A DNA stretch of 64,000 bases. Source: an uncultured Bdellovibrionales bacterium (GTDB taxonomy: Bacteria; Patescibacteriota; Minisyncoccia; Moranbacterales; UBA1568). The position numbers and the translations under genes were made by a program. The stretch is taken from NCBI GenBank assembly GCA_964580285.1, contig CAZOKB010000003.1, forward strand, positions 31,403 through 95,402. Reading direction: 5' to 3'. Shown one piece after another: positions 1-64,000 of this stretch; positions within the stretch are counted from its first letter, which is position 1, and every line of letters begins with the position of its first letter. The notes under the pieces were generated by a model. That model was not told the DNA's origin. It ran no database searches and saw only the letters and a program-made list of their open reading frames with translations.

Positions 1-411
1 TGGTTCATATCAGTGAAGGTTTCGCCGATGGATCCTGATCGGCTTGATGAGATCGCCTCAGTTATCGAGGAGTTTCCAGTAAGCGCGGTTATCACGCAAA
101 ACACAGTGCCGAATTGTCTGGATATCAATCTCACTACTAGAAAGCCGATCATCGACACGCCGGACAAGAGAGGGTATGCCGGCGGATCGGGTATACAGAT
201 CTTCCAGCAAGCCCTCGGCCAGGTGAAACAGTGGCGTGAACGACTGCCCGGAGAAATCCAGGTATGGGGCGTCGGTGGTGTACAAACCGGCGAAGATGTA
301 AAGAAAATGCTCTGGGCCGGCGCGTCTGCTGTTGAAGTCGGTACTTCGTACTTCATCTCCGGCGCCAAAGTCTTTGGCGAAATCGCCGGTCAATTCGTCA
401 ATCTTTCCTGA
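1..411 (+). CDS. pyrD: dihydroorotate dehydrogenase, C-terminal part (gene starts upstream of window)
   Basis: Open frame from nt 1. C-terminal DHOD-like sequence (…AVITQNTV…GGSGIQ…VWGVGGVQTGEDV…). RBS+ATG of pyrC follows 16 nt after. Confidence 0.75.
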   Translation, partial: WFISVKVSPMDPDRLDEIASVIEEFPVSAVITQNTVPNCLDINLTTRKPIIDTPDKRGYAGGSGIQIFQQALGQVKQWRERLPGEIQVWGVGGVQTGEDVKKMLWAGASAVEVGTSYFISGAKVFGEIAGQFVNLS

Positions 412-426
412 AAAGGAGTCTCACTC

Positions 427-1485
427 ATGGAACTTACTCTCACTCGTCCCGATGACTTCCATCTCCACCTCCGTGATGGAGACGCCATGCTCTTCATCCT
501 CCCTCATACCGCCCACGTCTTCGGACGAGCACTCGTTATGCCGAATTTGGCTCATCCAGTCACAACGGTACAGCAAGCCATCGACTACCGACACCGCATC
601 CTTGAGGCACTGAGCAAGGCTCCCCGGCAATGCTCTGGATTCGAGCCACTCATGACGATCTACCTGACCAACGATACCTCTCCAACCACGATCGCTATGG
701 CATCCGCCACGGAATGCATCCTCGCCGCCAAGCTCTATCCAGCCCACGCAACGACCAATGCGGCGCATGGCGTGACAGATATCGAGCAGCTCAGTCCAGT
801 CTTCGAAACTATGGCAGAACGCGGTCTCGTACTCTCGATCCACGGCGAGCTCCTCGCTGACGCACACGGGGAAGTCGATGTTTTCGATCGCGAGAAGCGC
901 TTCCTCGAAGAAACGCTCTTCTGGATCGTCGATAGCTATCCGGAGCTCAAAGTCGTGCTCGAGCATATCACGACCAAAGAGGCAGTTCGATTCGTTGAAG
1001 AGACTCGGACCGGAGTCGCCGCGACCATCACGGCACACCACCTCCTCGAGAATCGCAACGCGATCTTCCGGGGCGGAATCCAACCTCATCACTACTGTCT
1101 CCCGGTACTCAAACGAGAAGCGGATCGCGAGGCGCTCCTCTTGGCGGCTACATCCGGCAATCCGAAGTTCTTTCTCGGCACCGACTCTGCACCACACGCG
1201 AAGTCCAGAAAGGAGTCGGCTTGCGGCTGTGCTGGTTGCTTTACCGCTCCAGTCGCGCTCCCGCTCTACGCGCAGGCGTTCCATTCTATCGGCGCGCTGG
1301 ATCGACTGGAAGGGTTCGCGAGCTTCTTCGGCGCTGACTTCTATGGTCTCCCGAGAAATACGGATACCGTCACGCTCGTGGAAAAGGCCGCGACCGTTCC
1401 TATGTTCACGGCCTTCGGAAACGACGACATCGTCGTAACATTCTGGGCCGGACACTCCATCGACTTTTCGGTTAAGCCCGAATAG
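427..1485 (+). CDS. pyrC: dihydroorotase (homodimeric class II type)
   Basis: RPDDFHLHLRDG…VMPNL…YLT…KLYPA motifs, near-collinear with E. coli PyrC over the full length. RBS aaaaggag upstream. Confidence 0.9.
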   Translation: MELTLTRPDDFHLHLRDGDAMLFILPHTAHVFGRALVMPNLAHPVTTVQQAIDYRHRILEALSKAPRQCSGFEPLMTIYLTNDTSPTTIAMASATECILAAKLYPAHATTNAAHGVTDIEQLSPVFETMAERGLVLSIHGELLADAHGEVDVFDREKRFLEETLFWIVDSYPELKVVLEHITTKEAVRFVEETRTGVAATITAHHLLENRNAIFRGGIQPHHYCLPVLKREADREALLLAATSGNPKFFLGTDSAPHAKSRKESACGCAGCFTAPVALPLYAQAFHSIGALDRLEGFASFFGADFYGLPRNTDTVTLVEKAATVPMFTAFGNDDIVVTFWAGHSIDFSVKPE

Positions 1486-1502
1486 TACGCCACGCCCCCT
1501 GA

Positions 1503-1534
1503 CCTGTTCCGAAAGTATCGGAACAGGTTTTTTA
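1503..1534 (+). terminator. rho-independent terminator of pyrC
   Basis: Hairpin cctgttccg-aaagta-cggaacagg followed by TTTTTT. Confidence 0.65.
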
Positions 1535-1536
1535 TA

Positions 1537-1565
1537 TAAAAAAAGTGATCCTCAAAAGGATCACC
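1537..1565 (-). terminator. hairpin terminator for the minus-strand gene ending at 1561
   Basis: gtgatcc-tcaaaa-ggatcac stem; a run of 9 A on the plus strand gives a T-tract on the minus strand after the stem. Confidence 0.5.
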
Positions 1566-1977
1566 AGAAAGACCAGGCGTGCACTTCTTCTGGAAGCGAG
1601 TTGCAAAGTACAGAAAAATCTTTGGCCGTCATCAACCCCGTCCATTCGATGGAACTCCGAAGTGCCGCAAGAAAACATGTGACACGTCCGTCCGTTTGTC
1701 CAGAAACAATACTGTGATGTATCATTTCCAGAAACATCTCCTTGGTAAGATTCTGCTCAACACACACAAGACCGACATGCGCACAAAAATCGAAAGCGCG
1801 CTCATGCTCTCTTGGGAATCCGATCAAACGACCCATGCGAGCAATCATTCGATGGACTCGACGAAGCGCTGCCTGATCGCGTCTCCCAATAACCAATGGA
1901 TGCTGCTTTCCTGATTGTTCAAGAACAATGAGAGCCCGCTCGAGCACCGAGAGCACCGCTGCCTGATATTTGCTCAT
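1561..1977 (-). CDS. hypothetical protein (138 aa from M8)
   Basis: Start MSKYQAAVLS preceded by AGGAGG 9 nt upstream. No recognisable domain. Confidence 0.45.
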   Translation of the reverse strand: MSKYQAAVLSVLERALIVLEQSGKQHPLVIGRRDQAALRRVHRMIARMGRLIGFPREHERAFDFCAHVGLVCVEQNLTKEMFLEMIHHSIVSGQTDGRVTCFLAALRSSIEWTGLMTAKDFSVLCNSLPEEVHAWSFW

Positions 1978-2034
1978 CCTGTTTTCCTCCTGTCTCACGA
2001 TGAAGCCTCACTCTACTTTGTAAGCATGTCTCCG

Positions 2035-3027
2035 TCAACTCCAGTGTCCGGAACGCGCAAGAAACTCCTTTACGCAACAACCGACCAACGCCGCGTCAGT
2101 ACATTCCATCAGCCGGATCCTGAGTTCGTGCGCCCCATCGAATCCATGTACATAGGCCTTGTAGTGCTTTTTCATTACCTCAAAGCTCTTTTTGTTTTTG
2201 AACAGCTCTTCATAGAGTTGCGTGTGCTCCATCATAACAGAAAGTTTTTCCGCAACACTCACTACTTTTTTAGTTTCATCAAAAAACCAGGGATTTCCAA
2301 ACAAGCCCCGCCCGATCATCACACCATCACAGCCGGTCTCCGCGACCCGCTGTCGTGCTTCATCCATATTTCGCACATCACCGTTACCAATAATGAGCGT
2401 ACCGGTCCCACGTGCTAGCTCCACCGCCCGTGCCACGTGCTCCCAGCGGGCCGGCACCAGCGACATGTCTTTTTTCGTCCGCGCATGCACCGTGATCGCT
2501 GCTGGTTGCTCAGCAAGAAGTTCTGGTAGCCACGTCTCAAGTTCGTCGGCATTAAATCCGATCCGCGTCTTCACCGATACCGGGATTTTTCCTGTCACTC
2601 CTTCCTGCGCTGCCCTGATCAGCTCTCGCGCTAAAACCGGATGTTGCATAAGCTTTGCCCCCGCCCCTTGCTTCATCACATTCTTGTCCGGGCAGCCCAT
2701 ATTGATATCGAGCCCATCGAAACCGAGCCGAGCAATAATCTTGGCTGCCTCGCGCATCTTATCGGGGTGTGCCGTGAACACCTGCGCTACGATCGGTCGC
2801 TCCGCTTCGGTGTAGTGCAAATCGAGAAGTATCGCCTCGCGTCCCTCCGGGTGACACAATCCATCCGCCGACACAAATTCCGTCCACGTCACATCCGGCC
2901 GCCCATACTTGGCAAACAGGCATCGAAAAGCCGCGTCCGTGACATTCGCCATCGGAGCCATCACAAAAAAAGGCTTCTTCAGTTCATTCCAAAAATTTAG
3001 CATAGGTAAACAGTGTACCGAAATCAA
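2035..3027 (-). CDS. dus: tRNA-dihydrouridine synthase
   Basis: VMAPMANVTD…GFDGLDINMGCP…VSVKTRIG…GCDGVMIGRG motifs of Dus-family TIM barrels. Confidence 0.85.
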   Translation of the reverse strand: MISVHCLPMLNFWNELKKPFFVMAPMANVTDAAFRCLFAKYGRPDVTWTEFVSADGLCHPEGREAILLDLHYTEAERPIVAQVFTAHPDKMREAAKIIARLGFDGLDINMGCPDKNVMKQGAGAKLMQHPVLARELIRAAQEGVTGKIPVSVKTRIGFNADELETWLPELLAEQPAAITVHARTKKDMSLVPARWEHVARAVELARGTGTLIIGNGDVRNMDEARQRVAETGCDGVMIGRGLFGNPWFFDETKKVVSVAEKLSVMMEHTQLYEELFKNKKSFEVMKKHYKAYVHGFDGAHELRIRLMECTDAALVGCCVKEFLARSGHWS

Positions 3028-3143
3028 GACACAGAATCAAGGCAATTCTTCTTCCAAAAAAGAAATCCCGCGTCATGATGATTACCATAACACGGGATAC
3101 CGAAACATATCTCATCCTGGCGTACTGTAAATAAAGCTCCTGA

Positions 3144-3482
3144 TCAAATACGATTCAGGCGATCTTGCAACATATCGACGCATTCCCGACTCTCGATCGG
3201 TAGATCATCCCATGCCGCAAGCACTCCCTTGACATGAGGTCTTCTGTCGTGACGGAACACACCATACAGCATCGGATGCGACACATCGATGGCAATCCGC
3301 TGTTTATTTTCCTTGTTATGCCACGTCACAGCGAGCAAAAGACAGTAGGAACGTTCGGTCTTGACCTGCAACAACAGTGCCAACAATTCCTGGATCCGGT
3401 CGCGGGTATTAAGTACGGTGCTGAGATCCTGATACTTCAACTCATACAACTCATTATTCCGACTGCTCAGAAAAATTCTCAT
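3144..3482 (-). CDS. hypothetical protein
   Basis: 112-aa ORF with an aaagggg RBS. Upstream of dus on the same strand. No recognised domain. Confidence 0.4.
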   Translation of the reverse strand: MRIFLSSRNNELYELKYQDLSTVLNTRDRIQELLALLLQVKTERSYCLLLAVTWHNKENKQRIAIDVSHPMLYGVFRHDRRPHVKGVLAAWDDLPIESRECVDMLQDRLNRI

Positions 3483-3584
3483 GGCTATGCCCCTTTCGTG
3501 ATTGTTGTATCGGGTAAGAAAAATCGAGGCCCCTCAAAGAACTATCACGAGTATTATCCCAAAAACTATAGCGTGTCAACCCTC

Positions 3585-3612
3585 TTGACAATCAATCCCT
3601 TTTTGCTATAAT
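3585..3612 (+). promoter_or_regulatory. consensus sigma70-type promoter of the Rrf2 gene with overlapping palindrome
   Basis: TTGACA(3585-3590)-N16-TATAAT(3607-3612). Palindrome TGTCAAccctcTTGACA overlaps the -35 hexamer. Confidence 0.5.
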
Positions 3613-3660
3613 TTGGACTAAATAAGTCCTATATAAAAAGAGCTTATACCAAGCAAAAAT

Positions 3661-4071
3661 ATGCGCGTCTCCAAAAAAACTTATTATGGTCTCCGAGCTA
3701 TCACTGCGCTCGCCGAACACGGCGAGCTTTCCGTGCATGATCTGGCCGCTCTGGAAAATATGCCTGAAGACTACCTTCATAAGATTCTCCAGATCCTCAA
3801 ACGCCATGGTATTGTTTCCTCCGAGAAGGGTGCGCATGGAGGCTACACTCTGGCCCGACCGACTACTAGCGTCTCCGTTTGGGATATCGTCTCGACACTT
3901 GATGGCGGTTTCAAAAGTTTCGCTCCACCCCGACTGACTAACGTCTCCCCTTATCCAAAACTCACTCACTGCCAGACCAATCAGGTCTGGAGAGAACTTG
4001 AACAGAAAATAGAAACTACCCTGTCCGCTACGACCCTCGACCAGATAATCACTCCTACCATCCATCCTTAA
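3661..4071 (+). CDS. Rrf2-family transcriptional regulator (IscR/SufR-like)
   Basis: KKTYYGLRAITALA…SVHDLA…EDYLHKILQILKRHGIV…GAHGGYTLAR, the typical Rrf2 wHTH signature. Lies directly upstream of sufC. Confidence 0.85.
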   Translation: MRVSKKTYYGLRAITALAEHGELSVHDLAALENMPEDYLHKILQILKRHGIVSSEKGAHGGYTLARPTTSVSVWDIVSTLDGGFKSFAPPRLTNVSPYPKLTHCQTNQVWRELEQKIETTLSATTLDQIITPTIHP

Positions 4072-4079
4072 CGAACCCT

Positions 4080-4793
4080 ATGCTCACACTCGAAAAACTT
4101 TCTGTTTCTATCGAAGGCAAGAAGATTCTTCATGATATCTCCTTCGTTTTCAAACCAGGCAAGACCTACGCCATACTCGGACCAAACGGCTCCGGTAAGT
4201 CCACTCTGGCCAGTGCTATTATGGGGCACCCAAAAGTCACTCTTGGCCGGGGCAGTCAGCTTCTGTACGAAAAAAAGAATTTCCGTCGTCTTTCACCGGA
4301 CAAACGGGCCGTACTCGGCATGAGCATGACCTTTCAAAGCCCTCTCACGCTCGACGGCGTCTCTGTCCGTGACCTGCTCCGCCTGGCCCTTGAAAAACGC
4401 TATGATCCGTTTGCCCTCCATCAGAAAATCAACGAGGCTGCCGAGAAACTCAAAATCAAAAACGAGCTTCTCTCGCGCTCGCTCAATGACGGCTTTTCCG
4501 GTGGAGAGAAGAAAAAACTGGAAGCGCTTCAGATCGCCCTGCTTGAGCCTCGCTTCGTTCTTTTTGATGAGATAGATACCGGCGTTGACGTCGATGCTCT
4601 GAAAACGATTTCCCACTTTCTCCGCCATGTACTTCCGAAACAAACCACTCTCGTGTTCATCACCCACTCCGCCAAGCTCCTCAAGTACATGCAGCCTGAT
4701 GAAATTCTCGTCATCAAAGACGGTCAACTTGCAGCAACTGGCGGACCAGAACTCGCCACCACTATCGAAAAGAAAGGTTTTGAAAGTTTCTAA
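4080..4793 (+). CDS. sufC: Fe-S cluster assembly ATPase SufC
   Basis: Walker A GPNGSGKST, ABC signature FSGGEKKK, Walker B LFDEIDTG. SufC-like length. Confidence 0.9.
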   Translation: MLTLEKLSVSIEGKKILHDISFVFKPGKTYAILGPNGSGKSTLASAIMGHPKVTLGRGSQLLYEKKNFRRLSPDKRAVLGMSMTFQSPLTLDGVSVRDLLRLALEKRYDPFALHQKINEAAEKLKIKNELLSRSLNDGFSGGEKKKLEALQIALLEPRFVLFDEIDTGVDVDALKTISHFLRHVLPKQTTLVFITHSAKLLKYMQPDEILVIKDGQLAATGGPELATTIEKKGFESF

Positions 4794-4803
4794 ACTATGC
4801 ATA

Positions 4804-4890
4804 AGGATTTTTCCTCCTGATCGTTCTGTTGGTAACCGTTGGATGCTTTAGCGCCACAGGGAGACAACAGAATGTCAGAATGAAAAATCC
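4804..4890 (+). promoter_or_regulatory. conserved ~88-nt structured intercistronic element, copy 1 (sufC-sufB)
   Basis: Outer 16-bp imperfect stem ggatttttcctcctga/tcagaatgaaaaatcc enclosing the conserved core gttctgttggt…ccacagggagacaac…ATG. See findings. Confidence 0.55.
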
Positions 4891-4907
4891 TACTCCATAT
4901 ATAAAAT

Positions 4908-6317
4908 ATGTCTCGTCGTAAGCCAACCAAAAAAATAGACCTCGGCGATTACCAGTACGGATTCGCCATGCCCGAACGCTCGGTACAAAAAACGAATACC
5001 GGGCTTTCGCAGTCAGTCGTTCTAGAAATTTCTCGCATCAAAGAAGAAAAGGCCTGGATGCGTGATTTTCGTGTGCGCGCTTATGAGCGCTTCACAACCC
5101 TGCCGCTTCCAGCTTGGGGCGCCGATCTTTCGAAGATTGATTTCGACAGCATCACCTACTATCTCAAAGCCACCAACGAACAATCCAAAACCTGGGATGA
5201 GCTGCCTCCAGAAATTAAGGAGACGTATGATCGTATTGGCGTGCCCGAGGCTGAGCGAAAATTCCTCGCGGGAGTCTCAGCACAATACGAAAGCGAAGTG
5301 GTCTACGAAAGCATCGAGAAGACACTCTCTGCCAAAGGCGTCATCTTCTGCGATATGGACACGGCCGTACGGAAATATCCCACGCTGGTCCGGGAATATT
5401 TCGGTAAGCTTATCCCGCCACATGACAACAAGTTCGCCGCGCTCAACTCGGCCGTCTGGTCCGGCGGATCATTCGTCTACGTGCCAAAAGGTGTGAAAGT
5501 CGATCTGCCGCTCCAAGCCTATTTCCGCATCAATTCGGAAGCCTTCGGACAATTCGAGCGCACCCTCATCATCGCCGACGAAGGCAGCTCCGTGCACTAT
5601 GTCGAGGGCTGCACCGCACCGATCTACCGCACGAGCTCGCTCCACTCCGCTGTCGTCGAGATCTTCGTTAAGAAAAACGCGCACGTTCGCTACACCACCG
5701 TCCAGAACTGGTCGAAAAATATCTATAACCTCGTCACCAAACGGGCTCGTGCCGAAGAAAATGCTTCCATGGAATGGATCGATTGCAATATCGGATCCGG
5801 CGTCACGATGAAATACCCCGCTGTCTATTTGGCAGGCCGTGGTGCCCATGGTGAAGTTCTCTCTATCGCCTATGCTGGTAAGCACCAGCACCAGGATACT
5901 GGTGCGAAAATGCTCCACATCGCTCCAGAGACCACTTCGCGTATCATCTCAAAGTCCATCAGCAAAGATGGCGGTCGCTCTTCCTACCGCGGTCTCGTAC
6001 ATATCGGTAAAGGAGCCACGGGAGCGAAAACCTCCGTTGTCTGCGATGCGCTCATCCTCGATCCAGAGTCGCGGTCCGATACCTATCCGACCATGCGAGT
6101 CAACGAGCCCTCTGCTCGCGTCGAGCATGAAGCCACGGTCGAAAAGATTTCCGCTGAGAAGCTCTTCTACCTCATGTCTCGCGGACTGAAACAAAAAGAC
6201 GCCGAGGGGCTCCTCGTCAACGGCTTTCTCGAACCAGTCGTTAAAGAAATTCCTCTCGAGTATTCCATCGAGCTCAACCGCCTCATCAATCTCGAAATGG
6301 AAGGTAGTGTAGGATAA
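4908..6317 (+). CDS. sufB: Fe-S cluster assembly protein SufB
   Basis: 469 aa. Collinear SufB-like sequence (…FVYVPKGV…[19 protein letters not shown]…). Confidence 0.9.
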
Positions 6318-6320
6318 AGA

Positions 6321-6410
6321 GAGATTTTCCCTCTTGGTTGTTCTGTTGGTGACCGCTGGATGCTTGAGCACCACAGGGAGACAACGGAATGCCAAGAGGG
6401 AAAATCTCTG
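6321..6410 (+). promoter_or_regulatory. conserved structured intercistronic element, copy 2 (sufB-sufD)
   Basis: Perfect 18-bp outer stem agagattttccctcttgg/ccaagagggaaaatctct around the same conserved core. Confidence 0.55.
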
Positions 6411-6446
6411 AAATTGAACAGCGCATGCATTGATTTTTGTGCTTTT

Positions 6447-7022
6447 ATGAAACTCATCAACATCTCAACTGATACAAAATCCCTCTATCGACTCAAGGAA
6501 AACGAGAAGATAGTTTTTTTCTTGTTTAATCGTGGAGGCGAGATCACTTTTGATCTTCGAGGAAACCATTCAGAAGCGCATATTATAGCCCTCTTCGATC
6601 TTACAAACGACGCTCGTCTTGAAAGCCGGATCACTCAAATTCATCGCGGTGCAGATACTATTTCTTCCTTTGCTGGACGAAGCATCCTCAGAGGGAATGC
6701 CTCTTGCTCGTGGCAGGGCCTCTTATCAATCAAATCCTCTGCTCTGCATACAGATGCTCATCAAGAAATGAAACATCTGCTTTTGTCCCCTCTAGCCGGA
6801 GCCTTTTCGCTTCCTGCGCTCGAGATCGAACAAAATGATGTCCGCTGCGGACACGCCGCTACCATGAGCGCGCCCGACCCGGAACAGCTCTTTTTCCTAC
6901 AAAGCCGCGGTCTCTCTGAAACCCAAGCTATCGAACTCATCGCCCAAGGCTTTTTCCAGGATATGCTCGAGAAAATAGAAGTTCTGACTGGTGTTAAAGA
7001 AATTCCTGCATTTTCGCTTTGA
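6447..7022 (+). CDS. sufD: SufD-like Fe-S assembly protein (short form, 191 aa)
   Basis: Downstream of sufB. C-terminal SufB/SufD-family beta-helix/helical region (…LEIEQNDVRCGHAATMS…EQLFFLQSRGLSE…). Start chosen at the first ATG after element copy 2. Confidence 0.65.
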   Translation: MKLINISTDTKSLYRLKENEKIVFFLFNRGGEITFDLRGNHSEAHIIALFDLTNDARLESRITQIHRGADTISSFAGRSILRGNASCSWQGLLSIKSSALHTDAHQEMKHLLLSPLAGAFSLPALEIEQNDVRCGHAATMSAPDPEQLFFLQSRGLSETQAIELIAQGFFQDMLEKIEVLTGVKEIPAFSL

Positions 7023-7091
7023 TATCCTCTCTGAGTTCGTGCTCATTCCCGTACAAAAGCAACCCGAGATACGAATCCATATTCTTCTCAT

Positions 7092-7358
7092 TCACCCGCC
7101 AAACCCGTACTCACGATCCCACCGATTGTCAGGCTTATCGTAGTTCGTATTGAGCCACCGACCATCATCGCTGCGGTTGAGATTGAGCAAGTTCGCATCT
7201 CCATCGGAAATGTGTAGTTTTCCTTCTCTGCCACCATCCCTCAAATACTTTCGGGACTGAATCGAATTCGTGATCGAAATCACCGAGAAAACCCCACCAA
7301 GTATCTTCATTTTTTGATGAAATACCCGCCTGCCATCAGACAGGTCTGCATACATCAC
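7092..7358 (-). CDS. hypothetical small ORF (possibly a gene remnant, together with ORF 7365..7571)
   Basis: Two adjacent minus-strand ORFs with no recognisable similarity. The second overlaps a terminator hairpin. Confidence 0.2.
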   Translation of the reverse strand: MMYADLSDGRRVFHQKMKILGGVFSVISITNSIQSRKYLRDGGREGKLHISDGDANLLNLNRSDDGRWLNTNYDKPDNRWDREYGFGG

Positions 7359-7504
7359 CCTATCTCACGCCGTAACAAAAGATATTCTCGATGTATGGAT
7401 ACTGGATTCGGCCGCAAACAGCCGTGACTGTTTGCAGATTCGCCTACTACCATCCAAATTACCCGGAGCCGTAACCACGAGCGTTCCATCTGTCACTGGT
7501 ATTG

Positions 7505-7545
7505 TATCAAAAAAATGAAAACCCGCGCATACATGTATGCGCGGG
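7505..7545 (-). terminator. rho-independent terminator for gene 7599..8180
   Basis: Perfect 24-nt palindrome cccgcgcatacatgtatgcgcggg, followed on the minus strand by TTTTCATTTTTTT. Confidence 0.7.
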
Positions 7546-7598
7546 AAAGATTCCGAGGGTCCAAGGGACAAAGCATAGAAGTCCCAAAGACTGAAGAA

Positions 7599-8180
7599 TC
7601 AGAGAGCCTTGCGGACAGCGAGAAACCGAAAGTGGAAGCTCCAGTCAACGTCCCAGCGATCGAGGTTCAGGTCCCGCTTGACGTCACCCCTGTCGAGGCA
7701 CGGCACGTAGCGACTGCCACCGATCGTGCACGAGGAGCCGAGTCCGACGATCGGATACTTCCGCTGCTCCTCGCGATACTTCGCTCCGAAAGCAAGCAGG
7801 TGTTCGATCTTGGCCGCTTCCCAGCCCTCGACTTCGATCGCTCGCATCGCATCTTCCGACGAGATAAAGCGGCCGAAATGGAAGAGTCTGGTTTCGTACC
7901 TGGTTTCGCCATCGCCGACGATCGGGAATCGATCGTGAGTAATGTCACCATTGGCCCAGTCGTACCGGCCAGCAGTGATCATCTCAGCGAGTGAGAGGCC
8001 GAGGTTGACGGTGATTGTGGTGAGATGGTTGGTATCAGCCTTCTTTGAGAGAACTGACCGGAGCTTTTCTTCGTCACGGATCAGGCTCATGATATCCTTC
8101 GGCTCGGCGCCGATTTTCGCCAGAGCGATCGCGAGCTCGTGCATGAGTCCGACAGAAAAGTCATTAGCGGTAACAGCCAT
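7599..8180 (-). CDS. hypothetical protein (193 aa from M11)
   Basis: Start MAVTANDF with an AAGGAG RBS 8 nt upstream. No domain recognised. Inserted between sufD and sufS on the opposite strand. Confidence 0.5.
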   Translation of the reverse strand: MAVTANDFSVGLMHELAIALAKIGAEPKDIMSLIRDEEKLRSVLSKKADTNHLTTITVNLGLSLAEMITAGRYDWANGDITHDRFPIVGDGETRYETRLFHFGRFISSEDAMRAIEVEGWEAAKIEHLLAFGAKYREEQRKYPIVGLGSSCTIGGSRYVPCLDRGDVKRDLNLDRWDVDWSFHFRFLAVRKAL

Positions 8181-8358
8181 GATATATCTCCTTCCGATTG
8201 ACTCATCCATAATATGGACACGTCGTGCCAGCGGGCTCTCGATTCTTCGAGTTTGCCATAGCGCAGAGGATTTCAGCCTTCTAAAAGCTTTTGTGCTATG
8301 ACAACTCTCTACTTTCTCTATTGTTAAAGAAATTATATTATAGCATTTTATTAGACTC

Positions 8359-8387
8359 TTGTCAATTATACTAGGGTATGGTATAAA
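8359..8387 (+). promoter_or_regulatory. candidate promoter upstream of sufS
   Basis: TTGTCA-N17-TATAAA in an AT-rich 380-nt intergenic region. Confidence 0.35.
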
Positions 8388-8469
8388 GGAGTGAGTCGAA
8401 ATCGGACTATTTTAGTCTACATTAAAAAACCCTATTCTTAAGCTAAAGAATGCCTTAAAGTTTGATTGT

Positions 8470-8562
8470 CTGTCATTGCGATCCATCAGCTGACGGAGAA
8501 GCAATCTGGCTTTTACACTATTTATTCTGGATTGCTTCGTCGAAGACTCCTCGCAATGACAG
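8470..8562. repeat. long hairpin (MITE/REP-like) repeat, copy A
   Basis: Arms ctgtcattgcga…gaagcaatc / gattgcttc…tcgcaatgacag. The right arm (33 nt) is the exact inverse of the left arm of copy B at 27925. Confidence 0.6.
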
Positions 8563-8593
8563 AAAAATGAAGGCTTATTCAAGTGAGTAATCT

Positions 8594-9844
8594 ATGCCCA
8601 TTACTCCAGATATCAAAAAGCATTTCCCGATTTTCAAACACCAGCCTGATTTGGTGTACTTAGATTCGGCTGCCACTGCCTTGAAACCACAAGCCGTCAT
8701 GGAAACGGCGCGCGGATACGAAGAAACGTACTCAGCCAATATCGGCCGTGGTCTCTATCCGATCGCCGAACAAGCCACCGAAGCATTTGAAGCAGTCCGT
8801 GATCAGACTGCTCGCTTCATCGGGGCGACTTCCCGCGAAATTATCTTCACGAAAAACACGACTGACTCCCTCAATATGGTAGCCATATGGATCGCTCCAC
8901 GGCTCCGTACAGGAGACAATATCGTCATCACTGCCGCCGAGCACCACGCCAACTATCTCCCCTGGGTCGAGCTTGCGGAAGCCAAAGGTATCGAGCTGCG
9001 TGTTGCTCCTTTTAATACGGAGGGGCTCATCGAGAGAGACACTCTCGCCTCCCTCGTCGATTTGCGCACGGTACTCGTCGCTTTCGGCGCCGTCTCCAAT
9101 GTCTTCGGCGCGATCAATCCGGTGCGAGACCTTATACAAGCGATCAAAGCGAAAAATCAGCAAGCGCTCACCATCATCGATGCTGCCCAGGCCGTCGGCC
9201 ATATCCCGATCGATACCCATGACTGGGATGCTGATTTCGTTGCTTTTTCGGCTCACAAACTCTACGGGCCAACCGGTGTCGGAATCCTCTATGGCAAAGC
9301 CATGCTTCTAGAAACCCTTCCTCCCCTCACCTTTGGTGGCGGCATGGTGCTCGATGCTTGTCCACCAAAAGATGGGCGGGCCAGTTCTCCGACTCGAGAA
9401 TACAAGGATATCCCGTACCGCTTCGAGGCAGGGACACCCAATATCTCTGGCGTCATCGGCTGGGGCGCCGCGCTCGATTTTCTCGAAAAGACAGGGATAG
9501 AAAATATTCGTGCCCACGAAGCATCACTCGTTACATATGCCCTCGCCAAGCTCCAAGAATCTTTCGGGGAAAAAATTCAGCTCCTCGGACCACAAGAACC
9601 AACGCTACATAGCGGACTGATCGCTTTTACTCTGGAAGGCATTCATCCCCACGACCTTGCCCATATTCTTGGTGAGCAAGGCATTTGCATTAGGGCCGGC
9701 GAACACTGCGCCAGCCCCCTGCATCGCAAGCTCAACCTGACCGCTACCGCTCGCGTAAGCTTCGGCCTCTACAACTCTTCAGAAGATATTGATACACTCA
9801 TTGAAGGAATCAAAAACGCACGCACCGTCCTACAAAAATCTTAA
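8594..9844 (+). CDS. sufS: cysteine desulfurase SufS (group II)
   Basis: PLP-lysine region SAHKLYGPTGVGILYG; IRAGEHCA active-site cysteine motif. 416 aa. Confidence 0.9.
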   Translation: MPITPDIKKHFPIFKHQPDLVYLDSAATALKPQAVMETARGYEETYSANIGRGLYPIAEQATEAFEAVRDQTARFIGATSREIIFTKNTTDSLNMVAIWIAPRLRTGDNIVITAAEHHANYLPWVELAEAKGIELRVAPFNTEGLIERDTLASLVDLRTVLVAFGAVSNVFGAINPVRDLIQAIKAKNQQALTIIDAAQAVGHIPIDTHDWDADFVAFSAHKLYGPTGVGILYGKAMLLETLPPLTFGGGMVLDACPPKDGRASSPTREYKDIPYRFEAGTPNISGVIGWGAALDFLEKTGIENIRAHEASLVTYALAKLQESFGEKIQLLGPQEPTLHSGLIAFTLEGIHPHDLAHILGEQGICIRAGEHCASPLHRKLNLTATARVSFGLYNSSEDIDTLIEGIKNARTVLQKS

Positions 9845-9861
9845 ACATTGCAAAAGTCTCT

Positions 9862-9949
9862 AAAAGTTTTCTCTGTTGGTCGTTCTGTTGGTGACCGTTG
9901 GATACGAAGTACCACAGGGAGACAACGGGATGCCAACAAAGAAAACTTT
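9862..9949 (+). promoter_or_regulatory. conserved structured intercistronic element, copy 3 (sufS-sufU)
   Basis: Outer stem aaagttttctctgttgg/ccaacaaagaaaacttt with the same conserved core. Its AGGGAG+ATG at 9930 is in frame with sufU. Confidence 0.55.
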
Positions 9950-9968
9950 CTTCAGGAAATGTACCACT

Positions 9969-10331
9969 ATGTCTCTCTATCAGGACCTTATCCTCGACCA
10001 CTACCGCAACCCTCGCAATCAGGGTGTCTTGAAAGCGCCCACTCACAGCGCCGGTGCCCATAACCCAACCTGTGGCGATCGACTCGAGATGCAGCTTTTA
10101 GTAAAAAATGGTATTATTGCCGATGTAAAGTTTTCTGGTTCAGGGTGTGCTATTTCACAGGCAAGCGCATCGCTTCTCTCGGAATTCCTCAAAGGAAAAT
10201 CTCTCGAGGAAGCCCGCACTTTTGGAAAAGACAATCTTTTAGCCCTCTTGGGTGTAACACTTTCTCCAAATCGTTTGAAATGTGCCCTCCTCTCTCTGGA
10301 AACTTTTGATAAAGCCGTAAACAGTAAATAA
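9969..10331 (+). CDS. sufU: SufU/IscU-like Fe-S scaffold (zinc-dependent sulfurtransferase type)
   Basis: MSLYQDLILDHYRNPRN…NPTCGD…GSGCAISQASAS, a SufU-type signature. An alternative in-frame start at 9930 lies inside the element. Confidence 0.85.
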   Translation: MSLYQDLILDHYRNPRNQGVLKAPTHSAGAHNPTCGDRLEMQLLVKNGIIADVKFSGSGCAISQASASLLSEFLKGKSLEEARTFGKDNLLALLGVTLSPNRLKCALLSLETFDKAVNSK

Positions 10332-10337
10332 GAAACT

Positions 10338-10607
10338 ATGGCATGGAAAGATGAAGCGCGCCCAGCTGGCCCAGTGAAGCTCGCCAATGGTTGGACGGTT
10401 GAAGTAGATCCGAATGTGTGTATCGGAGCCGCTCCTTGTACCGCTATCGCTATGAAAACCTTTGCGCTCGATGAAAACGGCAAAGCCGGTGTACTCTCAA
10501 CAGCCGACGAGGATGATAAAGATACTATTCTGAACGCTGCTAAGGCCTGCCCGGTTGCTGCCATTCTTATTAAGGATGAAACAGGGAAACAGATTTTTCC
10601 AGAATAG
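10338..10607 (+). CDS. small mono-cluster ferredoxin
   Basis: 89 aa. CIGAAPC…ACPV pattern resembling single-cluster Fd of the Pyrococcus type. The Ala at the second ligand position suggests a [3Fe-4S] cluster. Confidence 0.65.
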   Translation: MAWKDEARPAGPVKLANGWTVEVDPNVCIGAAPCTAIAMKTFALDENGKAGVLSTADEDDKDTILNAAKACPVAAILIKDETGKQIFPE

Positions 10608-10650
10608 TTTTCTGGAATAGAGAATGTAGAATAAGGAATAGAGAAAAGAA

Positions 10651-10682
10651 AACAATAATCCTCCATTCGGAGGATTATTGTT
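10651..10682. terminator. perfect 14-bp stem-loop (terminator or attenuator-like) between ferredoxin and sufT
   Basis: aacaataatcctcc-attc-ggaggattattgtt. The T-tract lies only on the minus-strand side, so the role is ambiguous. Confidence 0.4.
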
Positions 10683-10728
10683 TCAGAAGCCTCTATTCTC
10701 TATACTATATTCTATATTCCCCTTCTCT

Positions 10729-11046
10729 ATGTCTCACACCGCATCACAACTCAAAATCGCGATCCAAGAGAAGCTCAAGCTCGTTCTTGATCCTGAGCTC
10801 GGTGTTTCGATTTGGAATCTCGGCCTCGTGTACACTATCACGGTATCAAAAGAAGGGGTTGCTCTTATCACCATGACCCTCACCACTATCGGCTGTCCTC
10901 TCTTCCCAGCGATTCAGAAAGACATTGAGGATCGGCTCATGGCCATCGACGGTATCGAAGACGTAAAGATCGATCTCGTCTTCGATCCACCCTGGACCCC
11001 CGAGAAGATGAATGAGGAAGCCAAGATCCAGCTCGGCTGGGATTAG
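10729..11046 (+). CDS. sufT: SufT/DUF59 (MIP18-family) Fe-S assembly protein
   Basis: LDPELGVSIWNLGLVY…TMTLTTIGCPL…I…VKIDLVFDPPWT, the characteristic DUF59 motif. Confidence 0.75.
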   Translation: MSHTASQLKIAIQEKLKLVLDPELGVSIWNLGLVYTITVSKEGVALITMTLTTIGCPLFPAIQKDIEDRLMAIDGIEDVKIDLVFDPPWTPEKMNEEAKIQLGWD

Positions 11047-11095
11047 AAATAGCTTGTTGGCTTCATTGGCGGCGGGCTGATTACCTCGTAAAATT

Positions 11096-11139
11096 GAAAA
11101 AAGCACAGGAGTTTTTACTTCGGTGCTTTTTTCTTTTCC
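11096..11139 (+). terminator. putative terminator after sufT
   Basis: aagcac…gtgctt stem followed by TTTTTTCTTTTCC. The loop is long. Confidence 0.35.
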
Positions 11140-11193
11140 TGTTATTCACCAGTACATTTACTCACGATCGACGCTCAATGTAACCATTATTTC

Positions 11194-11233
11194 CTGTACA
11201 CAATTTTCCACGACCGTTACACATTGTGTACAC
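11194..11233. promoter_or_regulatory. palindrome upstream of secreted-protein paralogs (possible operator)
   Basis: ctgtacacaat-N18-attgtgtacac, 10-11-bp arms, in a 370-nt non-coding region. Confidence 0.3.
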
Positions 11234-11417
11234 TTTTTTATGTTTAGACCAACACTTTATTGCCTCCCCTGTGGTGTCTGAGAACATTCAGCAGTCCATC
11301 GCGAAATACCGGTAGGAAAAATTTCCAAAGATGTCAGCTTGAGTTTTTTCTCTTGCTTATGTAAGAGAGAGAGGGTAAACTAAAATCAAGATTTTCTAAC
11401 ATAAAAAGCGTACTGTT

Positions 11418-12008
11418 ATGCGGAAACTCGTACACTCCAGCCTGTACTGGGGAAAAGTCGTGGTATTAGGGATTATCGTAGGCGTTGGGATTCAGTTTGC
11501 GGAAGCCTGGACCAACCCGAGCGTCTCTGCTCCTGGTGGTAATGTGGCCGGGCCAATTAATACCGGAGTTTTCGATCAGGTGAAGAATGCCTCTTTGGGT
11601 CTTATTGGGAATCTGGCTTCCGGATTAGTCCAATTAAACACGGTAGTTGTTGAAGGAACGGCATGTCCTTCAAATGGTTTGGTAGGCAGAGATAGCATAG
11701 GTCGTATTCTTGCTTGTCAGAGTCTCATCTGGACACGACAGAATGGTGGTGGATCACCAGTATGGGTATATACCCGGTCCTCACATGATGCATTTTCCAT
11801 CTTAACCTCAAACCCTATTCCTTTTTGTTATCCAACCAGTCAGCAAAGAAATAGCCGCTCATCATTTCACTATCCTCCTGGAGACTGGCATTATATTTTT
11901 ACTTATACTGGCACAGGGCGTTGTCCTACCCCAGGAGTGCAATGCGTTACAGATAGTGGTCCAGGGCGAGGATATTCATTCTATATATACACCTGTACCG
12001 CTCTCTAA
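11418..12008 (+). CDS. secreted/membrane-anchored protein, paralog A (196 aa)
   Basis: N-terminal hydrophobic signal ending IQFAEAW. Conserved ~100-aa module shared with the next ORF (PGGN…SLGL.GNL..GL.QLNT.V.EG..C.SNGL.GR.S.G.L.CQSL.W). Confidence 0.6.
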   Translation: MRKLVHSSLYWGKVVVLGIIVGVGIQFAEAWTNPSVSAPGGNVAGPINTGVFDQVKNASLGLIGNLASGLVQLNTVVVEGTACPSNGLVGRDSIGRILACQSLIWTRQNGGGSPVWVYTRSSHDAFSILTSNPIPFCYPTSQQRNSRSSFHYPPGDWHYIFTYTGTGRCPTPGVQCVTDSGPGRGYSFYIYTCTAL

Positions 12009-12025
12009 TCCGCTTTTCTTTAGCT

Positions 12026-12340
12026 ATGTTTAAAGACTTCAAAAAGAGTTTGGGTATTGTGGTACTCGGTCTATTACTCGGAACTTCCATCCAATTTGCT
12101 TATGCCTGGAGTAATCCGACCACTCCTCCACCAGGAGGCAATCTTGATGGTGCGCTCACGACCGGAATTATCAATCAAATCAAACGATCTTCGTTGGGCC
12201 TAACTGGCAATCTTTCTGTTGGACTTATCCAACTCAATACTATCGTGATAGAGGGATCGACATGTTCTTCGAATGGACTCTTGGGCAGAAATAGTACCGG
12301 AGCTCTTCTTTCTTGTCAGAGTCTCGTATGGAAGAAATAG
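12026..12340 (+). CDS. secreted protein, paralog B (104 aa, module only)
   Basis: Same signal and module as paralog A, including both conserved Cys. It lacks paralog A's C-terminal extension. Confidence 0.6.
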   Translation: MFKDFKKSLGIVVLGLLLGTSIQFAYAWSNPTTPPPGGNLDGALTTGIINQIKRSSLGLTGNLSVGLIQLNTIVIEGSTCSSNGLLGRNSTGALLSCQSLVWKK

Positions 12341-12350
12341 ATTTTTTGTC

Positions 12351-13214
12351 TTATTTCTTCGTGTAAGAATCGATAAGCTCTCTGACTTGGGCATCGTTTC
12401 GGGTGCGGAAGTGGAGCAAATCCTCCCCTTCGCGGACCTGTGTCTCATAGGTCGGTCGACCGGTCTCACGATAGATCACGCCGAGTGCGAGACGCTCTTG
12501 GTCCATGCCAATTTTCCAAGCCGCAGCCCGATCCGATGTATCGTGTTCCTCCCCGAGCAGATAGGTATGCTCCATAAACCACTGGTAGGTATTCTGCTTA
12601 TTGAAGACAACGCACGGCTGGAAAATATCCACCAATGCATACCCCTTGTGTTGTATCGCCTCTTTCACAATAGCCACTGCTTGGGGAATATTGCCGGCGT
12701 AAGCCCGAGCTACGAAGGTCGCTCCGACTGAGAGCGCGACCGGGATCGGATTGAACGGCTCGAGGATAACGCCTCCCGGCTGGAGCGGCGTTACGAGACC
12801 CTTCTCCGATGTCGGCGATGCCTGCCCCTTCGTCAGGCCGTAAATCATGTTGTTATGGACGATATTCGTGATATCCGGATTGCGGCGAATAGTGTGCATG
12901 AAGTGATTCCCTCCTTCTCCATAGGTGTCGCCATCACCACTCTCAGCAATCACCGTCAACTTTGGATTCGCCACCTTGATTGCCATAGCTGGTCCGAGCG
13001 CTCGGCCATGCAGACCATTGAAATAATTGAGGCGCAGATAGTGCGGAGTCTTGGCAGCCTGTCCGATACCAGAAGTCATGACGACTGATTCCGGCAGGAT
13101 ATCGAGCTCGGCCAAGGCGTTCTTCACGATGGTCAGGATAGGGAAGTTCCCGCAGGCCGGGCACCAGCTGACATCCGTACCATGAGGCATATCATAGAGC
13201 TTTTTGTCGATCAT
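12351..13214 (-). CDS. 2-oxoacid:ferredoxin oxidoreductase, beta (TPP-binding) subunit
   Basis: CPGCG-like N-terminus (CPACGNF) and a GDG…N TPP motif ([15 protein letters not shown]). Confidence 0.85.
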
Positions 13215-13225
13215 AGCCGTATATC

Positions 13226-14929
13226 TTAAGCGATTGCCTTTTTTATTTTCTCGACCGTCTCCTCCACCGAATACGGCGATCCGTCATACTTCAGGATCCG
13301 CTCGCTGACTTCGATGCCGAGATCACGCTCGAGCAGATCAGCGAACTGTCCGACAGCGTTGTTTTCCATCACAACGATCTTCTTCTTGGAGAACAGTTTC
13401 TTCGCTTTCGGATTGAGTGGATAGACCTGCGAGAAATGAAGGCCAGCTACGGATGCATCCTTGATCTTGCCGAGCGCTTCTTCGAGGATACCCCGATTCG
13501 ATCCCCAGGTGACGATGAGCGTCTTGGCGCCCTTCACCTTTTCAATCTCTTCCGGCATGAGCGCCGCTGCCTTCATGAGCTCAAGCTTCCGCAAACGCTT
13601 TTCATGCATAGCAATGCGCACATCGGCACTTTCGGTGATATGCGCTTCTTCATCGTGTTCATCACTATCAACTCCAACAAGTCCCTTTCCGAATCCCGGT
13701 ATACCACGCGGCGATACACCATCCTCCGTCACGACATAGCGACGATAGGCAGCATCGGTCTCGACGATGTGCTTGGTCACCGGCAGGAGTTCTAGATATT
13801 CCTTCGGGACCGTTGATATCGAATCAAGCATATACTGATCCGACAAGACGAACACTGGAATCTGATACCGATCAGCTGCTTCAAATGCGTGCTGCATTGC
13901 ATGGAATGCCTGCGCGGGAGTACCCGGAGCGAATATCGCCCGCGGAAACTCGCCGTGTCCGGCATAGAGCACGAGATTAAGATCAGCCTGCTCAGTCCGT
14001 GTTGGCAGCCCGGTCGCCGGTCCCGGACGCTGGCCAATATGCACCACCACGGGCGTTTCGATCATCCCCGAGAGACTCACTCCCTCACACATAAGCGCAA
14101 ATCCTCCACCCGAAGTGGTGACTAAAGCCCGCGCGCCAGCATACCAAGCACCGATCGCGATATTGATCGCTGCGATCTCGTCTTCCGCTTGATCGATAAC
14201 GATACCGAACTTCTGTGCCTGACTCGCCAGATAGGTCAGCACACCCGTACCGGGAGACATAGGGTACGACGAAGCAAAATCACACCCTGCCGCGATAGCT
14301 CCCAGCCCCAGAGCGGTATTGCCATCAAGCAAGAGTTCCTCACGGACCGTCTCATCCTTCCGGAGACTAACCTCAAAGCCCTCCATGAAAGCGACATGAC
14401 TTCCGAAATCCATACCTTTAGCAGCTGCTTCGAGGTTCTTCTTCACGATTTCTTCGCCCTTGCGAGCAAAATGCGCCCGCAGATAATCTTCAAACGGTTT
14501 ACGCTCCGCACCGAGCATACCAAGCACCGCTCCCACCGCAATCGTCGAGGCGAAAATCGGATTCCCGAGCTCAGCCGAAAGCTTCGTGAATGGCAGGTCA
14601 ATAATATGTGCCCCGTCCCACTGCACTTTTTCTTTCTCTCCGAGAATAATTGTGTGCTTGCCAATGCGGTGTGTGAGGTGCGGAATCACGTCCTTATCAA
14701 GAGCTAAGAGAAAATCTATATGGTCAACATAGGCCAATGGCATCCCCTTGCCAATACGGATCTCGGTTGAATTTGATCCTCCACGAATACGCGACATGTA
14801 TTCCTTGCACGCAAAAATCCGGTATCCCTCGGCCTTGAGCACGGATACCAGCATTGCCTCCACCGTCTGTATCCCTTGTCCTGCCGCCCCTCCGAGTACG
14901 ATAGAAATATCCCCTGAAAAACGCTTCAT
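13226..14929 (-). CDS. 2-oxoacid:ferredoxin oxidoreductase, alpha subunit with fused gamma-like N-domain
   Basis: 567 aa. N-terminus [11 protein letters not shown] is gamma-domain-like, followed by alpha-subunit sequence. Lies directly upstream of the beta subunit. Confidence 0.85.
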
Positions 14930-15115
14930 ACTTCCTTTTATTTTGGTTTGATATCTTTTTTAGTATACCACAAAAAATCTCTCTACTTTGAGAAAAAATA
15001 GAACGATTTTTGATTTTCGAAAAAAGATGCAAACGAACAACAGCCGATGAACTTGGTTCTTTTGAGATCAAAAAAAAATGACGTACTCTAGAATCTAAAA
15101 TCGAATATCAAAAAT

Positions 15116-15316
15116 CTACTCTTTAGAGAGCTCTTTCTTCACGACTTCGAATTCATTCTCTACTTCTTTCAGTCGTGCTTTGCTCTCCTTGATAAGTGCA
15201 ACGCCCTCTTTCACTTTCTCAAGCGCCTGCTCGACATCGATCGCCTCCTGCCCCTCGAACCATTCCGTGATACCCTCGAGCTTCTTGAGTGATTCTGCTA
15301 GTGATCCTTTTTTCAT
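15116..15316 (-). CDS. xseB: exodeoxyribonuclease VII small subunit
   Basis: 66-aa helical protein (LEEI…FE…ALE.…L) immediately downstream of xseA. Confidence 0.75.
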   Translation of the reverse strand: MKKGSLAESLKKLEGITEWFEGQEAIDVEQALEKVKEGVALIKESKARLKEVENEFEVVKKELSKE

Positions 15317-15487
15317 AGATTACATATGATTACAATTATACCTATCAAACGAATACGCACCCTCTATCTATCTGCACTCTACCGGGAAACGGAAGGATTT
15401 TTTTCTGATGCCCTACGCTTCCGAGCGTACAGCAAAGAAAAAATCTCTTTCGTTTCCCGGGGAGATATCCTTTCAAAAAACTCTTCG

Positions 15488-17029
15488 TCAACGTACTTCT
15501 GCTTCGATCGTTCCATCCCGTACCTGGAGCGAGAGACGGTCTCCGGTTTTCACTTGTGTCACGCTGCGCACCAGCACACCGCCCGATCGGACCAGCGCAT
15601 ACCCAAGACTGAGTACCCGCTTCGGATCATACTCCCGCAGCTTCTCTTCCGCATACGAGAGCGACTGTCTCAGGCGATCCAGCATAACAGAAAAATTCTT
15701 TATAAAAAGTTTTTCTGACTCCATACACTGCTGGTTTGCTCGGAGAAGCACAAAACGAATCTGTTCGGTTGATCGCCACAACTCTTGTTCAGCTCGCACA
15801 AAACGTTCTTTCAGTTTTGGGAAGACCAGCGCAAGCATCTGTTCTGCTCGTTCTATAAGCGCTCTTTTTTCAGACAAAAAACGTTCTGATCGTTCCCATA
15901 ACAATGTCGAGGCGTGCTCGACTGCTTGACGGGCCCGTTCAAACGGCTCGCGGAGCGTACGCGCCGCCGCGGTCGGCGTCGACACCATGGTATCAGCCAC
16001 CAAGGCCGCCAGGGTTATATCTTTTTCATGCCCGATACCCAGGAGAGTTGGAATAGGGCAAGCAGCCACTTCATGCACCAGCATTTCATTATTGAAGGCC
16101 TGAAGACTTTCCAAACTCCCGCCGCCGCGAATCATGACCAAAAGATCATAGTGATCAGCATGCTCTCGAAAATAGCGGAGTGCCCGCAGGATATCCGGTA
16201 CTGCTCGTTGCCCTTCCACACTCACTGGATAAAAATCCACGTGCAAGCCGAGCTGCCCCAGATTCATCGTAAAATCGCCAATCGCTGCACCCTGCTCAGA
16301 AGTAATCAGTGCGATACGCTCAGGAAACTCAGGGAGCGATCGTTTGCGCTCCAACGTTAACAACCCTTCACGCTCCAGTTTACGAAACAATTCATCATAA
16401 GCCTTCTTGAGCGCTCCTTCGCCAGCCAGTTCGATCAGCCCGACTTTAAGAGATAAGCGTCCACTCGGCTTATAGATATCTGGAGACCCTTCAATAATCA
16501 CTTCGTCACCAATAGATAAACGCACTCCGGACAACTGGTACTGATAACGAAATATAAGACAATTCAAAGTGCTTTCATCCTGACTGTCCTTGAGGGTAAA
16601 ATAAACCACTCGTTCGCGCTCATCCACGCTCGATACTTCTCCCTTGATCCGCGCCGCCATCCCAGAGAGTTCGAGATTCAGACCATCGAGGAACTGACTG
16701 ACCGAAAGGGCATCTATAGCTGGTAACTCGTAGCTAGTAACCGCATCACTTGCCTGTAGTACTTCCTCCATTACTGGTTTCTGGTTACCGGTTACGCCAC
16801 CTACTAAAGAAACAGCTCCGTACTCTTCTACTATCGCAAGAAGAGCCTTCCCATACTTCCGAAATTTTGCCTCTTTAATACCTTTGATCGCCAAAAGTTC
16901 TTCTTTAGTTTGCGGTAAAGCATGCACAATACTGTCCAAAACGGCATTTGGCAGAACCCGAAACACCTCCACCCCCTCTTTCTGGGACTGTTCTCCTCGC
17001 CACGCGCGTAATGCTTCTCGAAGACTCAT
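15488..17029 (-). CDS. xseA: exodeoxyribonuclease VII large subunit with N-terminal HRDC-like domain
   Basis: OB-fold and catalytic region (VYFTLKD…LIFRY…PSGRLSL…MIRGGGS). The N-terminal ~70 aa match the HRDC pattern (EELLAIKGIKEAKFRKYGKALLAIV). Confidence 0.85.
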   Translation of the reverse strand: MSLREALRAWRGEQSQKEGVEVFRVLPNAVLDSIVHALPQTKEELLAIKGIKEAKFRKYGKALLAIVEEYGAVSLVGGVTGNQKPVMEEVLQASDAVTSYELPAIDALSVSQFLDGLNLELSGMAARIKGEVSSVDERERVVYFTLKDSQDESTLNCLIFRYQYQLSGVRLSIGDEVIIEGSPDIYKPSGRLSLKVGLIELAGEGALKKAYDELFRKLEREGLLTLERKRSLPEFPERIALITSEQGAAIGDFTMNLGQLGLHVDFYPVSVEGQRAVPDILRALRYFREHADHYDLLVMIRGGGSLESLQAFNNEMLVHEVAACPIPTLLGIGHEKDITLAALVADTMVSTPTAAARTLREPFERARQAVEHASTLLWERSERFLSEKRALIERAEQMLALVFPKLKERFVRAEQELWRSTEQIRFVLLRANQQCMESEKLFIKNFSVMLDRLRQSLSYAEEKLREYDPKRVLSLGYALVRSGGVLVRSVTQVKTGDRLSLQVRDGTIEAEVR

Positions 17030-17148
17030 ACAAAATCTCTACAGGTATGCTTTCATCATATACGCTCTCTCAGAACTTTCCAACCTATTTTTTCCCTTTA
17101 CAGAAGGGAAAAAACGTGATACCCTTTCACATAGATGTTTTAGAAGTC

Positions 17149-17667
17149 ATGAACGATATTTTCTCGATTTTCAGCCTTCCTGCATTTGCCGGCTCTCTTA
17201 TCATCGGTAGTCTTTTCCTGACTGGGCTTTCACTCCTATTTTTGGTACTTTTTTTCCGAAAACAGCGGGTTCTCGAGCAAAAACTCGATTTTTTCTTCTC
17301 TGGAAAAGATGCCAAGACATTAGAAACCGTACTTGCTGAACAGCTCTCCGAAACCAAGGCCTTGGATAGAGACATCCAAGCACTCTACGATGCTGTTGAA
17401 AAGCTGCGCGCTCTCAGTCTTCGAAGTCTTCATAAGCACTACGTTCTGCGTTTTAACCCATTTAAAGAAGTGGGCGGCAATCAGAGTTTTAGTGTCGCTT
17501 TCTTAGATGGTACTGATTCGGGTGTCGTGCTTTCATCCCTTCATACCCGTGAAGGCACCCGTATATATGCCAAACCCGTAGAGAAAGGCCGAGACAAAGG
17601 TTTTCCCTTTACCGAGGAAGAAAAAGAAGTAGTACGCAAAGCAGCAGCTCTCAAGGTCCTTCCCTAA
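17149..17667 (+). CDS. membrane protein, DUF4446-like (N-terminal TM, coiled coil, conserved C-domain)
   Basis: Start at MNDIFSIF. One TM helix, then LRFNPFKEVGGNQSFSVAFLD. Confidence 0.5.
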   Translation: MNDIFSIFSLPAFAGSLIIGSLFLTGLSLLFLVLFFRKQRVLEQKLDFFFSGKDAKTLETVLAEQLSETKALDRDIQALYDAVEKLRALSLRSLHKHYVLRFNPFKEVGGNQSFSVAFLDGTDSGVVLSSLHTREGTRIYAKPVEKGRDKGFPFTEEEKEVVRKAAALKVLP

Positions 17668-17694
17668 CTCATCACCCCCATCAAATCTATATCT

Positions 17695-19455
17695 ATGAGC
17701 GAATTGGAACAGAAGAAAACCGTAATTATTCCAGAAACCATCAGTGTTAAGAAGCTGTCGGATATTCTTCATGTTCCCGTGGCTGCTGTCATCACCGAAC
17801 TCATGAAAAATGGCATCATCGCCACTATCAATGAAGAAATCGACTTCGACACGGCGAGCGTTATCGCTTCTGACCTGGGCTTTGAAACCAAACCCGAAGA
17901 AGAGGAACTCGGCGGAAAAATCACTCTCGAAAATCTCTCCGATATTTTAGCCACGGAACGCGTATCCGGTGAACCCTTGGCTGAGCGAGCCCCGATCGTC
18001 ACCATTCTCGGTCACGTTGACCACGGCAAAACCACCCTGTTGGATACGATTCGGAAAGCCAACGTTGCCGCTGGTGAAGCCGGTGGTATCACGCAGCGCA
18101 TTAGTGCCTACCAAGTCAAGAAACACGGTAAGATCATCACTTTTATTGACACACCGGGCCACGAAGCCTTTTCCGGTATGCGCAAACGTGGCATTTCGAT
18201 CGCCGATATCGCTATCCTTGTCGTCTCAGCTGAAGACGGTGTCCGCCCGCAAACCAAAGAAGTCATTGAATTCATCAAAGAAAAGAAGCTCCCGGTCATC
18301 GTTGCCATCAACAAGATTGATAAGCCGGAAGCCAAACCGGACCGCGTCAAACAGGAACTTGCCGAACACGGCATCCTCTTTGAAGACTGGGGTGGTGACG
18401 TTATCTGCAACTATGTCAGCGCCAAAAGCAATATCAATATCGATAAGCTGCTCGAAAGCATCCTCCTCGTGGCTGAAGTCGAAGATTTTCGAGCCGATCA
18501 GAAGCGCGATGGACTCGCCGTGGTACTCGAATCCAATCTTGATCCTCAAAAAGGACCAGTGGCTACCGTACTTGTGCGTACCGGTACGCTGAAAGTCGGC
18601 CAAGATATCATTGCGGGTGGCGCCTTTGGGCGTATCCGACGTATTGAAGATTTCCTCGGTCGCAGTCTCACTACGGCTGGCCCATCACTCCCTGCCACCA
18701 TTTTCGGCTTTAATACACCTCCTGCCGTGAACGATATTGTTCAGGTCGTCAGTGGCAAAGCCCTGGCACGTCTCAAGTCTCAGGAGCTCAGCGAGAAAAA
18801 CGCTTCACTTCGGAAAATCAAGGGTGATGAAGACGAGAGTATTAAAAAACTCCGTATCATCCTTAAAGCCGACGTTCAAGGATCGGTCGAGGCTTTGCAA
18901 CAAATTCTTACGGGGGTCGGTAATGAGGAAGTGATTTTGGAAGAAATTACCTCTGGAGTGGGAGCCATCACCGAATCTGATGTCAAACTCGCCGAAAGTG
19001 CTGGCGCCATGATATTCGGCTTCAATGTCGAACCAACCGCGGTGGCCAAACGCATGGCAGAAAATGCTCAAGTCGCTATCGAAACATTCAATATCATTTA
19101 TAAACTCGTCGAATCAGTCAAAGAACGGATGTCTGCCCTCCTTCCCCCAGAAATCGTCCGCACAGACTTCGGGCGACTTTCCGTACTCGCGGTGTTCAAG
19201 ACCGGCAAGCGAGATATGATCGTCGGCGGACGTGTCTCCGAAGGAAAAATGATCCGCGGTACCCTTATTGAGATCAAGCGCGGTGATGAGATTATCGGAA
19301 AAGGCGCTATGGGCAATCTGCAGCAGAACAAGCAGAATGCCGATGAAGTCAATCAAGGCAATGAATGCGGCGTCGTCTTCGATGGACACACCAAGATCCA
19401 GGTTGGTGACACGCTTATCTGCTACAAGGAAGAAGAAAAGAGACGGTCCTTGTAA
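17695..19455 (+). CDS. infB: translation initiation factor IF-2 (compact, 586 aa)
   Basis: G-domain [12 protein letters not shown]…DTPGH…NKID, and a C-terminal beta-barrel. Lacks the long N-terminal extension. Confidence 0.9.
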
Positions 19456-19599
19456 GGTATTCTTCCGATTTTTTCCTTGTCTTTGTTCAACGCGCGCTGT
19501 TGTACTAAGATGATTTTAGGTTCTCGATTTTAGAATAAATACCGGCTATCCTCATTCTTGTATTCGAAAATCAAACATCTAAAATCTTTATTCAGTCTC

Positions 19600-21201
19600 A
19601 TGGAATATACTCTTCCTCTCCCAGTTTTAGAAACGCTCAAGAGTCTCGAGAAGGCTGGTTTTGAAGCGTATATCGTTGGCGGTTGCGTGCGCGATATCCT
19701 TCTTGGTCGCGAACCGAAGGATTGGGATATCACCACGAATGCCTTGCCTGAACAGATTCAATCTCTCTTCCCCGATCATGTCTACGAGAACACATTTGGT
19801 ACGGTCGGCGTAAAAGTGACTCGCTTCAGCACGTCATCCCGAGCAATAGCCGAGGGATCTCCTGCTAATACCACCGAACCGAAGAAAGAAGAAAAGGAAA
19901 TTATTGAAGTCACCACCTACCGTACCGAAACCGGCTACAGCGATCGACGTCGGCCAGATCAGGTGACCTTTGTTTCTTCTTTGCAAGAAGACTTGGCACG
20001 TCGTGATTTCACAATCAATGCCATGGCAGCCACAATCAGCGAACAATTCTCAGCGAACAATAAACAAGAAGCAATAAACAAGGAGGTCGGTTCGATGTTC
20101 ACTGTTCGCTGTTCGCTGTTAATTGAAGATCCCTTCGATGGACAATCCGATGTACAAAAAAAAGTCATTCGAGCCGTTGGCGACCCGGGAGCGCGTTTTG
20201 ATGAAGATGCTCTGCGTATGATGCGTGCAATCCGCTTTGCCAGCGAACTCCGTACACCTGAAGAGAAAAAAGAAACGCATAATTGGCATATTGATAACAA
20301 AACGCTTACAGCCATCACAGAACGTGCCTCGCATCTCAAGGAGATTTCTCTCGAACGTATTCGGGATGAGTTTTCGCGTATCATTCTTTCCAAGAATCCC
20401 TCTTTTGGCGTAGCGCTTCTCGAAGAAACTGGTCTCTTGAAATATATCGCGCCTGAACTCCGTGAAGGCATTAACGTTGGGCAGAATCTCCACCATATCT
20501 ATACTGTCTGGGAGCATAATCTTCGCGCCCTAGAAACCTGCCCTTCAAAAAAACTCCACGTGCGTCTCGCTGCCCTCTTGCATGATGTTGCCAAGCCGCG
20601 CACCAAAAAAGGCGATGGGTACCGTTCCACCTTCTACAACCATGACCACGTTGGAGCTCGCATGACTCAAGCCATTCTGGCTCGACTCCGGTATCCTCGC
20701 GAAATCATCGATAAGGCCACGCTTTTGGTTGACAATCATCTGTTTTACTATAATGTAGGAGAGGTGACTGAGGCTTCTATCCGGCGACTCGTTAAAAAAG
20801 TCGGGCTTGAAAACATGCACGATCTCATGGATGTGCGTATTGGTGATCGACTTGGCTCAGGAGTACCCAAAGCCAAACCCTACAAGCTCCGCCATCTTGA
20901 GTACATGATCGATAAAGTCTCCAACGACCCGCTCTCGGTCAAAATGCTCAAATTGAACGGGCAGGATCTCATGCAGGAGCTTAGCCTGGCCCCCGGTCCA
21001 AAAATTGGAGCCATTCTTGATGTCCTCCTCGCAGAAGCCATTGAAGATCCTTCTATTAATACCCGTGAAACTCTTTTGGACCGAGCGCGGACACTAGGCG
21101 GACACGATCTCGAACATCTTCGTGCACTTGCCAAAGAACGTATCGAGGAAAAACGCCAAGAAGAAGATGCGGAGATTAAAAAAAGGCACTGGGTAGAATA
21201 A
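19600..21201 (+). CDS. cca: CCA-adding tRNA nucleotidyltransferase with HD domain
   Basis: GGCVRD…DWD polymerase-beta-like head and HD motifs (LLHDVAKP, H…H). Start chosen at MEYTLPLP. Confidence 0.85.
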   Translation: MEYTLPLPVLETLKSLEKAGFEAYIVGGCVRDILLGREPKDWDITTNALPEQIQSLFPDHVYENTFGTVGVKVTRFSTSSRAIAEGSPANTTEPKKEEKEIIEVTTYRTETGYSDRRRPDQVTFVSSLQEDLARRDFTINAMAATISEQFSANNKQEAINKEVGSMFTVRCSLLIEDPFDGQSDVQKKVIRAVGDPGARFDEDALRMMRAIRFASELRTPEEKKETHNWHIDNKTLTAITERASHLKEISLERIRDEFSRIILSKNPSFGVALLEETGLLKYIAPELREGINVGQNLHHIYTVWEHNLRALETCPSKKLHVRLAALLHDVAKPRTKKGDGYRSTFYNHDHVGARMTQAILARLRYPREIIDKATLLVDNHLFYYNVGEVTEASIRRLVKKVGLENMHDLMDVRIGDRLGSGVPKAKPYKLRHLEYMIDKVSNDPLSVKMLKLNGQDLMQELSLAPGPKIGAILDVLLAEAIEDPSINTRETLLDRARTLGGHDLEHLRALAKERIEEKRQEEDAEIKKRHWVE

Positions 21202-21212
21202 CAGGAGAAGAT

Positions 21213-21283
21213 CGGAGTGTTGTATAGTGGTATTACGCACGCTTCGGGTGCGTGTGACCCGGGTTCGATTCCCGGCACTCCGA
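21213..21283 (+). tRNA. tRNA-Pro (anticodon CGG), no encoded CCA
   Basis: Hand-folded: acceptor cggagtg/cactccg, anticodon stem cacgc/gcgtg with loop TTCGGGT, T-arm ccggg-TTCGATT-cccgg. The D-stem is only 3 bp and the variable loop 4 nt. Confidence 0.55.
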
Positions 21284-21292
21284 CAAAGGATT

Positions 21293-21604
21293 ATGAAAAT
21301 TCTCATTGAACAACCCAGTGAAAACGCCGTATCCCTCATGCGCCGAGCTGGCTATGCTTTCCAGCGGGCTGAAGATCAAGAACAGAGTTTTATCCGTCCT
21401 CTCGCCCGATCTGGTTACCCGCGCTTTCACGCTTATGTGAAGACAGAGAATGGAAGCCTCCTTGTTAATTTCCATTTGGATCAAAAACGAGAGACCTACG
21501 GCAATGATACCCGTCACCACGGTGAATATACTGATGATGGCCCCCTCAAAGAAGAAGCTCTTCACCTCCTCCGTATGTTTGGCCCAAGCGCACGTATTTT
21601 GTAA
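21293..21604 (+). CDS. hypothetical protein (103 aa)
   Basis: Start MKILIEQ 9 nt after tRNA-Pro, with an aaagga RBS. No domain recognised. Confidence 0.45.
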   Translation: MKILIEQPSENAVSLMRRAGYAFQRAEDQEQSFIRPLARSGYPRFHAYVKTENGSLLVNFHLDQKRETYGNDTRHHGEYTDDGPLKEEALHLLRMFGPSARIL

Positions 21605-21622
21605 AAAAGTCAATCTCAAAAA

Positions 21623-21708
21623 GCCGAGGTGGTGGAATGGTAGACACACTAGCTTTAGGCGCTAGCGGGAGCAATCCCATGGAGGTTCAAGTCCTCTCCT
21701 CGGCACCA
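21623..21708 (+). tRNA. tRNA-Leu (anticodon UAG), CCA encoded
   Basis: Hand-folded: acceptor gccgagg/cctcggc, anticodon stem ctagc/gctag with loop TTTAGGC, long variable arm, T-arm ggagg-TTCAAGT-cctct, 3' ACCA. Confidence 0.75.
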
Positions 21709-21729
21709 ATTAACAGCACGGTGATTCTT

Positions 21730-21841
21730 GAGAGTTCGAGTCCCTGCCTACCGGCAGGCAGGTCTCCTGCAGCACATCATAAGGTTTCCGCCCAAGGCGG
21801 ATCCGCCTTGGGCGGATAAGTCCTCTCTCCTCGGCACACAA
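21730..21841 (+). repeat. degenerate partial duplicates of the tRNA-Leu 3' end (integration-scar-like)
   Basis: aagtcctctctcctcggcac (21820-21841) matches the tRNA 3' end aagtcctctcctcggcac. A more diverged copy gagagttcgagtccctgcctaccggca lies at ~21741. Palindromes lie between them. Confidence 0.5.
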
Positions 21842-21870
21842 AAAAAGACCCTTCTCAGGGGGTCTTTTTA
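21840..21870. terminator. bidirectional terminator between the tRNA region and the convergent surface-protein gene
   Basis: A-tract, hairpin agaccc-ttctcagg-gggtct, then TTTTT. Confidence 0.6.
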
Positions 21871-21881
21871 GATATCACACC

Positions 21882-24593
21882 CTAGGTTTCTTTTCGGAAT
21901 GAATGGCTAGGAACCAACGCGCCAATAAAACCGACTGCAAAAAGCAGGAGCGCCCCCGTCAGCAGCATACGGAACGTGAAGAGGACGGTTTCTGGAACAT
22001 AGTTTGAAATGAGGGCGTAGTATTTTTTCAATCCCTTTTCATTCCCCTGAGCCAAAATCGGTTCCTGAATCTCAATTTGTGACTGACCACCAAAACGAAT
22101 CTCGGTCGAATCCAGCGGTGAAATCTGCCAGATATCATACAACGCTCGCCTTACTTGGTCTGATTGCACCAAAAGAGCCCTCAAGGAAACATCGTAGATT
22201 CCCCCGGTGAGTTTTTCCATTGGGAATGAAATCTGACTTGGGGTCGTTTCTGCTACCACTGTTCCATCCACCGTCCATTCTCTAGTGATCCCAGGATACG
22301 ATCCGAGAAAACTCGGAATGTATTCCGCCTTCAGCGCTGCCGTCCCTCCCGAAAAGGCCTGGAGGGCCGTATCAGAATAATCTGGACAGAGACCCGAAGG
22401 ACAGGCCGTGCTAGCAGTACCCAAAACGTCTTTATAGTATCCGAGTAATTTTTTCCATACCGTACTCGTATCAGTCGAAACGATATTGACGAGCGGTTCG
22501 ACAATATGGAACGTGCGCGTGAGCGTTATAGTCTTCCCGGTGGTGATATCATTGGCAGTAAGCGTCACTTGGTACGTATCCCCCACGGCACCTGTAATCG
22601 GGAAGAAGGCTACATGATTTTGCGATCCATCAGTACATTCTGGAGACATTTTATCATTGGTACACACCAACGGATTACCATTCACCGTCCATGCAAAGTC
22701 CTTCAGTCCAGATGGATCAATACGCACGCCAATAATCTCATTCTTAATCACTCGGCAAGCTGTCCGCTCCAATGCTGAAGCATTACAAATAACCTGATCC
22801 AACTTTACTTTCGTCCTGGAGCCCGCCACAACCGGTGTTACTGCATAGGCCGAAATCCTTTTCCCTGTTGAGGTAAACTTCATCACCACATCGCTCTGTC
22901 CGCGCCGCACCCCTCCTCCTTCAAAACTCTCCGTAGCCTTAGCCTTAAAGCGCAGGTACCCAATGCCGCCAGAGATACTTCCCAGCACTGATTTCGGAAT
23001 ATCCATTTTAACAGTAAGCATGTTCAACCCATTGCCTTTGGTATTTTTCACAAGACCATTCGCAAGCAGATCGCTCGTGATGTCGGTCGGGCTGGCGAAG
23101 CGCGGAGTTGAATCTAACTCCACCGTCCAATCATACAGGATGCCTCCCTGCTCCTGAGCGGCATTATCAATCGAAGCCTGGGCAATCACCGTATCTCCAT
23201 TCGCGTCACTCGTTTCATCGTTCACCGGATTCTCTGGTGACGCACTCACCTGTACTGAAAGATTTGTGGCTTGCCCTCCTTCGGTTGGATCCACCAAATT
23301 TTTATCAATACAATCATTCGGATCTAATTTCGTTGTCGGAAAAGTCACACTATATCCCTTCACATTTTGTACATACGATCCCGTAGCAGCACCGACTAAT
23401 CCTGGATAGCACTTATTCTTCGGAAAAGCCCACATTGTCGCGTATGAAGCATCAGCATGCTTGGTGGGAATCATGGATGTTCCTTCTACCGCTACACCCA
23501 CCTGGTCACCAGAAAGGTAATTCCAAGTGAAGAGAGAGAGTCCAAGACCAGCGACATTCGCCTCATCTTTTTTGCTGTTATTTGCCGTACTTGGATCTTT
23601 TGGATCTGTTTTCCAGAATCTCTCTTCGCTCGCTCCAAACGAACCATCTCCCGTTGATCCGGATGATGGCTCTGCAAAAGCGTGTTTGCACAGATTCCTT
23701 ACTGAACTACCCGAGGTAGCTGTTACGGAGCTACACGAAGATAGGGTTGTCGTACAAGTCGTCGCGGATGATGGATCAGACACGCAACATGCCGTACCAC
23801 TCGAGCACGATACCGTCGAGCCACTACATGAAGGAGTCCCTGTTACCGAACACCCTCCCGAAGAACAGCTCGGGGTAGACTCACTAAATGTCGTAAAAGA
23901 ACCGTCTCCGTTTGAAAACGTACTCGATGAAGCACTGATAGTTGTATCTCCCTCCATGCATACTGGAGATGTCCCTGCTGGACAGCCAAACGAGAGAGAA
24001 GAACCGACATCCGCTAGCTCATAGAGCGTCCCAGATGCTGGCTCATACGCATAACAATAATCTGTCTTATCAACCTTATCATCGCCACCGTAGCGTGCTT
24101 GATAGCCATCACCATCGCTATCAGAAGAGTAGCTCGCGGTTGAATTATCGTATCCGTTCTGGACGAGAATCCGAGCCGCCTCGATCTTCCAGTCTTCAGA
24201 GTTGTATCGACCGTCACCATTGTAATCGCACGAACTTGCGCTACAATCCTTACGCTTCAAATACCAACTAAAATACAAAGCCTCTTCAGGATTACTAAAA
24301 TAGATCGGGAAAGCATGCGCCGTAATCTTCTCTCCTTCTTTTGGATCAGAGGGTGAGAAATACAGTGAGACTTCGGGGGTAGTTTTTTTATTGTCGCTTA
24401 CATTGAAACTCTGACCAAAATTTCGAATGCTTCCCAGGTTAAGATTGTATCTCTTCTCAAGCTTACTCGCTACGCTTGAAACTGATGGGATACTTGCTGC
24501 TTGGGCTTGTGGCATATTTGCAAGCAAAAGAGCCATTAAGGACAAACAAGACATGACGCGCATACTTGCCTTCTGACAATATTTTATGTTCAT
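21882..24593 (-). CDS. large secreted surface protein (903 aa) with signal peptide, dockerin/EF-hand-like Ca-binding loop, Ser/Thr/Cys-rich region and C-terminal TM anchor
   Basis: Signal MRVMSCLSLMALLLANMPQAQA. DYNGDGRYNSED fits the D-x-N-x-D-G-x-x-N-x-x-D pattern. S/T/C low-complexity stretch. C-terminal hydrophobic helix. Confidence 0.65.
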   Translation of the reverse strand: MNIKYCQKASMRVMSCLSLMALLLANMPQAQAASIPSVSSVASKLEKRYNLNLGSIRNFGQSFNVSDNKKTTPEVSLYFSPSDPKEGEKITAHAFPIYFSNPEEALYFSWYLKRKDCSASSCDYNGDGRYNSEDWKIEAARILVQNGYDNSTASYSSDSDGDGYQARYGGDDKVDKTDYCYAYEPASGTLYELADVGSSLSFGCPAGTSPVCMEGDTTISASSSTFSNGDGSFTTFSESTPSCSSGGCSVTGTPSCSGSTVSCSSGTACCVSDPSSATTCTTTLSSCSSVTATSGSSVRNLCKHAFAEPSSGSTGDGSFGASEERFWKTDPKDPSTANNSKKDEANVAGLGLSLFTWNYLSGDQVGVAVEGTSMIPTKHADASYATMWAFPKNKCYPGLVGAATGSYVQNVKGYSVTFPTTKLDPNDCIDKNLVDPTEGGQATNLSVQVSASPENPVNDETSDANGDTVIAQASIDNAAQEQGGILYDWTVELDSTPRFASPTDITSDLLANGLVKNTKGNGLNMLTVKMDIPKSVLGSISGGIGYLRFKAKATESFEGGGVRRGQSDVVMKFTSTGKRISAYAVTPVVAGSRTKVKLDQVICNASALERTACRVIKNEIIGVRIDPSGLKDFAWTVNGNPLVCTNDKMSPECTDGSQNHVAFFPITGAVGDTYQVTLTANDITTGKTITLTRTFHIVEPLVNIVSTDTSTVWKKLLGYYKDVLGTASTACPSGLCPDYSDTALQAFSGGTAALKAEYIPSFLGSYPGITREWTVDGTVVAETTPSQISFPMEKLTGGIYDVSLRALLVQSDQVRRALYDIWQISPLDSTEIRFGGQSQIEIQEPILAQGNEKGLKKYYALISNYVPETVLFTFRMLLTGALLLFAVGFIGALVPSHSFRKET

Positions 24594-24604
24594 AATACAA
24601 CTCT

Positions 24605-25264
24605 TTAGCGAAGCACAAGAAACACAATATCAATCAACAAAAAGGTCGCCCAGGTCACTACCCATGAGGCATACACCGATCCAGAAAAATACGCCACCGC
24701 CCCCGAAAAAAGACTCGCGTAGAGAAAAACAGCATACTGCCAAGAAATACCACTTGAAAGAGCCACAAACCCAGAAAAAAGAAGTGCTTGAGCGATGATA
24801 GACCACGCTCCGATCGGCGCGAGCCACAGCCGCATCACGAGACCTCGGAAAAAAACTTCATAGAGGAGAGCAAGCCCACCCACTACCAGGATTTCGTATC
24901 CGATAAACCACATGAAGCTGCGCTCTGCAAAAGCAGGTAAACGGTATGCTTCCCTGAAGCCCGGATCAGAAGCGATAAATATCATGAAGACGCCTTCGAG
25001 ACCGAGAGCGAGCAATCCCCAAAAGAACGCTGGGAACCATTTCGCTCCGTGAAGACCGAGAGCAGTGAGAGGTTCCTTGAGTATTATTTTACAATACATT
25101 ATCGGGAGTACCAAGAAAAAGACGATACCAGTGATCACTCCCTTGAAACTAAAATCAGATGAGGCGTCTTCGGATATATTTCCAAAGAGAACCAGTACGA
25201 CGACAATCAATGTCGCTGTCATAACATTCCGCCTTCCTTGAAATATCGACAAGATACCACGCAT
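24605..25264 (-). CDS. CPBP-family (CAAX-protease-like) membrane protein
   Basis: Polytopic. YEVFFRGL resembles CPBP motif 1 (EExxxR). The second motif is not clearly intact. Confidence 0.5.
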   Translation of the reverse strand: MRGILSIFQGRRNVMTATLIVVVLVLFGNISEDASSDFSFKGVITGIVFFLVLPIMYCKIILKEPLTALGLHGAKWFPAFFWGLLALGLEGVFMIFIASDPGFREAYRLPAFAERSFMWFIGYEILVVGGLALLYEVFFRGLVMRLWLAPIGAWSIIAQALLFSGFVALSSGISWQYAVFLYASLFSGAVAYFSGSVYASWVVTWATFLLIDIVFLVLR

Positions 25265-25278
25265 ATCTTAAATACAAT

Positions 25279-25983
25279 TTATACAATTTTTCTGAAAGCC
25301 CTACCCATGTGATCATCTTCCAAATCATGTACCATTTTTGAAACGGTCATATTTTTATTTTCATGCTCTCGTAACAGCCGCAATCGCGCTTGCCGACGGT
25401 TCTCCTCGTTCCGTAAATGCTGGCCTTCTCCCCGCTCCTCCATTATCCGAATGTGCGCCTCTCGCTCTATCTCCTTCTCTTCTTCAGTTTGTCTCCTCAT
25501 AAACATGGCGGACATCGGACCAAAATCTTTCAGCTCTTTCATTTTGCTCTGTATCATTTGTTCTTTTTTCTGAGCTTTTTTCCATGCGCTATAAGCAAGT
25601 TTGTACAAAATGAATATTGTCAGAGTCTCAAGGGGAAGAAAGTTCAGCCCAAAGGCTATCCCCTCAAGCAATGAAACAAAAAGCAAAATGCCGTAAACTT
25701 GAGTCCTGTGCTGTTTAGCATCTTGATTCAGAAACAAGAGAATAGCTATAATGGTTGAGCACATGAAGGTAATAATGAAACTTATCCCTGGCAGTGCTCC
25801 TCCAACAAAATCAAATATGTCTTTAAAAAGAGCAGTACATCCCATTCCAATGTACGATAATTTGGAAGGCTTTTCTCCGGAAAAACCCTTTCTGGCCTTT
25901 GTCAGCCGACGCATAGCATCTTTATCCCTGCGAAGCGCATTTAGGACTGCGTTCACATTTCCCGTTGGACTCACTGATGGCAT
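25279..25983 (-). CDS. membrane protein with charged C-terminal tail, hypothetical
   Basis: Three predicted TM segments, then a Glu/Arg-rich helical tail. Directly downstream of the VirB4-like gene. Confidence 0.45.
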   Translation of the reverse strand: MPSVSPTGNVNAVLNALRRDKDAMRRLTKARKGFSGEKPSKLSYIGMGCTALFKDIFDFVGGALPGISFIITFMCSTIIAILLFLNQDAKQHRTQVYGILLFVSLLEGIAFGLNFLPLETLTIFILYKLAYSAWKKAQKKEQMIQSKMKELKDFGPMSAMFMRRQTEEEKEIEREAHIRIMEERGEGQHLRNEENRRQARLRLLREHENKNMTVSKMVHDLEDDHMGRAFRKIV

Positions 25984-26037
25984 AAATCTTGGTCTTTAGG
26001 TTCCTCTATTTCATCCTTCTCGCTTAGCTAGAATCTC

Positions 26038-27897
26038 TTACATCCCCGCATCGAAATCCTTCTTCGCCTGTTCGATCTCCAGTAATTGCCGCGGATCCGA
26101 CGTGATAATCTGATCTTCACTGTACGAAGCAATCACTTTGATCGCTGCGTGCTTCGTCCCCGCAAAGAAAATACCTTCTCCCACATTCGATTCCAAGAGC
26201 AGAAACTTCTCATGATCGGTCAGGTAAAATGTCTCAGCTACCGTCTCGATCGATGCTGGCGACTGACGGAGCAAAAGCTGGAGCGACGAGTTCGTCACGA
26301 TCGGCTTGCCATAGCGCGACGCCATGAAGTCACTAATATCCTGCGTGATCGTGGTGAGACCGGTATAGTATTTGCGGCAGCGCTTCGCCACGCCAAAGAG
26401 GAAGGCAGCGGCATCTTCGTGCTGCATCATCACCCACGCTTCATCCACCACAATCACCCGCTTCTTGAGCTCGGTGCGGATCTCATTCCACATGAACTGG
26501 AGAATGATATACATGGCAATCGGCCGGAGTTCTTCTTCCAGATCGCGAATATTGAACACTACCAACTGATTGTTCAGAGAAACATTGGATTGCTTATTCA
26601 GGAACCCGCCGAAAATACCCTCGGTGTAGCGTTCCAACCGAGTCGCGAGCGATTCGGCACCATCCATATTCTGCAGTACGGCATAGAGATCCGACATAGT
26701 CGGGTAGGACTGAGCGGTGAGCTGAGAAAAATCAGATTTCTCCGTAATATCCCGAATGGCGTAGGTTTCACGAATAGCACGATCAAGCACAGCGTCTTCT
26801 TCCGGCGTGACCGCCCCGAGCATAAGGTGAAGCAAACCAATGAGGCTGGCGATATTGCTCCGCAACACACCTTCCGGATCATCCTCATCGTTCTTACGCG
26901 GCAAATCAAACGGGTTGAGGTGTACGGGCGAATTGAGAGCAATCTTCATAAAGCTCCCGCCCACAGTTTCACAGAGGTGCTTGTATTCATTTTCCGGATC
27001 AAGAATAATCACGCTCGCGCCGAACATCATCGAACGCAGCACTTCAAGCTTCACGGTGTAGCTTTTACCAGCACCCGACTTGGCGAAAACGACCATGTTC
27101 GCGTTTTCCAATTTGAAGCGATCAAAAAGAATGAGGGAATTATTATGCCGGTTAATACCATAGAGAATGCCATCCCCAGAAGACAAGTCTGAGGAAACGA
27201 ACGGGAAGGTTGTTGAAAGCGGCTCGGTATTCAAGTTATTAGCCACATCCAGCGTATCGGTCCCAATCGGCCGCGTGGATGCAAAGCCTTGGTCCATACG
27301 GAGTACGGCTGGTTTCACATACACCAGCTGCGCCTCGAGTAGCGATTCAATCGCACTCGACTTCTCCGAAAGATCTTTTTCATCTTTGCCATAGACGGTG
27401 ATATAGAGACCAAAACGGAAAAACTTTTCTGTCCCCTGTTGGAGCTTGTCACGGAGCGCCTCAATATCTTGATAGGCAGTTTCGAGAATCGGGTCACGCA
27501 CCTTACCGCCCTCCGCTTCGATCGACAACTGCGACTGCACCTGCGTAGAAGATTTCCGGAGTTGTTTCAAAATATCCACGGTGTCGATAGGGTGCACGAA
27601 TAAGGAAATGTCCATCGAAAAGTCGATGTTGATAATCGGTGAGAACCAATTCGTGGAGAGGTAGCGCGGGTACGCGATAACAAAATACGTACGCGCAAAA
27701 ATATCTCCTACCTGCATCATCGTCGGGGTAAGCTTCACTGCTGGCGGCGAAATAAGATCACGCACGGTGGCAATGCCTTTCTGGTAGAGCGCCTCCGTGT
27801 CTTGAGCCGTCATTGACCCCAGCGAGAAAGCGTCTTTTGTAACGCTCGTGAGTGCGATCGGTACCGCTTCTTCTTTTTTCTTTCCAAAAAATCCCAT
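26038..27897 (-). CDS. VirB4/TrbE/CagE-family type IV secretion ATPase (ATPase part)
   Basis: Walker A AKSGAGKS, Walker B VIVVDEAW. Typical VirB4 C-terminal region. 619 aa. Confidence 0.85.
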   Translation of the reverse strand: MGFFGKKKEEAVPIALTSVTKDAFSLGSMTAQDTEALYQKGIATVRDLISPPAVKLTPTMMQVGDIFARTYFVIAYPRYLSTNWFSPIINIDFSMDISLFVHPIDTVDILKQLRKSSTQVQSQLSIEAEGGKVRDPILETAYQDIEALRDKLQQGTEKFFRFGLYITVYGKDEKDLSEKSSAIESLLEAQLVYVKPAVLRMDQGFASTRPIGTDTLDVANNLNTEPLSTTFPFVSSDLSSGDGILYGINRHNNSLILFDRFKLENANMVVFAKSGAGKSYTVKLEVLRSMMFGASVIILDPENEYKHLCETVGGSFMKIALNSPVHLNPFDLPRKNDEDDPEGVLRSNIASLIGLLHLMLGAVTPEEDAVLDRAIRETYAIRDITEKSDFSQLTAQSYPTMSDLYAVLQNMDGAESLATRLERYTEGIFGGFLNKQSNVSLNNQLVVFNIRDLEEELRPIAMYIILQFMWNEIRTELKKRVIVVDEAWVMMQHEDAAAFLFGVAKRCRKYYTGLTTITQDISDFMASRYGKPIVTNSSLQLLLRQSPASIETVAETFYLTDHEKFLLLESNVGEGIFFAGTKHAAIKVIASYSEDQIITSDPRQLLEIEQAKKDFDAGM

Positions 27898-27924
27898 GAT
27901 ATTTATCTTATAAAGGCTTTATTT

Positions 27925-28006
27925 CTGTCATTGCGAGGAGTCTTCGACGAAGCAATCTAGAAAAATACTCGGGTACCGGATTGCTTCGCAGAGCCTCGCA
28001 ATGACA
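27925..28006. repeat. long hairpin (MITE/REP-like) repeat, copy B
   Basis: Left arm ctgtcattgcgaggagtcttcgacgaagcaatc is the exact inverse of the copy A right arm. Right arm ggattgcttcgcagagcctcgcaatgaca. Lies between the two VirB4-related ORFs. Confidence 0.6.
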
Positions 28007-28026
28007 AAACTGGAACTAACAGCCCA

Positions 28027-28716
28027 CTATTTCAGCTCTACCTGATCGATATTCTTGAGAATGGAGGAGGTAAAGACCGATGGATTATAGCTATTATAGA
28101 GCAATTCGATAATCTCTTCGGTCTCGAGAGCTGTCACATGCACCCCTGTTGAGGACAGGGCCGCTGTAACATGATCCACCCGCTGCAACAGTTGACTCCG
28201 GTAGGTCTCGAAAAGCTCTGGATGAGAATTGACCGCTTGTTTCGATTTGAAAATCCCGAACATTTTGTCCCCGAAACCGCTCTTTTGATCCTCCACCGAT
28301 GAGAACGGTATGACGACATAGAAAAACTTAGACATGATATTCGAGACCTCGGTCAGATTCTTCACGAACTCTTTGTATTCCGTAATCTGAAACCGTAAGA
28401 GATCATTCTCCTGCTGTTTTTCCCGTTCTGAAAGCAGCTCCAGATACGGCTCAATATTAAAACGGCGCGAACTCACCACAATCTGCACCGGAAAATCGAG
28501 CGAGTTCAAAAAATTCTGATACTGGAGAATAATACCCTCCTGTTCATCCGATGACTTGAGGTCGAAGTTAAGTGACGAAACCAAAAGGACCGCGCGCAGC
28601 GCTCCGGTTTTGAGCACAATCACTCCCTCACGGATTTCATCCACATCCACATACTGTTGGGTGCTGCTTTTCGAAGTCGTTCCGGGATTCGTATTTTTCG
28701 GATTCAAAAATTCCAT
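28027..28716 (-). CDS. VirB4 N-terminal-domain-like protein encoded as a separate ORF
   Basis: EIREGVIVLKTGALRAVLLVSSLNFDLKSSDEQEGIILQYQNFLNSLDFPVQIVV resembles the N-terminal CagE/TrbE/VirB region of VirB4/TcpF-type ATPases. No Walker motifs. Confidence 0.5.
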   Translation of the reverse strand: MEFLNPKNTNPGTTSKSSTQQYVDVDEIREGVIVLKTGALRAVLLVSSLNFDLKSSDEQEGIILQYQNFLNSLDFPVQIVVSSRRFNIEPYLELLSEREKQQENDLLRFQITEYKEFVKNLTEVSNIMSKFFYVVIPFSSVEDQKSGFGDKMFGIFKSKQAVNSHPELFETYRSQLLQRVDHVTAALSSTGVHVTALETEEIIELLYNSYNPSVFTSSILKNIDQVELK

Positions 28717-28733
28717 GCTGGTGGTATTTGTGT

Positions 28734-29141
28734 TTATCGTCGTCGATCCAAAAGGGCCGCGAGCGCTTTGAGCTTTTCTTCGTTGATTTCTTTCTTGTCA
28801 TTCACCGACTGTACCGCGGCACTCGTCCGCTGAGTCACTACTTTCGGCGGCCCCGTGACGTGTACCGGTCGCTCCCACACCGATATTTTCGGTCGAAACA
28901 GAAAAAAAAGACCATGGAACACGAAACTCGTCATAGGCATGCCATTGGGCTTGTAAAAAGCGAACGCTAAAAAGGCCAGTGCGGTCGGTATCCCTATGAG
29001 CAAAAACAACTGAAAATCGAACATTGAGTAGAACAGGAGGAGCGTCGTGCTCATGGCAAACAACCAGCCCAGATGCTTCCAGGTGAAAGGTCCGACGATC
29101 TTGTCTTCTATATCAATGTATTGTGGGACAGCGCTCTGCAT
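28734..29141 (-). CDS. PrgI/VirB3-like small membrane protein
   Basis: Start MQSAVPQYIDIEDKIVGPFTWKHLGWL followed by two hydrophobic helices. Position immediately before VirB4 as in Gram-positive T4SS. Confidence 0.5.
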   Translation of the reverse strand: MQSAVPQYIDIEDKIVGPFTWKHLGWLFAMSTTLLLFYSMFDFQLFLLIGIPTALAFLAFAFYKPNGMPMTSFVFHGLFFLFRPKISVWERPVHVTGPPKVVTQRTSAAVQSVNDKKEINEEKLKALAALLDRRR

Positions 29142-29301
29142 ACAATTCCTCTCAAAGTATATCATGATTCTTCCGGGGACAGCCACACTCCCTATCACGA
29201 TAAGTATCATCTTCACACAGCCAAGGATCCAGTCTTTACCTTTTGAAAATCTAGATCCCGCCTGCGCGGGAAGAACCACCACTCTTCGATCTCAAAAAAT
29301 C

Positions 29302-30606
29302 TTACTCCTCCTCAAGACGGTCATTGCTCACTGGATCAATACGAAAGGGGTTGGGAATGTAGCTTGGGTTACGCTTCGGGGCCTGTGGCGGTTGGAGCGG
29401 AGCCTGCATAGCACTTGGTTTCGGAGTAGTTGGAACTGGAGCAGCAAGCTGTTCTGCCTCGTTCTGTACCAACAAATCCTTTTCCGCTGGCAACACATGT
29501 TTGGAAGAAAAATGCAGTGTTCCATTGGAAGGTGATACCGGCGCTGCTACTGGCTTGGTCGCTACATGCATTGATCCGGTCAACCCTAAGGATGCAAATT
29601 CTTCTGGGTTCACCTGGCGCACTACATTATGATCATTCAAAGCACGCGCATGCGGAGCAATCACAAAGTTATCCCGCTCGAAAGGTACTTCTTTTTGAGG
29701 TACTGGTGCTGCTGGAGCAGCCGCTGTTATATTGGCTGGTAGAGGCTGCGGAGCCGACATCACTGCTTCGCGAGTATCAAACTGGGGCATACGTTCTGGA
29801 GCACCCACCAAACCATGCTGCGGCCGAGGAGCGGCCACTGGAAACAGGATTTCCTGACGATCAGCGTCTACCACAAGCAACTCACTGTCTTCAATGGATC
29901 GGAGAATAAGCGCAATGCGCTCACGCTCTTCATCTGAGAGCTTCGCACCGTTCTGCGAGCGGAAGAGGAATTGCCCTCGAGTCACCGAGTCGTGATACCC
30001 CACCCCGAGTTCTTCGCGGTAGCATTTGATCCAATTCAAGAGCGATCCGCGCATTGGTTCAGCACTCGTCTTCAGTTTCACACGGGACTCCGTAATCGTC
30101 TGCTGCCCCAGTTGCGGAAAACGCGAAAGGGCTTCGAGGAGCGCAACGCGGACAGACGCATCGACTTTAATAGCACTCTTTTTCTCGTCATCAACTTCCT
30201 CTTTAGGCACAATAGTAAGAATATCACTCTTGATATACTCAACTATTGCTGTCAATTTCTGATTATCAGTTTTTCCGAAATGAACAAGGAGTGAAGCTAT
30301 TTTTTCTCTGCAAGTATCAATCGTCCATTCTTCAAAAAAAATCTTTCTCACAGCAAGACTTGCCACACCAACTTCTTCATTAGAGAGACTTAAAATGTCC
30401 TCCATGCTTTTGATTGCAATTGGCACCTCAAACGAGGTGAGTACTTTCTTTTTATTTAAGTCAAGACGATCGTATGCTTCCCATATTTTTTGGTCCTCTT
30501 GGTCCGAAACTTGGTTTTCTAAACCAGATTCATCAACAAGGAGTGGGTAATATCGTCTCGATTGAATTTTTTTTTCCATAACACTACACATGATCAGTCC
30601 ACTCAA
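29302..30606 (-). CDS. hypothetical protein with Pro-rich C-terminal half (434 aa)
   Basis: No TM helix. The C-terminal 150 aa are Pro/Ala/Gln-rich. Embedded in the T4SS-like operon. Confidence 0.45.
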   Translation of the reverse strand: MSGLIMCSVMEKKIQSRRYYPLLVDESGLENQVSDQEDQKIWEAYDRLDLNKKKVLTSFEVPIAIKSMEDILSLSNEEVGVASLAVRKIFFEEWTIDTCREKIASLLVHFGKTDNQKLTAIVEYIKSDILTIVPKEEVDDEKKSAIKVDASVRVALLEALSRFPQLGQQTITESRVKLKTSAEPMRGSLLNWIKCYREELGVGYHDSVTRGQFLFRSQNGAKLSDEERERIALILRSIEDSELLVVDADRQEILFPVAAPRPQHGLVGAPERMPQFDTREAVMSAPQPLPANITAAAPAAPVPQKEVPFERDNFVIAPHARALNDHNVVRQVNPEEFASLGLTGSMHVATKPVAAPVSPSNGTLHFSSKHVLPAEKDLLVQNEAEQLAAPVPTTPKPSAMQAPLQPPQAPKRNPSYIPNPFRIDPVSNDRLEEE

Positions 30607-30608
30607 GA

Positions 30609-32687
30609 CTATGGTTTAAGACCAGCGCCTCTCCAAGCCACTTTCTGTTGACTATTCAAGTTTTTGTATGCATCTATATGTTCCTGTGGCGTCCAATTAC
30701 CACTTGTAACCTGATCTTGGACGAAACTACGCAACTCTGCGTCTACCGGTGTGGCTGCATCTCCATGTATACCCTTTACTTTTCCAACTTCTGCTGCAGT
30801 CAGACCAGACAAATGTTTATCGTAGGCTGCCTGGCGACCCATACCGAGACCAATATCATAGTCAATCAGTGTCTTGAGATGACCTTCTTTCTTGATACGA
30901 CCATTCAATTTAGCCTGCAGCTCTGCATTTCCGCTAAGTGCACCAGAACTAATAAGGCTGGTATATTGAGCCCCACTACCCTTTAATGCACCAGCGTCTA
31001 CTTTTTCAATCAACTGAGCGGCCGACTTAGCATCATTACCCAAATGACCGAGGGCTGAAGTCAAATCATTCATGTCTTTAAACAGTGACTTATCAGCTTT
31101 TCTAATAAGCTCTGCTCGTTTTTCTGCTGACTGCGCCGTTGCCGCTCCACCATTCGCTCGATCAAGCGCTGTAATAGCAGAGTTTAATTCAGCGACATCA
31201 CGGAAACCATCACGCTTAGAGAGCATTCTGACTGCCGCCTCAACATCCTCAGCGCTCTGTGACTTTGGATTTACATTGTAATCATCAATTACTTTACGCA
31301 AGTCGTTATCACTCTTCCGTGCATCATCGAATTTCTTCTCGCTTTCTGATACCGCCTTGGTGTGCTTGTCGCGCACATAAGAGTCAGAGCGTCCAGCAAA
31401 CTTTGCCTTGTATTCTTCTTCTTTTTCCTTCGTTCTATCGCTCCAATATTTTGGAGTAAACAATTTAACACCCTTTGTCTTTTCAGCACGCTCCTTAAGA
31501 CCAGAACCCAGTCCTTTAGCACGTGTAGTGACCGGAGAAGCCATACCACGGCCCACGCCCAGCGCCAAGCCCTTACCCCAACCTCGAGCCTTCAATCCCC
31601 AGCCCTCAACCGTCTTAGCGCCAGCAATACCCATTTTGCTTGAGATACTAATCGTCATCCAGATCATGATCATCGGAATAGAGAAGAGAATCATCTGCTT
31701 AGCAAGCGCATCAGCCCCCGATCCTTGAGCTATACTCTCTGCTTGTTTATAAAAAGCATCTTCCGAAATCACACTCATAAAACGGACAGTCACCAAGAGC
31801 ATCAGCATTGCAACTGGTCCGAAAATAAGGTACTGATTAAATTTATCCCACCACTCTTTGGAATATTTACTAATCGCATCAAGCGGAACCGCTGCCCCCA
31901 CAAACCCGATCGGCGAAAAAATCACCAATACAATCAGTGCCGTGAGCCGAATAACAAACATAACCGCCAAGACTGCCAGCGAAATCGAGAATAAAAACAT
32001 AAAGACGATAGCAAGAAACAGTTGTGATATATTTGTATCTCCATAATTCACGCTATCATCAGCGTTGCGTATCGGCAACAATATCTTTTCCATTCTTGTT
32101 GACGAAAGTGCCCCTTTTTCAAGCGCACCACTCGCTGATGTTGCCCCACTACTTGCATTCATCATCTGCTTGGCAAAGAAGTACATGGGCACATTGGAAA
32201 CATCGATCAAGAAGCGTGCAATCGGAAAGCTGAAATTTACAAAGAGCGCCGCCAACACCACTGAGAGCAGCATTTTTTTGATACTGTACTTCTCGATCTG
32301 AAAGACGGTCGAGAAAGCGACGAGGAGGAGGGAAAAGATGAAGAACAGATTGAAGAAATCACGAATAAACTTCCAAAGCTCGTAAACAACTGATCGATTG
32401 AGAAGTCCGCTTGGTCCAGAAAGGTAATCCGGATTCACTGCAAATTCAAAAAGCGCAATCGCTCCGGAAGCCAACCAGGTAATGGGCGTAAAAATTACTT
32501 TATATAAAACCCAGTTAATGAAAGTCTTCAATCCAGCAATAAAATCTCCAAACAACCCTCCGCTTCCCGTTTCTACTGCCACTGTTTTTGATTGAGCAAA
32601 ACTAATATCCGGCACAAAAAATAAACAGAGTCCGATACATAAAAACAGTACCGAGAGCGCTATGACTTTCTTTTTGTTTCTCCTCAT
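30609..32687 (-). CDS. VirB6/TrbL-like polytopic membrane protein with long hydrophilic C-terminal domain
   Basis: Signal at MRRNKKKVIALSVLFLCIGLCLF. ~7 TM helices in the N-terminal 400 aa, then a ~290-aa Lys/Ala-rich soluble tail. Confidence 0.55.
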   Translation of the reverse strand: MRRNKKKVIALSVLFLCIGLCLFFVPDISFAQSKTVAVETGSGGLFGDFIAGLKTFINWVLYKVIFTPITWLASGAIALFEFAVNPDYLSGPSGLLNRSVVYELWKFIRDFFNLFFIFSLLLVAFSTVFQIEKYSIKKMLLSVVLAALFVNFSFPIARFLIDVSNVPMYFFAKQMMNASSGATSASGALEKGALSSTRMEKILLPIRNADDSVNYGDTNISQLFLAIVFMFLFSISLAVLAVMFVIRLTALIVLVIFSPIGFVGAAVPLDAISKYSKEWWDKFNQYLIFGPVAMLMLLVTVRFMSVISEDAFYKQAESIAQGSGADALAKQMILFSIPMIMIWMTISISSKMGIAGAKTVEGWGLKARGWGKGLALGVGRGMASPVTTRAKGLGSGLKERAEKTKGVKLFTPKYWSDRTKEKEEEYKAKFAGRSDSYVRDKHTKAVSESEKKFDDARKSDNDLRKVIDDYNVNPKSQSAEDVEAAVRMLSKRDGFRDVAELNSAITALDRANGGAATAQSAEKRAELIRKADKSLFKDMNDLTSALGHLGNDAKSAAQLIEKVDAGALKGSGAQYTSLISSGALSGNAELQAKLNGRIKKEGHLKTLIDYDIGLGMGRQAAYDKHLSGLTAAEVGKVKGIHGDAATPVDAELRSFVQDQVTSGNWTPQEHIDAYKNLNSQQKVAWRGAGLKP

Positions 32688-32782
32688 AAGTATATGCCCA
32701 AAGTATACCTCAAAGCCTAAGAAAAAAGAAGGAGGGTTAGCAAACATCGCTAACCCTCTGTTGTGTACAGCCGCCGACATCA

Positions 32783-33052
32783 TCAGCGGAACATCCAGCC
32801 AAGACCAACTCTCTTAGGCTGAGCTGCTGGTTGACTAACTTGTTGCTTCTTCTGGCGGCACTGCTCAAGAAGTACTCGATCACGCTTCGGAAATTGGTCA
32901 ACTCTGTGAGCACCTTGATACATCTCCCACATGTCCTGCAGGTGTTGACAATGTCCAAGCGATGGAGCACTATCCGCCCAAGTCGGAGTAGGGACAGAAG
33001 AAATAGAAACGAGTGCCGCAGCGAGAGCGGCGATAAGAGAAAACTTTTTCAT
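32783..33052 (-). CDS. small secreted protein (89 aa)
   Basis: Signal peptide MKKFSLIAALAAALVSISS, GGAGGG RBS, two Cys. First gene after the hydrolase in the minus-strand operon. Confidence 0.45.
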   Translation of the reverse strand: MKKFSLIAALAAALVSISSVPTPTWADSAPSLGHCQHLQDMWEMYQGAHRVDQFPKRDRVLLEQCRQKKQQVSQPAAQPKRVGLGWMFR

Positions 33053-33276
33053 GATGCCCTCCGTGTGGCGGGAAAAAGAAGAAACGTAAAGCCCTGACGA
33101 GCCAAACGACTGCGCAAGGCAGCTATCAGATGGTCAAGAAAGGCGCCTAAAAAGGAGAAAAGCGCGTTGTATAAAAAAATCATCTGGTAGCTGCCCTGGC
33201 GATTTTCAGTTGTTAACGAGCTCTTTTATAAGGAAAAATTACCAGAAAACCACAGTTTTGTCAAATTCTACAATTC

Positions 33277-34482
33277 CTAGTAAATAAATCCCTTAATAGC
33301 GCGGCTGGAAGCTGAGAGAGTCCGCCGGCTCACCTTACCCCAACCCACGTAGTTCATCTCACTCACCGTAATCGAATCGCCATTTACTCGTTCTACCAAA
33401 GCCACATGGCCATAGTAACGGTTTTCAGTGGTCACCATCATAGCACCCGCCTGTGGACGGCGGCCGGTTTTGTATCCCAGAGATTTCGCTTTATAGAGCC
33501 AGGTCCCCGCATTACCGCTCCACGGCACATAGCGCTTCTGGGCCACATACCATGTGCACCATCCATACGGAAAGCGATGTCCTGACCCTGCTTTGCCATC
33601 CAGTGTACGGAAACCAGAAATATCCGTCGCTGTACCACCACCTGTGGTGGCATACTGCCGGCGGGCCAAGGTATTGGTAGCTGGTGAAGCATTTTGCGAA
33701 GCTTCTTCTTTTTGTCCGTTCGGAATGATGATGGAATCCCCAATCGAAAGCTCTCCATTGGCTGGTAAACTATTGAACGAGATGATCTTTTCTTTTTCGG
33801 CTTTGTATTTAGCCGCAATAGAATCAATCGTATCACCTGATTTCACTACATAGGAGAGTCCCGCCACCGGCAGAATAAATATCTGATCACCTGGTTTGAT
33901 CTCATCTGGATTATCCAAATCATTGGCCCACAGAATGGTATTGACCGTAATCCCATTGCGAGCGGCAATCCCGCTCACTGTGTCCCCATTCACGACAGTA
34001 TAAATCTTTACGCCACCATCTTCTTCCGGGTCTTTGGCCATAGCTAAATGCCCACCCGCCTGAGAAGACAGCACGATTTGATTCTGTTCGGCAATACCAT
34101 TGATATCAAACAAGGTGGTATCATCTTTCTGATCCGGATCAGCATTCAGATTCACAGCCGAAAGCGGTACCAACGAGAGATTCTCTCTTTTACTGGTTTG
34201 CGCTGCAATTTTATGCGTACCAGCAGCTCCGGAAGCCGCCTGGGCTCCATCGGCATACCCAAACAAAAAGGCATTCGTGTCTTTACCGTGAGAAAAATTG
34301 GTGGCCGAAACCAAGAGCGCACTTGAAGCTACTACCGAAAAAGCCGAGTATTCTCGGAACCAATGCACCACCCGGTAGCCAGACGCCTCTTTGAGAGCAA
34401 TCAGGGCCTTGGATTGAAGATGATGAATTTTTGTATGGAGACGAGACAGCAAGTCGCGAAGACTTGCTGGTGTATCATCCAT
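33277..34482 (-). CDS. peptidoglycan hydrolase with 2 LysM domains and C-terminal CHAP domain
   Basis: LysM repeats YTVVNGDTVSGIAARNGITVNTILWAN and YVVKSGDTIDSIAAKYKAEKEKIISFN. CHAP Cys/His region GWCTWYV…YGHVALVE. Confidence 0.8.
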   Translation of the reverse strand: MDDTPASLRDLLSRLHTKIHHLQSKALIALKEASGYRVVHWFREYSAFSVVASSALLVSATNFSHGKDTNAFLFGYADGAQAASGAAGTHKIAAQTSKRENLSLVPLSAVNLNADPDQKDDTTLFDINGIAEQNQIVLSSQAGGHLAMAKDPEEDGGVKIYTVVNGDTVSGIAARNGITVNTILWANDLDNPDEIKPGDQIFILPVAGLSYVVKSGDTIDSIAAKYKAEKEKIISFNSLPANGELSIGDSIIIPNGQKEEASQNASPATNTLARRQYATTGGGTATDISGFRTLDGKAGSGHRFPYGWCTWYVAQKRYVPWSGNAGTWLYKAKSLGYKTGRRPQAGAMMVTTENRYYGHVALVERVNGDSITVSEMNYVGWGKVSRRTLSASSRAIKGFIY

Positions 34483-34695
34483 AGCGTCACGTCCATAAGC
34501 TGCCCGGAGCTTCTCGACGCCCTTCGTAAGGAATGTTGGGAAACGAATACTCGTTTTCCTTTCTCTGAAAAGAGCCTTGGTTTACCCGGCGAAACCCTTT
34601 CGCTCAACGGTAAACATAGGGCTTTTTTCCTAAGAGTTACAGACTCGATTCTAGCGTATGGTGTCATTCCAGTCAATCCAAAATACCTCGATTTT

Positions 34696-34726
34696 TATAT
34701 TTTTTGCTTTAGATAAAGCAAAAAAT
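34696..34726. promoter_or_regulatory. palindrome in divergent promoter region between the hydrolase and recombinase genes
   Basis: ttttgcttta-gat-aaagcaaaa inverted repeat flanked by A/T runs. Confidence 0.3.
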
Positions 34727-34841
34727 ATGTGGATAACTCACACTCTTCTCTGCCTTCGCTCGAGACTTGTCTCTACGCTATACTGTATCTATGTCGCATA
34801 ACTCTGTATTTGGAAAAATCAGGTAGCCTACTGTCTTTTCT

Positions 34842-35795
34842 ATGCATTTCCAAAAACCATCTGCCCCTATCGAGGAGTACGCCAAGTGTTTTCTTGAACA
34901 CCTTGAGATCGAACTCAATCGGTCACTCCGCACTATCGATAGCTACGGCCGCTGTCTCACTCAATTCATTCGAGAAACTGGCGTGAAGACACCTGAAGAT
35001 ATCAATCAGGCTGTTTTACGAGAATACCGTCTCTCCCTCAATCGGCGCGAAACTCACCGCGGGGCCACTCTCAAGAAAAATACCCAGAGCTACCATGCCA
35101 TCGTACTCCGTTCTTTCCTGAAATTCTTGGCCAAGCAGGATATTAAAACCCTTTCAGCCGAAAAAATAGAAGTTGGGCACACCCCAACTCGCCAGGTGGA
35201 TTTCCTTGATCCAGAGGAAGTAGAACGCATGATTCTGGCCACCCAAGGATCAACCCTGCGTAATCTCCGCGACCGTGCCATTCTTGAGCTCTTCTTCTCT
35301 TCCGGCCTCCGGGTTTCCGAACTGACCTCGCTCGATCGCCAGCATATCAATCTTGAAAAAGAAGAATTCTCCGTGCGCGGTAAAGGAAGCAAACTCCGTA
35401 TTGTGTTCATTTCTCCCTCTGCCAAAGGTGCTCTCGAACGCTATCTCAACCAACGTGCCGATACCGACCCGGCCCTTTTTATCTCACTTCCCAAGAAAGG
35501 TCTCGTCAACAAAGAAAACTCTCGGCGCGACACCCTCCGCCTCACCCCGCGCAGTGTCCAACGGCTCGTCAAGTACTACGCTACCAAAGCCGGCATTGTC
35601 AAAGAGGTTCACCCCCATACCCTGCGCCACAGCTTCGCCACCGATCTTCTGATAAACGGAGCGGATATCCGCAGCGTGCAGGCCATGCTGGGTCACGCTT
35701 CCATCACCACCACTCAAATCTATACCCACGTCACCAACGAACACTTGAAAGAAATTCACAAGGCTTTTCATGATCGGCGGCGCGCAAAGAAATAA
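34842..35795 (+). CDS. tyrosine recombinase, XerC/XerD family
   Basis: Catalytic R (LRVSEL), HxxR (HTLRHSFAT) and Tyr (TTQIYTHV). XerD-like N-terminal core-binding domain. Confidence 0.8.
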   Translation: MHFQKPSAPIEEYAKCFLEHLEIELNRSLRTIDSYGRCLTQFIRETGVKTPEDINQAVLREYRLSLNRRETHRGATLKKNTQSYHAIVLRSFLKFLAKQDIKTLSAEKIEVGHTPTRQVDFLDPEEVERMILATQGSTLRNLRDRAILELFFSSGLRVSELTSLDRQHINLEKEEFSVRGKGSKLRIVFISPSAKGALERYLNQRADTDPALFISLPKKGLVNKENSRRDTLRLTPRSVQRLVKYYATKAGIVKEVHPHTLRHSFATDLLINGADIRSVQAMLGHASITTTQIYTHVTNEHLKEIHKAFHDRRRAKK

Positions 35796-35830
35796 TTCCT
35801 GTTTGCTTATCTTTATTCGCTCTTCTCTCT

Positions 35831-37693
35831 ATGTTTTTTTTCTCTCAACGCACTGCTTTTGGTATAGCCACTCTCGCCATAACTCTCTTTTTCGCTTTTG
35901 GTCTCTACCACATTACTCAGTTCGAAACGACCGATGAACACTTTTGGAAGTATGATCGTATTCCTGCCTACTGGCAGGCACTGGAGGAAGGAAAATGGAA
36001 AAAAACCGCTATCAATGACAAACCTGGCATCACCATAGCCCTCATGGCTGGCCCAGGACTCCTCTTTGTCAATCCAACCGAGCACCGCCTGCGCGATCCA
36101 GAACTCACCCAGCACGATACTCTCACCCTCTACGACACCACTCAAACAGCCCGCATCAACCTCGCCTTCCGGCTGCCACTCCTCCTCTGTAACACACTCC
36201 TCCTCTTCCTGAGTTTCTTTCTCGCTCAACGCGCTTTTCGTTCCGACTCTATCGCCGCCAGCTTCATTGTTGCTCTGGTAAGTTTTCCTTTTCTTATCGG
36301 TCTCTCGCAAATCATCAATCCCGACACTCTTCTCTGGTCAACCAGCAGCGTAGCCCTCTTGGCTTGGCTTGCTTTTCTTGAAACCGGTCGCTTCCGCTAC
36401 GCCTGTCTCACCGCTGTTTTTACTGCTCTCGCGCTCCTTTCAAAATACACTGGCAATTTTCTCTTCCCACTTTTTCTGGCCCTTGGCATACTCCACCCGC
36501 TTTTCCGACCAACCTTCCTTTCCGAGCGTGCAGCACTCCAAGCCTTCCTGCGTTCTTTACTACTTGGCTTCGTTCTTGTTCTTCTCATCTCTCCTCTCAT
36601 CTTTGCATTTTTTCTCCCCGCTGTCTTTGTAAAACCAGCGCTCCTGTTTCAGGGTACCCTTGGTTTTCTTCATACAGCTCATCTTTTATTTCCCTTACTC
36701 TTCATCGTTCTCCTCCTCGCTTTCGATACCCTCGGCAACCAGGCACGTTCCTTTTTTCGCTTGTTCCAACTAACTCCCTCCCCGTCTTTCCGCATCTTCA
36801 CTCGCACCACCTTCTTCCTCGCTATTCTCTTTTTTGCGCTTACCCTCTGTCTCGGTAATATTCTCCAACCCTTTCTCGAAACTGCTAAAACGGATGGTGC
36901 CCTCGCCTTTCCACTCCTTGCTTCCTGGCCAGCACCTCTTGCCTTTGGCCTCCAGATTCTCGGCGAAGCCTCCGCTTTCGTCTTTTCTGTTCCACCTCTC
37001 CTTTGGGCACTCCTCTTCTTTTGGTTCTTGCGTTCTCTTTTCTTACCACTCACCCCTCGCACTACCCTCACCTTACTTCTGCTCTGGTTTACCATCGCGT
37101 TTTGTATCGCTGCCTTAGGACAAGGAGTGCTCCTGAACGCTCGTTACAGCGTTATCTTCTTTCCGCTCTTGGCGCTCCTTCTCGCTTTCGCTCTCGATGA
37201 CCTGGCCACGCTCATTCCCAACCGTTTTCATCCCAAGACCGCACTCCTCATTGGCCTCCTGTGTCTCAGCGCATTCACACTCTGGTACACCAAACCCTTC
37301 TTTTTTAACTATACCTCCCCGTTGCTCCAATCCTCCTTTGCTCTCCATGACGGCTGGGGTTTGGGCTATTACGAAGCCGCTCAGTACCTCAATTCCCTTC
37401 CCAACAAAGACCAACTTATCATTTGGAGTGATCGCAATGTGATCTGCCCGTTTCTCACAGGTCCACGCTGTCTCTCCGGTTATCAGCTCGATCTCTCTCG
37501 GGTCACACCGGATTATTTTATCGTGAGCAAGCGCGGTGTTGAGCGCAACTATATTCCCCGCGACCGCGCTACCAAACAACCCCTCCTTGATTACACGCGT
37601 CTCTCCGAGTATGCTCGAGAAGCGGTTTGGCGCCTGAATATTGGCAACCGCCCTGATAATTTTGTCATGATTCTCCCGGCATCTCTACCATAA
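35831..37693 (+). CDS. GT-C-fold glycosyltransferase, ArnT/PMT (COG1807-like) family, paralog 1
   Basis: 620 aa, >10 TM helices. DEHFW motif in the first extracytoplasmic loop. Conserved C-terminal soluble domain. Confidence 0.55.
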   Translation: MFFFSQRTAFGIATLAITLFFAFGLYHITQFETTDEHFWKYDRIPAYWQALEEGKWKKTAINDKPGITIALMAGPGLLFVNPTEHRLRDPELTQHDTLTLYDTTQTARINLAFRLPLLLCNTLLLFLSFFLAQRAFRSDSIAASFIVALVSFPFLIGLSQIINPDTLLWSTSSVALLAWLAFLETGRFRYACLTAVFTALALLSKYTGNFLFPLFLALGILHPLFRPTFLSERAALQAFLRSLLLGFVLVLLISPLIFAFFLPAVFVKPALLFQGTLGFLHTAHLLFPLLFIVLLLAFDTLGNQARSFFRLFQLTPSPSFRIFTRTTFFLAILFFALTLCLGNILQPFLETAKTDGALAFPLLASWPAPLAFGLQILGEASAFVFSVPPLLWALLFFWFLRSLFLPLTPRTTLTLLLLWFTIAFCIAALGQGVLLNARYSVIFFPLLALLLAFALDDLATLIPNRFHPKTALLIGLLCLSAFTLWYTKPFFFNYTSPLLQSSFALHDGWGLGYYEAAQYLNSLPNKDQLIIWSDRNVICPFLTGPRCLSGYQLDLSRVTPDYFIVSKRGVERNYIPRDRATKQPLLDYTRLSEYAREAVWRLNIGNRPDNFVMILPASLP

Positions 37694-37745
37694 CCTCTAC
37701 GAGATCATTCTGGTTTCTGTCCGAAACCTCTGAGACTCATCCGCT

Positions 37746-39563
37746 ATGTTTCGTATCCTCCTTGCCTGTATCATTGTCCTCTACCTCGGCTTCGGCACTT
37801 TTCAGCTCGGCCACTTCATCACGGCCGATGAACACTACTGGATATATGAACGCATCCCTGCCTACTTCGATGCTGTATACCACGGTGCATGGAAAAAAAC
37901 CTTGGTGAGTGACAAGCCTGGCATCACCCTGGCCTTAGTTTCTGGCCCAGCCCTTTTTTTCTTCGAAGATCCTTCCTCCCTCTGCACCGAACACCCTGAT
38001 CGCTCGCTCACCTGTGATACGCAACAATCCACGGCCCTTCTGTTCGCGTTTCGTCTCCCTCTCCTACTCATCAACGCCTTACTCATTGTTCTCTTAGCGC
38101 TTGTCATGCGTCGCCTCACCGATGCGCCTATCGCCCTCACTGCCACCACTCTGATCGCTACCGCTCCCATTCTCCTCGGCATCTCTCAGATCTCGAATCC
38201 CGATGCCCTGCTCTGGTCGACTGGATCTCTGGCTCTCTTTACCTATCTTGCCTGGCTCAAAACCGAAGAAAAAAAATACCTCCTCTTTTCGATACTCGCC
38301 TTTGGCTTTGCCCTGCTTTCTAAATATGCCGCACTCGCTTTACTCCTCTTTTTCTTTTTCGCCCTTCTACTCTTCTTTGTTTTTGAAACCTCCCTTGAAA
38401 CCCCCGGCTTGGCTCGTTCCTTTCGTACACACCTCCTGGCTTGGCTCGCGCTCCTCCTGGGTGCCTCCCTCATTTTCCTGCTCTTCCTGCCAGCCACCTA
38501 CACCCACACGAGTAGTTTTCTAAAAGTACTCGGGGCAGGCCTCCCTCATTTTCCTTCTTTTCTGTTATGGATAGCCGGCGGCGGATTCGCCATACTACTC
38601 GGTGATACGTTTCTCAATCACAACCGCGGCCTCCTCTTGTTCCGCGCCTTCTGGAAAAAATATCCGCAGGCAGGGCTTCATCCCTTTCCTCTCATTGCAC
38701 TCACCCTGGTTCTCCTGGGTGCTCATTGGTTCACTCCTCACTGGTCTCTTTTTTCTACCATTCCCTTCGATATCAAGGATCTCACCAATGCTCGCTACTA
38801 CACCGCACCGCTCAACTTTTATGAAAAGCTTCTCCTCGAATGGTCTCCCTTCATCTTCTCGCTCACCCCACTCACCTTCATCGGCCTCATCTTGGCCTGG
38901 CTCCCAGAACGCATCAAAAAAAATGTGGCGTATCGATTTGAAATCAACACCCTTTCTTTGATTATCATTTACTATATCCTTGCCCTGATCGCCGCCAATA
39001 CTCTGGCTACCCCACGCTACCTCATTCTGCTCTATCCGCTCGCCGCCTTCATTGCTGCTATCGGACTCGTACAAACCATACGGGTCTTGAGTCAACATTC
39101 CGAGCGTCTACTCTCTTCTGTATGGCCATGGGGATTACTCCTGGTGTCCCTCGTACCCCTCTTCTCCTCACGCCCCTACTTTCTCAGTTATGCCAATGCC
39201 CTCCTCCCGGCTCACTTTGCTTTCGCTGATGCCTGGGGGCAGGGCGGCGCGGCGGCGGCTGATTACTTAAACTCACTCCCCGATGCCGAACACCTGACTG
39301 TGTGGTCTGATTATTACGGCGTTTGCGAATTTTTTGTTGGTCGCTGTCTCACTGCCTATACCTTTGATCCCGTCCTCATTCATCCGGACTACTATGTGCT
39401 CACTCGCCGAGGTCAGATTCGCTTCCTGTCACGCGCGGATCGCTGGGAACGCCTCTCTGGACTCCAAGCTGCTGATTACTACACACGCTCCGATCCCGAC
39501 TGGCAGCTCTTCATTCAAAAGAAACCCGATAACTTCGTAAAAGTATTCCGGGTCACCTACTAA
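37746..39563 (+). CDS. GT-C-fold glycosyltransferase, ArnT/PMT family, paralog 2
   Basis: 605 aa, collinear with paralog 1 (…ADEHYW.YERIPAY…KKT…DKPGIT.AL…), including the C-terminal domain. Confidence 0.55.
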   Translation: MFRILLACIIVLYLGFGTFQLGHFITADEHYWIYERIPAYFDAVYHGAWKKTLVSDKPGITLALVSGPALFFFEDPSSLCTEHPDRSLTCDTQQSTALLFAFRLPLLLINALLIVLLALVMRRLTDAPIALTATTLIATAPILLGISQISNPDALLWSTGSLALFTYLAWLKTEEKKYLLFSILAFGFALLSKYAALALLLFFFFALLLFFVFETSLETPGLARSFRTHLLAWLALLLGASLIFLLFLPATYTHTSSFLKVLGAGLPHFPSFLLWIAGGGFAILLGDTFLNHNRGLLLFRAFWKKYPQAGLHPFPLIALTLVLLGAHWFTPHWSLFSTIPFDIKDLTNARYYTAPLNFYEKLLLEWSPFIFSLTPLTFIGLILAWLPERIKKNVAYRFEINTLSLIIIYYILALIAANTLATPRYLILLYPLAAFIAAIGLVQTIRVLSQHSERLLSSVWPWGLLLVSLVPLFSSRPYFLSYANALLPAHFAFADAWGQGGAAAADYLNSLPDAEHLTVWSDYYGVCEFFVGRCLTAYTFDPVLIHPDYYVLTRRGQIRFLSRADRWERLSGLQAADYYTRSDPDWQLFIQKKPDNFVKVFRVTY

Positions 39564-39576
39564 TCTGTTCTGCCAT

Positions 39577-39610
39577 AGAAAAAAGGATGGCTACCCATCC
39601 TTTTTTTTTC
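39577..39610. terminator. bidirectional rho-independent terminator
   Basis: aaaaaaggatgg-ctac-ccatcc followed by 9 T. Lies between convergent genes. Confidence 0.65.
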
Positions 39611-39651
39611 ATACCCATTTGTTTCTGCTACGAAGTGCTTTTAGAAAAACA

Positions 39652-40503
39652 CTATTGGAGAGCCTTCTCCACCACTGGAGCCATATCTTTGTAGCTATAG
39701 GCGCCACCAAAATTCGTAGTATTCACAAAAAAGCTTGGTGTCCCCTTGAAACCAAATTGCTGAGCAATCGCCATATCGCTCGTCAGACGATCCTTATATT
39801 TTCCGCTTTCGAGGCAAGCTTTCATGTCATCAGCCTTCACCGCGCTCTTCAAGAAGTCCGCCATGTCTCCGGCCTTAGCAACATCATTCTTCACCTGCTC
39901 ATTCATAAGTTTGAAGCCCGCTTCTGACATCAGAAGATCGTGTACTTCCCAAAATTTCCCCTTCTCTTTGGCACAGTAGAGAGCTTGCGTACCGAGCTCA
40001 CCATTACCATGCCCATTGGCATAGAGCCACACAAAAGCTGCTTTACCCGCATCTACCAATTTCTTCATTTCCGGTACGGGCGGAAGATACGTGCCTCCAT
40101 CCTTCGCCATCGTAAACTGGGCTCCTGCCTGCTTATTCAGGTTAGGATTCTTTCCGCTGGCCACGTGACAATACGGGCAGCTCGGATCACTGAACTCCAC
40201 GAAGAGCACCTTGCTGTCCTTTTTCCCAAAGGTGATATTTTTCTCCGTAAAGAGTGCTTTCACCTGATCCAGAGTCACTTTAGCAGCGTCTCCCGGCTGG
40301 GCTGCCGCCTGGTCTGCTGTTGTATTAGCAGTGGTGGCTACCGACTTCACTACTTTAGTGGAAATATAGGCCAAGGTACCAGAGATAATAAGGCAACCCA
40401 AGAGCACCGCGCCCGCAATTGTTAACGCGTCCTTGCTGGCCGACATCGATTCAACGGTTGTGACCTTCGGCGTTGTCTGGCTCTCCGTCTGATTTTCTTC
40501 CAT
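39652..40503 (-). CDS. DsbA-like thiol:disulfide oxidoreductase, membrane-anchored
   Basis: N-terminal TM helix, thioredoxin fold with CPYC active site. Confidence 0.7.
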   Translation of the reverse strand: MEENQTESQTTPKVTTVESMSASKDALTIAGAVLLGCLIISGTLAYISTKVVKSVATTANTTADQAAAQPGDAAKVTLDQVKALFTEKNITFGKKDSKVLFVEFSDPSCPYCHVASGKNPNLNKQAGAQFTMAKDGGTYLPPVPEMKKLVDAGKAAFVWLYANGHGNGELGTQALYCAKEKGKFWEVHDLLMSEAGFKLMNEQVKNDVAKAGDMADFLKSAVKADDMKACLESGKYKDRLTSDMAIAQQFGFKGTPSFFVNTTNFGGAYSYKDMAPVVEKALQ

Positions 40504-40552
40504 ACTTTTCCGTTAAGACTGATTACTTGGGACAGTATACCTTAATTTCCGG

Positions 40553-40582
40553 GATGATAAAAGACCATCCTTTTGGATGGCC
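40553..40582 (-). terminator. terminator of typA
   Basis: ccatcc-tttt-ggatgg hairpin, with TCTTTTAT on the minus strand after the stem. Confidence 0.5.
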
Positions 40583-40607
40583 TTTTGTTGCTCTATCAAA
40601 GCATTAC

Positions 40608-42395
40608 CTACTTCTTCCGGCCAGCACGGACACGATCAGTCTCGGTGAGGAGTTGCTTGCGGAGCCGAGTAGAAAGCGGTGTCACCTCAAGGTATTCATC
40701 CTCATTCATAATTTCGAGTGCACGCTCAATTGTGAGCTCCCACGGCGGTGTGAGCTTAATGGCTTCATCAGCACCGGATGAACGCATATTGCTCATAGCC
40801 TTCCCCTTGATCGGATTCACAGCCATATCCGCTCCCTTAATGGCGTTGCCCACCACCATACCCTCATACACCTCGGTACTCGGTGCGATATAGAGCGTAC
40901 CGCGCTCCTGCAAATTGTTGAGCGAGAAAGCCAGCGCCTTGCCGGTAGCCATCGAGATCATCGAGCCAACATCGCGGTGCTTAATATCTCCAGCATACGG
41001 TCGAAAACCGAGCACTCGAGAATACAGCGTCCCTTCCCCTTTGGTATCAATCGTGAATTCACCTCGATAGCCGAGGAGTCCGCGTGTCGGCACTTCAAAA
41101 ATCAACCGTTGATATCCGCCCGAACCCTCTTTCATTTCCATCATCACGCCCTTACGCTTCCCGAGCTTCTCAATCACGCTCCCGGTAACCTCCATCGGGC
41201 ATTCCACTGTTACTTCCTCGTACGGTTCGGATTTCTCTCCGTCTACTTCCTTGATAATCACCTGTGGTTGAGACACCTGCACTTCATACCCTTCCCGGCG
41301 CATGTTCTCCAAGAGAATCGCTACGTGGAGCTCACCCCGACCATACACTTTATACGAGCCATCAAAAAAATCAATCTTGAGGCCGACATTGATTTCGAGT
41401 TCTTTTTCCAAGCGTTCACGCAGCTGCTTATTGGTCACGAACTTACCTTCACGGCCCGCAAAAGGTGAGTCATTCACCAAAAAATTGAGCGAGATCGTTG
41501 GTTCATCAATCGCAATAGCCGGCAGATTGTCTTGTTCCGGAGAAAACGCAATCGTATCACCAATCTCAACGGTCGGGAATCCAGCAATCATGACAATATC
41601 ACCCGCCTCTACCTCGGTAGCCTCTACGCGCTCCATGCCTCGGAAGGTAAAGAGTTTGACTACCCGCGCCTGATCACACTTGCCGCTGGCGTTCTTGATA
41701 TACACCGGATCATTCACTTTCATCTTCCCCTCATACATGCGGGCAATAGCCAAACGGCCAACAAAATTATCGTACCCCAGATTAAATGGCTGCGCGCGCA
41801 GTGGCTTATCCGTTTCATGACCAGCCGGTTCAATGCGCTCAATAATCGTATCCAAGAGCGGATCCAGGTTCTTCCGCTCATCGTTCAGTTCGTGCATAGC
41901 CACGCCTTCACGGCCAATCGCATACACGACCGGAAACTCCAGCTGCTCATCGGTTGCTCCAAGATCCAAAAAGAGTTCGAAGACCATTTCTTTCACCTCT
42001 TCTGGCCGAGCTGCTGGCTTATCAATCTTATTGAGCACCACAATCGGCTTAAGGCCCAGTTCCAAAGACTTCTTGAGGACAAAGCGCGTCTGCGGCATCG
42101 GTCCTTCTTGAGCATCGACCACGAGAATCACATCATCAATCGAACGCAGTACCCGCTCTACTTCCGAACCGAAGTCGGCATGCCCTGGGGTATCCACGAT
42201 ATTGATCTTGGTATCTTTATAAAAAATCGAGCCATTCTTGGCATAAATCGTAATCCCTCGTTCCCGCTCCAGGGCATTCGAGTCCATCGAAACGCTCTCG
42301 TCCGATACCATGCCGGTCTGACGCATCAAGGCATCCGTTAGCGTGGTCTTACCATGGTCAACGTGAGCGATGATAGCGATATTGCGAGTTTCCAT
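40608..42395 (-). CDS. typA: translational GTPase TypA/BipA
   Basis: [13 protein letters not shown]…DTPGHADF…NKID, EF-G-like domains, 595 aa. Collinear with BipA. Confidence 0.9.
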
Positions 42396-42572
42396 ACGTA
42401 GCGAAGATTATGTAACAAAAAAGAGTCCAAAAAAAGGCGTCACCGCCTTATCACTTTGCCCATCTAGTATACCGATTTTTCATCTCTCGGTCAACCCTCT
42501 GTATACACCCTCGTTCGAGAAAAGAAAAAGCGCTGACCAAGGATTCTGGTCAACGCTGCTGGCCCAAAAAGC

Positions 42573-43019
42573 TCAGTGGGGCTGCTTCACCGCCGCAGAA
42601 GGGAAAAGCGTGTAGGCAATGAGTGCTGAAAGCCCCAGGGCCTCGTCTAGAAACCAGTCACGCTGATCTCGTGAATATTCCCAAAAAGAGTTCTCGAAAA
42701 ACATCTGAGCAGTTTCAAAAAAGCACTGTCCACTCTCCGAAAGCACTCCTTCCACGGATTCAGAACGGAATACCGAAAGCTCTTCCTGGGACTCAAAAAT
42801 CGCCGAGACAATAGTTTCCAGATTTTCGTCTTTCACTAAATCGAGCTCGATCGAAGCATCAAGAAATTTACCGACTATACCAAGAAATACTATCAAGCTC
42901 TCCGGAATATCCCCGTATCCTTTCCTGGGTTCCCAGGGTATCTTCATCCGCTGCATGAGGGCATTGATAATGTGCCGACTCGAGTCGTGCACAAACACCA
43001 CTCCGATACTGGTTCTCAT
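42573..43019 (-). CDS. hypothetical acidic protein (148 aa)
   Basis: AAGGAG RBS. No recognisable domain. Sits just outside the left island boundary. Confidence 0.45.
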   Translation of the reverse strand: MRTSIGVVFVHDSSRHIINALMQRMKIPWEPRKGYGDIPESLIVFLGIVGKFLDASIELDLVKDENLETIVSAIFESQEELSVFRSESVEGVLSESGQCFFETAQMFFENSFWEYSRDQRDWFLDEALGLSALIAYTLFPSAAVKQPH

Positions 43020-43176
43020 GGGTTTCTCCTTCTCTTTCTAAAGTTCTAAAGGACTGAACCATACATACTGGGAGAAACTTGACGATTTGTCAAGTTCTTT
43101 TTATTCGTTCCAATCTCTGGATATTAGTTTTGTTGCTCATTCGAAACTCTCGGGTCACCCTCGATACTATGAGCTT

Positions 43177-43197
43177 GATGCGGAAGAGGAGATTCGG
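43177..43197. repeat. direct repeat of the tRNA-Ser 3' end (att-like), left boundary of island
   Basis: GATGCGGAAGAGGAG-ATTCG here versus GATGCGGAAGAGGAG-GG-ATTCG at 59970-59993: 15-nt exact match plus 5 further nt. Confidence 0.55.
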
Positions 43198-43473
43198 TCA
43201 CAGATAATCCGTTCGCCGTCGCGACCGGATTTCCGCGACCCCGACCGCGGTTCGACGTGCTTGTCGAACATCGCTCCGTCTTTCTCATCCCTCACGGAAG
43301 TGAAGCCCTGCCTGCCGGTAGGCAAGAGTTGATTTCCTCTCTTTCTCCGTTCACTCCATTCACTGCGGGCGTCATCGGTCTAGAACTTTGAGAAATCAAG
43401 CCGTTGAGGGATTTCTTGGAGGTCTTGGCCGACGGGTGAATTGGACTGCTCGGGTCGCGGTTTGGGGGGGGTA

Positions 43474-43553
43474 AAACGAGACAAATGAGACACAGGACAG
43501 ACCTTGTCTCATTTTAACATTTGAGACAGTAATATGTCTCGTTTAATCAATTG
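43474..43553. promoter_or_regulatory. cluster of nested inverted repeats built on GAGACA/TGTCTC at island edge
   Basis: Outer aaacgagaca…tgtctcgttt (10 bp), inner atgagaca…tgtctcat and tgagaca-gtaata-tgtctc. tcaattga palindrome at the stop of the cupredoxin gene. Confidence 0.4.
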
Positions 43554-44122
43554 ATGACAATCTTCCCTCGCATCTCCATATGCCCCTCTCCACACCAGAC
43601 CGAGCAGAAAAACTCAAATGTGCCTACCTTGCTAGCCACAAACTCCACAACCGCTCCATCTTCAGGAACATCTTGGTTCACTCCTAGATCAGGAATAACA
43701 AGACCGTGCTTCACATCGGCGTTATGGATGATGAGTCTTACCAGTTCACCTTTCTTGGCGGTAATAGTGGCAGGCTCCCACACATATTGTCTTGCTCCCA
43801 TATGGATAGTACGTTCCGTTCTTCCATTGACGACTTCCGTGCTCGGAGAAGGGAAACTTTCGAAATCTGATGACTTCTCCTTCGAAAGAAGATCGGGAGG
43901 AGAAGTTTTTGGAACAATCGACGTCTGGTCGCTACTCGAGGAACTACTTTCTAGTTTTTCGGTTACTTGTTGACTTATAGAAGGGGTCTCTGATATTCGT
44001 GTTTCTTTTGAAGACTGAGGAGATTCATCGGTATTTTTGGAAGATAGCGATTTATAAACCCACCATGAAACACCCTCCATAAGAGCGAAAATGACAACAA
44101 AAATGACGATGATTTTCTTCAT
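43547..44122 (-). CDS. membrane-anchored cupredoxin with CuA-type (COX2-like) binuclear copper motif
   Basis: N-terminal TM helix. H…C-x3-C-G-x2-H-x2-M pattern (HGLV…FFCSVWCGEGHMEM). No COX1 partner nearby. Confidence 0.6.
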   Translation of the reverse strand: MKKIIVIFVVIFALMEGVSWWVYKSLSSKNTDESPQSSKETRISETPSISQQVTEKLESSSSSSDQTSIVPKTSPPDLLSKEKSSDFESFPSPSTEVVNGRTERTIHMGARQYVWEPATITAKKGELVRLIIHNADVKHGLVIPDLGVNQDVPEDGAVVEFVASKVGTFEFFCSVWCGEGHMEMRGKIVIN

Positions 44123-44142
44123 AGCACTTATCTCGGCTAGAC

Positions 44143-46239
44143 CTAGAGTTCCGATTCAACTCTTTTAAGCAATACCGCATTCGTTGCAACAATGATAGAT
44201 GAAACACTCATGAGAAGAGCCGCAAATTCTGGCCGAAGCATAATGCCAAAATTTGGATACAAAATTCCACCGGCGACCGGTATGGCGAGAATATTGTAGA
44301 TCGAAGCCCAAAAAAGATTTTGCTTCATCTTGCGAACGGTCGCCTTACTTAGGGTTATGGCTCGGAGTATATCCATTGGATCAGACTTCATTAGTACCAC
44401 TTTCGCTGTCTCGATCGCGACATCCGTACCGGCACCAATTGCAATACCGACATCCGACTGAGCCAATGCTGGAGCATCATTAATGCCGTCTCCTACCATC
44501 GCTGTAAATTTCCCTTCCTTTTGGAGTGATTCAACATAGCGAGCTTTGTCTTCAGGGAAGACTTCCGCAAACAGGCGGCCGATGCCCAGCTTTTTTCCAA
44601 TGACCTCAACCGTTTTCTGATTGTCGCCACTAATAAGGGCTACTTCGATCCCGAGCTGCTTCATCCCATCAATAGCCTGTTTGGCTGTTGCCTTGATGGG
44701 ATCAGTGACCACGATGGCACCAGCTGCTTTTTTATCGACGGCTATGAACATGAGTGTTTTCCCTTCAGCCTCAAGCGGCTTTACCCGCACCTCGATACCT
44801 CCCAAGGGAACGTTTCGAAGAGCTAGAAGCTTCCGCGTCCCGATCGATACCGCTTGCCCATCGATCCGAGCCTCGATACCGTGTCCGGCGAGAGACAGGA
44901 AGTTCTCTACCGTCTGCGTCAAAGCGATTCCTCTCGATTCCGCCTCGCCGATAATCGCTCGCGCGAGCGGATGATTGGAACGCATTTCCGTTACCGCAGC
45001 CACAGCAAGCAATTGTTCCTCTGAGAAACCGTTAGAGACAATCACATCTGTTACTTTCGGCTTTCCTTCAGTGAGCGTACCAGTTTTGTCGAGTACGATG
45101 GCCTGGATCTTTGAAACCTGTTCAAGAGTCGGGGCATCTTTGATGAGGATATTATGCTTGGCACCAAGACCCGTTCCTACCGCTACGGCAGTCGGAGTTG
45201 CTAATCCCAGCGCGTCCGGACAGGCAATTACAACCGTAGCAATCGCGAAGGAGAGCGCCAAGAGAAATGGTGAGCCGACGATAAAATACCAGATAATAAA
45301 AACAAGGAGGCCCGACCCGATAGCTCCGATGACTAAGTATTTTGCGAACCTATCGGCGATTCTTTGCCCAGGGGACTTTGAGTTCTGAGCTGTTTCTACC
45401 AATTTCATGATCTGCGCGAGAGCTGTTTCATCACCCACCTTCGTGGCTCGGAAACGGAGTGAACCGTTCTGATTGATGGAGCCGCCCACGACAACATCAC
45501 CTGGTTTTTTTGTCACCGGAAGGGATTCTCCCGTTACCAACGATTCATCAACGGCCGATTCTCCTTCGGATACTTCGCCGTCCACCGGTATCTTGTCACC
45601 AGGCTTCAAAAGGAGCATATCTCCCACTTTGACTTCGCTGGTCGGCACAAGCTCTTCTTTGTCATCACGAATGATACGAGCTTGAGGAGGCACAAGGTTG
45701 AGGATGGCTCTCAGTGCGTCTGTTGTTCCTCGACGGGATTTCATTTCCATCCAGTGACCAAAAAGGACGAAGGTGATAAGCATGGCCGCCGCTTCGTAAT
45801 AGGAATCAGTGCCACCGATCAGAGTCAGCAAAACACTGAAGCCATAGGCTGCCGTGATACCAACCGCAATAAGCACGGCCATGTTCAGGGTCCTATTCTT
45901 CAACGCAAAATACGTCGAGTAGAGGAAAATCCAACCAGAATAAAAGAAGACTGGCGTGGTAAGAAGGAAAAGAAGCCACGGCAGCGGGAGTGGAGACGGA
46001 AGATTGAGACCAAGAAATTCTGTACCGAGGGGCGAGTAGAGAATGATCGGTATGGTGAATATGAGTGCGAAGAAGAACTTGCTTCGAATGTCTATTTCCA
46101 TGAGGCGAGCCATTTCCCGTCCGGCCAGTCCGGTATGATCCATGCCCATGGTCATCGACATGCTCATTTTGAACTTCGCCCAAAAACCCATCTGAGTCAT
46201 GTCATGAGGAACATGACCAGCGTGTTGACTATGATCCAT
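44143..46239 (-). CDS. P1B-type heavy-metal ATPase with His/Met-rich N-terminus and CPD transmembrane motif, no HMA domain
   Basis: [23 protein letters not shown]6 motif reads [14 protein letters not shown]-terminus MDHSQHAGHVPHDMTQM…. Confidence 0.85.
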   Translation of the reverse strand: MDHSQHAGHVPHDMTQMGFWAKFKMSMSMTMGMDHTGLAGREMARLMEIDIRSKFFFALIFTIPIILYSPLGTEFLGLNLPSPLPLPWLLFLLTTPVFFYSGWIFLYSTYFALKNRTLNMAVLIAVGITAAYGFSVLLTLIGGTDSYYEAAAMLITFVLFGHWMEMKSRRGTTDALRAILNLVPPQARIIRDDKEELVPTSEVKVGDMLLLKPGDKIPVDGEVSEGESAVDESLVTGESLPVTKKPGDVVVGGSINQNGSLRFRATKVGDETALAQIMKLVETAQNSKSPGQRIADRFAKYLVIGAIGSGLLVFIIWYFIVGSPFLLALSFAIATVVIACPDALGLATPTAVAVGTGLGAKHNILIKDAPTLEQVSKIQAIVLDKTGTLTEGKPKVTDVIVSNGFSEEQLLAVAAVTEMRSNHPLARAIIGEAESRGIALTQTVENFLSLAGHGIEARIDGQAVSIGTRKLLALRNVPLGGIEVRVKPLEAEGKTLMFIAVDKKAAGAIVVTDPIKATAKQAIDGMKQLGIEVALISGDNQKTVEVIGKKLGIGRLFAEVFPEDKARYVESLQKEGKFTAMVGDGINDAPALAQSDVGIAIGAGTDVAIETAKVVLMKSDPMDILRAITLSKATVRKMKQNLFWASIYNILAIPVAGGILYPNFGIMLRPEFAALLMSVSSIIVATNAVLLKRVESEL

Positions 46240-46241
46240 AA

Positions 46242-46448
46242 TTATTTATGTTCACTATTATGCCCATGACCCTTATGCATGAATAAGTGCATCAGCGGAC
46301 ACAAGAGAAGAACCAGGTACGGCAGTACTGAAAAGACATGCGACGTATGATTTCTTAAAAGAAATACTAGTCCGACCAAACCAATAATCAAAATAACTAG
46401 CCATGTCTTTCGAGAAAATGTTTCGGTCTGTTCCATACATTTGAACAA
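46242..46448 (-). CDS. DUF2933-like small membrane protein
   Basis: LLCPLMHLFMHKGHGH tail typical of DUF2933 proteins found next to metal ATPases. Confidence 0.5.
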   Translation of the reverse strand: MFKCMEQTETFSRKTWLVILIIGLVGLVFLLRNHTSHVFSVLPYLVLLLCPLMHLFMHKGHGHNSEHK

Positions 46449-46453
46449 AGGAA

Positions 46454-46675
46454 TTACACAAGCTCTCCGCGCTTCTCAAGCATCATATGGTGAATCGTCC
46501 CTACTTGAAGCCAGATGGCGATGAGAATGAGAATCCCGGCACACAGCAGAGCATCTATTTTTGTGATCCCAAAAACTCTATTATCGGCACCACCCAGTAC
46601 TGCCGCCAAGAATGAAATGACTCCCACAAAGCCCACCATAACACTGACAACATGCATTAATTTTGATAGCTTCAT
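46454..46675 (-). CDS. small two-TM membrane protein, hypothetical
   Basis: 73 aa, two hydrophobic helices. Confidence 0.4.
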   Translation of the reverse strand: MKLSKLMHVVSVMVGFVGVISFLAAVLGGADNRVFGITKIDALLCAGILILIAIWLQVGTIHHMMLEKRGELV

Positions 46676-46693
46676 ATTTTTGAATTGATTGGT

Positions 46694-47086
46694 TTATAAA
46701 AGAGAATCGACCACTTTCTTGAGTTTTGCTTCAACTTCAACCGCAATGCCAGATAGAGTGGGGTTTTCGATCATACTCATAGCCACTGTCGGAAGAACTG
46801 CCGATACAAATATTTTTCCGCCTTCTTCATACACGATAACATTGCAGGGCAAAAAGAGTCCTATTTCTTTTTCACTTTTTAGAGCCTGGAAAGCGAATGG
46901 CGGATTGCACGCCCCGAGAATAAGGTAATTTTCATACTCAACGTCCAGTTTTTTCTTGAGTGTCGCCTTCACATCGATTTCCGTAAGTACGCCAAACCCC
47001 TCCTTTGAGAGCTCTGCTTTCACTTTTGAAACCGCATCAACAAAAGAAAGAGATACTTCACGCTTATACCCGTATTTCATAGTCAT
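46694..47086 (-). CDS. DUF302-domain protein
   Basis: Start MTMKYGYK. G.FGVLTEIDVKATLKKKL…YLILGACNP pattern of DUF302. Confidence 0.6.
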   Translation of the reverse strand: MTMKYGYKREVSLSFVDAVSKVKAELSKEGFGVLTEIDVKATLKKKLDVEYENYLILGACNPPFAFQALKSEKEIGLFLPCNVIVYEEGGKIFVSAVLPTVAMSMIENPTLSGIAVEVEAKLKKVVDSLL

Positions 47087-47090
47087 TACG

Positions 47091-47339
47091 TTACGAGTTA
47101 AGATCTTTTTTCTTCGACTCAAATTCCTCCTTATCTATTTCCCCCTTGGCGTAGCGCTCCTTCAGGATATCTAATGCTGTGTTACTACCCCTCCTCCCTT
47201 CCGATCCTTGATTGGCAAGCCACTGAACGAAGGCGATGATGCCCCAAATAATGAACGCCCAAAAGGCAATCATTATGATCCATCCAAAAATCATTCCGAA
47301 TGATCCCAACCCGTATCCATAACCCCAGTTACCCATCAT
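47091..47339 (-). CDS. SHOCT-domain small membrane protein
   Basis: Two TM helices, then [26 protein letters not shown] (SHOCT motif). Confidence 0.6.
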
Positions 47340-47363
47340 ATGTCTTCACCTCCTTTCTTATGG

Positions 47364-47663
47364 TTACTTGTCATACGATTTCACCAATTCGATTATTTCT
47401 TCAAGCAACTTCTTTGATAGCTTGCTCTTTTTCAACTGAGAAGCGCTCTTGAGCCTTTCTTCAACATAACTCTGGATAATCCTTCTCTGGACGCTCCGCA
47501 GAAGCCCGAGAATCGCTGCATTCATCTGAAGCAAATCAATCGGTGGTCTTTTTTCTTCTAGCATCATAAGGACTTTCCGAATGTTGCTCGAGGCTTTTTT
47601 CAAACTGATTAGTACCTTCTTGTCCATATTTGAGCCATCAGAATTATTCTGAAACCGGTGCAT
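47364..47663 (-). CDS. CsoR/RcnR/FrmR-family (DUF156)-like repressor lacking canonical Cys/His ligands
   Basis: KKVLISLKKASSNIRKVLMMLEE…IDLLQMNAAILGLLRSV aligns with the CsoR helix pattern. The ligand positions are Pro/Ser/Tyr. Confidence 0.4.
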   Translation of the reverse strand: MHRFQNNSDGSNMDKKVLISLKKASSNIRKVLMMLEEKRPPIDLLQMNAAILGLLRSVQRRIIQSYVEERLKSASQLKKSKLSKKLLEEIIELVKSYDK

Positions 47664-48189
47664 ACTGCTCCTGATATTTCAGAGGATTAACGACACAATA
47701 CGCCTGCTGCGTTCGTCCCTTTATCAGGACGTACAGAGACACAGATAGAAGAATAATGGCCACAAAGGAAAGCTCTACGCCTCTAAAGGGTAGGTAGGCA
47801 GCGGCACCGCCGAATCCCAAAAGAGCCAGAATCGGCAGACCACAACTTGCACAACCGCTTCCGACTATCCCAAGTACAGAACTCCCGCCTATGGCTAGGT
47901 GCATTTTTCCAGAAGACCGTATCGTCCGAAGTCGCTCAAGCATGAACACAAAATTCAGACCGGTAAGCGTCGCGACCGTTATAAGCAAGATCAGACTGAA
48001 CGTACTCATAGCCGTCCACATGCCAACGAGCAGCGCGATGAGGATATCTACTCGATAATCAAACGAGTGTACGCCAAAGAGCGCATCCTTTACCAGCCCG
48101 GCATTCATGAGATACACAGTCGCTATGACATAGAGTACCGCGATTGTGGCTGCCGGAAGAATTACTTGTAAAGACCAGACACGTCTCAT
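47644..48189 (-). CDS. polytopic membrane protein with GCASCG motif, hypothetical
   Basis: 181 aa, 4-5 TM helices. Confidence 0.4.
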   Translation of the reverse strand: MRRVWSLQVILPAATIAVLYVIATVYLMNAGLVKDALFGVHSFDYRVDILIALLVGMWTAMSTFSLILLITVATLTGLNFVFMLERLRTIRSSGKMHLAIGGSSVLGIVGSGCASCGLPILALLGFGGAAAYLPFRGVELSFVAIILLSVSLYVLIKGRTQQAYCVVNPLKYQEQYAPVSE

Positions 48190-48202
48190 AGACTATTCTT
48201 CC

Positions 48203-49063
48203 TTATTTGTCATTTAACTTCTCATCAATAATGGTCTTGAATGCACTGAATGGCTGGGCGCCCACAACGAGCTGTCCTTCAATTTGACCATCCTTACTCG
48301 AAGCACCAACAACCCACGATGGCGTACCAGAAACTCCAACTGCCGAGCCATCAGCTATATCCTTTGCTACTTCGTCTTTGAACTTTCCGGAATCCAAACA
48401 TTGCTGGAACTGATCCACGTTGAGACCAAGGTTCTTCGCGATCACCGGTAGCTGCGTCAAAGCCAGACCTGTCCCACCGGCAGTAGTCTGAGTGAAGATT
48501 TGGTCGTGAAACTTGAAATACGTGGCATCATTGCTTTGACTTCTGGCACACTCGGCCGCTTCGGCTTCCTTTTGTGCATTCGCGTGAAACGACAACGGAA
48601 AATCACGATAGACCAATTTTACCTTGCCGGTATCAATGTAGTTCTTCTTGAGTTCTGGCAGAAGATCGGTAAACGACTTCTTGCAGAATGGACACTCGTA
48701 GTCCGAAAACTCGATTAATGTCACGGGGGCATTCTTATTTCCGAGTACTGGATCATTATCAACAGAAACTTTTACCGGGCCACTTGGCTGGCCAGCTGGT
48801 TGCTGGGCGGCCGGTGTTGGATTTCCCGATGGCTGTGCTACTATCGCTGAGCCAGAATCAGCTAACTTCTGAAACTTTCCACTGGAAGAAAGGATGCTAG
48901 CACTAATGATGAGCCCTCCGAGAAGAATTGATCCAGCGATAATCCAAGCTCCCCGGCTTGGCATATCTTTCCGCTCCCTCGCACCAACTCCTTTTCCCGC
49001 CTCGCTTTCTCCGCTCTTTGTTTTTACTTCTTCACCTTCTTCTTGTTTGTACCAGTCGTCCAT
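48203..49063 (-). CDS. DsbA-family thiol:disulfide oxidoreductase (island copy)
   Basis: TM anchor, Pro-rich linker, CPFC active site (EFSDYECPFCKK). Confidence 0.7.
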   Translation of the reverse strand: MDDWYKQEEGEEVKTKSGESEAGKGVGARERKDMPSRGAWIIAGSILLGGLIISASILSSSGKFQKLADSGSAIVAQPSGNPTPAAQQPAGQPSGPVKVSVDNDPVLGNKNAPVTLIEFSDYECPFCKKSFTDLLPELKKNYIDTGKVKLVYRDFPLSFHANAQKEAEAAECARSQSNDATYFKFHDQIFTQTTAGGTGLALTQLPVIAKNLGLNVDQFQQCLDSGKFKDEVAKDIADGSAVGVSGTPSWVVGASSKDGQIEGQLVVGAQPFSAFKTIIDEKLNDK

Positions 49064-49088
49064 AATGATGAGTATGTTGATTATTAAC

Positions 49089-50726
49089 TTAATTAGTCTT
49101 TCCCACGGTGTAAGAGAGCATCATTCCGCTCTCCGCATGTTCCAGAATGTGACAATGCGCGACCCAAGTACCTGGATTCGTCGCGTCAAGCAGGATATCG
49201 ACCGTGTCACCCTTGGCTACCAGTACCGTATCTGCCCACACAGGGTTTTCATTTCTCACGCCATTGGTTGAAAGCACCATGAGACGCTGCCCATGAAAGT
49301 GAACCGGATGCTGCATCGGGTGCATGGATTGTGGGTCGTTGAAGATGCGAATCTTTACCTTATCACCCACCTGAAAGTTCCAGTCCTTGATATCCATGTT
49401 TACTTTGCCGCTTGCTTTATCCACAAGCTTCCACTTCATCATGGCAGAAGTAGACTGAGCGTTCATGCCAGACATGGTATCTTCCCACTCCAGCGCATCG
49501 CCATCATCACCCATACCCATGCCTTTGTCTGACATAGCCATCCCGCCACTGCCCATCGAGTGCATCCCGCTCGGCATACCCTTACGCATCTCCGCTGTCA
49601 TATCGAGCGAAAGATTCAGGCTTTTGTCAGGAGCCTTTGAGAGGTACGTGTTCATGAGACCTTCCAGCTCAGAAACAACGGCTCCATTCGTCCGCGCAAC
49701 TGAAAACTCATTGCTATAGGAGGGATTAGCAAGTTCAGAGGAAACCGACACTTTACCCAAGGGGTATTCCTTATCAGGCGTCTGGTGTTTCATCGCATAC
49801 TCACCTGACTTTTCGAAGAAGACATCCACGACACGGCGCTCCCCGGGAGCAATCATTATCTGATCGACAAAAGTTTCTTTTTCATACTTTCCGACATCCG
49901 CACCCACGAGCTTCATCTTGGCTCCAGGAAGAACGAAATTGAAGAGTCGGGTATTAGCGGCATTCGTAAGATAGAGACGCGCCACTTCACCTTGTTTCGC
50001 CTGAAGTCTGTAATCTGTCTCGCCGTTCACGAGCATGACATTTCCAAAACGTCCCATGAGCGTGTGATCAGCCACCTTGGCATCAAACGGGAGCATGCCC
50101 TTGGCATCAAGCGCAATATCATCAAGCATGAGCGGGACTTCGCGATTCACCGGTGCCCAGTAAGCCGTGTCTTTCGGAGTCACAATGATGTTGGCATAGA
50201 GCCCAGATTCGAGTGTGTAATCAGTTCTGACGTGAGGGTGATACCAGAAGACGCCGGGGTCTGAAAACTTGAGCTTGTAGGTAAATGACTCGCCTACAGC
50301 GATTTCTTTTTGAGTCACCCCCGGTACGCCGTCAAACGGATTGTCCATCCGTACTCCATGAGCATGGAGTGTGGTCGCGATGTCGCCGTCATTCTTCAAA
50401 TTGACCGTAATCTCTGAACCCTCGGGAACGCGAATGGTCGGACCAGGGAGAGAACCATTGTAGCCGAGCATTTTCACAGTACGGCCAGCAATTACCTTTT
50501 TCACAGGCGTGATGGCGAGATCAATCGACTGGTTGTTCTTGAGATCGACGATCTGAGACTGGCCAGCCTGTTCTATACTCCCTGACGGCGGCGGGGCATC
50601 CAAACTTGTAGCCGTTTTTTTACTAGAACTAACTTTTGTTTGACGGTTCGTCATTCCATACCAGGTTAGAGAGCCCAGAATGATTGCCGTTACTCCCACC
50701 ACTACTGCTACTTGCTTGTTGTTCAT
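49089..50726 (-). CDS. multicopper oxidase (CueO/CopA-like) with Met-rich insert
   Basis: Copper-ligand motifs HAHG, WYHPH, HPxHxHG, HCHILEH. GMPSGMHSMGSGGMAMSDKGMGMG Met-rich segment. Signal peptide. Confidence 0.85.
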   Translation of the reverse strand: MNNKQVAVVVGVTAIILGSLTWYGMTNRQTKVSSSKKTATSLDAPPPSGSIEQAGQSQIVDLKNNQSIDLAITPVKKVIAGRTVKMLGYNGSLPGPTIRVPEGSEITVNLKNDGDIATTLHAHGVRMDNPFDGVPGVTQKEIAVGESFTYKLKFSDPGVFWYHPHVRTDYTLESGLYANIIVTPKDTAYWAPVNREVPLMLDDIALDAKGMLPFDAKVADHTLMGRFGNVMLVNGETDYRLQAKQGEVARLYLTNAANTRLFNFVLPGAKMKLVGADVGKYEKETFVDQIMIAPGERRVVDVFFEKSGEYAMKHQTPDKEYPLGKVSVSSELANPSYSNEFSVARTNGAVVSELEGLMNTYLSKAPDKSLNLSLDMTAEMRKGMPSGMHSMGSGGMAMSDKGMGMGDDGDALEWEDTMSGMNAQSTSAMMKWKLVDKASGKVNMDIKDWNFQVGDKVKIRIFNDPQSMHPMQHPVHFHGQRLMVLSTNGVRNENPVWADTVLVAKGDTVDILLDATNPGTWVAHCHILEHAESGMMLSYTVGKTN

Positions 50727-50755
50727 AGAAGTTATTTATTGTTTAAGGATTCACT

Positions 50756-51280
50756 TTAGAGAGTCATAAATTGCGAGAAGTCATTTCCCTTCTTCTGATA
50801 TATCTCGTATGGAGCCTGCTTCACGCCAGGCATGCCGGGCGTCCCTATCGGCATACCCGGGAGACCGATACCGTCGATATCCGGCTTTTCCGAAAGCAGT
50901 TTCTCGACAGCAATCAGTGGCACATGTCCTTCAACAAAGTAATCTCCGATCACGGTCGTATGGCAGCTCTGCTTATCTTCTTCAATACCATATTGTTCCT
51001 TTATGGAACCCATGTCCTGAGTGGATTTCACGTCGACCTCATATCCTTGCCTCTTCAACTCTGCAATGTAGCCATTGCAACACCCGCAATTCGGCGCTTT
51101 ATACACTGTTGCTTTGCGCTCAATTGGAAGGGCAGCAATTTCTCCCGCGCTTTCCTGCACAGCCGTTTCTGTAGCAGCTGTTTTTTCGATCCCGGAATTT
51201 TTTTCAGGACCGGAAAATAACACTCTTCCTCCAATCACTATTCCGAGCACTATAATTCCTATAAAGAATAGGCGTATCAT
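50756..51280 (-). CDS. DUF411 (CopG-like) metal-binding protein
   Basis: N-terminal TM helix, CGCC motif (YKAPNCGCCNGY), conserved His. Confidence 0.6.
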   Translation of the reverse strand: MIRLFFIGIIVLGIVIGGRVLFSGPEKNSGIEKTAATETAVQESAGEIAALPIERKATVYKAPNCGCCNGYIAELKRQGYEVDVKSTQDMGSIKEQYGIEEDKQSCHTTVIGDYFVEGHVPLIAVEKLLSEKPDIDGIGLPGMPIGTPGMPGVKQAPYEIYQKKGNDFSQFMTL

Positions 51281-51307
51281 AAGACTTTATTCATAATTAT
51301 AAGGACA

Positions 51308-54300
51308 CTACTTTTTGAATCGAAACTCAGAGCCGACAAAGTGGAAGGCATCCAAAACTGATTTCGTTTCGGGCAATACTCCGGCTACAATCACTGCGTT
51401 ACCGAAAAAGTTATCAATCCGATCCCCCTCTTTATCGAAGAGTTTTTCGGCTCGCATCACCGCTGCTTCCGCAGAACCAATATAGATCGGTTGGTAGCGT
51501 TTGCCGCCGATTTTGACCGGAGCAAAGGCATCGTCAGCCATCATCTTACGGAAAGCCTCCGGAACATTATTCTGGTTAACACGATAGAAGAACTTCAACT
51601 CTCCATTGTCCGTCAGCAAAGCATCGGTTTCCGCCACAGTTTTTAGTCCATCGAAGCTTCCCTTGCTCAGGATATGAAACTCATCAAGAACGGTCCCGGT
51701 AGACGCCAGTACTCCGCCGACACGTATTTCAGGCGCACCGAAAAATTCCTTGAGTGTATCGCCTGATTTTTCGAAGAGTTTTTCCTGTTGCATCAATGCC
51801 GCTTCATTCGCTCCGATAAGCATCATATTGCCAGAAAGCGCTAGCGCCCCATCCGATACCTTCAAAGACCGTTCCGGATTTTCAGCTCCCAAGAAAAGCT
51901 TTGGCATTTCTCCGGCAAGATTGAGTTTGATCGGGTTATCGGCAATATAGGCCGCAATTTCCTTGGTCGCGCCAAACGCCATCTCTCCAGTCTTTGCTGT
52001 TTCCATTGATTGTCCACTGAATTTGGCAAATTGGAAGAAGAGAGCTGAGAACGCGACAACCATCACGAGCGGGGCTGCCAAAGAAACAAAGTTCCTTCTT
52101 CCTGGTCTGAAGAAACGGAGGAGGAGAGAATTACCTACGACAGAGATGGAGGACAGAGCCATAGCAAGACCAGCAAGCTCTGGCTTCAAGACCAAACCAA
52201 CCCCAGCAAACACTCGGGCTGCCACTGGAATACCCATCACATTGTAGAAGAGCGCGAAGAACATATTTTGCTTGATCTTTGACATGCTTTCTTTAGAGAG
52301 CTCGATAGCCGTCACCACGTCATGAACGTCGCTTCGCATGAGAACGATATCACCCGCCTCCATAGCAACATCCGTTCCCGATCCCATGGCTACCCCCAGA
52401 TCAGCTTGTGCCAATGCTGGAGCATCATTGATCCCATCACCCACCATAGCGACCCGTTTCCCTTTCTTCTGAAGTTCCTTCACATGTTCTGCCTTGTCCT
52501 CAGGCAATACTTCAGCAAACACATTGGTCACCCCAACCTGCGAGGCGATGGCGTTGGCCGTCCGAGCATTATCGCCAGTGATCATGTAGACTTCGATTCC
52601 CATTCCTGCCAACTTTTTCACAGCGTCACGCGAAGATTCTTTCACGGTATCGGCGACCGCGACCGCTCCGAGAACTTTTTCCCGAGTAGCCAAAATCATA
52701 GCGGTTTTCCCTTGTTCTTCCAGGCGCATGAGTTTCCGATTGATGCGATCAAGGGGGAGTTTGATAACATCGGTGATAAGTCTCCGATTTCCGAAGAAAT
52801 ATTCGGTACCAGCGATACTTCCTTGCACACCATGTCCTGGGATGGCCTTGAAGTCGCTCACGTCTTCCAAAGCACAACCTTCTTCTTTTGAATACTCATA
52901 GATGGCTTCAGCTAAAGGATGTTCCGAAAGCTTTTCCAAGCTGGCAGCTATTTCCAAGACTTCATCTTCATCGGCATCATTGAAAGTAAGGATATCTGTC
53001 ACCTCGGGCTTTCCTTTCGTGAGAGTGCCGGTCTTATCAAAGATAACCGCATTGATTTTGCAGGCGGCTTCCAACGCTTCGCCACCTTTGATGAGAATTC
53101 CGTTCTCTGCGCCTTTCCCCGTACCGACCATGAGCGCTGTCGGCGTCGCTAGTCCCAAGGCACAAGGACAGGCAATCACTATGACAGCGGTAAAGGCCAT
53201 GAGAGCAAACGCCAGGGTAGCCCCCAAGAAGAAGTACCAGATAACGAATGTAAGGAGAGCAATCCCGATCACGGCTGGGACAAACCAAGCAGAAATACGG
53301 TCGGCAAAATTCTGAATCGGCGCTTTCGAGCCCTGCGCTTCTTCGATAAGGCGAATAATCTGCGCCAACGCTGTTTCGCTTCCTATCCGAGTCGCTTCAA
53401 ATTCAAACCCGCCCGTCTTGTTGACCGTCCCGCCGATCACCATGTCGCCTTCATTTTTTTCTATCGGGAGACTTTCTCCAGTAATCATAGATTCATCAAC
53501 CGCTGAGGAACCTTTGATAATTTTTCCATCGACAGGGATCTTCTCGCCGGGACGAACAATGATGATATCCCCGTGAACGACTGCGTCCACCGGTACATCG
53601 AGCGTTTCACCATTTCGCATTACCCGAGCGGTTTTGGCCTGGAGACCCATGAGCTTTTTGATGGCGTCAGACGTCCTTCCCTTGGTTCGAACCTCAAGCC
53701 ATTTACCGAGAATGACAAAGGTGATGAGGAAAGCCGCTGTTTCAAAGTAAAGCTCTGGGATTTTGGAACCGTTGAGACCGATGACGCTATCATTTTTCAC
53801 TACATAAAGAACAAAGTTCACAAGGCTATAGAAGAACGCCGTCGACGTACCGATTGCAATAAGACTATCCATGTTGAATGTCTTCATCTTAAGCGCCGAC
53901 CAAGCACCTTTGTAGAATCCCGCTCCGATAATGAATTGGATGGGAATGGTGAAAAGCAGGGAGAATATGCCGACATAGGGAAGAAGCGATGCTTTTCCAG
54001 GGAGCACAAAGAAATCAAGTAGCATGAAATAGAGCATCGGGAGGCTCATAATGAAGCCGAAGATGAACTTGTTGAAGTAACTGCTGATTTCCCTATCGCG
54101 CTTTCGACGCTCGTACTCCGTATCTTTCGGGTCAACTTCTTCTGCTTTGTATCCAGCTTTCGCCACCGCTTGTTTGAGTGTGGTGACCTCTACTTTGCCC
54201 TCATCAAACACCACCAGGGCCTTTTCGGCCGCGAAATTCACATTCGCCTGTTTGACCCCCGGAACTTTCTTGAGCGAGCGTTCGATGAGGTTGGCACACG

Positions 54301-54916
54301 ATGAACAGTGCATCCCAAACAAGGAAAGACTCATCCGTCTCTGCGGATCAAGGCTTGTACCAACTTTTGCCCCTGTTCCTTGATTGATAACAGGAACGAT
54401 TGTTTCTTGATTCGGCAGATTGCTTCCATTTCGAGAAAGACTTCCTCCGATGCCCTGAATACTGCCTATCGCTCTCAGAATTTGGTTGACGATATCTTTC
54501 GACGGAGTACCTGTCTCTGGCATATCAACTTCTGCCGATTGACTGTTCAAGATGGTTCCCTCGAAGTATGGTCTGCCATTCCCATCTTCCAAAACTTTTC
54601 CATCGGCTTCTACACGAGACTCGATTTTTACTTTCAGTCGAACATCCATTGCCTTCTCACTATCCTCCTCGTGGTTCTCTTTTATTGAGGCAACACCCTC
54701 ATCCGAAACAATTCCCTCATATCCCGCTCGCCTGATGGCCTCTAGCGATTGCTCGAGGGTGCTTCTCGTCTCATCGAGAAGAAATACCCCTTGACCAGCC
54801 TCATGGTCAATCTGAATCTCACTGATTCCAGGAAGCTCCTTGAGTTCTTCACCGATGAGCATTTCACAGGAGTGACACGTCATTCCCTTAATGGATACTG
54901 TTATTCGTTTAGTCAT
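51308..54916 (-). CDS. copA: copper-translocating P1B-1 ATPase (CopA-like, 1202 aa) with two N-terminal HMA domains and ~350-aa C-terminal extension (extra TM + duplicated domain)
   Basis: GMTCHSCE and [11 protein letters not shown] motifs. [29 protein letters not shown]. After the usual C-terminus, one more TM helix and two ~45-aa repeats (EKLFEKSGD…, EKLFDKEGD…). Confidence 0.85.
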
Positions 54917-54949
54917 AAGAAGATTTCATAGAGTTATCAATCAAATACT

Positions 54950-55156
54950 TTACGCGGTCGTCACGATATATTCCATTCCCTGAAGCGCATTTTCAACTTC
55001 TGATAAGTTTATTTCGCGGTTCGCGGTGAGTTCGGCTTTCCCATCTTTTGTGATAGAAAACTCCGAAGTTCCATCAATTTTTTTCATTTTCATCGTGATA
55101 AGTTTGACGCATGAATCACAATGCATGCCCGCAACATTGAAGAGTAGTTTGTACAT
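54950..55156 (-). CDS. copZ: CopZ-like HMA copper chaperone
   Basis: 68 aa with a GMHCDSC motif. Confidence 0.75.
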   Translation of the reverse strand: MYKLLFNVAGMHCDSCVKLITMKMKKIDGTSEFSITKDGKAELTANREINLSEVENALQGMEYIVTTA

Positions 55157-55201
55157 AATCTTATGGTTAATTCAAGGCTTGTTTTGATTCTGGTTGATTT
55201 A

Positions 55202-56572
55202 TCAGCTGGCAGCCACGACGGTAAACACGCCCCGATACATACCCATAGAACATGAGAATGGGATCTGTCCAACTTCTTTCGGTGTGAACTCAATGACGTT
55301 TTGTCCAAGTGACAGATTCTTTCGGACCCCGATTTTCGAAGCAATAACCGTTGAAGCACAGGTGTACTGATCTTTGGCATCAATAACCCATTTGACTGGG
55401 ATGCCTTGCTGAATGGTGAATTTGCTCGGGGCATAGCCACTGGAGCTTTCTGTCATGCGCACAACTTGAACGCCATTTTCAATTTTTACGTTCGGATCAG
55501 TCGACTGGGCAGCTACCGCTTTTGTATCAGCTCCAGAAGAAACACTTAGTTGCCAGTCCGTCAGATTGAGACCGTTGTTAATATTGAAGAAGGCCAGTGC
55601 TATCACAACGATTCCGGCGAATTTGAAGAATCGTTGCGCAAAAATGCCCTTGATGACAGAAGTTAATCCACCGATACCCAGAAGCCCCGGGGCTGTTCCC
55701 AGAGCGAAGAGTCCCATGATGAGACTTCCCTGCATGAAGCTTCCCGTACTTACAGCGTAGATTTGCATTGCTTGAGTGAAACCGCAGGGCAGAAAAAAGG
55801 TCATGGCCCCGAGAACAAATGAATTTTTGTGACTGTACTCTCTCTGTTTGTCGCTGATACCCAGTAACCGACTGATTCCTTTAGGAAGAGCAAAACTTAC
55901 TGTTTCCAACCGCGGGCACACGCCTGTCAGTTTCACGCCAAGGAGCAGCATGACAACACCGACGGCTATGGTAACAATACCGAGAGTGGTTCCAGAAAGT
56001 TGGAGAAATGAACCGAGCGACCCAAGAAGACCACCGAGGACGGCGTACGAGAGAATGCGACCAAGATTGAAGAAAAGATGCGGGCGAAACTTCTGCAATG
56101 GAGTCGCTTCGGGATGTTTTTCTGAATGTCGGGCAGAAATTCCCAGCACCAATCCTCCTACTAAGGCAAGGCAGGTAGAAAATCCTGCTGTGAGTCCGAC
56201 GAGGAGCGCCACCGAAAGACTCGTCGGTTTCGCTGCGTTTCCGACATTTATGAGATCAGAGAACCCAAATTCTTTGAGGATGAAGTAGAGTCCTACGACG
56301 AACAAAAATGCGATGCCCAGATCCTTATAATCACTCGCATTCCGACTGAACCAAGGCTTTTTCCCGACGACTCCGATCGTATACCCCGCTTCCCGCACGG
56401 CATTTTCAATCGCCTGTTTGCTCGGTTTGACTTCGTACGAAACTTCAGCAACTCCTTTCTTGTAATTGACGTAACTTTTTTTGATTTCTGGAATTTCGGA
56501 GAGCTTATCTTCAATAAGAATTTCACAAGATCTGCAGTGCATTCCAGCGATAGGTACTAAAAGTTTTTTCAT
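55202..56572 (-). CDS. tri-domain protein: HMA domain + polytopic permease (TauE/SafE- or DsbD_2-like) + C-terminal cupredoxin-like domain
   Basis: Start MKKLLVPIAGMHCRSCE. ~8 TM helices with conserved Cys (STCLAL, LPCGF). C-terminal beta domain with C…CSMGMY. Confidence 0.55.
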   Translation of the reverse strand: MKKLLVPIAGMHCRSCEILIEDKLSEIPEIKKSYVNYKKGVAEVSYEVKPSKQAIENAVREAGYTIGVVGKKPWFSRNASDYKDLGIAFLFVVGLYFILKEFGFSDLINVGNAAKPTSLSVALLVGLTAGFSTCLALVGGLVLGISARHSEKHPEATPLQKFRPHLFFNLGRILSYAVLGGLLGSLGSFLQLSGTTLGIVTIAVGVVMLLLGVKLTGVCPRLETVSFALPKGISRLLGISDKQREYSHKNSFVLGAMTFFLPCGFTQAMQIYAVSTGSFMQGSLIMGLFALGTAPGLLGIGGLTSVIKGIFAQRFFKFAGIVVIALAFFNINNGLNLTDWQLSVSSGADTKAVAAQSTDPNVKIENGVQVVRMTESSSGYAPSKFTIQQGIPVKWVIDAKDQYTCASTVIASKIGVRKNLSLGQNVIEFTPKEVGQIPFSCSMGMYRGVFTVVAAS

Positions 56573-56696
56573 AGAATACATTGATTTGACGATTAAAACC
56601 CATTCACATAATAAAATGGGTACAAAAAGTGCCAGGGCAGAGAAAGAGTATCCAAAAGGACAAACTGTCTCAGCTTCCTGACACACTTCAATCAAT

Positions 56697-57119
56697 CTAT
56701 TCTTTTTTGGCTACGGTAAGAATGAGGTCCTGCAAGGGCAGGATCTCGGGCGGTTCGAAGGCTTCGATGTTCAATCCGTCAACAAGTGATGGAGCTATAA
56801 AAACTCCCTGTAAGGCGAGATTTGGAAGTTGCAAAATCTCTTGAGATTTTTTTATCGTTCCGACATTATCTTTGGTTTGTCCACACTCCAGAGAGCAGTT
56901 CTTTACATGACTCTGAGTGAGCGGTAGATGTACCATGGAGTTCATGCTGCTATCAGTCCCCATAATCCCATTATCCTGTTCGTCTACAGGGCTTTGATTG
57001 CTCATATCCATCATTCCAGAGGAGGCTTGGGCTGTGAGCATAGGAAAAACACACGGCCCACCAGTTGAGAGCATTACCGCTAAAATAAGCACAAGAAGAG
57101 GGATTTTTTTGATCTTCAT
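56697..57119 (-). CDS. secreted Met-rich protein, putative periplasmic copper binder
   Basis: Signal peptide MKIKKIPLLVLILAVMLS. SSGMMDMSNQSP…MGTDSSMNSMVH. Confidence 0.45.
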   Translation of the reverse strand: MKIKKIPLLVLILAVMLSTGGPCVFPMLTAQASSGMMDMSNQSPVDEQDNGIMGTDSSMNSMVHLPLTQSHVKNCSLECGQTKDNVGTIKKSQEILQLPNLALQGVFIAPSLVDGLNIEAFEPPEILPLQDLILTVAKKE

Positions 57120-57314
57120 CATAAAGCCCCTCAATAGTACCATGATTTTTACAAAAACTCCATAAACCTGTGGTCTCATGGAGTGCAGTATGTATGCGAA
57201 TTTATGCAATGGCTTGATGCTAGGTTTTGTTTAAAAATGAATCGCTATTATGCAATAAATTTCTATTTTTGCATAGGCTTAGCAAAACAAGTGATCTGCG
57301 TCATCAATAGGTAT

Positions 57315-58634
57315 ATGGAACCATATACCACAGCCAGAATCGGTGACGAAATAGCTCCACCTATCCAAAAGATCCGGTATGTCCTCTATGCTAGAAAATC
57401 AACCGAATCAGAAGAACGCCAGGTACTCTCCATTGATTCCCAAGTGAAGGAAATGCTCCAACTCGCCGAGCGAGACAATCTCGATATAGTTGAGATCCGG
57501 CGTGAATCCCACAGCGCAAAGGAATCTGGCCAGCGGCCAGTCTATCGGGAAATCTTGGAGGATATCCGAGGTGGCAGGTTCAACGGCATTCTCACCTGGG
57601 CACCGGATCGACTTTCTCGTAATGCTGGTGATCTAGGAAGCGTCGTTGACCTCATGGATCAGCAACTCCTCATGGAAATCCGAACCTACGGACAAACATT
57701 CAAAAACTCTCCCAATGAAAAGTTTTTGCTGATGATCCTCTGTAGTCAAGCAAAGCTGGAAAATGACAACAAGAGTATCAATGTAAAACGAGGACTGCGA
57801 ACGAGAGTTGAAATGGGATTATGGCCAGGTCCACCGCCTACTGGATACATGAAAGAAAAGCGAATGGATCGAAAATGTGAAACACTGATTGATCCAGAAC
57901 GGGCACCAGTGATCAAAAAGATGTTTGAAAAAGTGGCCTATGAACATTGGAGCGGACGAAAGATCTACAATTGGCTTAAATTTGATCTGAACTTCAAAAG
58001 TGCTGCTGGAAAAAAGAATTTAAGCCTCGGCAATATTTACCGGCTCTTAGATAACACCTTCTATTACGGAGTGTTTGAATATCCAAGAAAATCAGGAAAC
58101 TGGTACACAGGAAAACACAAGCCAATCATCACCAAAGAGCTTTTTGATCTCGTTCAGAGACAGATAAAGAGCCAAATCTTAAGGGTTGAGGGAAAAGAGT
58201 TCGCTTTCACCAAAATGATGACTTGCAGATTATGTGGATCAGGGATAAGCGCTGACGAGAAATTCAAAAAGAAAAGAGGTGGCGGGGTTCATCGGTATGT
58301 CTACTACGGCTGTACCAAAGCCCGAGGAGCTGATTGTAAATGTGGCTACACTGAAGAAAAAGAAATCCTAAAACAATTTGAAGAATTGATAGACAAGATA
58401 AACCTCAATGAGATCGAGGTAAAGGAAAAGATCAAAGCAGATATTGAGCAGTTTTCCAAAATGCAGAAGTTCTTTCTCGGAACAAAAGAAAAGATTAGCG
58501 TCCCGAGCGTTGATATCCGAGGATATGCTAAGTACGTCCTCAGAGAAGGTACGAATGAAGAAAAACGAGAAATACTGGGCTGTTTGAAAAGCCGGATCTA
58601 CCTCGCAGAGAAGAAAATAACTCTAACCACATGA
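57315..58634 (+). CDS. large serine recombinase (resolvase domain + recombinase domain + zinc ribbon)
   Basis: YARKSTESEERQVLSIDSQ with catalytic Ser. Recombinase domain. CxxC…C.C zinc-ribbon (CRLCGSG…YYGCTKARGADCKCG). Confidence 0.85.
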   Translation: MEPYTTARIGDEIAPPIQKIRYVLYARKSTESEERQVLSIDSQVKEMLQLAERDNLDIVEIRRESHSAKESGQRPVYREILEDIRGGRFNGILTWAPDRLSRNAGDLGSVVDLMDQQLLMEIRTYGQTFKNSPNEKFLLMILCSQAKLENDNKSINVKRGLRTRVEMGLWPGPPPTGYMKEKRMDRKCETLIDPERAPVIKKMFEKVAYEHWSGRKIYNWLKFDLNFKSAAGKKNLSLGNIYRLLDNTFYYGVFEYPRKSGNWYTGKHKPIITKELFDLVQRQIKSQILRVEGKEFAFTKMMTCRLCGSGISADEKFKKKRGGGVHRYVYYGCTKARGADCKCGYTEEKEILKQFEELIDKINLNEIEVKEKIKADIEQFSKMQKFFLGTKEKISVPSVDIRGYAKYVLREGTNEEKREILGCLKSRIYLAEKKITLTT

Positions 58635-58746
58635 AACCACCATAGAATCGGAAGGTTGATTTTGGTCCCTTAAAAAGCTATACTGGTCGTACAATGTTGC
58701 CTAAACTTCTGCCCCAAAAAGGTAGCGGCATGGCTCAATAATAGAA

Positions 58747-58793
58747 CCTACGTCAATAAAAACGGTCTCGTGACCGGCACTTATTGACGTAGG
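58747..58793. promoter_or_regulatory. 47-nt inverted repeat with nested hairpin downstream of recombinase (candidate recombination site)
   Basis: cctacgtcaataa-N21-ttattgacgtagg. A third cctacgtcaa copy lies at 58903. Confidence 0.35.
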
Positions 58794-58916
58794 TCGATAG
58801 CTCGAAAGAGTTGTCGGGCAGTTTCGAAAGGAATTGTCGTCCGGTTCGCGGGACCATTTTTGTATCTTAAAAAATGAACCAGCAGTTTTTCAATCAATAA
58901 ATCCTACGTCAAATTT

Positions 58917-59873
58917 ATGAAAAAATGCCCCCATTGTTCTGAAGAGATTCAGGACGAAGCAAGTAAGTGTCGATTTTGTGGCGAATGGCTAAACAAGATC
59001 AATGCAAGCCAACCTATCCAAAAAACACCGGAGCAAAAAGAAACTGAGGCGAAACAAAACAAGAAGATTCTCAAAGTTATTGGATGGGTAGTCGCTATCT
59101 TTTTTGGAATCACCTTCTGGTATGTGGCGCTGCCGATTCTGGTTCCAGTTCTCATTTATAAAAAGACAAAACTTCCTCCCAAAAAGAAGCTCACCTTATC
59201 TGGAGCCGCTTTTGTGGTACTTGCACTGATCGGAGGGAGCTTTCTCTACTCGGCTAATCGAGTTCCAACGATTAAGATCACTGAGCCAGAAAATAATCTC
59301 ACCCTCCAAGAGAAGAAGGTGACTGTGAAAGGATCTATCGAACCAAGTAGTGCGGAATTGAAAGTTGGAGGACAAATTATCCCAACAACAAACGGTGAAT
59401 TTTCCTACGATGCTAGACTCGGCAACGAAAACAACACCTTCACCTTTGTCGTCCGAAATGGATCCAACGATGCTCAAGCTACAATCACTATCAATCGAGC
59501 TTTCACTGATGAAGAAAGAGCTGAAATAGAACGGCAAGCCCTAGAAGCTAAGAGACAGCGAGAAGAGGAAGTAAAGCAAAAAGCAGAGGAGGAAAAGCAG
59601 AAGCAGGAAGCGCTCAAGCGAAGCCACATATCAGAGGCCCAAGCTTGCTCTCAAGCAAGAGTTGAGTCCATGCTTAAAGCTCCAAAGACAGCTGACTTCC
59701 CAACTTCATCACACTGGAAGATTACTCCTCTCGGTGATGATAAGTATCGGACAATAAGCTATGTGGATGCAGAGAATAGTTTCGGTGCACAGATTAGATC
59801 GAACTTTATCTGCGAAATAACGGTTACCGATCCGGCAAATGTGCTCTGTACTGGGACATGCACTCTTGAATAA
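58917..59873 (+). CDS. zinc-ribbon membrane protein with coiled-coil, hypothetical
   Basis: CPHCSEE…CRFCGEW N-terminal Zn ribbon, one TM helix, E/K/Q-rich coiled coil, Cys-containing C-terminal domain. Confidence 0.5.
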   Translation: MKKCPHCSEEIQDEASKCRFCGEWLNKINASQPIQKTPEQKETEAKQNKKILKVIGWVVAIFFGITFWYVALPILVPVLIYKKTKLPPKKKLTLSGAAFVVLALIGGSFLYSANRVPTIKITEPENNLTLQEKKVTVKGSIEPSSAELKVGGQIIPTTNGEFSYDARLGNENNTFTFVVRNGSNDAQATITINRAFTDEERAEIERQALEAKRQREEEVKQKAEEEKQKQEALKRSHISEAQACSQARVESMLKAPKTADFPTSSHWKITPLGDDKYRTISYVDAENSFGAQIRSNFICEITVTDPANVLCTGTCTLE

Positions 59874-59973
59874 CTGACTGAGTAACTAACAAAAAACAGC
59901 GATCATTCCGACTGCTGTTTTTTGTTGTTTGAATCTATACCGACAAGTAGCATGTCGTGCTACCTGTTAGATG

Positions 59974-60060
59974 CGGAAGAGGAGGGATTCGAACCCTCGG
60001 TAGGGTTTCCCCTACGCTTGCTTTCCAAGCAAGTACCTTAAACCACTCGGCCACCCTTCC
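59974..60060 (-). tRNA. tRNA-Ser (anticodon GGA)
   Basis: Hand-folded from the reverse complement: acceptor ggaaggg/ctcttcc (one G-U), anticodon stem cttgc/gcaag with loop TTGGAAA, long variable arm gtaggggaaaccctac, T-arm gaggg-TTCGAAT-ccctc. No CCA encoded. Confidence 0.8.
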
Positions 60061-60070
60061 TTTCTACGGA

Positions 60071-60092
60071 AGAAAAAGGGAGCTTGCGCTCC
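60071..60092 (-). terminator. terminator of pyruvate kinase gene
   Basis: ggagc-gcaa-gctcc on the minus strand, followed by CTTTTTCTTCC. Confidence 0.55.
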
Positions 60093-60118
60093 ATTCCTCT
60101 CCTATCTTTACTGCTAGC

Positions 60119-61555
60119 CTAGCGCACTCGGCGGATTCCGACAAGGTCAAGCGTGCGACGGTCTGGTGTACGCCCAAGAAACACTGCTGTCTCATCACCC
60201 GCAACCAACTTTCCGGATGTTTTTGCTTCCTTCATGAGACGGTCAATATAGCTATCATGATCGGTATCTCCTTCAAAATTAAAGGGTTGAATACCCCAGA
60301 CAAGCGCTAAGGCATACCAGGTCCTCTTACTGTCTGTAGCTACCAGGATAGCTGTCTCTGGCCGAAAATGGGAAATAAGCCGCGCAGTATAACCACTCAT
60401 GGAGAGGAGAAGTATCGCTTTCGTACTAAAGCTCTTCGCCAGCTGGTAGACACTCCGGATCACGGCCGCATAGTCCGTTTTCATGTTGAGATCCAATTCC
60501 TGGTAGACATCATCGAAGGGTGACTCTTCGGTTTTTTCGATAATCTCTGCCATCATAGCGATCGCTTCAACCGGATATTTCCCCATGGCCGATTCTTCCG
60601 AGAGCATCACGGCATCCGCATGATCAATCACGGCATTCGAGACATCGCTCACTTCAGCCCGAGTCGGCCGAGCATTCTCCACCATGGATTTCATCATCTG
60701 CGTTGCCACAATCACCGGCTTCACCGCCATAAGACTCTCACGAATAATCGTCTTCTGCAGGATCGCTACTTCCGACTCTGGCATTTCGATACCGAGGTCT
60801 CCGCGCGCCACCATGACTGCATCCGTCGTCTTGAGTATGGATTTCAAATGCTTGATCGCTTCCTTACGCTCGATCTTCGCCACGATCTGCGGGAGCCGCG
60901 CTTCATCACCCACCACCTTGCGCATCTCGTTGCGCGCCGTACGAATATCCTCCGCCGAACCCACAAACGAGAGTCCGACATAATCCACCTCTTGCCCGAG
61001 CACAAACGCAAGATCGCGGAGATCCTTCTCCGAAAGAATAGGCAGATCAAGTTTAGTATCCGGCAAGATGACGCCTTTCCGGTTCTTGATCCGGCAGTCG
61101 GCGAGTGCCGCTGCTTCCACTGCGTGTGCACCGTGCTTGGCCACCACCTGAAGCGCCACCACGCCATCCTCGATCAAGATAGCGTCTCCCACTCGAAGCC
61201 GGTCCGCCATTTTGGGTACATCAAGATAACAAAGAGGATTCTTAGTTTTCGACCGGGAAAAAATTTCTCGGTAAGCAACATCCGACACATGAATGCGTTC
61301 ACCCTTGCTGAGTACGACTTCCTTATCAACTTCGATGCGGATGCGTGGTCCCTGCATATCTGCCAGGATGGCTACCGGAGTCTTGAGTTCTTCTGAAAGC
61401 TCCCGCAATCGATTGATCACTTTTTCAAACCAAGCATACTCACCGTGAGAAAAATTCAACCGCGCCACGTTCATCCCGGCTTCGATCATCTTGCGGAGTG
61501 TCTCTTTGTCTTCCGAGGCCGGCCCGATAGTCGCAACGATTTTAGTATTCTTCAT
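60119..61555 (-). CDS. pyk: pyruvate kinase
   Basis: MKNTKIVATIGPAS…NVARLNFSHG, and other PK barrel motifs. 478 aa. Confidence 0.9.
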   Translation of the reverse strand: MKNTKIVATIGPASEDKETLRKMIEAGMNVARLNFSHGEYAWFEKVINRLRELSEELKTPVAILADMQGPRIRIEVDKEVVLSKGERIHVSDVAYREIFSRSKTKNPLCYLDVPKMADRLRVGDAILIEDGVVALQVVAKHGAHAVEAAALADCRIKNRKGVILPDTKLDLPILSEKDLRDLAFVLGQEVDYVGLSFVGSAEDIRTARNEMRKVVGDEARLPQIVAKIERKEAIKHLKSILKTTDAVMVARGDLGIEMPESEVAILQKTIIRESLMAVKPVIVATQMMKSMVENARPTRAEVSDVSNAVIDHADAVMLSEESAMGKYPVEAIAMMAEIIEKTEESPFDDVYQELDLNMKTDYAAVIRSVYQLAKSFSTKAILLLSMSGYTARLISHFRPETAILVATDSKRTWYALALVWGIQPFNFEGDTDHDSYIDRLMKEAKTSGKLVAGDETAVFLGRTPDRRTLDLVGIRRVR

Positions 61556-61757
61556 AGAAAAGTTTTTGTATTGCGTTTTGTATCTTTAGTATAGAACATC
61601 CTTATAAAAGAATATAGATTTAGGATTCAGGATTAAAGAATAAGAAACAAATGAATAAGTATAATGATGTGACTGCGAAAGTTTTTTCTGATGCTGCGTT
61701 CCGACGCCACGCAAGAAAAAAAGTCCGCCTCCTCTTCGGAAACGGACCTGGTACACT

Positions 61758-61922
61758 TTATTCTTCCCCGCCATGCACCGGACACAAGGGATCAGGCTCT
61801 GGATTCAGATTGTGTACTGGACAGGTATTACTCCCAAGCGCCACCCCTTCATCAGGATCAGGACACTGACAGTCGCAACTGGTCGGACAGCGACACTCAA
61901 ATGACAGTATCAGCTGTTGCAT
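61758..61922 (-). CDS. small Cys/Pro/Asp-rich protein (55 aa)
   Basis: AAGGAGGG RBS 9 nt upstream of MQQLILS. 9 Cys + 2 His in 50 aa (CRCPTSCDCQCPDPDE…CPVH…CPVH). Confidence 0.45.
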   Translation of the reverse strand: MQQLILSFECRCPTSCDCQCPDPDEGVALGSNTCPVHNLNPEPDPLCPVHGGEE

Positions 61923-62019
61923 AAGGTATCCCTCCTTCAAAAAGTACTGCTTCTAGTATAGCAAGAAAAAGAAAGCGGCCGGAGGAGAAGGTTTCTTCTC
62001 TTCCGACCGCACGTTCCGA

Positions 62020-62418
62020 CTAGCGAGGGACCCAGTTCGGTACACCGGTACCGATAGTGGTCTGCGCCACTGCCTGACGGCAGTTGACGAGGACCCACTG
62101 GTTACTGCGAGCATCAAAGGCACGCTCGCAGTACATGGAGTTCACCGGTTGCTGTGCCATTTGCATGGCACGCTGGTTCTGCACGTCGGCGATACCGACA
62201 GCAGCGCCAGTAGCCATACCAGCAGCAGCCATTTGCCGCACGCAGTCAGGGTTACCCCGACCGCAGGCCAGTGCCCCGAACACTGCACCAGCAGCTGTGC
62301 CAACGACGGTGCTGATGCCGACATCGGCCATGTCCTGTCTACTCCCGAGGGTAGCCGAGCAGCCGGTGAGGGAAACAATCGCTGCAATGATTGCGGCGAT
62401 CTTGATCGTCTTGAACAT
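62020..62418 (-). CDS. lipoprotein with glycine-zipper motif
   Basis: Lipobox LTGC after the signal peptide. GTAAGAVFGALACG glycine zipper. AAGGAG RBS. Confidence 0.55.
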   Translation of the reverse strand: MFKTIKIAAIIAAIVSLTGCSATLGSRQDMADVGISTVVGTAAGAVFGALACGRGNPDCVRQMAAAGMATGAAVGIADVQNQRAMQMAQQPVNSMYCERAFDARSNQWVLVNCRQAVAQTTIGTGVPNWVPR

Positions 62419-62674
62419 GTCGTTCTCCTTTCCTCTGTTCAAACCCCGAGGAGCGGGTTGGGCGACACGCCCTTCTATCCCTGCCCTGGACCCTTCCAGG
62501 CGGAGTGAGAAATCCCGAAATAATCCGAGACCCCTCACTCCGCCTGAAATTTTCTCGCTTTTCAATGTACTTAACTTTTATATTATACACCTAAAAATAC
62601 TAAAAGTCAAGTATACAAACAAAGAAGTGGCTTTATTGAGCCACTTCTTTTATTTTTTTAAGTCTCCCTCCAGC

Positions 62675-63073
62675 TTAGAGATTGATCTTTTTCGCCAAGC
62701 CAGCAATGACTGGGAGTTCCCAGGTCTCGCCCGAGAGCGTCTTAATGATGGCGATAATACTCACGATAATGAAGAGAAGATTCGCAAATGGCAAGAGCAT
62801 CCACCCAAGGAACGGGATGATGCCCAGTACGAAATCCACAATAATCCAAGCCAGAAAAAGCGCCAGGCCCTGTTTGGCATGAAACTGCGCAAACTTACTC
62901 TCCTTCAGTGTTAGCAGTGGTACGAGAAAAAGAATGAAGATATAGGAAAGACAAGCCACTGCCTTGTTTTTCTCGATATCCTCGTGATTATACTCTGTCT
63001 TATGCTCTGGAGCGGCCGCTTGAGTTTGGGCTGACTCTGGAGCTGGATGAGTGGTTGTCTCTTGTTCGTCCAT
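62675..63073 (-). CDS. DUF4870-like membrane protein
   Basis: KAVACLSYIFILFLVPLLTL…FHAKQGLALFLAWII pattern. 3 TM helices. Confidence 0.5.
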   Translation of the reverse strand: MDEQETTTHPAPESAQTQAAAPEHKTEYNHEDIEKNKAVACLSYIFILFLVPLLTLKESKFAQFHAKQGLALFLAWIIVDFVLGIIPFLGWMLLPFANLLFIIVSIIAIIKTLSGETWELPVIAGLAKKINL

Positions 63074-63103
63074 ACTCTTTTTTTAATACTTACGATTGAG
63101 AGT

Positions 63104-63580
63104 TTACAGAGAAAAAAATGTTTCATCTACCACCTCCACTGTACTCCCTTCTTCCAGTTCCCGCAAAATTTCTGGAGGGATCGGATTGCGTTTTGGACTG
63201 ACTCCCGGATACCGCCACGCACTGATTATTTTCAGACGACCAGGAGTAGCTACCAAAGGAGAGGTTTTGTTTTTTGTTGACTGCACCTGAAACATGACCC
63301 AAATTTCCTGCGTCCAGATTTCTTTCCCAGTGGCATCACGTTTCACTGAAGGTGGCTGCATGACCGCTACCGTCTTTGGAACGATACCTTCCTCACGGCG
63401 ACGAGGATTCCGGATCACACTTTTCACTCGCTGCTCAGAGAGTCCATACTGTTGCATTTTGTGCTGCGCATGCACGGTGAAGACATACTGCCCGCTGCCA
63501 GCCGCTGCTGCTTTTTTCTTTTGTCTCTCAAGAAAACGTTCCCGCGCCTTACGAGCAAATTCCTGATACGGGGATGGCAT
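63104..63580 (-). CDS. hypothetical basic protein (158 aa)
   Basis: No recognisable domain. Confidence 0.4.
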   Translation of the reverse strand: MPSPYQEFARKARERFLERQKKKAAAAGSGQYVFTVHAQHKMQQYGLSEQRVKSVIRNPRRREEGIVPKTVAVMQPPSVKRDATGKEIWTQEIWVMFQVQSTKNKTSPLVATPGRLKIISAWRYPGVSPKRNPIPPEILRELEEGSTVEVVDETFFSL

Positions 63581-63586
63581 AGCAAT

Positions 63587-64000
63587 TTACTTGATTTCCA
63601 TCCCTCGGAGCGCAGCAATACGCTCTTCGATAGGCGGGTGTGTCATAAACAAGGTAGCGATTTTTTTTGTTTTGAAAGGATTCGTAATGTAGAGCGGTGC
63701 GGTGGCGCGATTCGCCGCTTCGAGCGGTTCCGTATCGGCCGAAATTTTCTCAAGAGCCGAAGCCAACGCCTCTGGATAGCGAGTGAGGAGCGCACCCGAA
63801 GCATCGGCCAGAAATTCACGCTTACGTGAAATTGCCAATTGCATGAGTGTAGCAGCAATCGGCGCTACAATTGAAAGCACTAAGGCAATCACGAAAAGAA
63901 TCACTTGGAACTGTCCGCGATTTTCATTATCCCGATCGCCACCATACCAAGCCCAGTGACGAAACCAGTCTGCCAAGAGAGCTACAAAACCCACCAAAAT
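63587..64000 (-). CDS. htpX: M48-family protease HtpX, C-terminal part (gene continues beyond window end)
   Basis: …FLADASGA…THPPIEERIAALRG C-terminal HtpX signature. The HEXXH motif would lie past nt 64000. Confidence 0.7.
   Translation of the reverse strand: MLVGFVALLADWFRHWAWYGGDRDNENRGQFQVILFVIALVLSIVAPIAATLMQLAISRKREFLADASGALLTRYPEALASALEKISADTEPLEAANRATAPLYITNPFKTKKIATLFMTHPPIEERIAALRGMEIK

Follow-up and report, generated by a model that had tools for sequence, protein, structure and literature searches.

A ~90-nt hairpin repeat at three junctions of the suf operon in an uncultured Moranbacteria bacterium: a candidate mRNA processing or stability element

In the iron-sulfur assembly operon of an uncultured Moranbacteria (CPR) bacterium, a hairpin element of about 90 nt was found in three copies, all on the + strand, directly after sufC, sufB and sufS. 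The locus raises the question of whether such an element belongs to the operon as its regulator or was inserted into it, and what it would do once carried in the suf mRNA.

The window, i.e., the whole 64,000-nucleotide stretch of DNA that was analysed, contains the host operon at 3661..10607 on the + strand, as determined by Pfam matches and by comparison with the compact operon of locus L011. The gene order was Rrf2 (3661-4071), sufC (4080-4793), sufB (4908-6317), a short sufD (6447-7022), an opposite-strand insertion (7022-8594), sufS (8594-9844), sufU (9969-10331) and a ferredoxin gene, with the Pfam-assigned genes from Rrf2 to sufU all on the + strand. A sigma-70-type promoter (TTGACA-16-TATAAT with TG) was located upstream of Rrf2 at 3585..3612 on the + strand, scoring 12/12 in a consensus scan, and it likely drives the transcript carrying copies 1 and 2. 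No terminator-like site was found on the + strand at the sufC-sufB or sufB-sufD junctions, and no U-tract terminator was present there. We infer that the hairpin copies are co-transcribed with the suf genes. Among the suf-neighbourhood ORFs scanned against Pfam, no transposase was seen.

The limits of the copies were refined by covariance-model matches. Copy 1 (4802..4893, + strand; 106 bits) is situated between sufC (stop 4791-4793) and sufB (ATG 4908), with a minimum free energy of -39.8 kcal/mol and a z-score of -6.2 against shuffles. Copy 2 (6319..6410, + strand; 108 bits) occupies the gap from sufB (stop 6315-6317) to sufD (ATG 6447); its free energy was -53.8 kcal/mol (z -8.9 against shuffles), and its outer arms, 6320-6337 and 6392-6409, form a perfect helix of 18 bp. 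Copy 3 (9861..9951, + strand; 102 bits) lies between sufS (stop 9842-9844) and sufU (ATG 9969), with arms at 9863-9879 and 9933-9949 that are 94% complementary and a z-score of -6.1 against shuffles. The element starts 9, 2 and 17 nt after the TAA stop codon in copies 1, 2 and 3, respectively, and its G+C content ranges from 43 to 51%. Two core blocks, GTTCTGTTGGTRACCGYTGGAT (up to three mismatches) and CCACAGGGAGACAAC (up to two mismatches), each matched exactly three times in 64 kb, against 0.00 and 0.08 matches expected from dinucleotide shuffles. With speed filters switched off, a covariance search of the window recovered the three copies at 102-108 bits and no further one, the runner-up scoring 16 bits. 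The positions, the gene context and the near-invariant core described in the earlier sequence-only reading were all borne out.

The consensus fold and pair counts were obtained from alignment A3, which comprises five related sequences from three or four independent events: the three window copies and orthologues of copy 2 from other Moranbacteria (L097:5625-5717 and L102:113-205), this being the only copy for which orthologues are known. The fold is a rod-like hairpin with 97% of cells in the alignment paired. In ten pairs both sides had changed, and nine of these pairs belong to the outer helix; none of 500 shuffles reached the observed pairing values, and slid controls gave one or two such pairs. 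The compensatory changes claimed earlier were thereby confirmed, and the element is a real, structurally conserved RNA-type element. The outer helix (16-18 bp) varies in sequence while its pairing is kept, and the terminal arms (17-25 nt) are 80-100% complementary, with a sequence that varies from copy to copy around a conserved core. The divergence of copy 1 from copy 2, counted on alignment A3, was about 12% in the core versus 38% in the outer helix. The orthologous copies of L097 and L102 occupy a single locus; two pairs (columns 11-83 and 12-82) differ between them, each with full compensation, which points to pairing maintained in place.

Within the core, the conserved middle helix consists of 10 bp including G.U pairs and is formed by GUUCUGUUG/CAACRGAAU. 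In copy 2, whose core spans 6339..6392 on the + strand, this helix (P2) is UGUUCUGUUG / CAACGGAAUG, with G.U pairs, followed by a purine-rich 4x4 internal loop (GUGA / GAGA), a CC/GG mini-helix, a short apical helix P3 and a variable loop. In alignment A3, G22.U73 was invariant and U26.G69 was present in four of the five sequences. The outer and middle helices together amount to 26 bp with two single-base interruptions. On the + strand, the operon's sense strand, the fold was 6-9 kcal/mol more stable than on the - strand, and the G.U pairs likewise favoured the sense strand. An alternative inner helix proposed earlier, CUGU(U)GGU/ACCACAG, did not hold up: it showed no covariation and was broken in L097 and L102. 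Enforcing it cost at least 10 kcal/mol relative to the fold with GUUCUGUUG/CAACRGAAU.

Among suf loci of Moranbacteria and CPR, numbering more than 90, the element was present in three, namely those of the window, L097 and L102, and absent from L011, L098, L101, L103 and L104. Copies 1 and 3 occurred in the window species only. Relatives lacked the element at the sufC-sufB junction, and the junction that holds copy 3 measured 4-7 nt in L011, L097 and L104. The sufB-sufD junctions of L011, L103 and L104 were 4-17 nt long, and those of L098 and L101 contained unrelated fillers. Other hairpin repeats were observed at the same kind of junction in L101 and elsewhere in the window. The closest relatives, with SufB 90-92% identical, carry the same operon without the element, and it was not found in 80 further SufB loci totalling 986 kb. 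The suf operon therefore works without it. General conservation at orthologous positions across related genomes was not seen, and the earlier proposal of a riboregulator belonging to the Fe-S operon is not supported by these relatives; judged from this distribution, the element is not a conserved regulator of the suf operon.

As for its origin, the similarity of the flanks of copy 2 was informative. The first 240 nt of the window sufD were nearest to L097 (69-78% versus 60-68%), while sufB, sufS, sufU and the 3' half of sufD were nearest to L098, L011 and L103. The intergenic segments of L097 and L102 were 93% identical, compared with 69-78% in the flanking coding DNA. The pattern at copy 2 conflicts with that seen across the remaining suf genes, which suggests lateral recombination with subsequent duplication inside the operon. 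The sufB-sufD copy appears to have moved between Moranbacteria lineages by recombination through conserved flanking genes and, in the window species, to have then been duplicated to two further junctions of the same operon.

Our favoured reading, to which we assign about an even chance as a whole, is that the ~90-nt palindromic repeat is a lineage-restricted, recently acquired and locally duplicated insertion rather than an original part of the operon, and that it acts as a co-transcribed intercistronic hairpin of the ERIC/Correia/REP kind in mRNA processing or stability. By analogy, such a role is probable. Repeats of this type are co-transcribed and alter mRNA stability (PMC3184786), and Correia elements are bound by RNase III, with cleavage or protection as the outcome (PMC2649163). 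The suf mRNA would carry the element, whose sense strand would fold into the rod-like hairpin; folding would compact the inserted 90 nt and keep the upstream stop codon and the SD-less downstream start close together. An RNase III hairpin offers about 20 bp or more of near-continuous double-stranded RNA in a transcribed region, and here 26 bp were found, with a promoter upstream and no terminator between. This near-continuous duplex could serve as an RNase III-type processing site or as a barrier to 3' exonucleases, and either would set the relative stability of the cistrons. Counting against the favoured reading, all five known copies are in suf operons, which a generic repeat would not predict, and among the three paralogues the core has diverged less than the outer helix; RNase III alone would need no such sequence-specific constraint. 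In inverted repeats, compensation can also come about in the DNA itself, when the template switches from one arm to the other.

It is doubtful that the element is a selfish DNA element, be it a MITE or a hairpin that moves in single-stranded DNA form (REP/RAYT, IS200/IS605), whose RNA fold is a by-product and which persists at suf junctions only since it does little harm at these sites. Its patchy distribution among close relatives, the several near-identical copies in one genome and the inverted terminal arms agree with such an origin, as do other hairpin repeat families found both in these genomes and at these very junctions; G.T pairs are tolerated in single-stranded DNA hairpins too. MITEs likewise have terminal inverted repeats and differ in presence between related genomes. 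However, the copies did not share a target-site duplication (TA in the case of ERIC and Correia): by direct reading of the flanks, copy 1 is readable as TA...TA, and copies 2, 3, L097 and L102 are without a matching direct repeat. The terminal arms are also the least conserved part, whereas a transposase reading the ends would give the reverse pattern, and the compensated changes in the orthologous copies argue for selection in place.

No copies outside suf were found in about 79 kb of the species (the 64-kb window and about 15 kb more), in the 17-kb L097 contig or in 1.12 Mb of related loci, and none in viral, plasmid and phage collections. The sequence-only reading had held that a core widespread in non-suf intergenic regions would indicate a MITE-like repeat; in the DNA searched, there were 0 copies outside suf. 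With a genome of ~1 Mb, assumed here as usual for CPR, up to about 40 more copies would be possible beyond the ~79 kb searched.

A dedicated suf riboregulator is unlikely. The internal loop and middle helix would here be the binding site for a trans-acting factor, or for a ligand, tied to iron or Fe-S status and would coordinate how sufB, sufD and sufU are translated or degraded, in the manner of the multiple IRE hairpins of eukaryotes. It is consistent with the sense orientation of all five copies in suf and none in about 74 kb of other same-species DNA, with a core more conserved than the outer helix among paralogues, with compensation that maintains the structure in orthologous copies and with the excess of intergenic over coding identity between L097 and L102. 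It is opposed by the absence of the element from the closest relatives and the 80 further SufB loci, by an ATG that is not conserved in an SD-poor genome and by true start codons that lie outside the structure. Still less likely, in our estimate, is a more far-reaching variant: a previously unknown, portable RNA module specific to Fe-S operons, with an internal-loop core read by a trans-acting factor or metabolite reporting iron or Fe-S status, carried from one Moranbacteria lineage to another by recombination and multiplied inside the operon by duplication for coordinated post-transcriptional control of sufB, sufD and sufU.

It was also considered, following the sequence-only reading, that each copy couples translation through its own SD and AUG. 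Ribosomes that terminate upstream would open the outer helix and load at GGGAGA-AUG, from where they would read a mini-ORF and pass to the next gene. The small ORFs described earlier do exist (ATG 4872, 3 codons; ATG 6389, 14 codons; ATG 9930, in frame with sufU), GGGAGAC-N9-AUG is present in four of the five copies, the AUG is paired within the middle helix with the GGGAGA half in the internal loop, and the stop codon of the copy 1 mini-ORF overlaps a further AUG (AUGA). A function as translation starts was not upheld: the ATG is replaced by ATA in the L102 orthologue, and the mini-ORFs, being of 3 codons, of 14 codons, in frame with sufU or in out-of-frame overlap with sufD, share no common geometry. 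Nor was a Shine-Dalgarno role, since GGAG/GAGG at -20 to -4 was found in only 1 of 44 long ORFs, compared with a 7% background. The genome is SD-poor, and the true starts of sufB, sufD and sufU lie 15-37 nt past the hairpin (15-43 nt by another count), without an SD. The GGGAGA...AUG string belongs to the helices and the internal loop and does not represent a conserved start of translation, and coupling of this kind is very improbable.

A search of the whole window against Rfam 15 at gathering threshold returned only three tRNAs and LOOT, leaving the element unmatched, and copy 2 searched with E-values up to 10 gave only generic miRNA-precursor hairpins (at most 27 bits, against thresholds of 40-96), in agreement with the earlier statement that no known motif fits. 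A new self-cleaving ribozyme or other catalytic or ligand-binding RNA between cistrons is hardly credible: small ribozymes are known between genes in operons and the conserved unpaired core is flanked by variable helices, but no Rfam ribozyme or riboswitch family matched up to E = 10, the fold is a simple rod in which no junction is predicted, and the distribution is very narrow.

The element thus adds a new, covariation-supported RNA motif that is absent from Rfam and an example of a non-coding segment that would have moved between lineages via recombination in conserved flanking genes. Should the reading as a co-transcribed hairpin repeat be true, small CPR genomes with packed, translationally coupled operons would still accept hairpin repeats between essential genes, such insertions would be held tightly folded by selection, and the locus would offer a natural case of intercistronic RNA structure tolerated or exploited in SD-poor bacteria. 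Its practical reach is limited, with the element in three genomes only, none of them cultured, and with sister-lineage operons functioning without it.

Among known systems, the IRE of eukaryotic iron mRNAs resembles the element in that one small hairpin, whose stems covary and whose unpaired bases are conserved, recurs in several copies in the mRNAs of one pathway; the portable-module variant builds on this analogy. The hallmark of the IRE is a CAGUGN apical loop with a bulged C; in the suf element, by comparison, the apical loop is the variable part. In the early genes of phage T7, reiterated intercistronic RNase III hairpins, each with a conserved internal loop between its lower and upper stems, punctuate the polycistronic mRNA. 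This reiterated layout is shared, whereas the T7 hairpins are phage-encoded, fixed parts of the transcript and have no sequence relationship with the element. A 12/23 match of the core to the T7 promoter and leader string GGGAGAC was judged coincidental.

REPs are linked to RAYT transposases, carry a conserved GTAG and occur in hundreds of copies per genome. Like the element, REP/BIME sequences are found within operons (e.g., malE-malF) as intercistronic hairpins able to stabilise upstream mRNA (PMC3184786). In contrast, REPs are G+C-rich palindromes forming small stem-loops (PMC3184786), far shorter than the element, which at about 90 nt and 43-51% G+C has no 5' GTAG at its ends.

ERIC/IRU sequences of Enterobacteriaceae, imperfect palindromes of about 127 bp, are of the same size class of about 100 nt. 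They too form a long imperfect hairpin in transcribed intergenic regions, including sites within operons just after stop codons, and vary in presence between related genomes. Their co-transcription and their reported influence on mRNA cleavage and stability (PMC3184786) are features that the suf element would share. ERICs are dispersed in many unrelated loci with TA flanks and target duplications (PMC3184786), whereas the element was found in one operon type with no target duplication seen; its core rather than its ends is conserved, and there is no sequence similarity.

Correia elements (CREE, NEMIS) of Neisseria are numerous and dispersed, carry conserved terminal repeats of 26 bp and a TA duplication, and can create promoters, none of which was found for the suf element. 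Both, however, have inverted-repeat arms around a core. CREEs are co-transcribed with their neighbours, and their RNA hairpin binds RNase III, is cleaved or protected, and controls adjacent genes (PMC2649163). By this analogy, a CREE-type RNase III mechanism would be the most likely one for the suf element.

A covariance model was made from the three window copies of the hairpin element and run against the window with filters off. It placed copy 1 at 4802-4893, copy 2 at 6319-6410 and copy 3 at 9861-9951, all on the + strand and scoring 102-108 bits; the next-best match reached 16 bits, so that a fourth copy is absent from the 64 kb. Re-reading of the sequence confirmed the repeat stretches and conserved blocks as first described, each block occurring exactly three times in the window. 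With up to three mismatches, the core block GTTCTGTTGGTRACCGYTGGAT gave three matches in 64 kb (0.00 expected from dinucleotide shuffles), as did the block CCACAGGGAGACAAC with up to two mismatches (0.08 expected).

The suf gene context of the copies was borne out by Pfam, which identified an Rrf2 regulator (3661-4071), sufC (4080-4793), sufB (4908-6317), an unusually short sufD (6447-7022), sufS (8594-9844), sufU (9969-10331) and a ferredoxin (10338-10607). The SufD product has only 191 aa and covers no more of the SufBD core than its C-terminal half. A sigma-70-type promoter with a perfect consensus is present at 3585-3612, and no terminator-like site was found on the + strand at the sufC-sufB or sufB-sufD junction. 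From this arrangement, the elements are expected to be carried inside the suf operon transcripts.

Folding z-scores against shuffled sequence were -6.2, -8.9 and -6.1 for copies 1, 2 and 3, and the + strand fold was 6-9 kcal/mol more stable than that of the - strand. In a five-sequence alignment (A3: the window copies and orthologues from the related Moranbacteria contigs L097 and L102), the same rod was the minimum-free-energy fold of all five members. It comprises an outer helix (A3 columns 3-12/82-91 and 14-19/75-80), a middle helix GUUCUGUUG/CAACRGAAU (columns 21-30/65-74), a purine-rich 4x4 internal loop (GUGA/GAGA), a CC/GG mini-helix and a short apical helix capped by a variable loop. 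On the sense strand, a nearly continuous duplex of ~26 bp lies beneath the conserved internal loop. Assignment of this loop to the K-turn or loop-E class was rejected by eye on A3, as the key G is A in copy 1 and the sequence departs from the consensus.

In A3, 97% of the cells in the pair count were paired, and both sides had changed in 10 pairs (nine from the outer helix), in a sample of five sequences that derive from three or four independent events. The observed values were reached by none of 500 shuffles, and slid controls yielded 1-2 both-side-changed pairs; the proposal of a structured element with compensatory changes was thus upheld. "Compensated" changes in inverted repeats can also be obtained by DNA-level template switching between the arms. 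Two fully compensated pair differences separate the orthologous copies of L097 and L102, which indicates that pairing has been maintained in place and not merely inherited from a master copy.

Variation in the middle helix was limited to U-A to U.G or C-G to U.G. The pair G22.U73 was present in all members and U26.G69 in four of five; on the opposite strand both would be C.A mismatches, and the folding strand is therefore the + strand, on which the operon is read in sense. Not so for the previously described conserved inner helix, CUGU(U)GGU/ACCACAG (CUGUUGGU/ACCACAG), which did not withstand this analysis. It competes with the middle helix for the same bases, showed no covariation, is broken in L097 and L102, and gave folds at least 10 kcal/mol worse when enforced.

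The sequence-only reading had also assigned each copy its own SD and ATG. The ATG is not conserved, being ATA in L102. The small ORFs are real as read (3 codons, 14 codons, and one in frame with sufU), but they share no common geometry; the one in L097 spans the sufD start in a different frame. Within the rod, the bases of the element AUG pair as part of the middle helix, and GGGAGA is split equally between the CC/GG mini-helix and the internal loop. The genome is SD-poor, with GGAG or GAGG at -20 to -4 in only 1 of the 44 long ORFs of the window (below the 7% background), and the real sufB, sufD and sufU starts lack an SD. For these reasons, a ribosome-binding site is a poorer reading of GGGAGA than a piece of a purine-rich strand, and an SD and ATG belonging to the element are not supported. 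A small protein encoded by the element was rejected as well, since the frames that stay open over the core vary from copy to copy and a 1-nt indel is present in the apical loop. The element was also translated in six frames, and the concatenated translations returned nothing from the protein database at E<=10; this search was insensitive, as the known P0002 N-terminal extension also remained unscored.

By its SufB relatives, the window belongs to Candidatus Moranbacteria / Moraniibacteriota (CPR). SufC, SufB, SufS, SufU and Rrf2 group it with L011, L098, L103 and L101, suf-bearing loci without the element (SufB 90-91% identical), and group L097 with L104, which also lacks it. Models built from three and five copies were run over 80 SufB loci from relatives, 986 kb of sequence, and detected no member. 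Two further members were reached through contigs of SufD homologues, at L097:5625-5717 (84 bits) and L102:113-205 (83 bits). Both sit exactly at the sufB-sufD junction, directly after the sufB TAA, as copy 2 does, and copies 1 and 3 are known from the window species only. Long tblastn matches in sufB of relatives, considered as a possible intein, reflected SufB/SufD paralogy.

The sufB-sufD junctions measure 4-17 nt in L011, L103 and L104, the sufS-sufU junctions 4-7 nt in L011, L097 and L104, and the sufC-sufB gaps 6-8 nt in L097 and L104; the last position is occupied in L011 by unrelated sequence of 106 nt, and unrelated sequence also fills sufB-sufD of L098 and L101. By sequence comparison, the element is an insertion that did not belong to the ancestral operon. 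L101 carries its own, different repeat, A/C-rich and G/T-rich, at sufB-sufD (L101:1699-1836; a strong hairpin, z -5.1) and sufS-sufU (L101:5071-5174), which suggests that hairpin repeats recurrently land, or are retained, at these suf junctions.

Over its first 240 nt, the window sufD is nearest to L097 (69-78% versus 60-68% for others), while for most of sufB (from about nt 360) and for the 3' half of sufD the nearest sequences are those of L098, L011 and L103. The window SufD was also seen to be mosaic, L097-clade-like over its 5' 240 nt and L098/L101-like in its 3' half. SufD of L102 is L011-like, yet L102 and L097 share 93% identity in the intergenic segment, against only 69-78% in the flanking coding DNA. 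The simplest reading is that the element-bearing segment would have moved between lineages by homologous recombination in conserved flanks and would then have been duplicated within the operon of the window species. Strong purifying selection on the entire spacer is an alternative for the 93% identity.

Genes sufD and sufS, which overlap in L011, are split in the window by a 1.5-kb insertion (7022-8594). Its gene (7599-8210, opposite strand, 203 aa, no Pfam match) has a perfect promoter (8365-8337) and a terminator (7545-7522), both on the - strand. Positions 7102-7420 share 97% identity with the template-repeat (TR) region belonging to a diversity-generating retroelement (DGR) at the same site in L098 (L098:7425-10031), which comprises an RVT_1 gene and a TR/VR pair with mismatches almost only at coding-strand adenines. 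Given this match and the missing reverse transcriptase, the window insertion looks like a DGR remnant. The element is not tied to it, since L097 and L102 have the element and no sufD-sufS insertion (in L102, the sufS start only). An alternative code (UGA recoding), suspected from broken ORFs past sufD, was rejected: the gap is the opposite-strand insertion, and code 11 yields intact suf genes. A SufB-SufD fusion by stop-codon readthrough was also discarded; the window spacer is open and in frame, but L097 has TAG in that frame.

A second, unrelated hairpin repeat family with arms CTGTCATTGCGA / TCGCAATGACAG (z about -5) occurs at 8466-8566, just upstream of sufS, and at 27923-28009. Many same-species contigs break off within a few hundred bases of this repeat, which would fit a multi-copy family. 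At 20037-20125, the repeat finder returned clustered short units, GTTCGCTG / CAGCGAAC, in inverted and direct orientation. At 15382-15460, a hairpin with 25-nt arms GGATTTTTTTCT / AGAAAAAATC (84% complementary) lies between two - strand ORFs that match by position the genes called in L097 and L104 for the small and large subunits of exonuclease VII. There is a weak likeness between these arms and the outer helix of the suf element (16 bits, E 0.085), but the interior is different. A wider family with shared outer arms was rejected on this low score and on an arm-like inverted-repeat search that recovered the three copies only.

Same-species sampling was extended by ~9.6 kb to the left (contig L107) and ~5.7 kb to the right (contig L117) with no further copy, and the 17-kb L097 contig contained the suf copy only. 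The absence of the core outside suf, posed earlier as a check against a MITE-like repeat, held within the window, the ~15 kb of extensions, the L097 contig and the relatives' SufB loci. All five known copies lie in suf operons in sense orientation. CPR genomes are usually ~1 Mb; at that size the sampled part is small, and up to ~40 further copies could be present. Even so, random placement would be very unlikely to put three copies within 5 kb.

At gathering threshold, Rfam 15 returned for the whole window only three tRNAs (21213-21283 and 21623-21705, +; 59974-60060, -) and a LOOT RNA (RF03000; 58698-58838, +; 53.7 bits versus a gathering score of 46.4). A permissive search with copy 2 (E<=10) gave only generic miRNA-precursor hairpins far under threshold, and no relevant family was matched there. 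The 22-nt core had no exact match in GTDB species genomes. In metagenome contigs, a core pattern of 19 specified bases gave one true match, on the 1-kb contig L094 (the same copy 2), and five others with no model match, taken as chance. Viral contigs gave no match in three scans, and plasmid and phage records no blastn match.

The finding is real and unannotated, and represents neither a chance repeat nor a protein-binding DNA site. The element is a hairpin repeat of narrow distribution and recent acquisition. It is not a conserved Fe-S riboregulator, and the operons of close relatives do without it. Among paralogues, the core evolves more slowly than the outer helix, which leaves room for a specific partner; that the core is read by such a partner, as a portable RNA regulatory module of Fe-S operons, is considered rather improbable. 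Rrf2 operator sites were rejected because the compensated changes alter both half-sites together, and protein operators do not evolve in this way. Likeness to a T7-type promoter, a 12/23 match given by GGGAGAC, was rejected too, as the variable apical loop would occupy the key recognition positions.

The elements separate cistrons whose coupling in relatives is tight. The predicted fold would hold the upstream stop and the next start no more than 15-43 nt apart in space, and this closeness may explain both the tolerance of an insertion in an essential operon and selection on the stem. Repeats of the ERIC, Correia and REP type are co-transcribed and alter mRNA cleavage or stability (PMC3184786), and Correia-type repeats are bound by RNase III, with cleavage or protection as the outcome (PMC2649163). 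By analogy, the suf element would be co-transcribed and would alter mRNA cleavage or stability, or would bind RNase III and be cleaved or protected. Such a model does not account for the slower evolution of the core. The element probably behaves like the ERIC, Correia or REP repeats, a known kind of intercistronic palindromic repeat.

Follow-up and report, generated by a model that had tools for sequence, protein, structure and literature searches.

The minus strand of the 64-kb window (the whole stretch of DNA analysed, 64,000 nucleotides) carries, between positions 21882 and 34482, a group of genes that resembles a type IV secretion system (T4SS). Which machine do these genes encode, and what would it be used for? 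The sequence-only reading had listed ten minus-strand ORFs and proposed a minimal VirB3/VirB4/VirB6 plus hydrolase system of the CPR/Gram-positive type. All ten ORFs are present, coordinate for coordinate, and profile searches, orthologues, the taxon and the literature supported the proposal. The source organism is a Moranbacterium (Paceibacteria), and the nearest VirB4 proteins all belonged to Patescibacteria or Moranbacteria. The cluster is chromosomal and matches the Patescibacteria T4SS of Quiñonero-Coronel et al. 2025 (PMC12102498), a system present in most of these ultra-small bacteria. Our overall reading, with a probability of about 0.82, is a Patescibacteria T4SS in the Moranbacteria-type arrangement, with kinship to MPF-FATA, acting as a host-interaction device without conjugation.

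The core genes encode a T4SS with a two-part VirB4

The 619-aa ATPase (26038..27897, minus strand) matched NCBIfam conju_CD1110 with 357.5 bits against a cutoff of 325, over profile positions 163-730 of 752. Pfam identified P-loop_TraG (2.7e-30) and AAA_10, and the best PDB match was 4AG5, annotated as a VirB4-components-like protein (1.9e-58), followed by TrwK. Its Walker A (GAGKS) and Walker B (VVDE) motifs are invariant, and the median identity to 80 species was 75%. The neighbouring 229-aa protein (28027..28716, minus strand) covered conju_CD1110 positions 2-120 (9e-6, NCBIfam) and also matched VirB4_plasma positions 91-236 (3e-10) and TrsD (5e-6); TrsD was found in 56 of 56 loci, with a median identity of 63%. 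We conclude that the ATPase belongs with the CD1110 (MPF-FATA) VirB4 proteins of Gram-positive type, and that its N-terminal domain is encoded separately and supplied by the TrsD-like protein. Both the VirB4 ATPase and the VirB4 N-domain ORF had been proposed earlier. The ATPase was also examined as a possible member of the FtsK or TraG/VirD4 families; it came out as VirB4, with the expected partners as neighbours, and the secretion-system reading therefore stands. A VirD4-type identity was rejected, the VirD4-type models reaching only E 0.03.

The product of 28734..29282 (minus strand) is a small membrane protein that passed Pfam PrgI (1.1e-7, 32.7 bits, cutoff 27), with a weaker match to TcpE, as expected from its first description as PrgI/VirB3-like. 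It was present in 56/56 loci. Its orthologues are mostly 130-150 aa long, and the true start is probably M48 (about 29141), which would leave about 135 aa.

The 724-aa polytopic membrane protein (30609..32783, minus strand) had no Pfam match itself. An orthologue, from locus L060, aligned with it over its full length (BLASTP, 5e-75) and passed Pfam TrbL (32.0 bits, cutoff 25.9), and 47 of the 56 loci have a gene of this type upstream of virB4. Hydropathy predicted about seven TM segments, all between residues 40 and 378, followed by about 345 aa of hydrophilic tail. Assigned transitively via orthologues, the protein appears to be VirB6/TrbL-like. The earlier VirB6/TrbL identity thus held via L060, but the soluble tail is longer than the 290 aa given to it. 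Alignment with locus L001 suggests that the true start is probably M33, at about 32687.

The 401-aa cell-wall hydrolase (33277..34482, minus strand) contains two LysM domains (Pfam, 1.2e-24) and a C-terminal CHAP amidase/peptidase domain (2.4e-18), as had been claimed. Its N-terminal segment is weakly hydrophobic, and its sole Cys sits in a GWCTWY motif. The hydrolase heads the cluster in 31/56 related loci (those with enough upstream sequence), and we assign it the VirB1-type wall-opening function. JGI names this protein 'surface antigen'.

Genes for a relaxase, a coupling protein, VirB11 and a VirB2 pilin were not found in the 64-kb window, nor was a VirB8-like protein. The first three had been reported absent, and none appeared among the other ORFs of the window.

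Companion genes

Four genes of the cluster had been put forward as candidate novel components. Three of them (the Pro-rich, 234-aa and 903-aa proteins) are syntenically conserved; the 89-aa ORF is not, and the novelty was overrated.

P434 (29302..30606, minus strand) is a predicted cytoplasmic protein with no TM segments. Its N-domain (residues ~12-135) is helical, an alpha/beta domain follows (~150-256), and the remainder (257-434) is a disordered tail rich in Pro; AF2 pLDDT was above 90 in both domains and below 50 in most of the tail. The last third contains 15.9% Pro; the ORF described as Pro-rich is thus present, but only its C-terminal 180 aa, which are disordered, are rich in proline. 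Two motifs in this tail are conserved, FSSxHxLPxEK and NPFxIxP. P434 matched no Pfam or NCBIfam family, and Foldseek against the PDB returned nothing better than E 0.4; a profile search gave a family of 828 representatives at 50% identity. The called starts differ, with 429 aa in Logan and ENA versus 425 aa in NCBI and JGI; the start is possibly 30591.

M234 (25279..25983, minus strand) is a membrane protein with 2-3 TM segments, conserved motifs (LKDLLD..GSLPGIGT, FGLNFLPIET) and a variable, charged C-terminal tail, and no relative was found in Pfam, NCBIfam or the PDB. Its gene lies directly downstream of virB4 in 34/59 loci at E 1e-5, and L026 and L060 have paralogues between the hydrolase and VirB6 genes.

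M219 (24605..25264, minus strand; 219 aa, six TM segments) was found in 45/59 loci. The window protein itself did not match Pfam Rce1-like, and NCBIfam ABC_perm_CPBP gave just E 0.09. Thirteen of 20 orthologues matched Rce1-like (best 1.7e-7), suggesting, transitively, that M219 has a CPBP (Rce1-like) fold, in line with the CPBP-like membrane protein noted before. YExxFRG is kept in the alignment, and E124, E136 and R140 are conserved; no His is. M219 is probably no protease, because both catalytic His motifs are missing.

S903 (21882..24593, minus strand; 48/59 loci) has a signal peptide and a C-terminal TM anchor (876-894). Its ectodomain of about 830 aa contains about 20 invariant Cys and tandem Ig-like beta-sandwich domains. 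The AF2 model (mean pLDDT 74.8) is mostly beta strand, and Foldseek against the PDB retrieved Ig-domain arrays (contactin, Dscam, NCAM, phage Hoc) at E ~1e-7. Among the 120 homologues listed, none had a Pfam domain, and the named ones were all 'hypothetical'. The dockerin/EF-hand-like loop CDxNxDGxIxxEDW is conserved, so the surface protein with a Ca loop was correctly recognized. These results indicated that S903 is a membrane-anchored Ig-repeat surface protein.

The 89-aa ORF (32783..33052, minus strand) has a signal-peptide-like N-terminus and no Pfam match. Up to E 10, the 80 related loci yielded no homologue, and DNA homology to L001 ends at the CHAP gene end and restarts at about 32731, which delimits an insertion of about 0.5 kb. 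An identical protein is called on 14 contigs, and the four displayed occurrences come from four samples and have the same neighbour genes. Judged by these comparisons, the ORF is a species-specific insertion and no conserved component, contrary to the role first given to it.

Putative transcription signals

The cluster genes are co-directional, with internal gaps of 224, ~95-160 and 129 nt. Between the divergent hydrolase and xer genes there is a promoter-like site, TTGACT-17-TAGAAT (34648..34676, minus strand; 10/12 consensus matches), about 170 nt before the hydrolase gene. It is a consensus match only, and the region shows no surplus of such sites (11 observed versus 17 expected). A terminator-like hairpin (32732..32758, minus strand) has a stem of 12 bp and a T-run after it; it is located where the 89-aa insertion ends on its 3' side, before the likely start of VirB6. 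It belongs to the 76-nt stretch 32715-32790, which folds into two hairpins at -29.8 kcal/mol (z -4.4), and 0 of 200 shuffles were as stable. A second terminator-like hairpin, GACCC...GGGUC then U7 (21840..21869, minus strand), is located 13 nt past the S903 stop and is likely the 3' end of the cluster. On sequence evidence the single operon proposed earlier is putative, and internal gaps and hairpins are present.

The TrsD-VirB4 gap is 129 nt here versus <40 nt in most relatives. A palindromic element of about 85 nt (27923..28009, unstranded; inverted repeat I7) has been inserted there, and it was absent from 84 related loci. The 133-nt gap RNA, mainly the palindrome hairpin, gave -47.8 kcal/mol (z -6.0). 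A second copy of one palindrome arm is located at 8520-8565.

Proposed mechanism and direction of transport

In the mechanism we propose from what is established for T4SSs, the hydrolase would open the wall locally, and VirB6, VirB3, TrsD and a VirB4 hexamer would form the membrane translocon, with the ATPase tethered to the membrane by TrsD and VirB3. S903, passing through the wall, may be the host-facing element in place of a pilus or adhesin; M219, M234 and P434 may be lineage-specific accessory subunits. Judging from studies of other Patescibacteria, the machine would be non-conjugative, a host-interaction device without a coupling protein, needed for an epibiotic, host-dependent lifestyle. 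In Southlakia epibionticum, epibiotic growth requires the T4SS genes but not ComEC. A 2026 preprint on a cultivated relative describes host-RNA feeding and tubular structures, maybe T4SS pili.

As to the cargo, we tentatively favour import of host macromolecules, e.g. nucleic acids, over effector export. The same machine might instead export proteins, effectors or toxins that are delivered into the host cell or onto its surface, like interbacterial-killing or effector-translocating T4SSs, with P434 as a substrate or chaperone-adaptor. Effector delivery by the Saccharibacteria T4SS has been speculated on by researchers, a FEMS review notes the first Gram-positive effector-translocating T4SS, and the features of P434 (no TM segment, a long disordered tail and conserved short C-terminal motifs) are compatible with a secretion signal. 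However, a coupling protein, usually needed to recruit cytoplasmic substrates, is not encoded nearby, and the coupling-protein homologue of S. epibionticum is dispensable. Pfam and NCBIfam detected neither toxin nor immunity domains in the cluster, and P434 keeps its position as faithfully as the structural genes do, an unusual trait for an effector. We therefore regard export as the somewhat unlikely direction.

Cohesion of the cluster

A narrower view takes PrgI-TrsD-VirB4, perhaps with VirB6, as the whole machine, and the hydrolase, the CPBP-like protein, M234, P434 and S903 as mere envelope or division neighbours. None of the accessory proteins matched a T4SS profile (Pfam, NCBIfam), and the best NCBIfam matches of the hydrolase were the division hydrolases PcsB and DipM, all well below cutoffs. 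In L041-L052 the Xer-hydrolase pair is kept together with the VirB4 core elsewhere, and in tiny genomes gene order may persist without a functional link. Against this, the order is kept down to ~68-70% VirB4 identity, at which the accessory proteins have diverged to 27-40%; P434 is placed between VirB6 and PrgI/VirB3 in 46/56 loci; the gaps between VirB4, M234, M219 and S903 are just 54, 14 and 11 nt; in L052 the hydrolase still adjoins VirB6; and in Paceibacteria specifically, VirB1-type hydrolases accompany virB4 (PMC12102498). The narrower view is thus improbable, and the companion genes, tied to the T4SS by conserved position alone, may be regarded as a putative accessory set. In one subclade the hydrolase-VirB6 part lies ~8 kb from PrgI-TrsD-VirB4; therefore, the cluster is no indivisible unit.

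Inheritance of the cluster

The T4SS cluster could also be an integrative conjugative element, remnant or active, inserted beside the tRNA genes by the adjacent recombinase, with the relaxase and coupling protein lost or elsewhere. The setting invites this idea. Genes for tRNA-Pro(CGG) and tRNA-Leu(TAG) (21213..21708, plus strand) lie on one side, followed by those for the CCA-adding enzyme and IF-2, and a Phage_integrase-family gene (34842..35795, plus strand), divergent from the hydrolase gene and outside the machine, lies on the other. The VirB4 family is typical of Firmicutes conjugative elements, and coupling-protein homologues are encoded elsewhere in other Moranbacteria genomes (PMC12102498). 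However, the recombinase is of the XerC/XerD type (NCBIfam XerD and XerC ~234 bits; XerA_Arch 229.9 bits, cutoff 220) and its synteny with the hydrolase is kept in 31/56 loci, with a median identity of 66%. Housekeeping genes make up the flanks (IF-2, CCA enzyme, Xer, BipA); the CCA and IF-2 genes lie on the same side of the cluster in 20-22 related loci, and the same housekeeping flanks recur in >20 species. The order hydrolase–VirB6–P434–PrgI–TrsD–VirB4–(M234)–CPBP–S903 is colinear in 23/48 related species loci with both flanks present, and VirB4 is as conserved as IF-2 (median identity 75% versus 71%). Neither att-like direct repeats flanking the cluster nor a G+C anomaly was found, and relaxases, lacking in the 64 kb, are rare across the phylum (109 in 3,035 genomes; PMC12102498). 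The integrative element is thus largely refuted and very unlikely. Because of the colinear order, the housekeeping neighbours and the IF-2-level conservation of VirB4, we conclude that the cluster is a vertically inherited core system and no integrated conjugative element.

A VirB4 broken by a nonsense mutation or the palindrome insertion, leaving a pseudogene or one rescued by read-through, might explain why the TrsD and VirB4 ORFs share a frame 129 nt apart around an inserted element, but comparative data refuted it: the in-frame gap holds further stop codons, the split occurs in 75/75 related loci with the same frame in just 16/75, TrsD ends in all three types of stop codon with gaps typically of 4-30 nt, both halves are strongly conserved, and TrsD, with 2,272 occurrences in Patescibacteria, is recognized as a protein in its own right (PMC12102498).

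Comparison with known systems

VirB4 is present in 2,417 of 3,035 Patescibacteria genomes, and most of these proteins form a monophyletic clade inside MPF-FATA (PMC12102498). Since the T4SS was already described in 2025, only the four unnamed companion genes, P434, S903, M234 and the degenerate CPBP gene (M219), are fresh leads. The Patescibacteria T4SS is a relative of the MPF-FATA machinery by which Gram-positive bacteria conjugate, and TrsD, VirB3 and VirB6 are encoded near virB4 (PMC12102498). For a Moranbacterium, Table S3 of that study lists genes 293 (VirB6), 294 (unassigned), 295 (VirB3), 296 (TrsD) and 297 (VirB4), and this order, VirB6–(unassigned)–VirB3–TrsD–VirB4, matches the cluster in the window.

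Organization and transcription of the cluster

All ten minus-strand ORFs that the sequence-only reading had grouped into a single operon were found exactly where it had placed them. In transcription order, the cluster (21882–34482) encodes a LysM-CHAP hydrolase (401 aa; 33277–34482), an 89-aa ORF (32783–33052), a VirB6/TrbL-like protein (724 aa; 30609–32783), an unassigned 434-aa protein designated P434 (29302–30606), a PrgI/VirB3 ORF (182 aa; 28734–29282), a TrsD-like ORF of 229 aa designated N229 (28027–28716), a VirB4 ATPase (619 aa; 26038–27897), the 234-aa membrane protein M234 (25279–25983), the 219-aa CPBP-like membrane protein M219 (24605–25264) and, last, the 903-aa surface protein S903 (21882–24593). 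The G+C content of the cluster (0.44–0.50) was the same as that of the remainder of the window. An Rfam scan of the cluster detected two tRNAs and nothing else.

The operon claim stood only in part. All genes run in the same direction, with a promoter-like site (34648–34676, minus strand) at the upstream end and a terminator-like hairpin (21840–21869, minus strand) at the downstream end, and several gene junctions are tight (2–54 nt). Against a single transcript stand the internal gaps, which measured 224 nt from the hydrolase to the 89-aa ORF, 129 nt from TrsD to VirB4 and probably ~160 nt from P434 to the likely PrgI start, and a hairpin-T-run (32732–32758) before the likely VirB6 start, where the surrounding 76 nt folds at −29.8 kcal/mol. 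One 12.6-kb transcript for the whole cluster is plausible from these signals. Alignment with a related locus (L001) placed the likely true start of VirB6 at ~32687, and orthologue lengths placed that of PrgI at ~29141. P434 possibly starts at 30591; its called lengths disagreed between Logan and ENA (429 aa) and NCBI and JGI (425 aa).

The ATPase is VirB4 and is encoded by two genes

The 619-aa protein matched the Pfam families P-loop_TraG, AAA_10 and TraC_F_IV. Against NCBIfam, it scored 357.5 bits with the VirB4-like model conju_CD1110 (cutoff 325) and also matched the TraC (1e-57) and VirB4_CagE (2e-39) models, whereas VirD4-type models reached an E value of ~0.03 at best (CD1115, E 0.029). 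The match to the CedB model was weak (E 9.6e-14, far under the cutoff). The Walker A (GAGKS) and Walker B (VVDE) motifs were invariant in 10 relatives, and the best solved relative was 4AG5, annotated as a VirB4-components-like protein (1.9e-58), followed by TrwK of R388. The NCBIfam, Walker motif and 4AG5 results therefore identified the ATPase as VirB4, as had been proposed from the sequence, and not as a member of the FtsK or TraG families.

The 619-aa protein covered positions 163–730 of the 752-position CD1110 model, and N229 covered positions 2–120 of the same model. N229 also matched positions 91–236 of the mycoplasma ICE model VirB4_plasma (3e-10) and, under the curated cutoff, the TrsD model (5e-6). 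As judged from this profile coverage, the two proteins together are one VirB4. The two ORFs are in frame in the window, so that a pseudogene or a read-through pair was considered; the comparison of 75 related loci ruled this out. The TrsD-like ORF was adjacent to virB4 and separate from it in 75/75 loci, the two shared a frame in only 16 of them, and the TrsD stop codons varied (TAA 47, TAG 14, TGA 14). Because the ORFs were always separate, with varied frames and stops, the gene comparison indicates that TrsD and VirB4 are a long-established two-gene arrangement. The gap between them was usually 4–30 nt in the related loci; it is longer in the window (129 nt) because a palindromic REP/MITE-like element of ~85 nt (27923–28009) is inserted there. 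The RNA of this gap folds at −47.8 kcal/mol (z −6). The element was absent from 84 related loci, and one of its arms (GATTGCTTCGTCGAAGACTCCTCGCAATGACAGAAA) occurs again in the window at 8520–8565, upstream of a cysteine desulfurase gene.

Other T4SS components of the cluster

Pfam assigned two LysM domains and a CHAP domain to the 401-aa protein, and the 182-aa ORF matched Pfam PrgI (32.7 bits; cutoff 27). About seven hydrophobic segments lie within residues 40–378 of the 724-aa protein, which continues as a hydrophilic tail of ~345 aa and gave no direct Pfam match. It aligned over its full length with the orthologue from a related locus, L060 (BLASTP, 5e-75), and that orthologue passed the Pfam TrbL/VirB6 threshold (32.0 vs 25.9 bits; profile positions 26–198 of 215). 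The 724-aa protein is thus assigned, transitively by way of this orthologue, as a predicted VirB6/TrbL polytopic protein.

No relaxase, coupling protein, VirB11 or VirB2/T4SS_pilin was matched among the scanned window ORFs, which outside the cluster include every ORF longer than ~280 aa; the claim that relaxase, VirD4 and VirB11 are missing from the window held for this set. The other scanned ORFs encode housekeeping, copper-resistance, serine recombinase and unrelated small proteins. TrbC/VirB2 and T4SS_pilin profiles also found no match in the M234 family, the 89-aa ORF or the other small membrane ORFs of the window. None of the cluster proteins showed the VirB8 architecture of an N-terminal TM segment plus an NTF2-like domain. 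VirB8 is seldom detectable across the phylum (PMC12102498).

The cluster is conserved and chromosomal

We examined related loci, one genome per species, found by VirB4 search. By tblastn, the gene order in relatives was Xer (minus strand); hydrolase, VirB6, P434, PrgI, TrsD, VirB4, M234, M219, S903; CCA enzyme (minus strand) and IF-2 (minus strand). Among the loci with enough flank (56 on the upstream side, 59 on the downstream side), PrgI and TrsD were each present in 56/56, VirB6 in 47/56, P434 in 46/56, and the LysM-CHAP hydrolase, which heads the cluster where present, in 31/56; downstream, S903 was present in 48/59, M219 in 45/59 and M234 in 34/59. The complete colinear set was found in 23 of the 48 loci having both flanks. 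The reading of the cluster as a minimal, relaxase-less T4SS was supported.

Median identity was 75% for VirB4, 71% for IF-2, 66% for Xer, 63% for TrsD, 59% for the hydrolase, 41% for PrgI, 40% for S903 and 33–38% for the remaining cluster proteins; VirB4 is therefore constrained like a translation factor. The best 120 VirB4 matches were 77–100% identical, and the VirB4 proteins of the 80 loci scanned, one genome per species, were 68–90% identical; in both sets, the informative names were those of Moranbacteria, Parcubacteria or Patescibacteria MAGs. Many related MAGs carry the title 'uncultured Bdellovibrionales bacterium' despite a clearly Moranbacteria-like VirB4 and synteny; this looks like a labelling error made systematically within a single series of submissions.

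An ICE or other integrated element was rejected. The picture of a tRNA plus an integrase is misleading because the adjoining recombinase is XerC/D-like and syntenic across species, and no flanking att-like direct repeats were found around the cluster; in addition, the housekeeping flanks are conserved in >20 species, there is no G+C anomaly, and no relaxase was found among the scanned window ORFs. These genomic comparisons point to a chromosomal cluster inherited vertically. In one subclade (L041, L042, L045, L047, L049 and L052), a distance of ~8 kb separates the PrgI-TrsD-VirB4-M234 block from the Xer/hydrolase pair, and VirB6 comes after this pair in L052. The divergent Xer-hydrolase pair is therefore a stabler unit than the whole cluster.

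Proteins without an assigned role

The sequence-only reading had listed the 89-aa protein, P434, M234 and S903 as candidate novel components. This survived for the last three, whose positions are preserved across dozens of species, and failed for the 89-aa protein, which had no homologue in 80 related loci and is borne on an insertion. Its ORF begins with a signal-peptide-like stretch, contains no hydrophobic helices after it, gave no Pfam match and sits in a lineage-specific insertion of ~0.5 kb in which a strong terminator-like hairpin is also present; it was accordingly rejected both as a conserved component and as a VirB2 pilin. The identical protein was found on 14 contigs, and the four places shown were from four samples, with the same neighbours. 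In L008, L014, L024 and L027, the variable slot between hydrolase and VirB6 is occupied by ORFs that are either toxin-antitoxin-like or small, secreted and Cys-containing.

P434 has no TM segment, and its proline is concentrated in the last third (15.9%). Alignments for structure prediction were built from database matches. AlphaFold2, with a 40-sequence alignment, predicted a helical domain (~12–135) and an alpha/beta domain (~150–256), both with pLDDT >90, followed by a disordered tail (residues 257–434) that bears the conserved motifs FSSxHxLPxEK and NPFxIxP. A Foldseek search of the model against PDB gave nothing better than E 0.4. P434 was thus rejected as a VirB8 or as a known fold, having neither a TM segment nor a match to VirB8-type structures. 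An exhaustive profile search collected 828 cluster representatives of the family, and the sole look-up that gave an organism gave Moraniibacteriota.

S903 begins with a signal peptide and is anchored by a C-terminal TM segment (876–894); of its 24 Cys residues, ~20 are invariant. Its dockerin/EF-hand-like loop, CDYNGDGRYNSEDW, follows the pattern CDxNxDGxIxxEDW, and most orthologues keep its C, D, G and ED(W/Y) positions; S903 matched neither Pfam Dockerin nor EF-hand, and no precomputed Pfam domain was present among the 120 homologues listed. The structural model (mean pLDDT 74.8) was mostly beta strand and resembled Ig-like domain arrays (contactin, Dscam, NCAM and phage Hoc; E ~1e-7). The orthologues contain large lineage-specific inserts between conserved blocks at two fixed positions (alignment A4 of the S903 orthologues, columns ~300–500 and ~660–900), one rich in Cys, Ser and Thr and the other in Thr. 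Such inserts fit a host-facing surface protein, and their pattern suggests that they are diversifying, host-facing modules.

M234 contains 2–3 TM segments and two conserved motifs but no folded ectodomain, and had no relative in Pfam or PDB. Profiles for VirB2/T4SS_pilin matched none of 26 family members, and M234 was rejected as a pilin. M234-like paralogues that share its LKDxxD and LPLETL-type motifs lie between hydrolase and VirB6 in two related loci (L026:4189-4617 and L060:4877-5308).

M219 contains six TM segments. Among its orthologues, 13/20 matched the Rce1-like/CPBP family (PF02517; best E 1.7e-7), whereas M219 itself did not match PF02517 at E up to 1 and reached E 0.09 with NCBIfam ABC_perm_CPBP. 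It had no PDB sequence match, and direct PDB sequence searches with TrsD, VirB6 and M234 likewise returned nothing useful. CPBP/Rce1-like proteases use the catalytic motifs EExxxR, FxxxH and HxxxB. In alignment A3 of the M219 orthologues, YE(v)FFRG (E136, R140) and E124 were conserved, and no conserved His was found anywhere; the single His of the window protein is non-conserved. Because the orthologues match Rce1-like proteins, YE(v)FFRG is kept and the His is missing, M219 probably has a CPBP fold without protease activity.

Other features of the window

About 10 kb from the T4SS cluster, two adjacent plus-strand genes (11418–12008 and 12026–12340) encode proteins of 196 and 104 aa whose C-termini matched the end of Pfam Shufflon_N. 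This model is built on PilV-type pilus adhesins, and the two may be type IV pilus-related tip/adhesin proteins. A copper-handling island (~43500–60100) contains HMA P-type ATPases (44143–46239 and 51308–54916), a multicopper oxidase (49089–50726), a DsbD_2-HMA-cupredoxin fusion (55202–56695), and cupredoxin, DUF2933, SHOCT, DUF411 and DsbA-like genes. The copper genes are followed by a large serine recombinase (57183–58634) and tRNA-Ser (59973–60060), and the G+C content, which falls to 0.43–0.44 at 56–60 kb, suggests that this is an integrated mobile island. The exonuclease VII large subunit (15488–17029, minus strand) carries an N-terminal HRDC domain (residues 3–67) before the OB fold, an unusual fusion. 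Two tandem PMT_2-family glycosyltransferase-like membrane proteins of 620 and 605 aa (35831–39563, plus strand) are encoded where the strand skews are extreme (GC skew −0.36, AT skew −0.30).

Possible mechanism and function

From the roles of their homologues, the LysM-CHAP hydrolase would open the wall, and VirB6, VirB3, TrsD and a VirB4 hexamer would form the membrane translocon; S903 might reach the host through the wall, with M219, M234 and P434 as putative accessory proteins. For Patescibacteria T4SSs, export of effectors and import of nucleic acids have each been put forward, import by analogy with ComB. A 2026 preprint describes host-RNA feeding by a cultivated relative, with tubular structures that are maybe T4SS pili. 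We lean towards import (~40%) over effector export (~30%), because no coupling protein was found in the window, the comparable ComB and Ced systems are importers, and nucleotide synthesis is beyond the ability of these organisms.

A further-reaching reading makes P434, M234, M219 and S903 of Moranbacteria true subunits of the essential Patescibacteria T4SS. The Moranbacteria locus is apparently without VirB2 pilin and VirB8; S903 would be a disulfide-rich, membrane-anchored Ig-repeat stalk bearing hypervariable inserts, a host-contacting conduit or adhesin replacing the pilus, M234 and the His-less CPBP-fold protein would add new subunits in the membrane, and P434 would be a cytoplasmic adaptor in place of the missing coupling protein. 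Taken jointly, these roles are unlikely. The minimal relaxase-less T4SS described here adds no new kind of system. What it shows is that, within one large uncultured lineage, the conserved core is accompanied by four uncharacterised proteins that keep their positions across dozens of species; they are candidates for parts still missing from the machine, those that span the wall, contact the host and recruit substrate. Their value is limited because no Moranbacterium is yet manipulable.

Comparison with known systems

Staphylococcus aureus SpdC/LyrA is a catalytically inactive CPBP/Abi-fold membrane protein that partners the wall hydrolase SagB. M219, a small and probably CPBP-fold membrane protein, is alike in lacking the catalytic His and in being clustered with a peptidoglycan hydrolase, a likeness that offers a lead; an interaction of M219 with the LysM-CHAP protein is purely hypothetical. 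The Helicobacter pylori ComB and archaeal Ced importers share with the cluster a chromosomal VirB4-family ATPase without coupling protein or relaxase. The likeness is a functional analogy only. ComB is a diderm VirB2-B10 set, and Ced uses CedA and CedA1/2 membrane proteins and archaeal pili; their other components have no detectable homology to the window cluster.

Conjugative T4SSs of the MPF-FATA type in Gram-positive bacteria (pCF10 prgH-prgI-prgJ-prgK, pGO1 trsC-trsD-trsE-trsG and CTn2 CD1110) were also compared. Like them, the cluster combines a CD1110-family VirB4 (best solved relative, 4AG5) with a PrgI-family VirB3 and a TrsD-type protein, its VirB6 gene precedes VirB3-VirB4, and its wall hydrolase contains a CHAP domain. 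Unlike them, it showed no relaxase, coupling protein, VirB8-like protein or LPXTG adhesin, it is vertically inherited rather than carried by a mobile element, and its hydrolase joins LysM and CHAP without a lytic transglycosylase domain.

Functional data on this system come only from Southlakia epibionticum ML1 (Saccharimonadia; Wang et al. 2023 Cell, as summarized in PMC12102498, PMC11665869 and PMC12857230), whose T4SS genes were reported as essential for epibiotic growth by Tn-seq, with a coupling-protein homologue and ComEC dispensable. The Patescibacteria T4SS is the first for which an essential role in its own carrier organism was shown. Both loci are chromosomal, and both combine TrsD with VirB3, VirB4, VirB6 and a VirB1-type protein, putative in the window, as a monoderm set. 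Southlakia, a member of another class, has six VirB2-like pilins in an array, with peptidase and lysozyme genes downstream of virB4; VirB8- and VirD4-like components are listed for it in a FEMS review, whereas no structural VirB8 homologue was detected according to PMC12102498. In the window cluster, by contrast, no pilin or VirB8 was found, LysM-CHAP is at the head, and P434, M234, M219 and S903 are Moranbacteria-specific.

The closest match is the Patescibacteria-clade T4SS surveyed in 3,035 genomes (Quiñonero-Coronel et al. 2025, Microb Genom; PMC12102498), a dataset with many Moranbacteria. In that survey, 2,417 genomes encoded VirB4, and almost all of these proteins fell into a single clade within MPF-FATA; TrsD was the commonest companion, VirB3 and VirB6 lay near virB4, VirB1 homologues, often with LysM, were associated with virB4 mainly in Paceibacteria, relaxases were rare and coupling proteins were usually distant. 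VirB2-like pilins near virB4 were common without being universal (1,135 of the 1,948 assemblies that contained pilins). P434, M234, S903 and the CPBP-like protein were left unassigned in the survey, whose main text is silent on CPBP and CAAX and states that adhesins were not detected. Unlike many Patescibacteria, the window has no VirB2-like pilin that we could find near virB4, and unlike in many Paceibacteria, its T4SS is not near dnaA. The cluster shares with this clade its chromosomal location, a VirB4 of predicted MPF-FATA ancestry with an adjacent TrsD-like ORF, a PrgI-type VirB3, VirB6, and, in the scanned window ORFs, the lack of a relaxase and of a nearby coupling protein; its LysM-CHAP hydrolase would be the VirB1-type hydrolase that accompanies virB4 in Paceibacteria. 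In the Moranbacterium GCA_000990175.1 (Table S3 of PMC12102498), genes 293, 295, 296 and 297 are VirB6, VirB3, TrsD and VirB4, and gene 294, exactly at the position of P434, is without assignment; the order VirB6-(unassigned)-VirB3-TrsD-VirB4 is identical in the window. The cluster is therefore a member of the Patescibacteria-clade T4SS with nothing essential different, a real and well-conserved case, low in novelty, of an already described system.

Follow-up and report, generated by a model that had tools for sequence, protein, structure and literature searches.

Genes and features of the locus

The window (the whole stretch of 64,000 nucleotides that was analysed) contains an island that extends from 43364/43369 to 59971/59976 and comprises 16,603 bp specific to the island together with one 5-bp core. 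The host belongs to Candidatus Moraniibacteriota and is a CPR bacterium with a tiny genome. The features of the island and its surroundings are as follows.

43100–43176, minus: putative ancestral trailer of the tRNA gene (comparison with L040)
43177–43197, minus: displaced copy of the tRNA-Ser 3′ end, closing E170 (same arrangement without the island in L045)
43198–43363, minus: E170, a conserved structured element of about 170 nt outside the island (adjoins the tRNA in island-free relatives)
43364–43402, minus: P arm and distal core, GGCTTGATTTCTCAAAGTTCTAGACCGATGACGCCCGCA on the tRNA strand (homologous arms in other islands)
43547–57209, minus: metal cargo, all on one strand (Pfam, motifs; syntenic island in L136/L137), consisting of the genes down to 57209
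43547–44122, minus: cupredoxin, 191 aa (Pfam)
44143–46239, minus: CPD-type P1B ATPase, 698 aa, ACPDALG motif (Pfam, motif)
46242–46448, minus: DUF2933 (Pfam)
46454–46675, minus: 73-aa ORF
46694–47122, minus: DUF302 (Pfam)
47091–47339, minus: SHOCT (Pfam)
47364–47663, minus: CsoR-like (Pfam)
47644–48189, minus: 181-aa ORF
48203–49063, minus: DsbA (Pfam)
49089–50726, minus: multicopper oxidase (Pfam)
50756–51280, minus: DUF411 (Pfam)
51308–54916, minus: CopA, 1202 aa, CPC motif, HMA domains (Pfam, motifs)
54950–55156, minus: CopZ (Pfam)
55202–56695, minus: HMA-DsbD_2-cupredoxin fusion (Pfam)
56697–57209, minus: moderately Met-rich ORF, 170 aa
57232–57314, plus: conserved leader upstream of the recombinase gene, probable promoter/operator, containing TTGCATAGRCTTAGCAA (retained in L125 and L127 despite different flanking genes)
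57315–58634, plus: large serine recombinase (LSR), 439 aa, probable island integrase (Pfam PF00239, PF07508, PF13408; motifs)
58698–58838, plus: LOOT RNA, Rfam RF03000 (53.7 bits; gathering score 46.4)
58917–59873, plus: Zn-ribbon/Ig-like membrane protein, 318 aa (Pfam)
59947–59971, minus: P′ arm, TCTAACAGGTAGCACGACATGCTAC on the tRNA strand (motif at a constant 10-nt spacing from CCGC)
59972–59976, no strand: tRNA-proximal core TGCGG (CCGCA on the tRNA strand), predicted crossover inside (junction comparison)
59973–60060, minus: tRNA-Ser(GGA), integration target, left half of attB from T-loop to 3′ end (ARAGORN; Rfam tRNA, 58.1 bits, 59974–60060)

Judging from family assignments, the cargo appears to be a copper/metal homeostasis set, with two P1B ATPases, CopZ, CsoR, a multicopper oxidase, cupredoxins and DsbA. 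The 1202-aa CopA combines the E1-E2 ATPase and HAD domains with the other P1B-type hallmarks, namely CPx (CPC at 583), DKTGT (at 627) and N-terminal HMA (two domains with CxxC). The 698-aa P1B ATPase carries CPD at 340 and DKTGT at 384, without an HMA domain.

We place the start of the LSR at 57315, which gives 439 aa as in all homologues, and not at the upstream GTG at 57183. Its resolvase domain (PF00239, E = 4e-19) has YARKSTESEERQ at residue 27 and DRLSR at residue 98, the motifs YARKST and DRLSR being intact, and is accompanied by a Recombinase domain (PF07508, E = 4.5e-14). The PF13408 (Zn_ribbon_recom) match passes marginally, at 26.3 bits for a cut-off of 25.3, and this domain is listed for some LSR homologues and absent for others in precomputed Pfam lists. 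The nearest solved relative is SprA (E = 2e-11), and identity to phage integrases reached at most about 27% in the collection searched. The family is widespread in CPR, with more than 8000 homologues, the best 120 clusters being at least 84% identical.

Much of the preliminary description stands. The tRNA-Ser(GGA) that it had put at the island edge is recovered by ARAGORN, on the minus strand, and Pfam backs every gene call for the listed cargo genes, the LSR and the Zn-ribbon protein. With its Resolvase, Recombinase and Zn_ribbon_recom domains, the enzyme is a serine rather than a tyrosine integrase, and the host, called CPR-like, is indeed a CPR bacterium. The expectation that relatives of the cargo would lie outside the host lineage failed: among named sequences, those closest to the multicopper oxidase come from CPR (Dojkabacteria 88%, Moranbacteria 81%), with the single exception of a 64% match labelled Undibacterium. 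The anticipated compositional deviation from the flanks is present, in a mild form that is not diagnostic.

Copies at two tRNA-Ser genes and the ends of the island

In the window and in L122 the island adjoins tRNA-Ser(GGA); in eight independent assemblies the same island, with 99.6–100% nucleotide identity, adjoins tRNA-Ser(GCT). Sequencing runs with the island include SRR12404964, SRR8944128, SRR12487045 and SRR20718484. The junction, ...CCGCA followed directly by TCTAACAGG, is identical at both genes: host tRNA sequence differs between the GGA and GCT insertions up to CCGCA, and island sequence is identical beyond. These copies bear out the suggestion that a metal-resistance island capable of horizontal movement occupies the 3′ end of tRNA-Ser(GGA). 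The copper island is real and mobile, its activity being read from comparative data.

At the distal end the core copy TGCGG lies at 43364–43368. Both junctions have just these 5 bp in common, and the conserved arms span about 25–39 bp. Island ends, target and movement between the two tRNA-Ser genes are established by these comparisons; the crossover dinucleotide would lie within CCGCA. Contigs of the same species end at the tRNA, and one (L130) ends exactly at the distal core, ...GACGCCCGC.

DNA past the tRNA differs among conspecific strains. One of them (L001) carries a different LSR there, only about 33% identical, and L012/L017 diverge from the window at 43099. Downstream of the tRNA, L012/L017 hold additional Methyltransf_33 and PAP2 genes, and the corresponding region of the nearest related species (L028) holds LexA, a CBASS-like gene and Nramp.

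Our favoured reading, to which we give a probability of roughly 0.85, is that this is a 16.6-kb mobile copper-resistance island that would have been inserted at the extreme 3′ end of tRNA-Ser(GGA) by its own LSR (57315–58634).

An older insert and the 15-nt repeat

The window has exactly two copies of the sequence GATGCGGAAGAGGAG, at 43177–43191 and 59970–59984. A pair of such 15-mers has a chance expectation of 0.01, and none of 100 shuffles gave two matches, in agreement with the earlier view that the repeat is not random. It extends as ...GAGgggATTCG at 59985–59993 and as ...GAG-ATTCG at 43192–43197. Its reported make-up of 11 tRNA and 4 flank bases is reproduced with Rfam; ARAGORN gives 12 and 3.

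The preliminary description took this 15(+5)-nt repeat as the island border. The mobile unit would then be 43177–59970, including E170, and would have integrated via a 15–21-nt identity with the tRNA 3′ end, in the manner of classical tRNA islands. Apart from the highly non-random 15-mer, this is favoured by L040, where the tRNA is followed directly by a homologue of the post-repeat sequence of the window (about 39 of 48 positions identical, by manual count); compared with this ancestral tRNA–trailer arrangement, the whole stretch between the tRNA end and the repeat is an insertion. However, E170 directly follows the tRNA in L028, L045 and L108/L112, and in L028 and L045 the tRNA is followed by E170 and the tRNA 3′-end repeat with no island at all (the copy in L045 matches at 19 of 20 nt plus CCA). 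Because the tRNA–E170–repeat arrangement exists without the island, the repeat is not the island boundary. E170-type inserts also occur at tRNA-Tyr, in L111 with a displaced tRNA end, and in L017 other cargo abuts E170 at the same base, the repeat being mutated and E170 half deleted. In other hosts the distal arm is conserved without E170 after it, and a tandem junction in L125 fuses both end types of the window, again without E170. At tRNA-Ser(GCT), finally, host-specific tRNA sequence continues as far as CCGCA. We regard a mobile unit of this larger extent as highly unlikely.

By this comparison, E170 already adjoined the tRNA when the island came in, and the 15-nt repeat belongs to an older insert of about 190 bp, made of E170 and the displaced tRNA 3′-end copy, and is not an att duplication of the island. 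The distal end of the island lies 172 bp inside the border first proposed. The empty sites predicted in relatives exist in part: the tRNA is island-free in L028, L045 and L040, with E170 and the repeat kept in the first two. The empty attB in the strict sense, tRNA joined to E170, was not found within the host species and was seen only in the sister species L028.

E170 forms predicted hairpins; of their 35 predicted pairs, 12 show compensatory changes. It matched no Rfam family, and its core had 0 matches in viral contigs. One metagenome scan for the core gave only five loci, with E170-like cores at tRNA-Tyr and tRNA-Ser(GCT), a number too small for strong covariation statistics. In L112, where E170 is partial, no obvious integrase could be recognized from the translations of the downstream ORFs. 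We also considered, by sequence reading, a guide-RNA-like scaffold (TnpB, IscB or CAST homing), a T-loop intron, a tRNA-like minihelix and a retroelement primer-binding site; the annotated nearby ORFs include no nuclease or reverse-transcriptase gene, and no consistent pairing was seen.

A family of islands at tRNA-Ser genes

Five further islands with an LSR of this family carry both arms, whose conservation is thereby established family-wide. Four of these islands adjoin tRNA-Ser genes (CGA, TGA, GCT and one called 'act' by ARAGORN); the fifth (L125) follows another island in tandem, and their contig terminates at tRNA-Ser(GCT). The P′ arm, with the consensus CCGC-N10-TAGCACGAnAyGCT, keeps the same spacing at seven tRNA-Ser junctions (anticodons GGA, GCT twice, CGA, TGA, the 'act' call and one cut by a contig end) and is present in the tandem junction of L125 as well. 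At all seven tRNA-Ser junctions, LSR gene and tRNA are convergent.

The P arm (GGCTTG-N10-GTTCTA-N12-CCGC), recognized through homology between islands, is a loose mimic of a tRNA 3′ end. In L125 (two copies), L127, L138 and L141, homologous P arms border on host DNA that is unrelated; the one in L127 falls in the TsaD/Cap15 gap, previously picked as the probable boundary from gene content. We sought the distal arm as an inverted proximal arm in the window, L125 and L127, and saw no clear inverted-repeat relation between P and P′. L125 and L136 lie on one 362-kb contig with two tandem islands, whose junction is attP-like, with P fused to P′.

It could be argued that the island is a strain-variable segment swapped by homologous recombination between conserved flanks, the tRNA and E170/hyp148, the LSR being a passenger or an inactive relic. 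Although the region downstream of the tRNA is generally mosaic (L028, L012/L017) and no excision product was seen, we consider this very unlikely: two tRNA-Ser genes carry the same island with a junction that agrees to the base, several CPR lineages share both arms amid unrelated flanks, and in L127 the LSR is much more conserved (86% aa identity) than the cargo (30–48%).

We give even less credit to movement in trans by a tyrosine recombinase using the tRNA T-loop, such as the XerC/D-like gene located about 10 kb upstream, which in conspecific loci lies between PMT_2 genes and a LysM-CHAP gene. The 3′ ends of tRNA genes are classical targets of tyrosine integrases (PMC4383910, PMC5704250), and this Phage_integrase-family gene is part of the conserved backbone. 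However, every strain has it, irrespective of the island, the core repeat of the island is only 5 bp, and the sole gene that co-occurs with the arms in 7/7 islands is the LSR. We consider a tyrosine recombinase extremely unlikely.

The 318-aa Zn-ribbon/Ig-like gene accompanies the LSR in L113–L124, and the interval between LSR and tRNA is a variable cargo slot, occupied by other genes in L125, L136 and L138. Anti-phage cargo in the family includes CBASS, Thoeris and Pycsar-like genes. The element is one member of a CPR-wide family defined by an LSR, usually a LOOT RNA, and tRNA-Ser targeting, whose members shuttle metal-resistance and anti-phage genes and can be stacked in tandem at the tRNA. 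As this family is widespread, unusually conserved and carries such cargo, it is likely to be a major channel of gene flow in CPR/Patescibacteria. To our knowledge, almost no mobile elements or genetic tools have been described for CPR bacteria, and a native integrase with known attP and attB would be a direct lead for engineering them.

Proposed mechanism of integration

By analogy with characterised LSRs, dimers of the enzyme would bind attP, made of the distal tRNA-end-mimicking arm and the proximal arm N10-TAGCACGAnAyGCT, as well as attB, whose left half would be the T-loop and acceptor strand of tRNA-Ser (GTTCGAA...TCCGC). The LSR would then cut with a 2-bp stagger within CCGCA, rotate its subunits and religate. 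The crossover would fall at the discriminator/CCA position, so that the tRNA is left intact and only 4–5 bp are repeated. A tiny repeated core is the expected trace of a serine integrase. The island would have entered between the tRNA and the older insert of about 190 bp. The right half of attB, that is, the DNA past the tRNA, varies among sites, which is unusual for LSRs. These catalytic steps, like the exact dinucleotide, current activity and transfer of the element between cells, are what we infer.

The reconstructed attP reads GGCTTGATTTCTCAAAGTTCTAGACCGATGACGCCCGCATCTAACAGGTAGCACGACATGCTAC, the predicted circular attP junction ...GACCGATGACGCCCGCATCTAACAGGTAGCACG and the predicted empty attB site ...CCTCCTCTTCCGCAGTGAATGGAGTG. 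No free circular attP junction was found, a scan of viral contigs for the attP pattern gave 0 matches, and we identified no candidate recombination directionality factor (RDF) for the island.

The LOOT RNA

The LOOT RNA of the window covers model positions 1–121 of 121 and scores above the gathering threshold; related islands score 58.6–84.2 bits. LOOT adjoins the LSR in six of seven distinct islands and is conserved in L125 with compensatory changes. It was described as a 'metagenomic-based RNA' (PMC7779021), and in the literature searched we found neither a link between LOOT and LSRs nor any function of LOOT stated. Duplex energies for pairing between LOOT and the LSR leader were no better than those of shuffled controls. 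It is tempting to speculate that LOOT is a functional part of the LSR system, acting in trans on integrase expression or directionality, or in the choice of tRNA-Ser ends, and, separately, that E170 is a new structured miniature element associated with tRNA ends; we hold both ideas as rather doubtful. If true, a gene-shuttle platform spanning the CPR would consist of LSR, LOOT and att arms, and no RNA partner of a serine integrase would have been described before LOOT. The orphan LOOT in any case gains a host clade (CPR) and a genetic partner (the LSR), so that its function becomes testable.

Comparison with known systems

Copper clusters of the cop/cue/pco type (CopA, CopZ, CsoR, CueO-like oxidase) comprise the same protein families as the island, where the set, whose function is read from family assignments, sits on a CPR-specific mobile backbone.

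LSR elements and prophages (SPbeta SprA/YokA, A118/LI integrase, TP901-1, Bxb1, Tn4451 TnpX, SCCmec CcrAB) share the Resolvase–Recombinase–Zn ribbon architecture, short att sites with few bp repeated, and an integrase gene near one end. In contrast to these, the island targets the extreme 3′ end of tRNA-Ser, at no fewer than four isoacceptors and with the gene left intact, and has a tRNA-mimicking attP arm, a CPR host range and an adjoining LOOT ncRNA. The 3′ ends of tRNA genes are regarded as tyrosine-integrase territory; here a serine integrase family would act on the terminal bases of tRNA-Ser without damage, at at least four isoacceptors, with both arms mapped. The serine-recombinase IMEs covered in one review (PMC5704250) disrupt dispensable protein-coding genes, and we found no earlier description of an LSR at a tRNA in CPR in the literature searched.

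Classical tRNA islands (Islander-type; P4-like tyrosine integrases; the sublocation classes of Williams 2002) likewise occupy a tRNA 3′ end, leave a functional tRNA, carry adaptive cargo and accrete in tandem at hot spots, the newest element lying closest to the tRNA. Pfam reveals no Phage_integrase-family gene within 43364–59976. The island differs from them further in that no long displaced tRNA fragment stems from it, the 15–21-nt fragment being that of E170, and in that the tRNA-like sequence at its far end, the P arm, is island-borne and not host-derived. A long tRNA-derived direct repeat beside an island is therefore not necessarily its att site: hot spots gather scars, and serine integrases leave almost none.

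The insertion site and its variability

Sequence comparison assigns the host of the window to Candidatus Moraniibacteriota, a CPR lineage, because the pyruvate kinase encoded beside the tRNA shares 91% identity with a Moraniibacteriota MAG protein. The insertion target lies at:

59973-60060, minus strand: tRNA-Ser(GGA) (Rfam placement 59974-60060, in agreement)

Contigs that encode an identical pyruvate kinase end in or at this tRNA in 9 of 10 places, and the sequence that follows it exists in four different versions among conspecific contigs. One of these, L001, carries after the tRNA the C-terminal part of another large serine recombinase (LSR), converging on the tRNA, with ~33% identity over the aligned stretch. 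On the far side of the island, where the host genes hyp148 and BipA lie, contigs with an identical BipA either run on into the copper genes (L011) or have other genes instead (L012, L017). The preliminary description had called for a related genome with a site devoid of the island, and L028, from the closest species in the genome collection, provides one: both the copper genes and the LSR are absent between the tRNA and hyp148/BipA. Together with the strain variability of the site, this indicates that the copper segment is an insertion.

Pfam bore out the entire gene list proposed earlier; a CPD motif is present in the 698-aa ATPase, and the 1202-aa CopA has a CPC motif and HMA domains. In the recombinase, Pfam finds Resolvase, Recombinase and Zn-ribbon domains; the YARKST and DRLSR motifs are intact, and the true start at 57315 gives a protein of 439 aa, the length common to all homologues.

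Where the island begins and ends

At 99.5-100% nucleotide identity, the island is found beside another gene, tRNA-Ser(GCT), in eight assemblies, with a junction identical to that of the window (...CCGCA joined to TCTAACAGGTAGCACGACATGCTAC) and a tRNA sequence that is host-specific up to CCGCA. The same proximal (P') arm adjoins tRNA-Ser(CGA) in L127, a complete Campbellbacteria genome, as well as tRNA-Ser(GCT) in L136, tRNA-Ser(TGA) in L138 and further tRNA-Ser genes in L137 and L141. Across these junctions the spacing from CCGC to TAGCACGA is constant at 10 nt, and at every one an LSR of the window's family converges on the tRNA. The distal (P) arm was found by its recurrence among islands, the search for inverted repeats having been a dead end; it marks the far boundary of islands in L125 (two copies), L127, L138 and L141 and adjoins unrelated host DNA in every instance. 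A single 362-kb contig, to which both L125 and L136 belong, carries two tandem islands, and at their junction the distal arm is fused to the proximal arm in an attP-like site uniting the two ends seen in the window. Contig L130 ends exactly at ...GACGCCCGC. The shared junctions, both arms, the tandem junction and the end of L130 concur in delimiting the island as follows:

43369-59971: island, 16,603 bp
43364-43368 and 59972-59976: 5-bp core TGCGG, flanking the island
43364-43402: distal arm, GGCTTG-N10-GTTCTA-N12-CCGC(A)

Composition deviates mildly from the flanks (GC 46.6% vs 49-50%; tetranucleotide distance 0.0121 vs 0.0090 ± 0.0011 for equally long host windows) and is not diagnostic of the island. 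Skew in both GC and AT is strongest in the window at 36-39 kb (GC skew reaching -0.43), where two neighbouring PMT_2 glycosyltransferase genes contain 130-nt segments (35927-36056 and 37821-37950) that match at 72% identity. Between the cupredoxin gene and the distal arm, a C8 homopolymer (~43454-43461, a minus-strand C run) is C7 in two other assemblies, L130 and L027.

An older insertion accounts for the repeat

The 15-mer GATGCGGAAGAGGAG had been taken as the island boundary. It is indeed non-random, with two sites in the window (43177 and 59970) and no other, 0.01 expected by chance and a second match in 0 of 100 shuffles, and its ATTCG extension across a 2-nt gap is as described. Comparison nevertheless attributes it to another insertion, built around a conserved ~170-nt element:

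43198-43363, minus strand: E170 (also L028 5138-5308, L045 1446-1619, L111 267-383)

In L028 and L045, E170 directly follows the tRNA and is closed by another copy of the 3' end of the tRNA; this copy is degenerate in L028 and matches at 19 of 20 nt in L045, with CCA after it. In L040, the tRNA runs straight into the sequence found in the window beyond the repeat (manual count, ~39 identical positions out of 48). Since E170 thus occurs after the tRNA without the island, and given the join in L040, E170 and the repeat form a separate insertion of ~190 bp, older than the island. Of the preliminary interpretation, the island, its target, the integrase class and the host stand; the boundary and the meaning of the repeat do not.

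Foreign DNA meets E170 at one and the same base, just after CCGCA, in the window and, with different cargo, in L017. A related core with a matching repeat lies beside tRNA-Tyr in L111, and an E170-like core follows tRNA-Ser(GCT) in L109, whose contig stops before any repeat could show; decayed copies occur in L017, L037, L043 and L112. Compensatory changes keep pairing in 12 of the 35 predicted pairs of the E170 hairpins, and no Rfam family matches the element. E170 lies right behind the Ser-GGA and Tyr-GTA tRNA genes and is closed by 15-21 nt copied from the 3' end of the local tRNA; no adjacent recombinase gene was seen. A different insert of ~165 nt in L047 (8437-8600) has the same design. 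Such inserts might represent integrative elements in miniature or decayed form, or an RNA gene. The ORFs near the partial E170 of L112 showed no obvious integrase in their translations, and scans of viral contigs with the E170 core and with the attP pattern gave 0 hits each.

In the conspecific strains L012 (1-2860) and L017 (3843-6653), an extra 2.8 kb with a Methyltransf_33 EgtD-like gene and a PAP2 phosphatase gene lies between the old tRNA-end copy and hyp148 (window 43099/43100); there the 3' half of E170 is gone and the repeat is mutated to ...CTTCTATATC. The gap between E170 and hyp148 in L028 (5399-10202) encodes a LexA-like S24 repressor, a SMODS/AGS_C (CBASS-type) nucleotidyltransferase and an Nramp transporter; because these genes resemble LSR-island accessory modules and the integrase is absent, it may be a decayed island. 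Many Moraniibacteriota genomes have at least one displaced tRNA-Ser 3'-end fragment shortly after tRNA-Ser(GGA) (L035 +23, L036 +135, L038 +131, L041 +1338, L043 +28), some matching the tRNA of other species and not the local one. These fragments look like scars of repeated integration at a hot spot.

The integrase family, its cargo and LOOT RNA

The LSR has more than 8000 homologues at E ≤ 1e-20; identity in the 120 best clusters is 84-100%, and some of the proteins bear names from Campbell-, Taylor- and Nomurabacteria. Its closest solved structure is SPbeta SprA (E = 2e-11), and phage integrases in the collection searched reach at most 27% identity. Cargo is far less conserved than the integrase (30-48% vs 86% identity between L127 and the window). 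Across islands it comprises copper/metal sets, CBASS, Thoeris and Pycsar-like defence genes, a LexA-like/methylase/terminase-like module and an ABC transporter. Its relatives had been expected outside the host lineage; among named relatives, those closest to the multicopper oxidase are instead from CPR (Dojkabacteria 88%, Moranbacteria 81%), save one 64% match labelled Undibacterium. The pool of cargo genes circulates within CPR.

In several islands, a module of an S24 LexA-like repressor, an N6/N4 DNA methylase and a small ORF lies upstream of the integrase (L125 5078-9904; L127 4252-8745; L141 6280-9111), with, in L125 and L127, a ~500-aa protein showing faint terminase/DEAD matches. It hints at phage-satellite-like or packaging-related transfer; the window island is without it. 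A second LSR family, ~32-33% identical to the window LSR, also converges on tRNA-Ser(GGA), in L001 (10924-11776; a strain conspecific with the window) and just after the tRNA in L039, L050 and L051; its junction motif differs, CCGC(C)A being followed by AAATYGRAAATC or TTCGAAATC.

In six of the seven distinct islands, the orphan LOOT RNA (RF03000) lies no more than ~170 nt from the LSR gene:

Window 58698-58838, plus strand: LOOT
L125 11383-11512: LOOT
L127 9709-9837, minus strand: LOOT
L136 2629-2769, minus strand: LOOT
L137 1469-1609, minus strand: LOOT
L141 9714-9832, minus strand: LOOT

It is usually just downstream of the LSR gene on the same strand, and upstream and divergent in two islands. 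Given these two orientations, LOOT looks like an independent gene genetically linked to the CPR serine integrase. The sole description retrieved calls it a 'metagenomic-based RNA' (PMC7779021). The integrase leader (57232-57314), with which no LOOT pairing was found, is conserved across islands with differing neighbour genes; the palindrome-like TTGCATAGRCTTAGCAA lies within this candidate promoter/operator.

Proposed mechanism and comparison with known systems

Comparison of loci establishes the target, both ends, the shared 5-bp core, movement between two tRNA-Ser genes and accretion in tandem. By analogy with established LSR behaviour, LSR dimers would bind attP and attB, make a 2-bp staggered cut inside CCGCA, then rotate and religate; with the crossover at the discriminator/CCA position, the tRNA would stay intact. 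At 13 of 27 positions (manual count), including GTTC and CCGCA, the distal arm agrees with a tRNA 3' end, which fits one protein reading the left half-sites of both attP and attB. The right half of attB, formed by the DNA that follows the tRNA, lacks conservation among sites, an unusual trait for an LSR. Neither a recombination directionality factor nor transfer genes were identified for the element.

The literature searched gave no description of this LSR family, its tRNA-Ser targeting or the LOOT link, though large island databases may include such calls. In a review of integrative mobilizable elements, serine-recombinase elements are described as having very short repeats and disrupting dispensable genes (PMC5704250), whereas tRNA 3' ends are the sites of tyrosine integrases (PMC5704250; PMC4383910). 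The classical tyrosine-type tRNA island is defined in part by a tyrosine integrase and by a displaced tRNA fragment of its own; both are absent here. The island works like an LSR integrative element, agreeing with the LSR features that could be tested, and fills the niche of a tRNA island.
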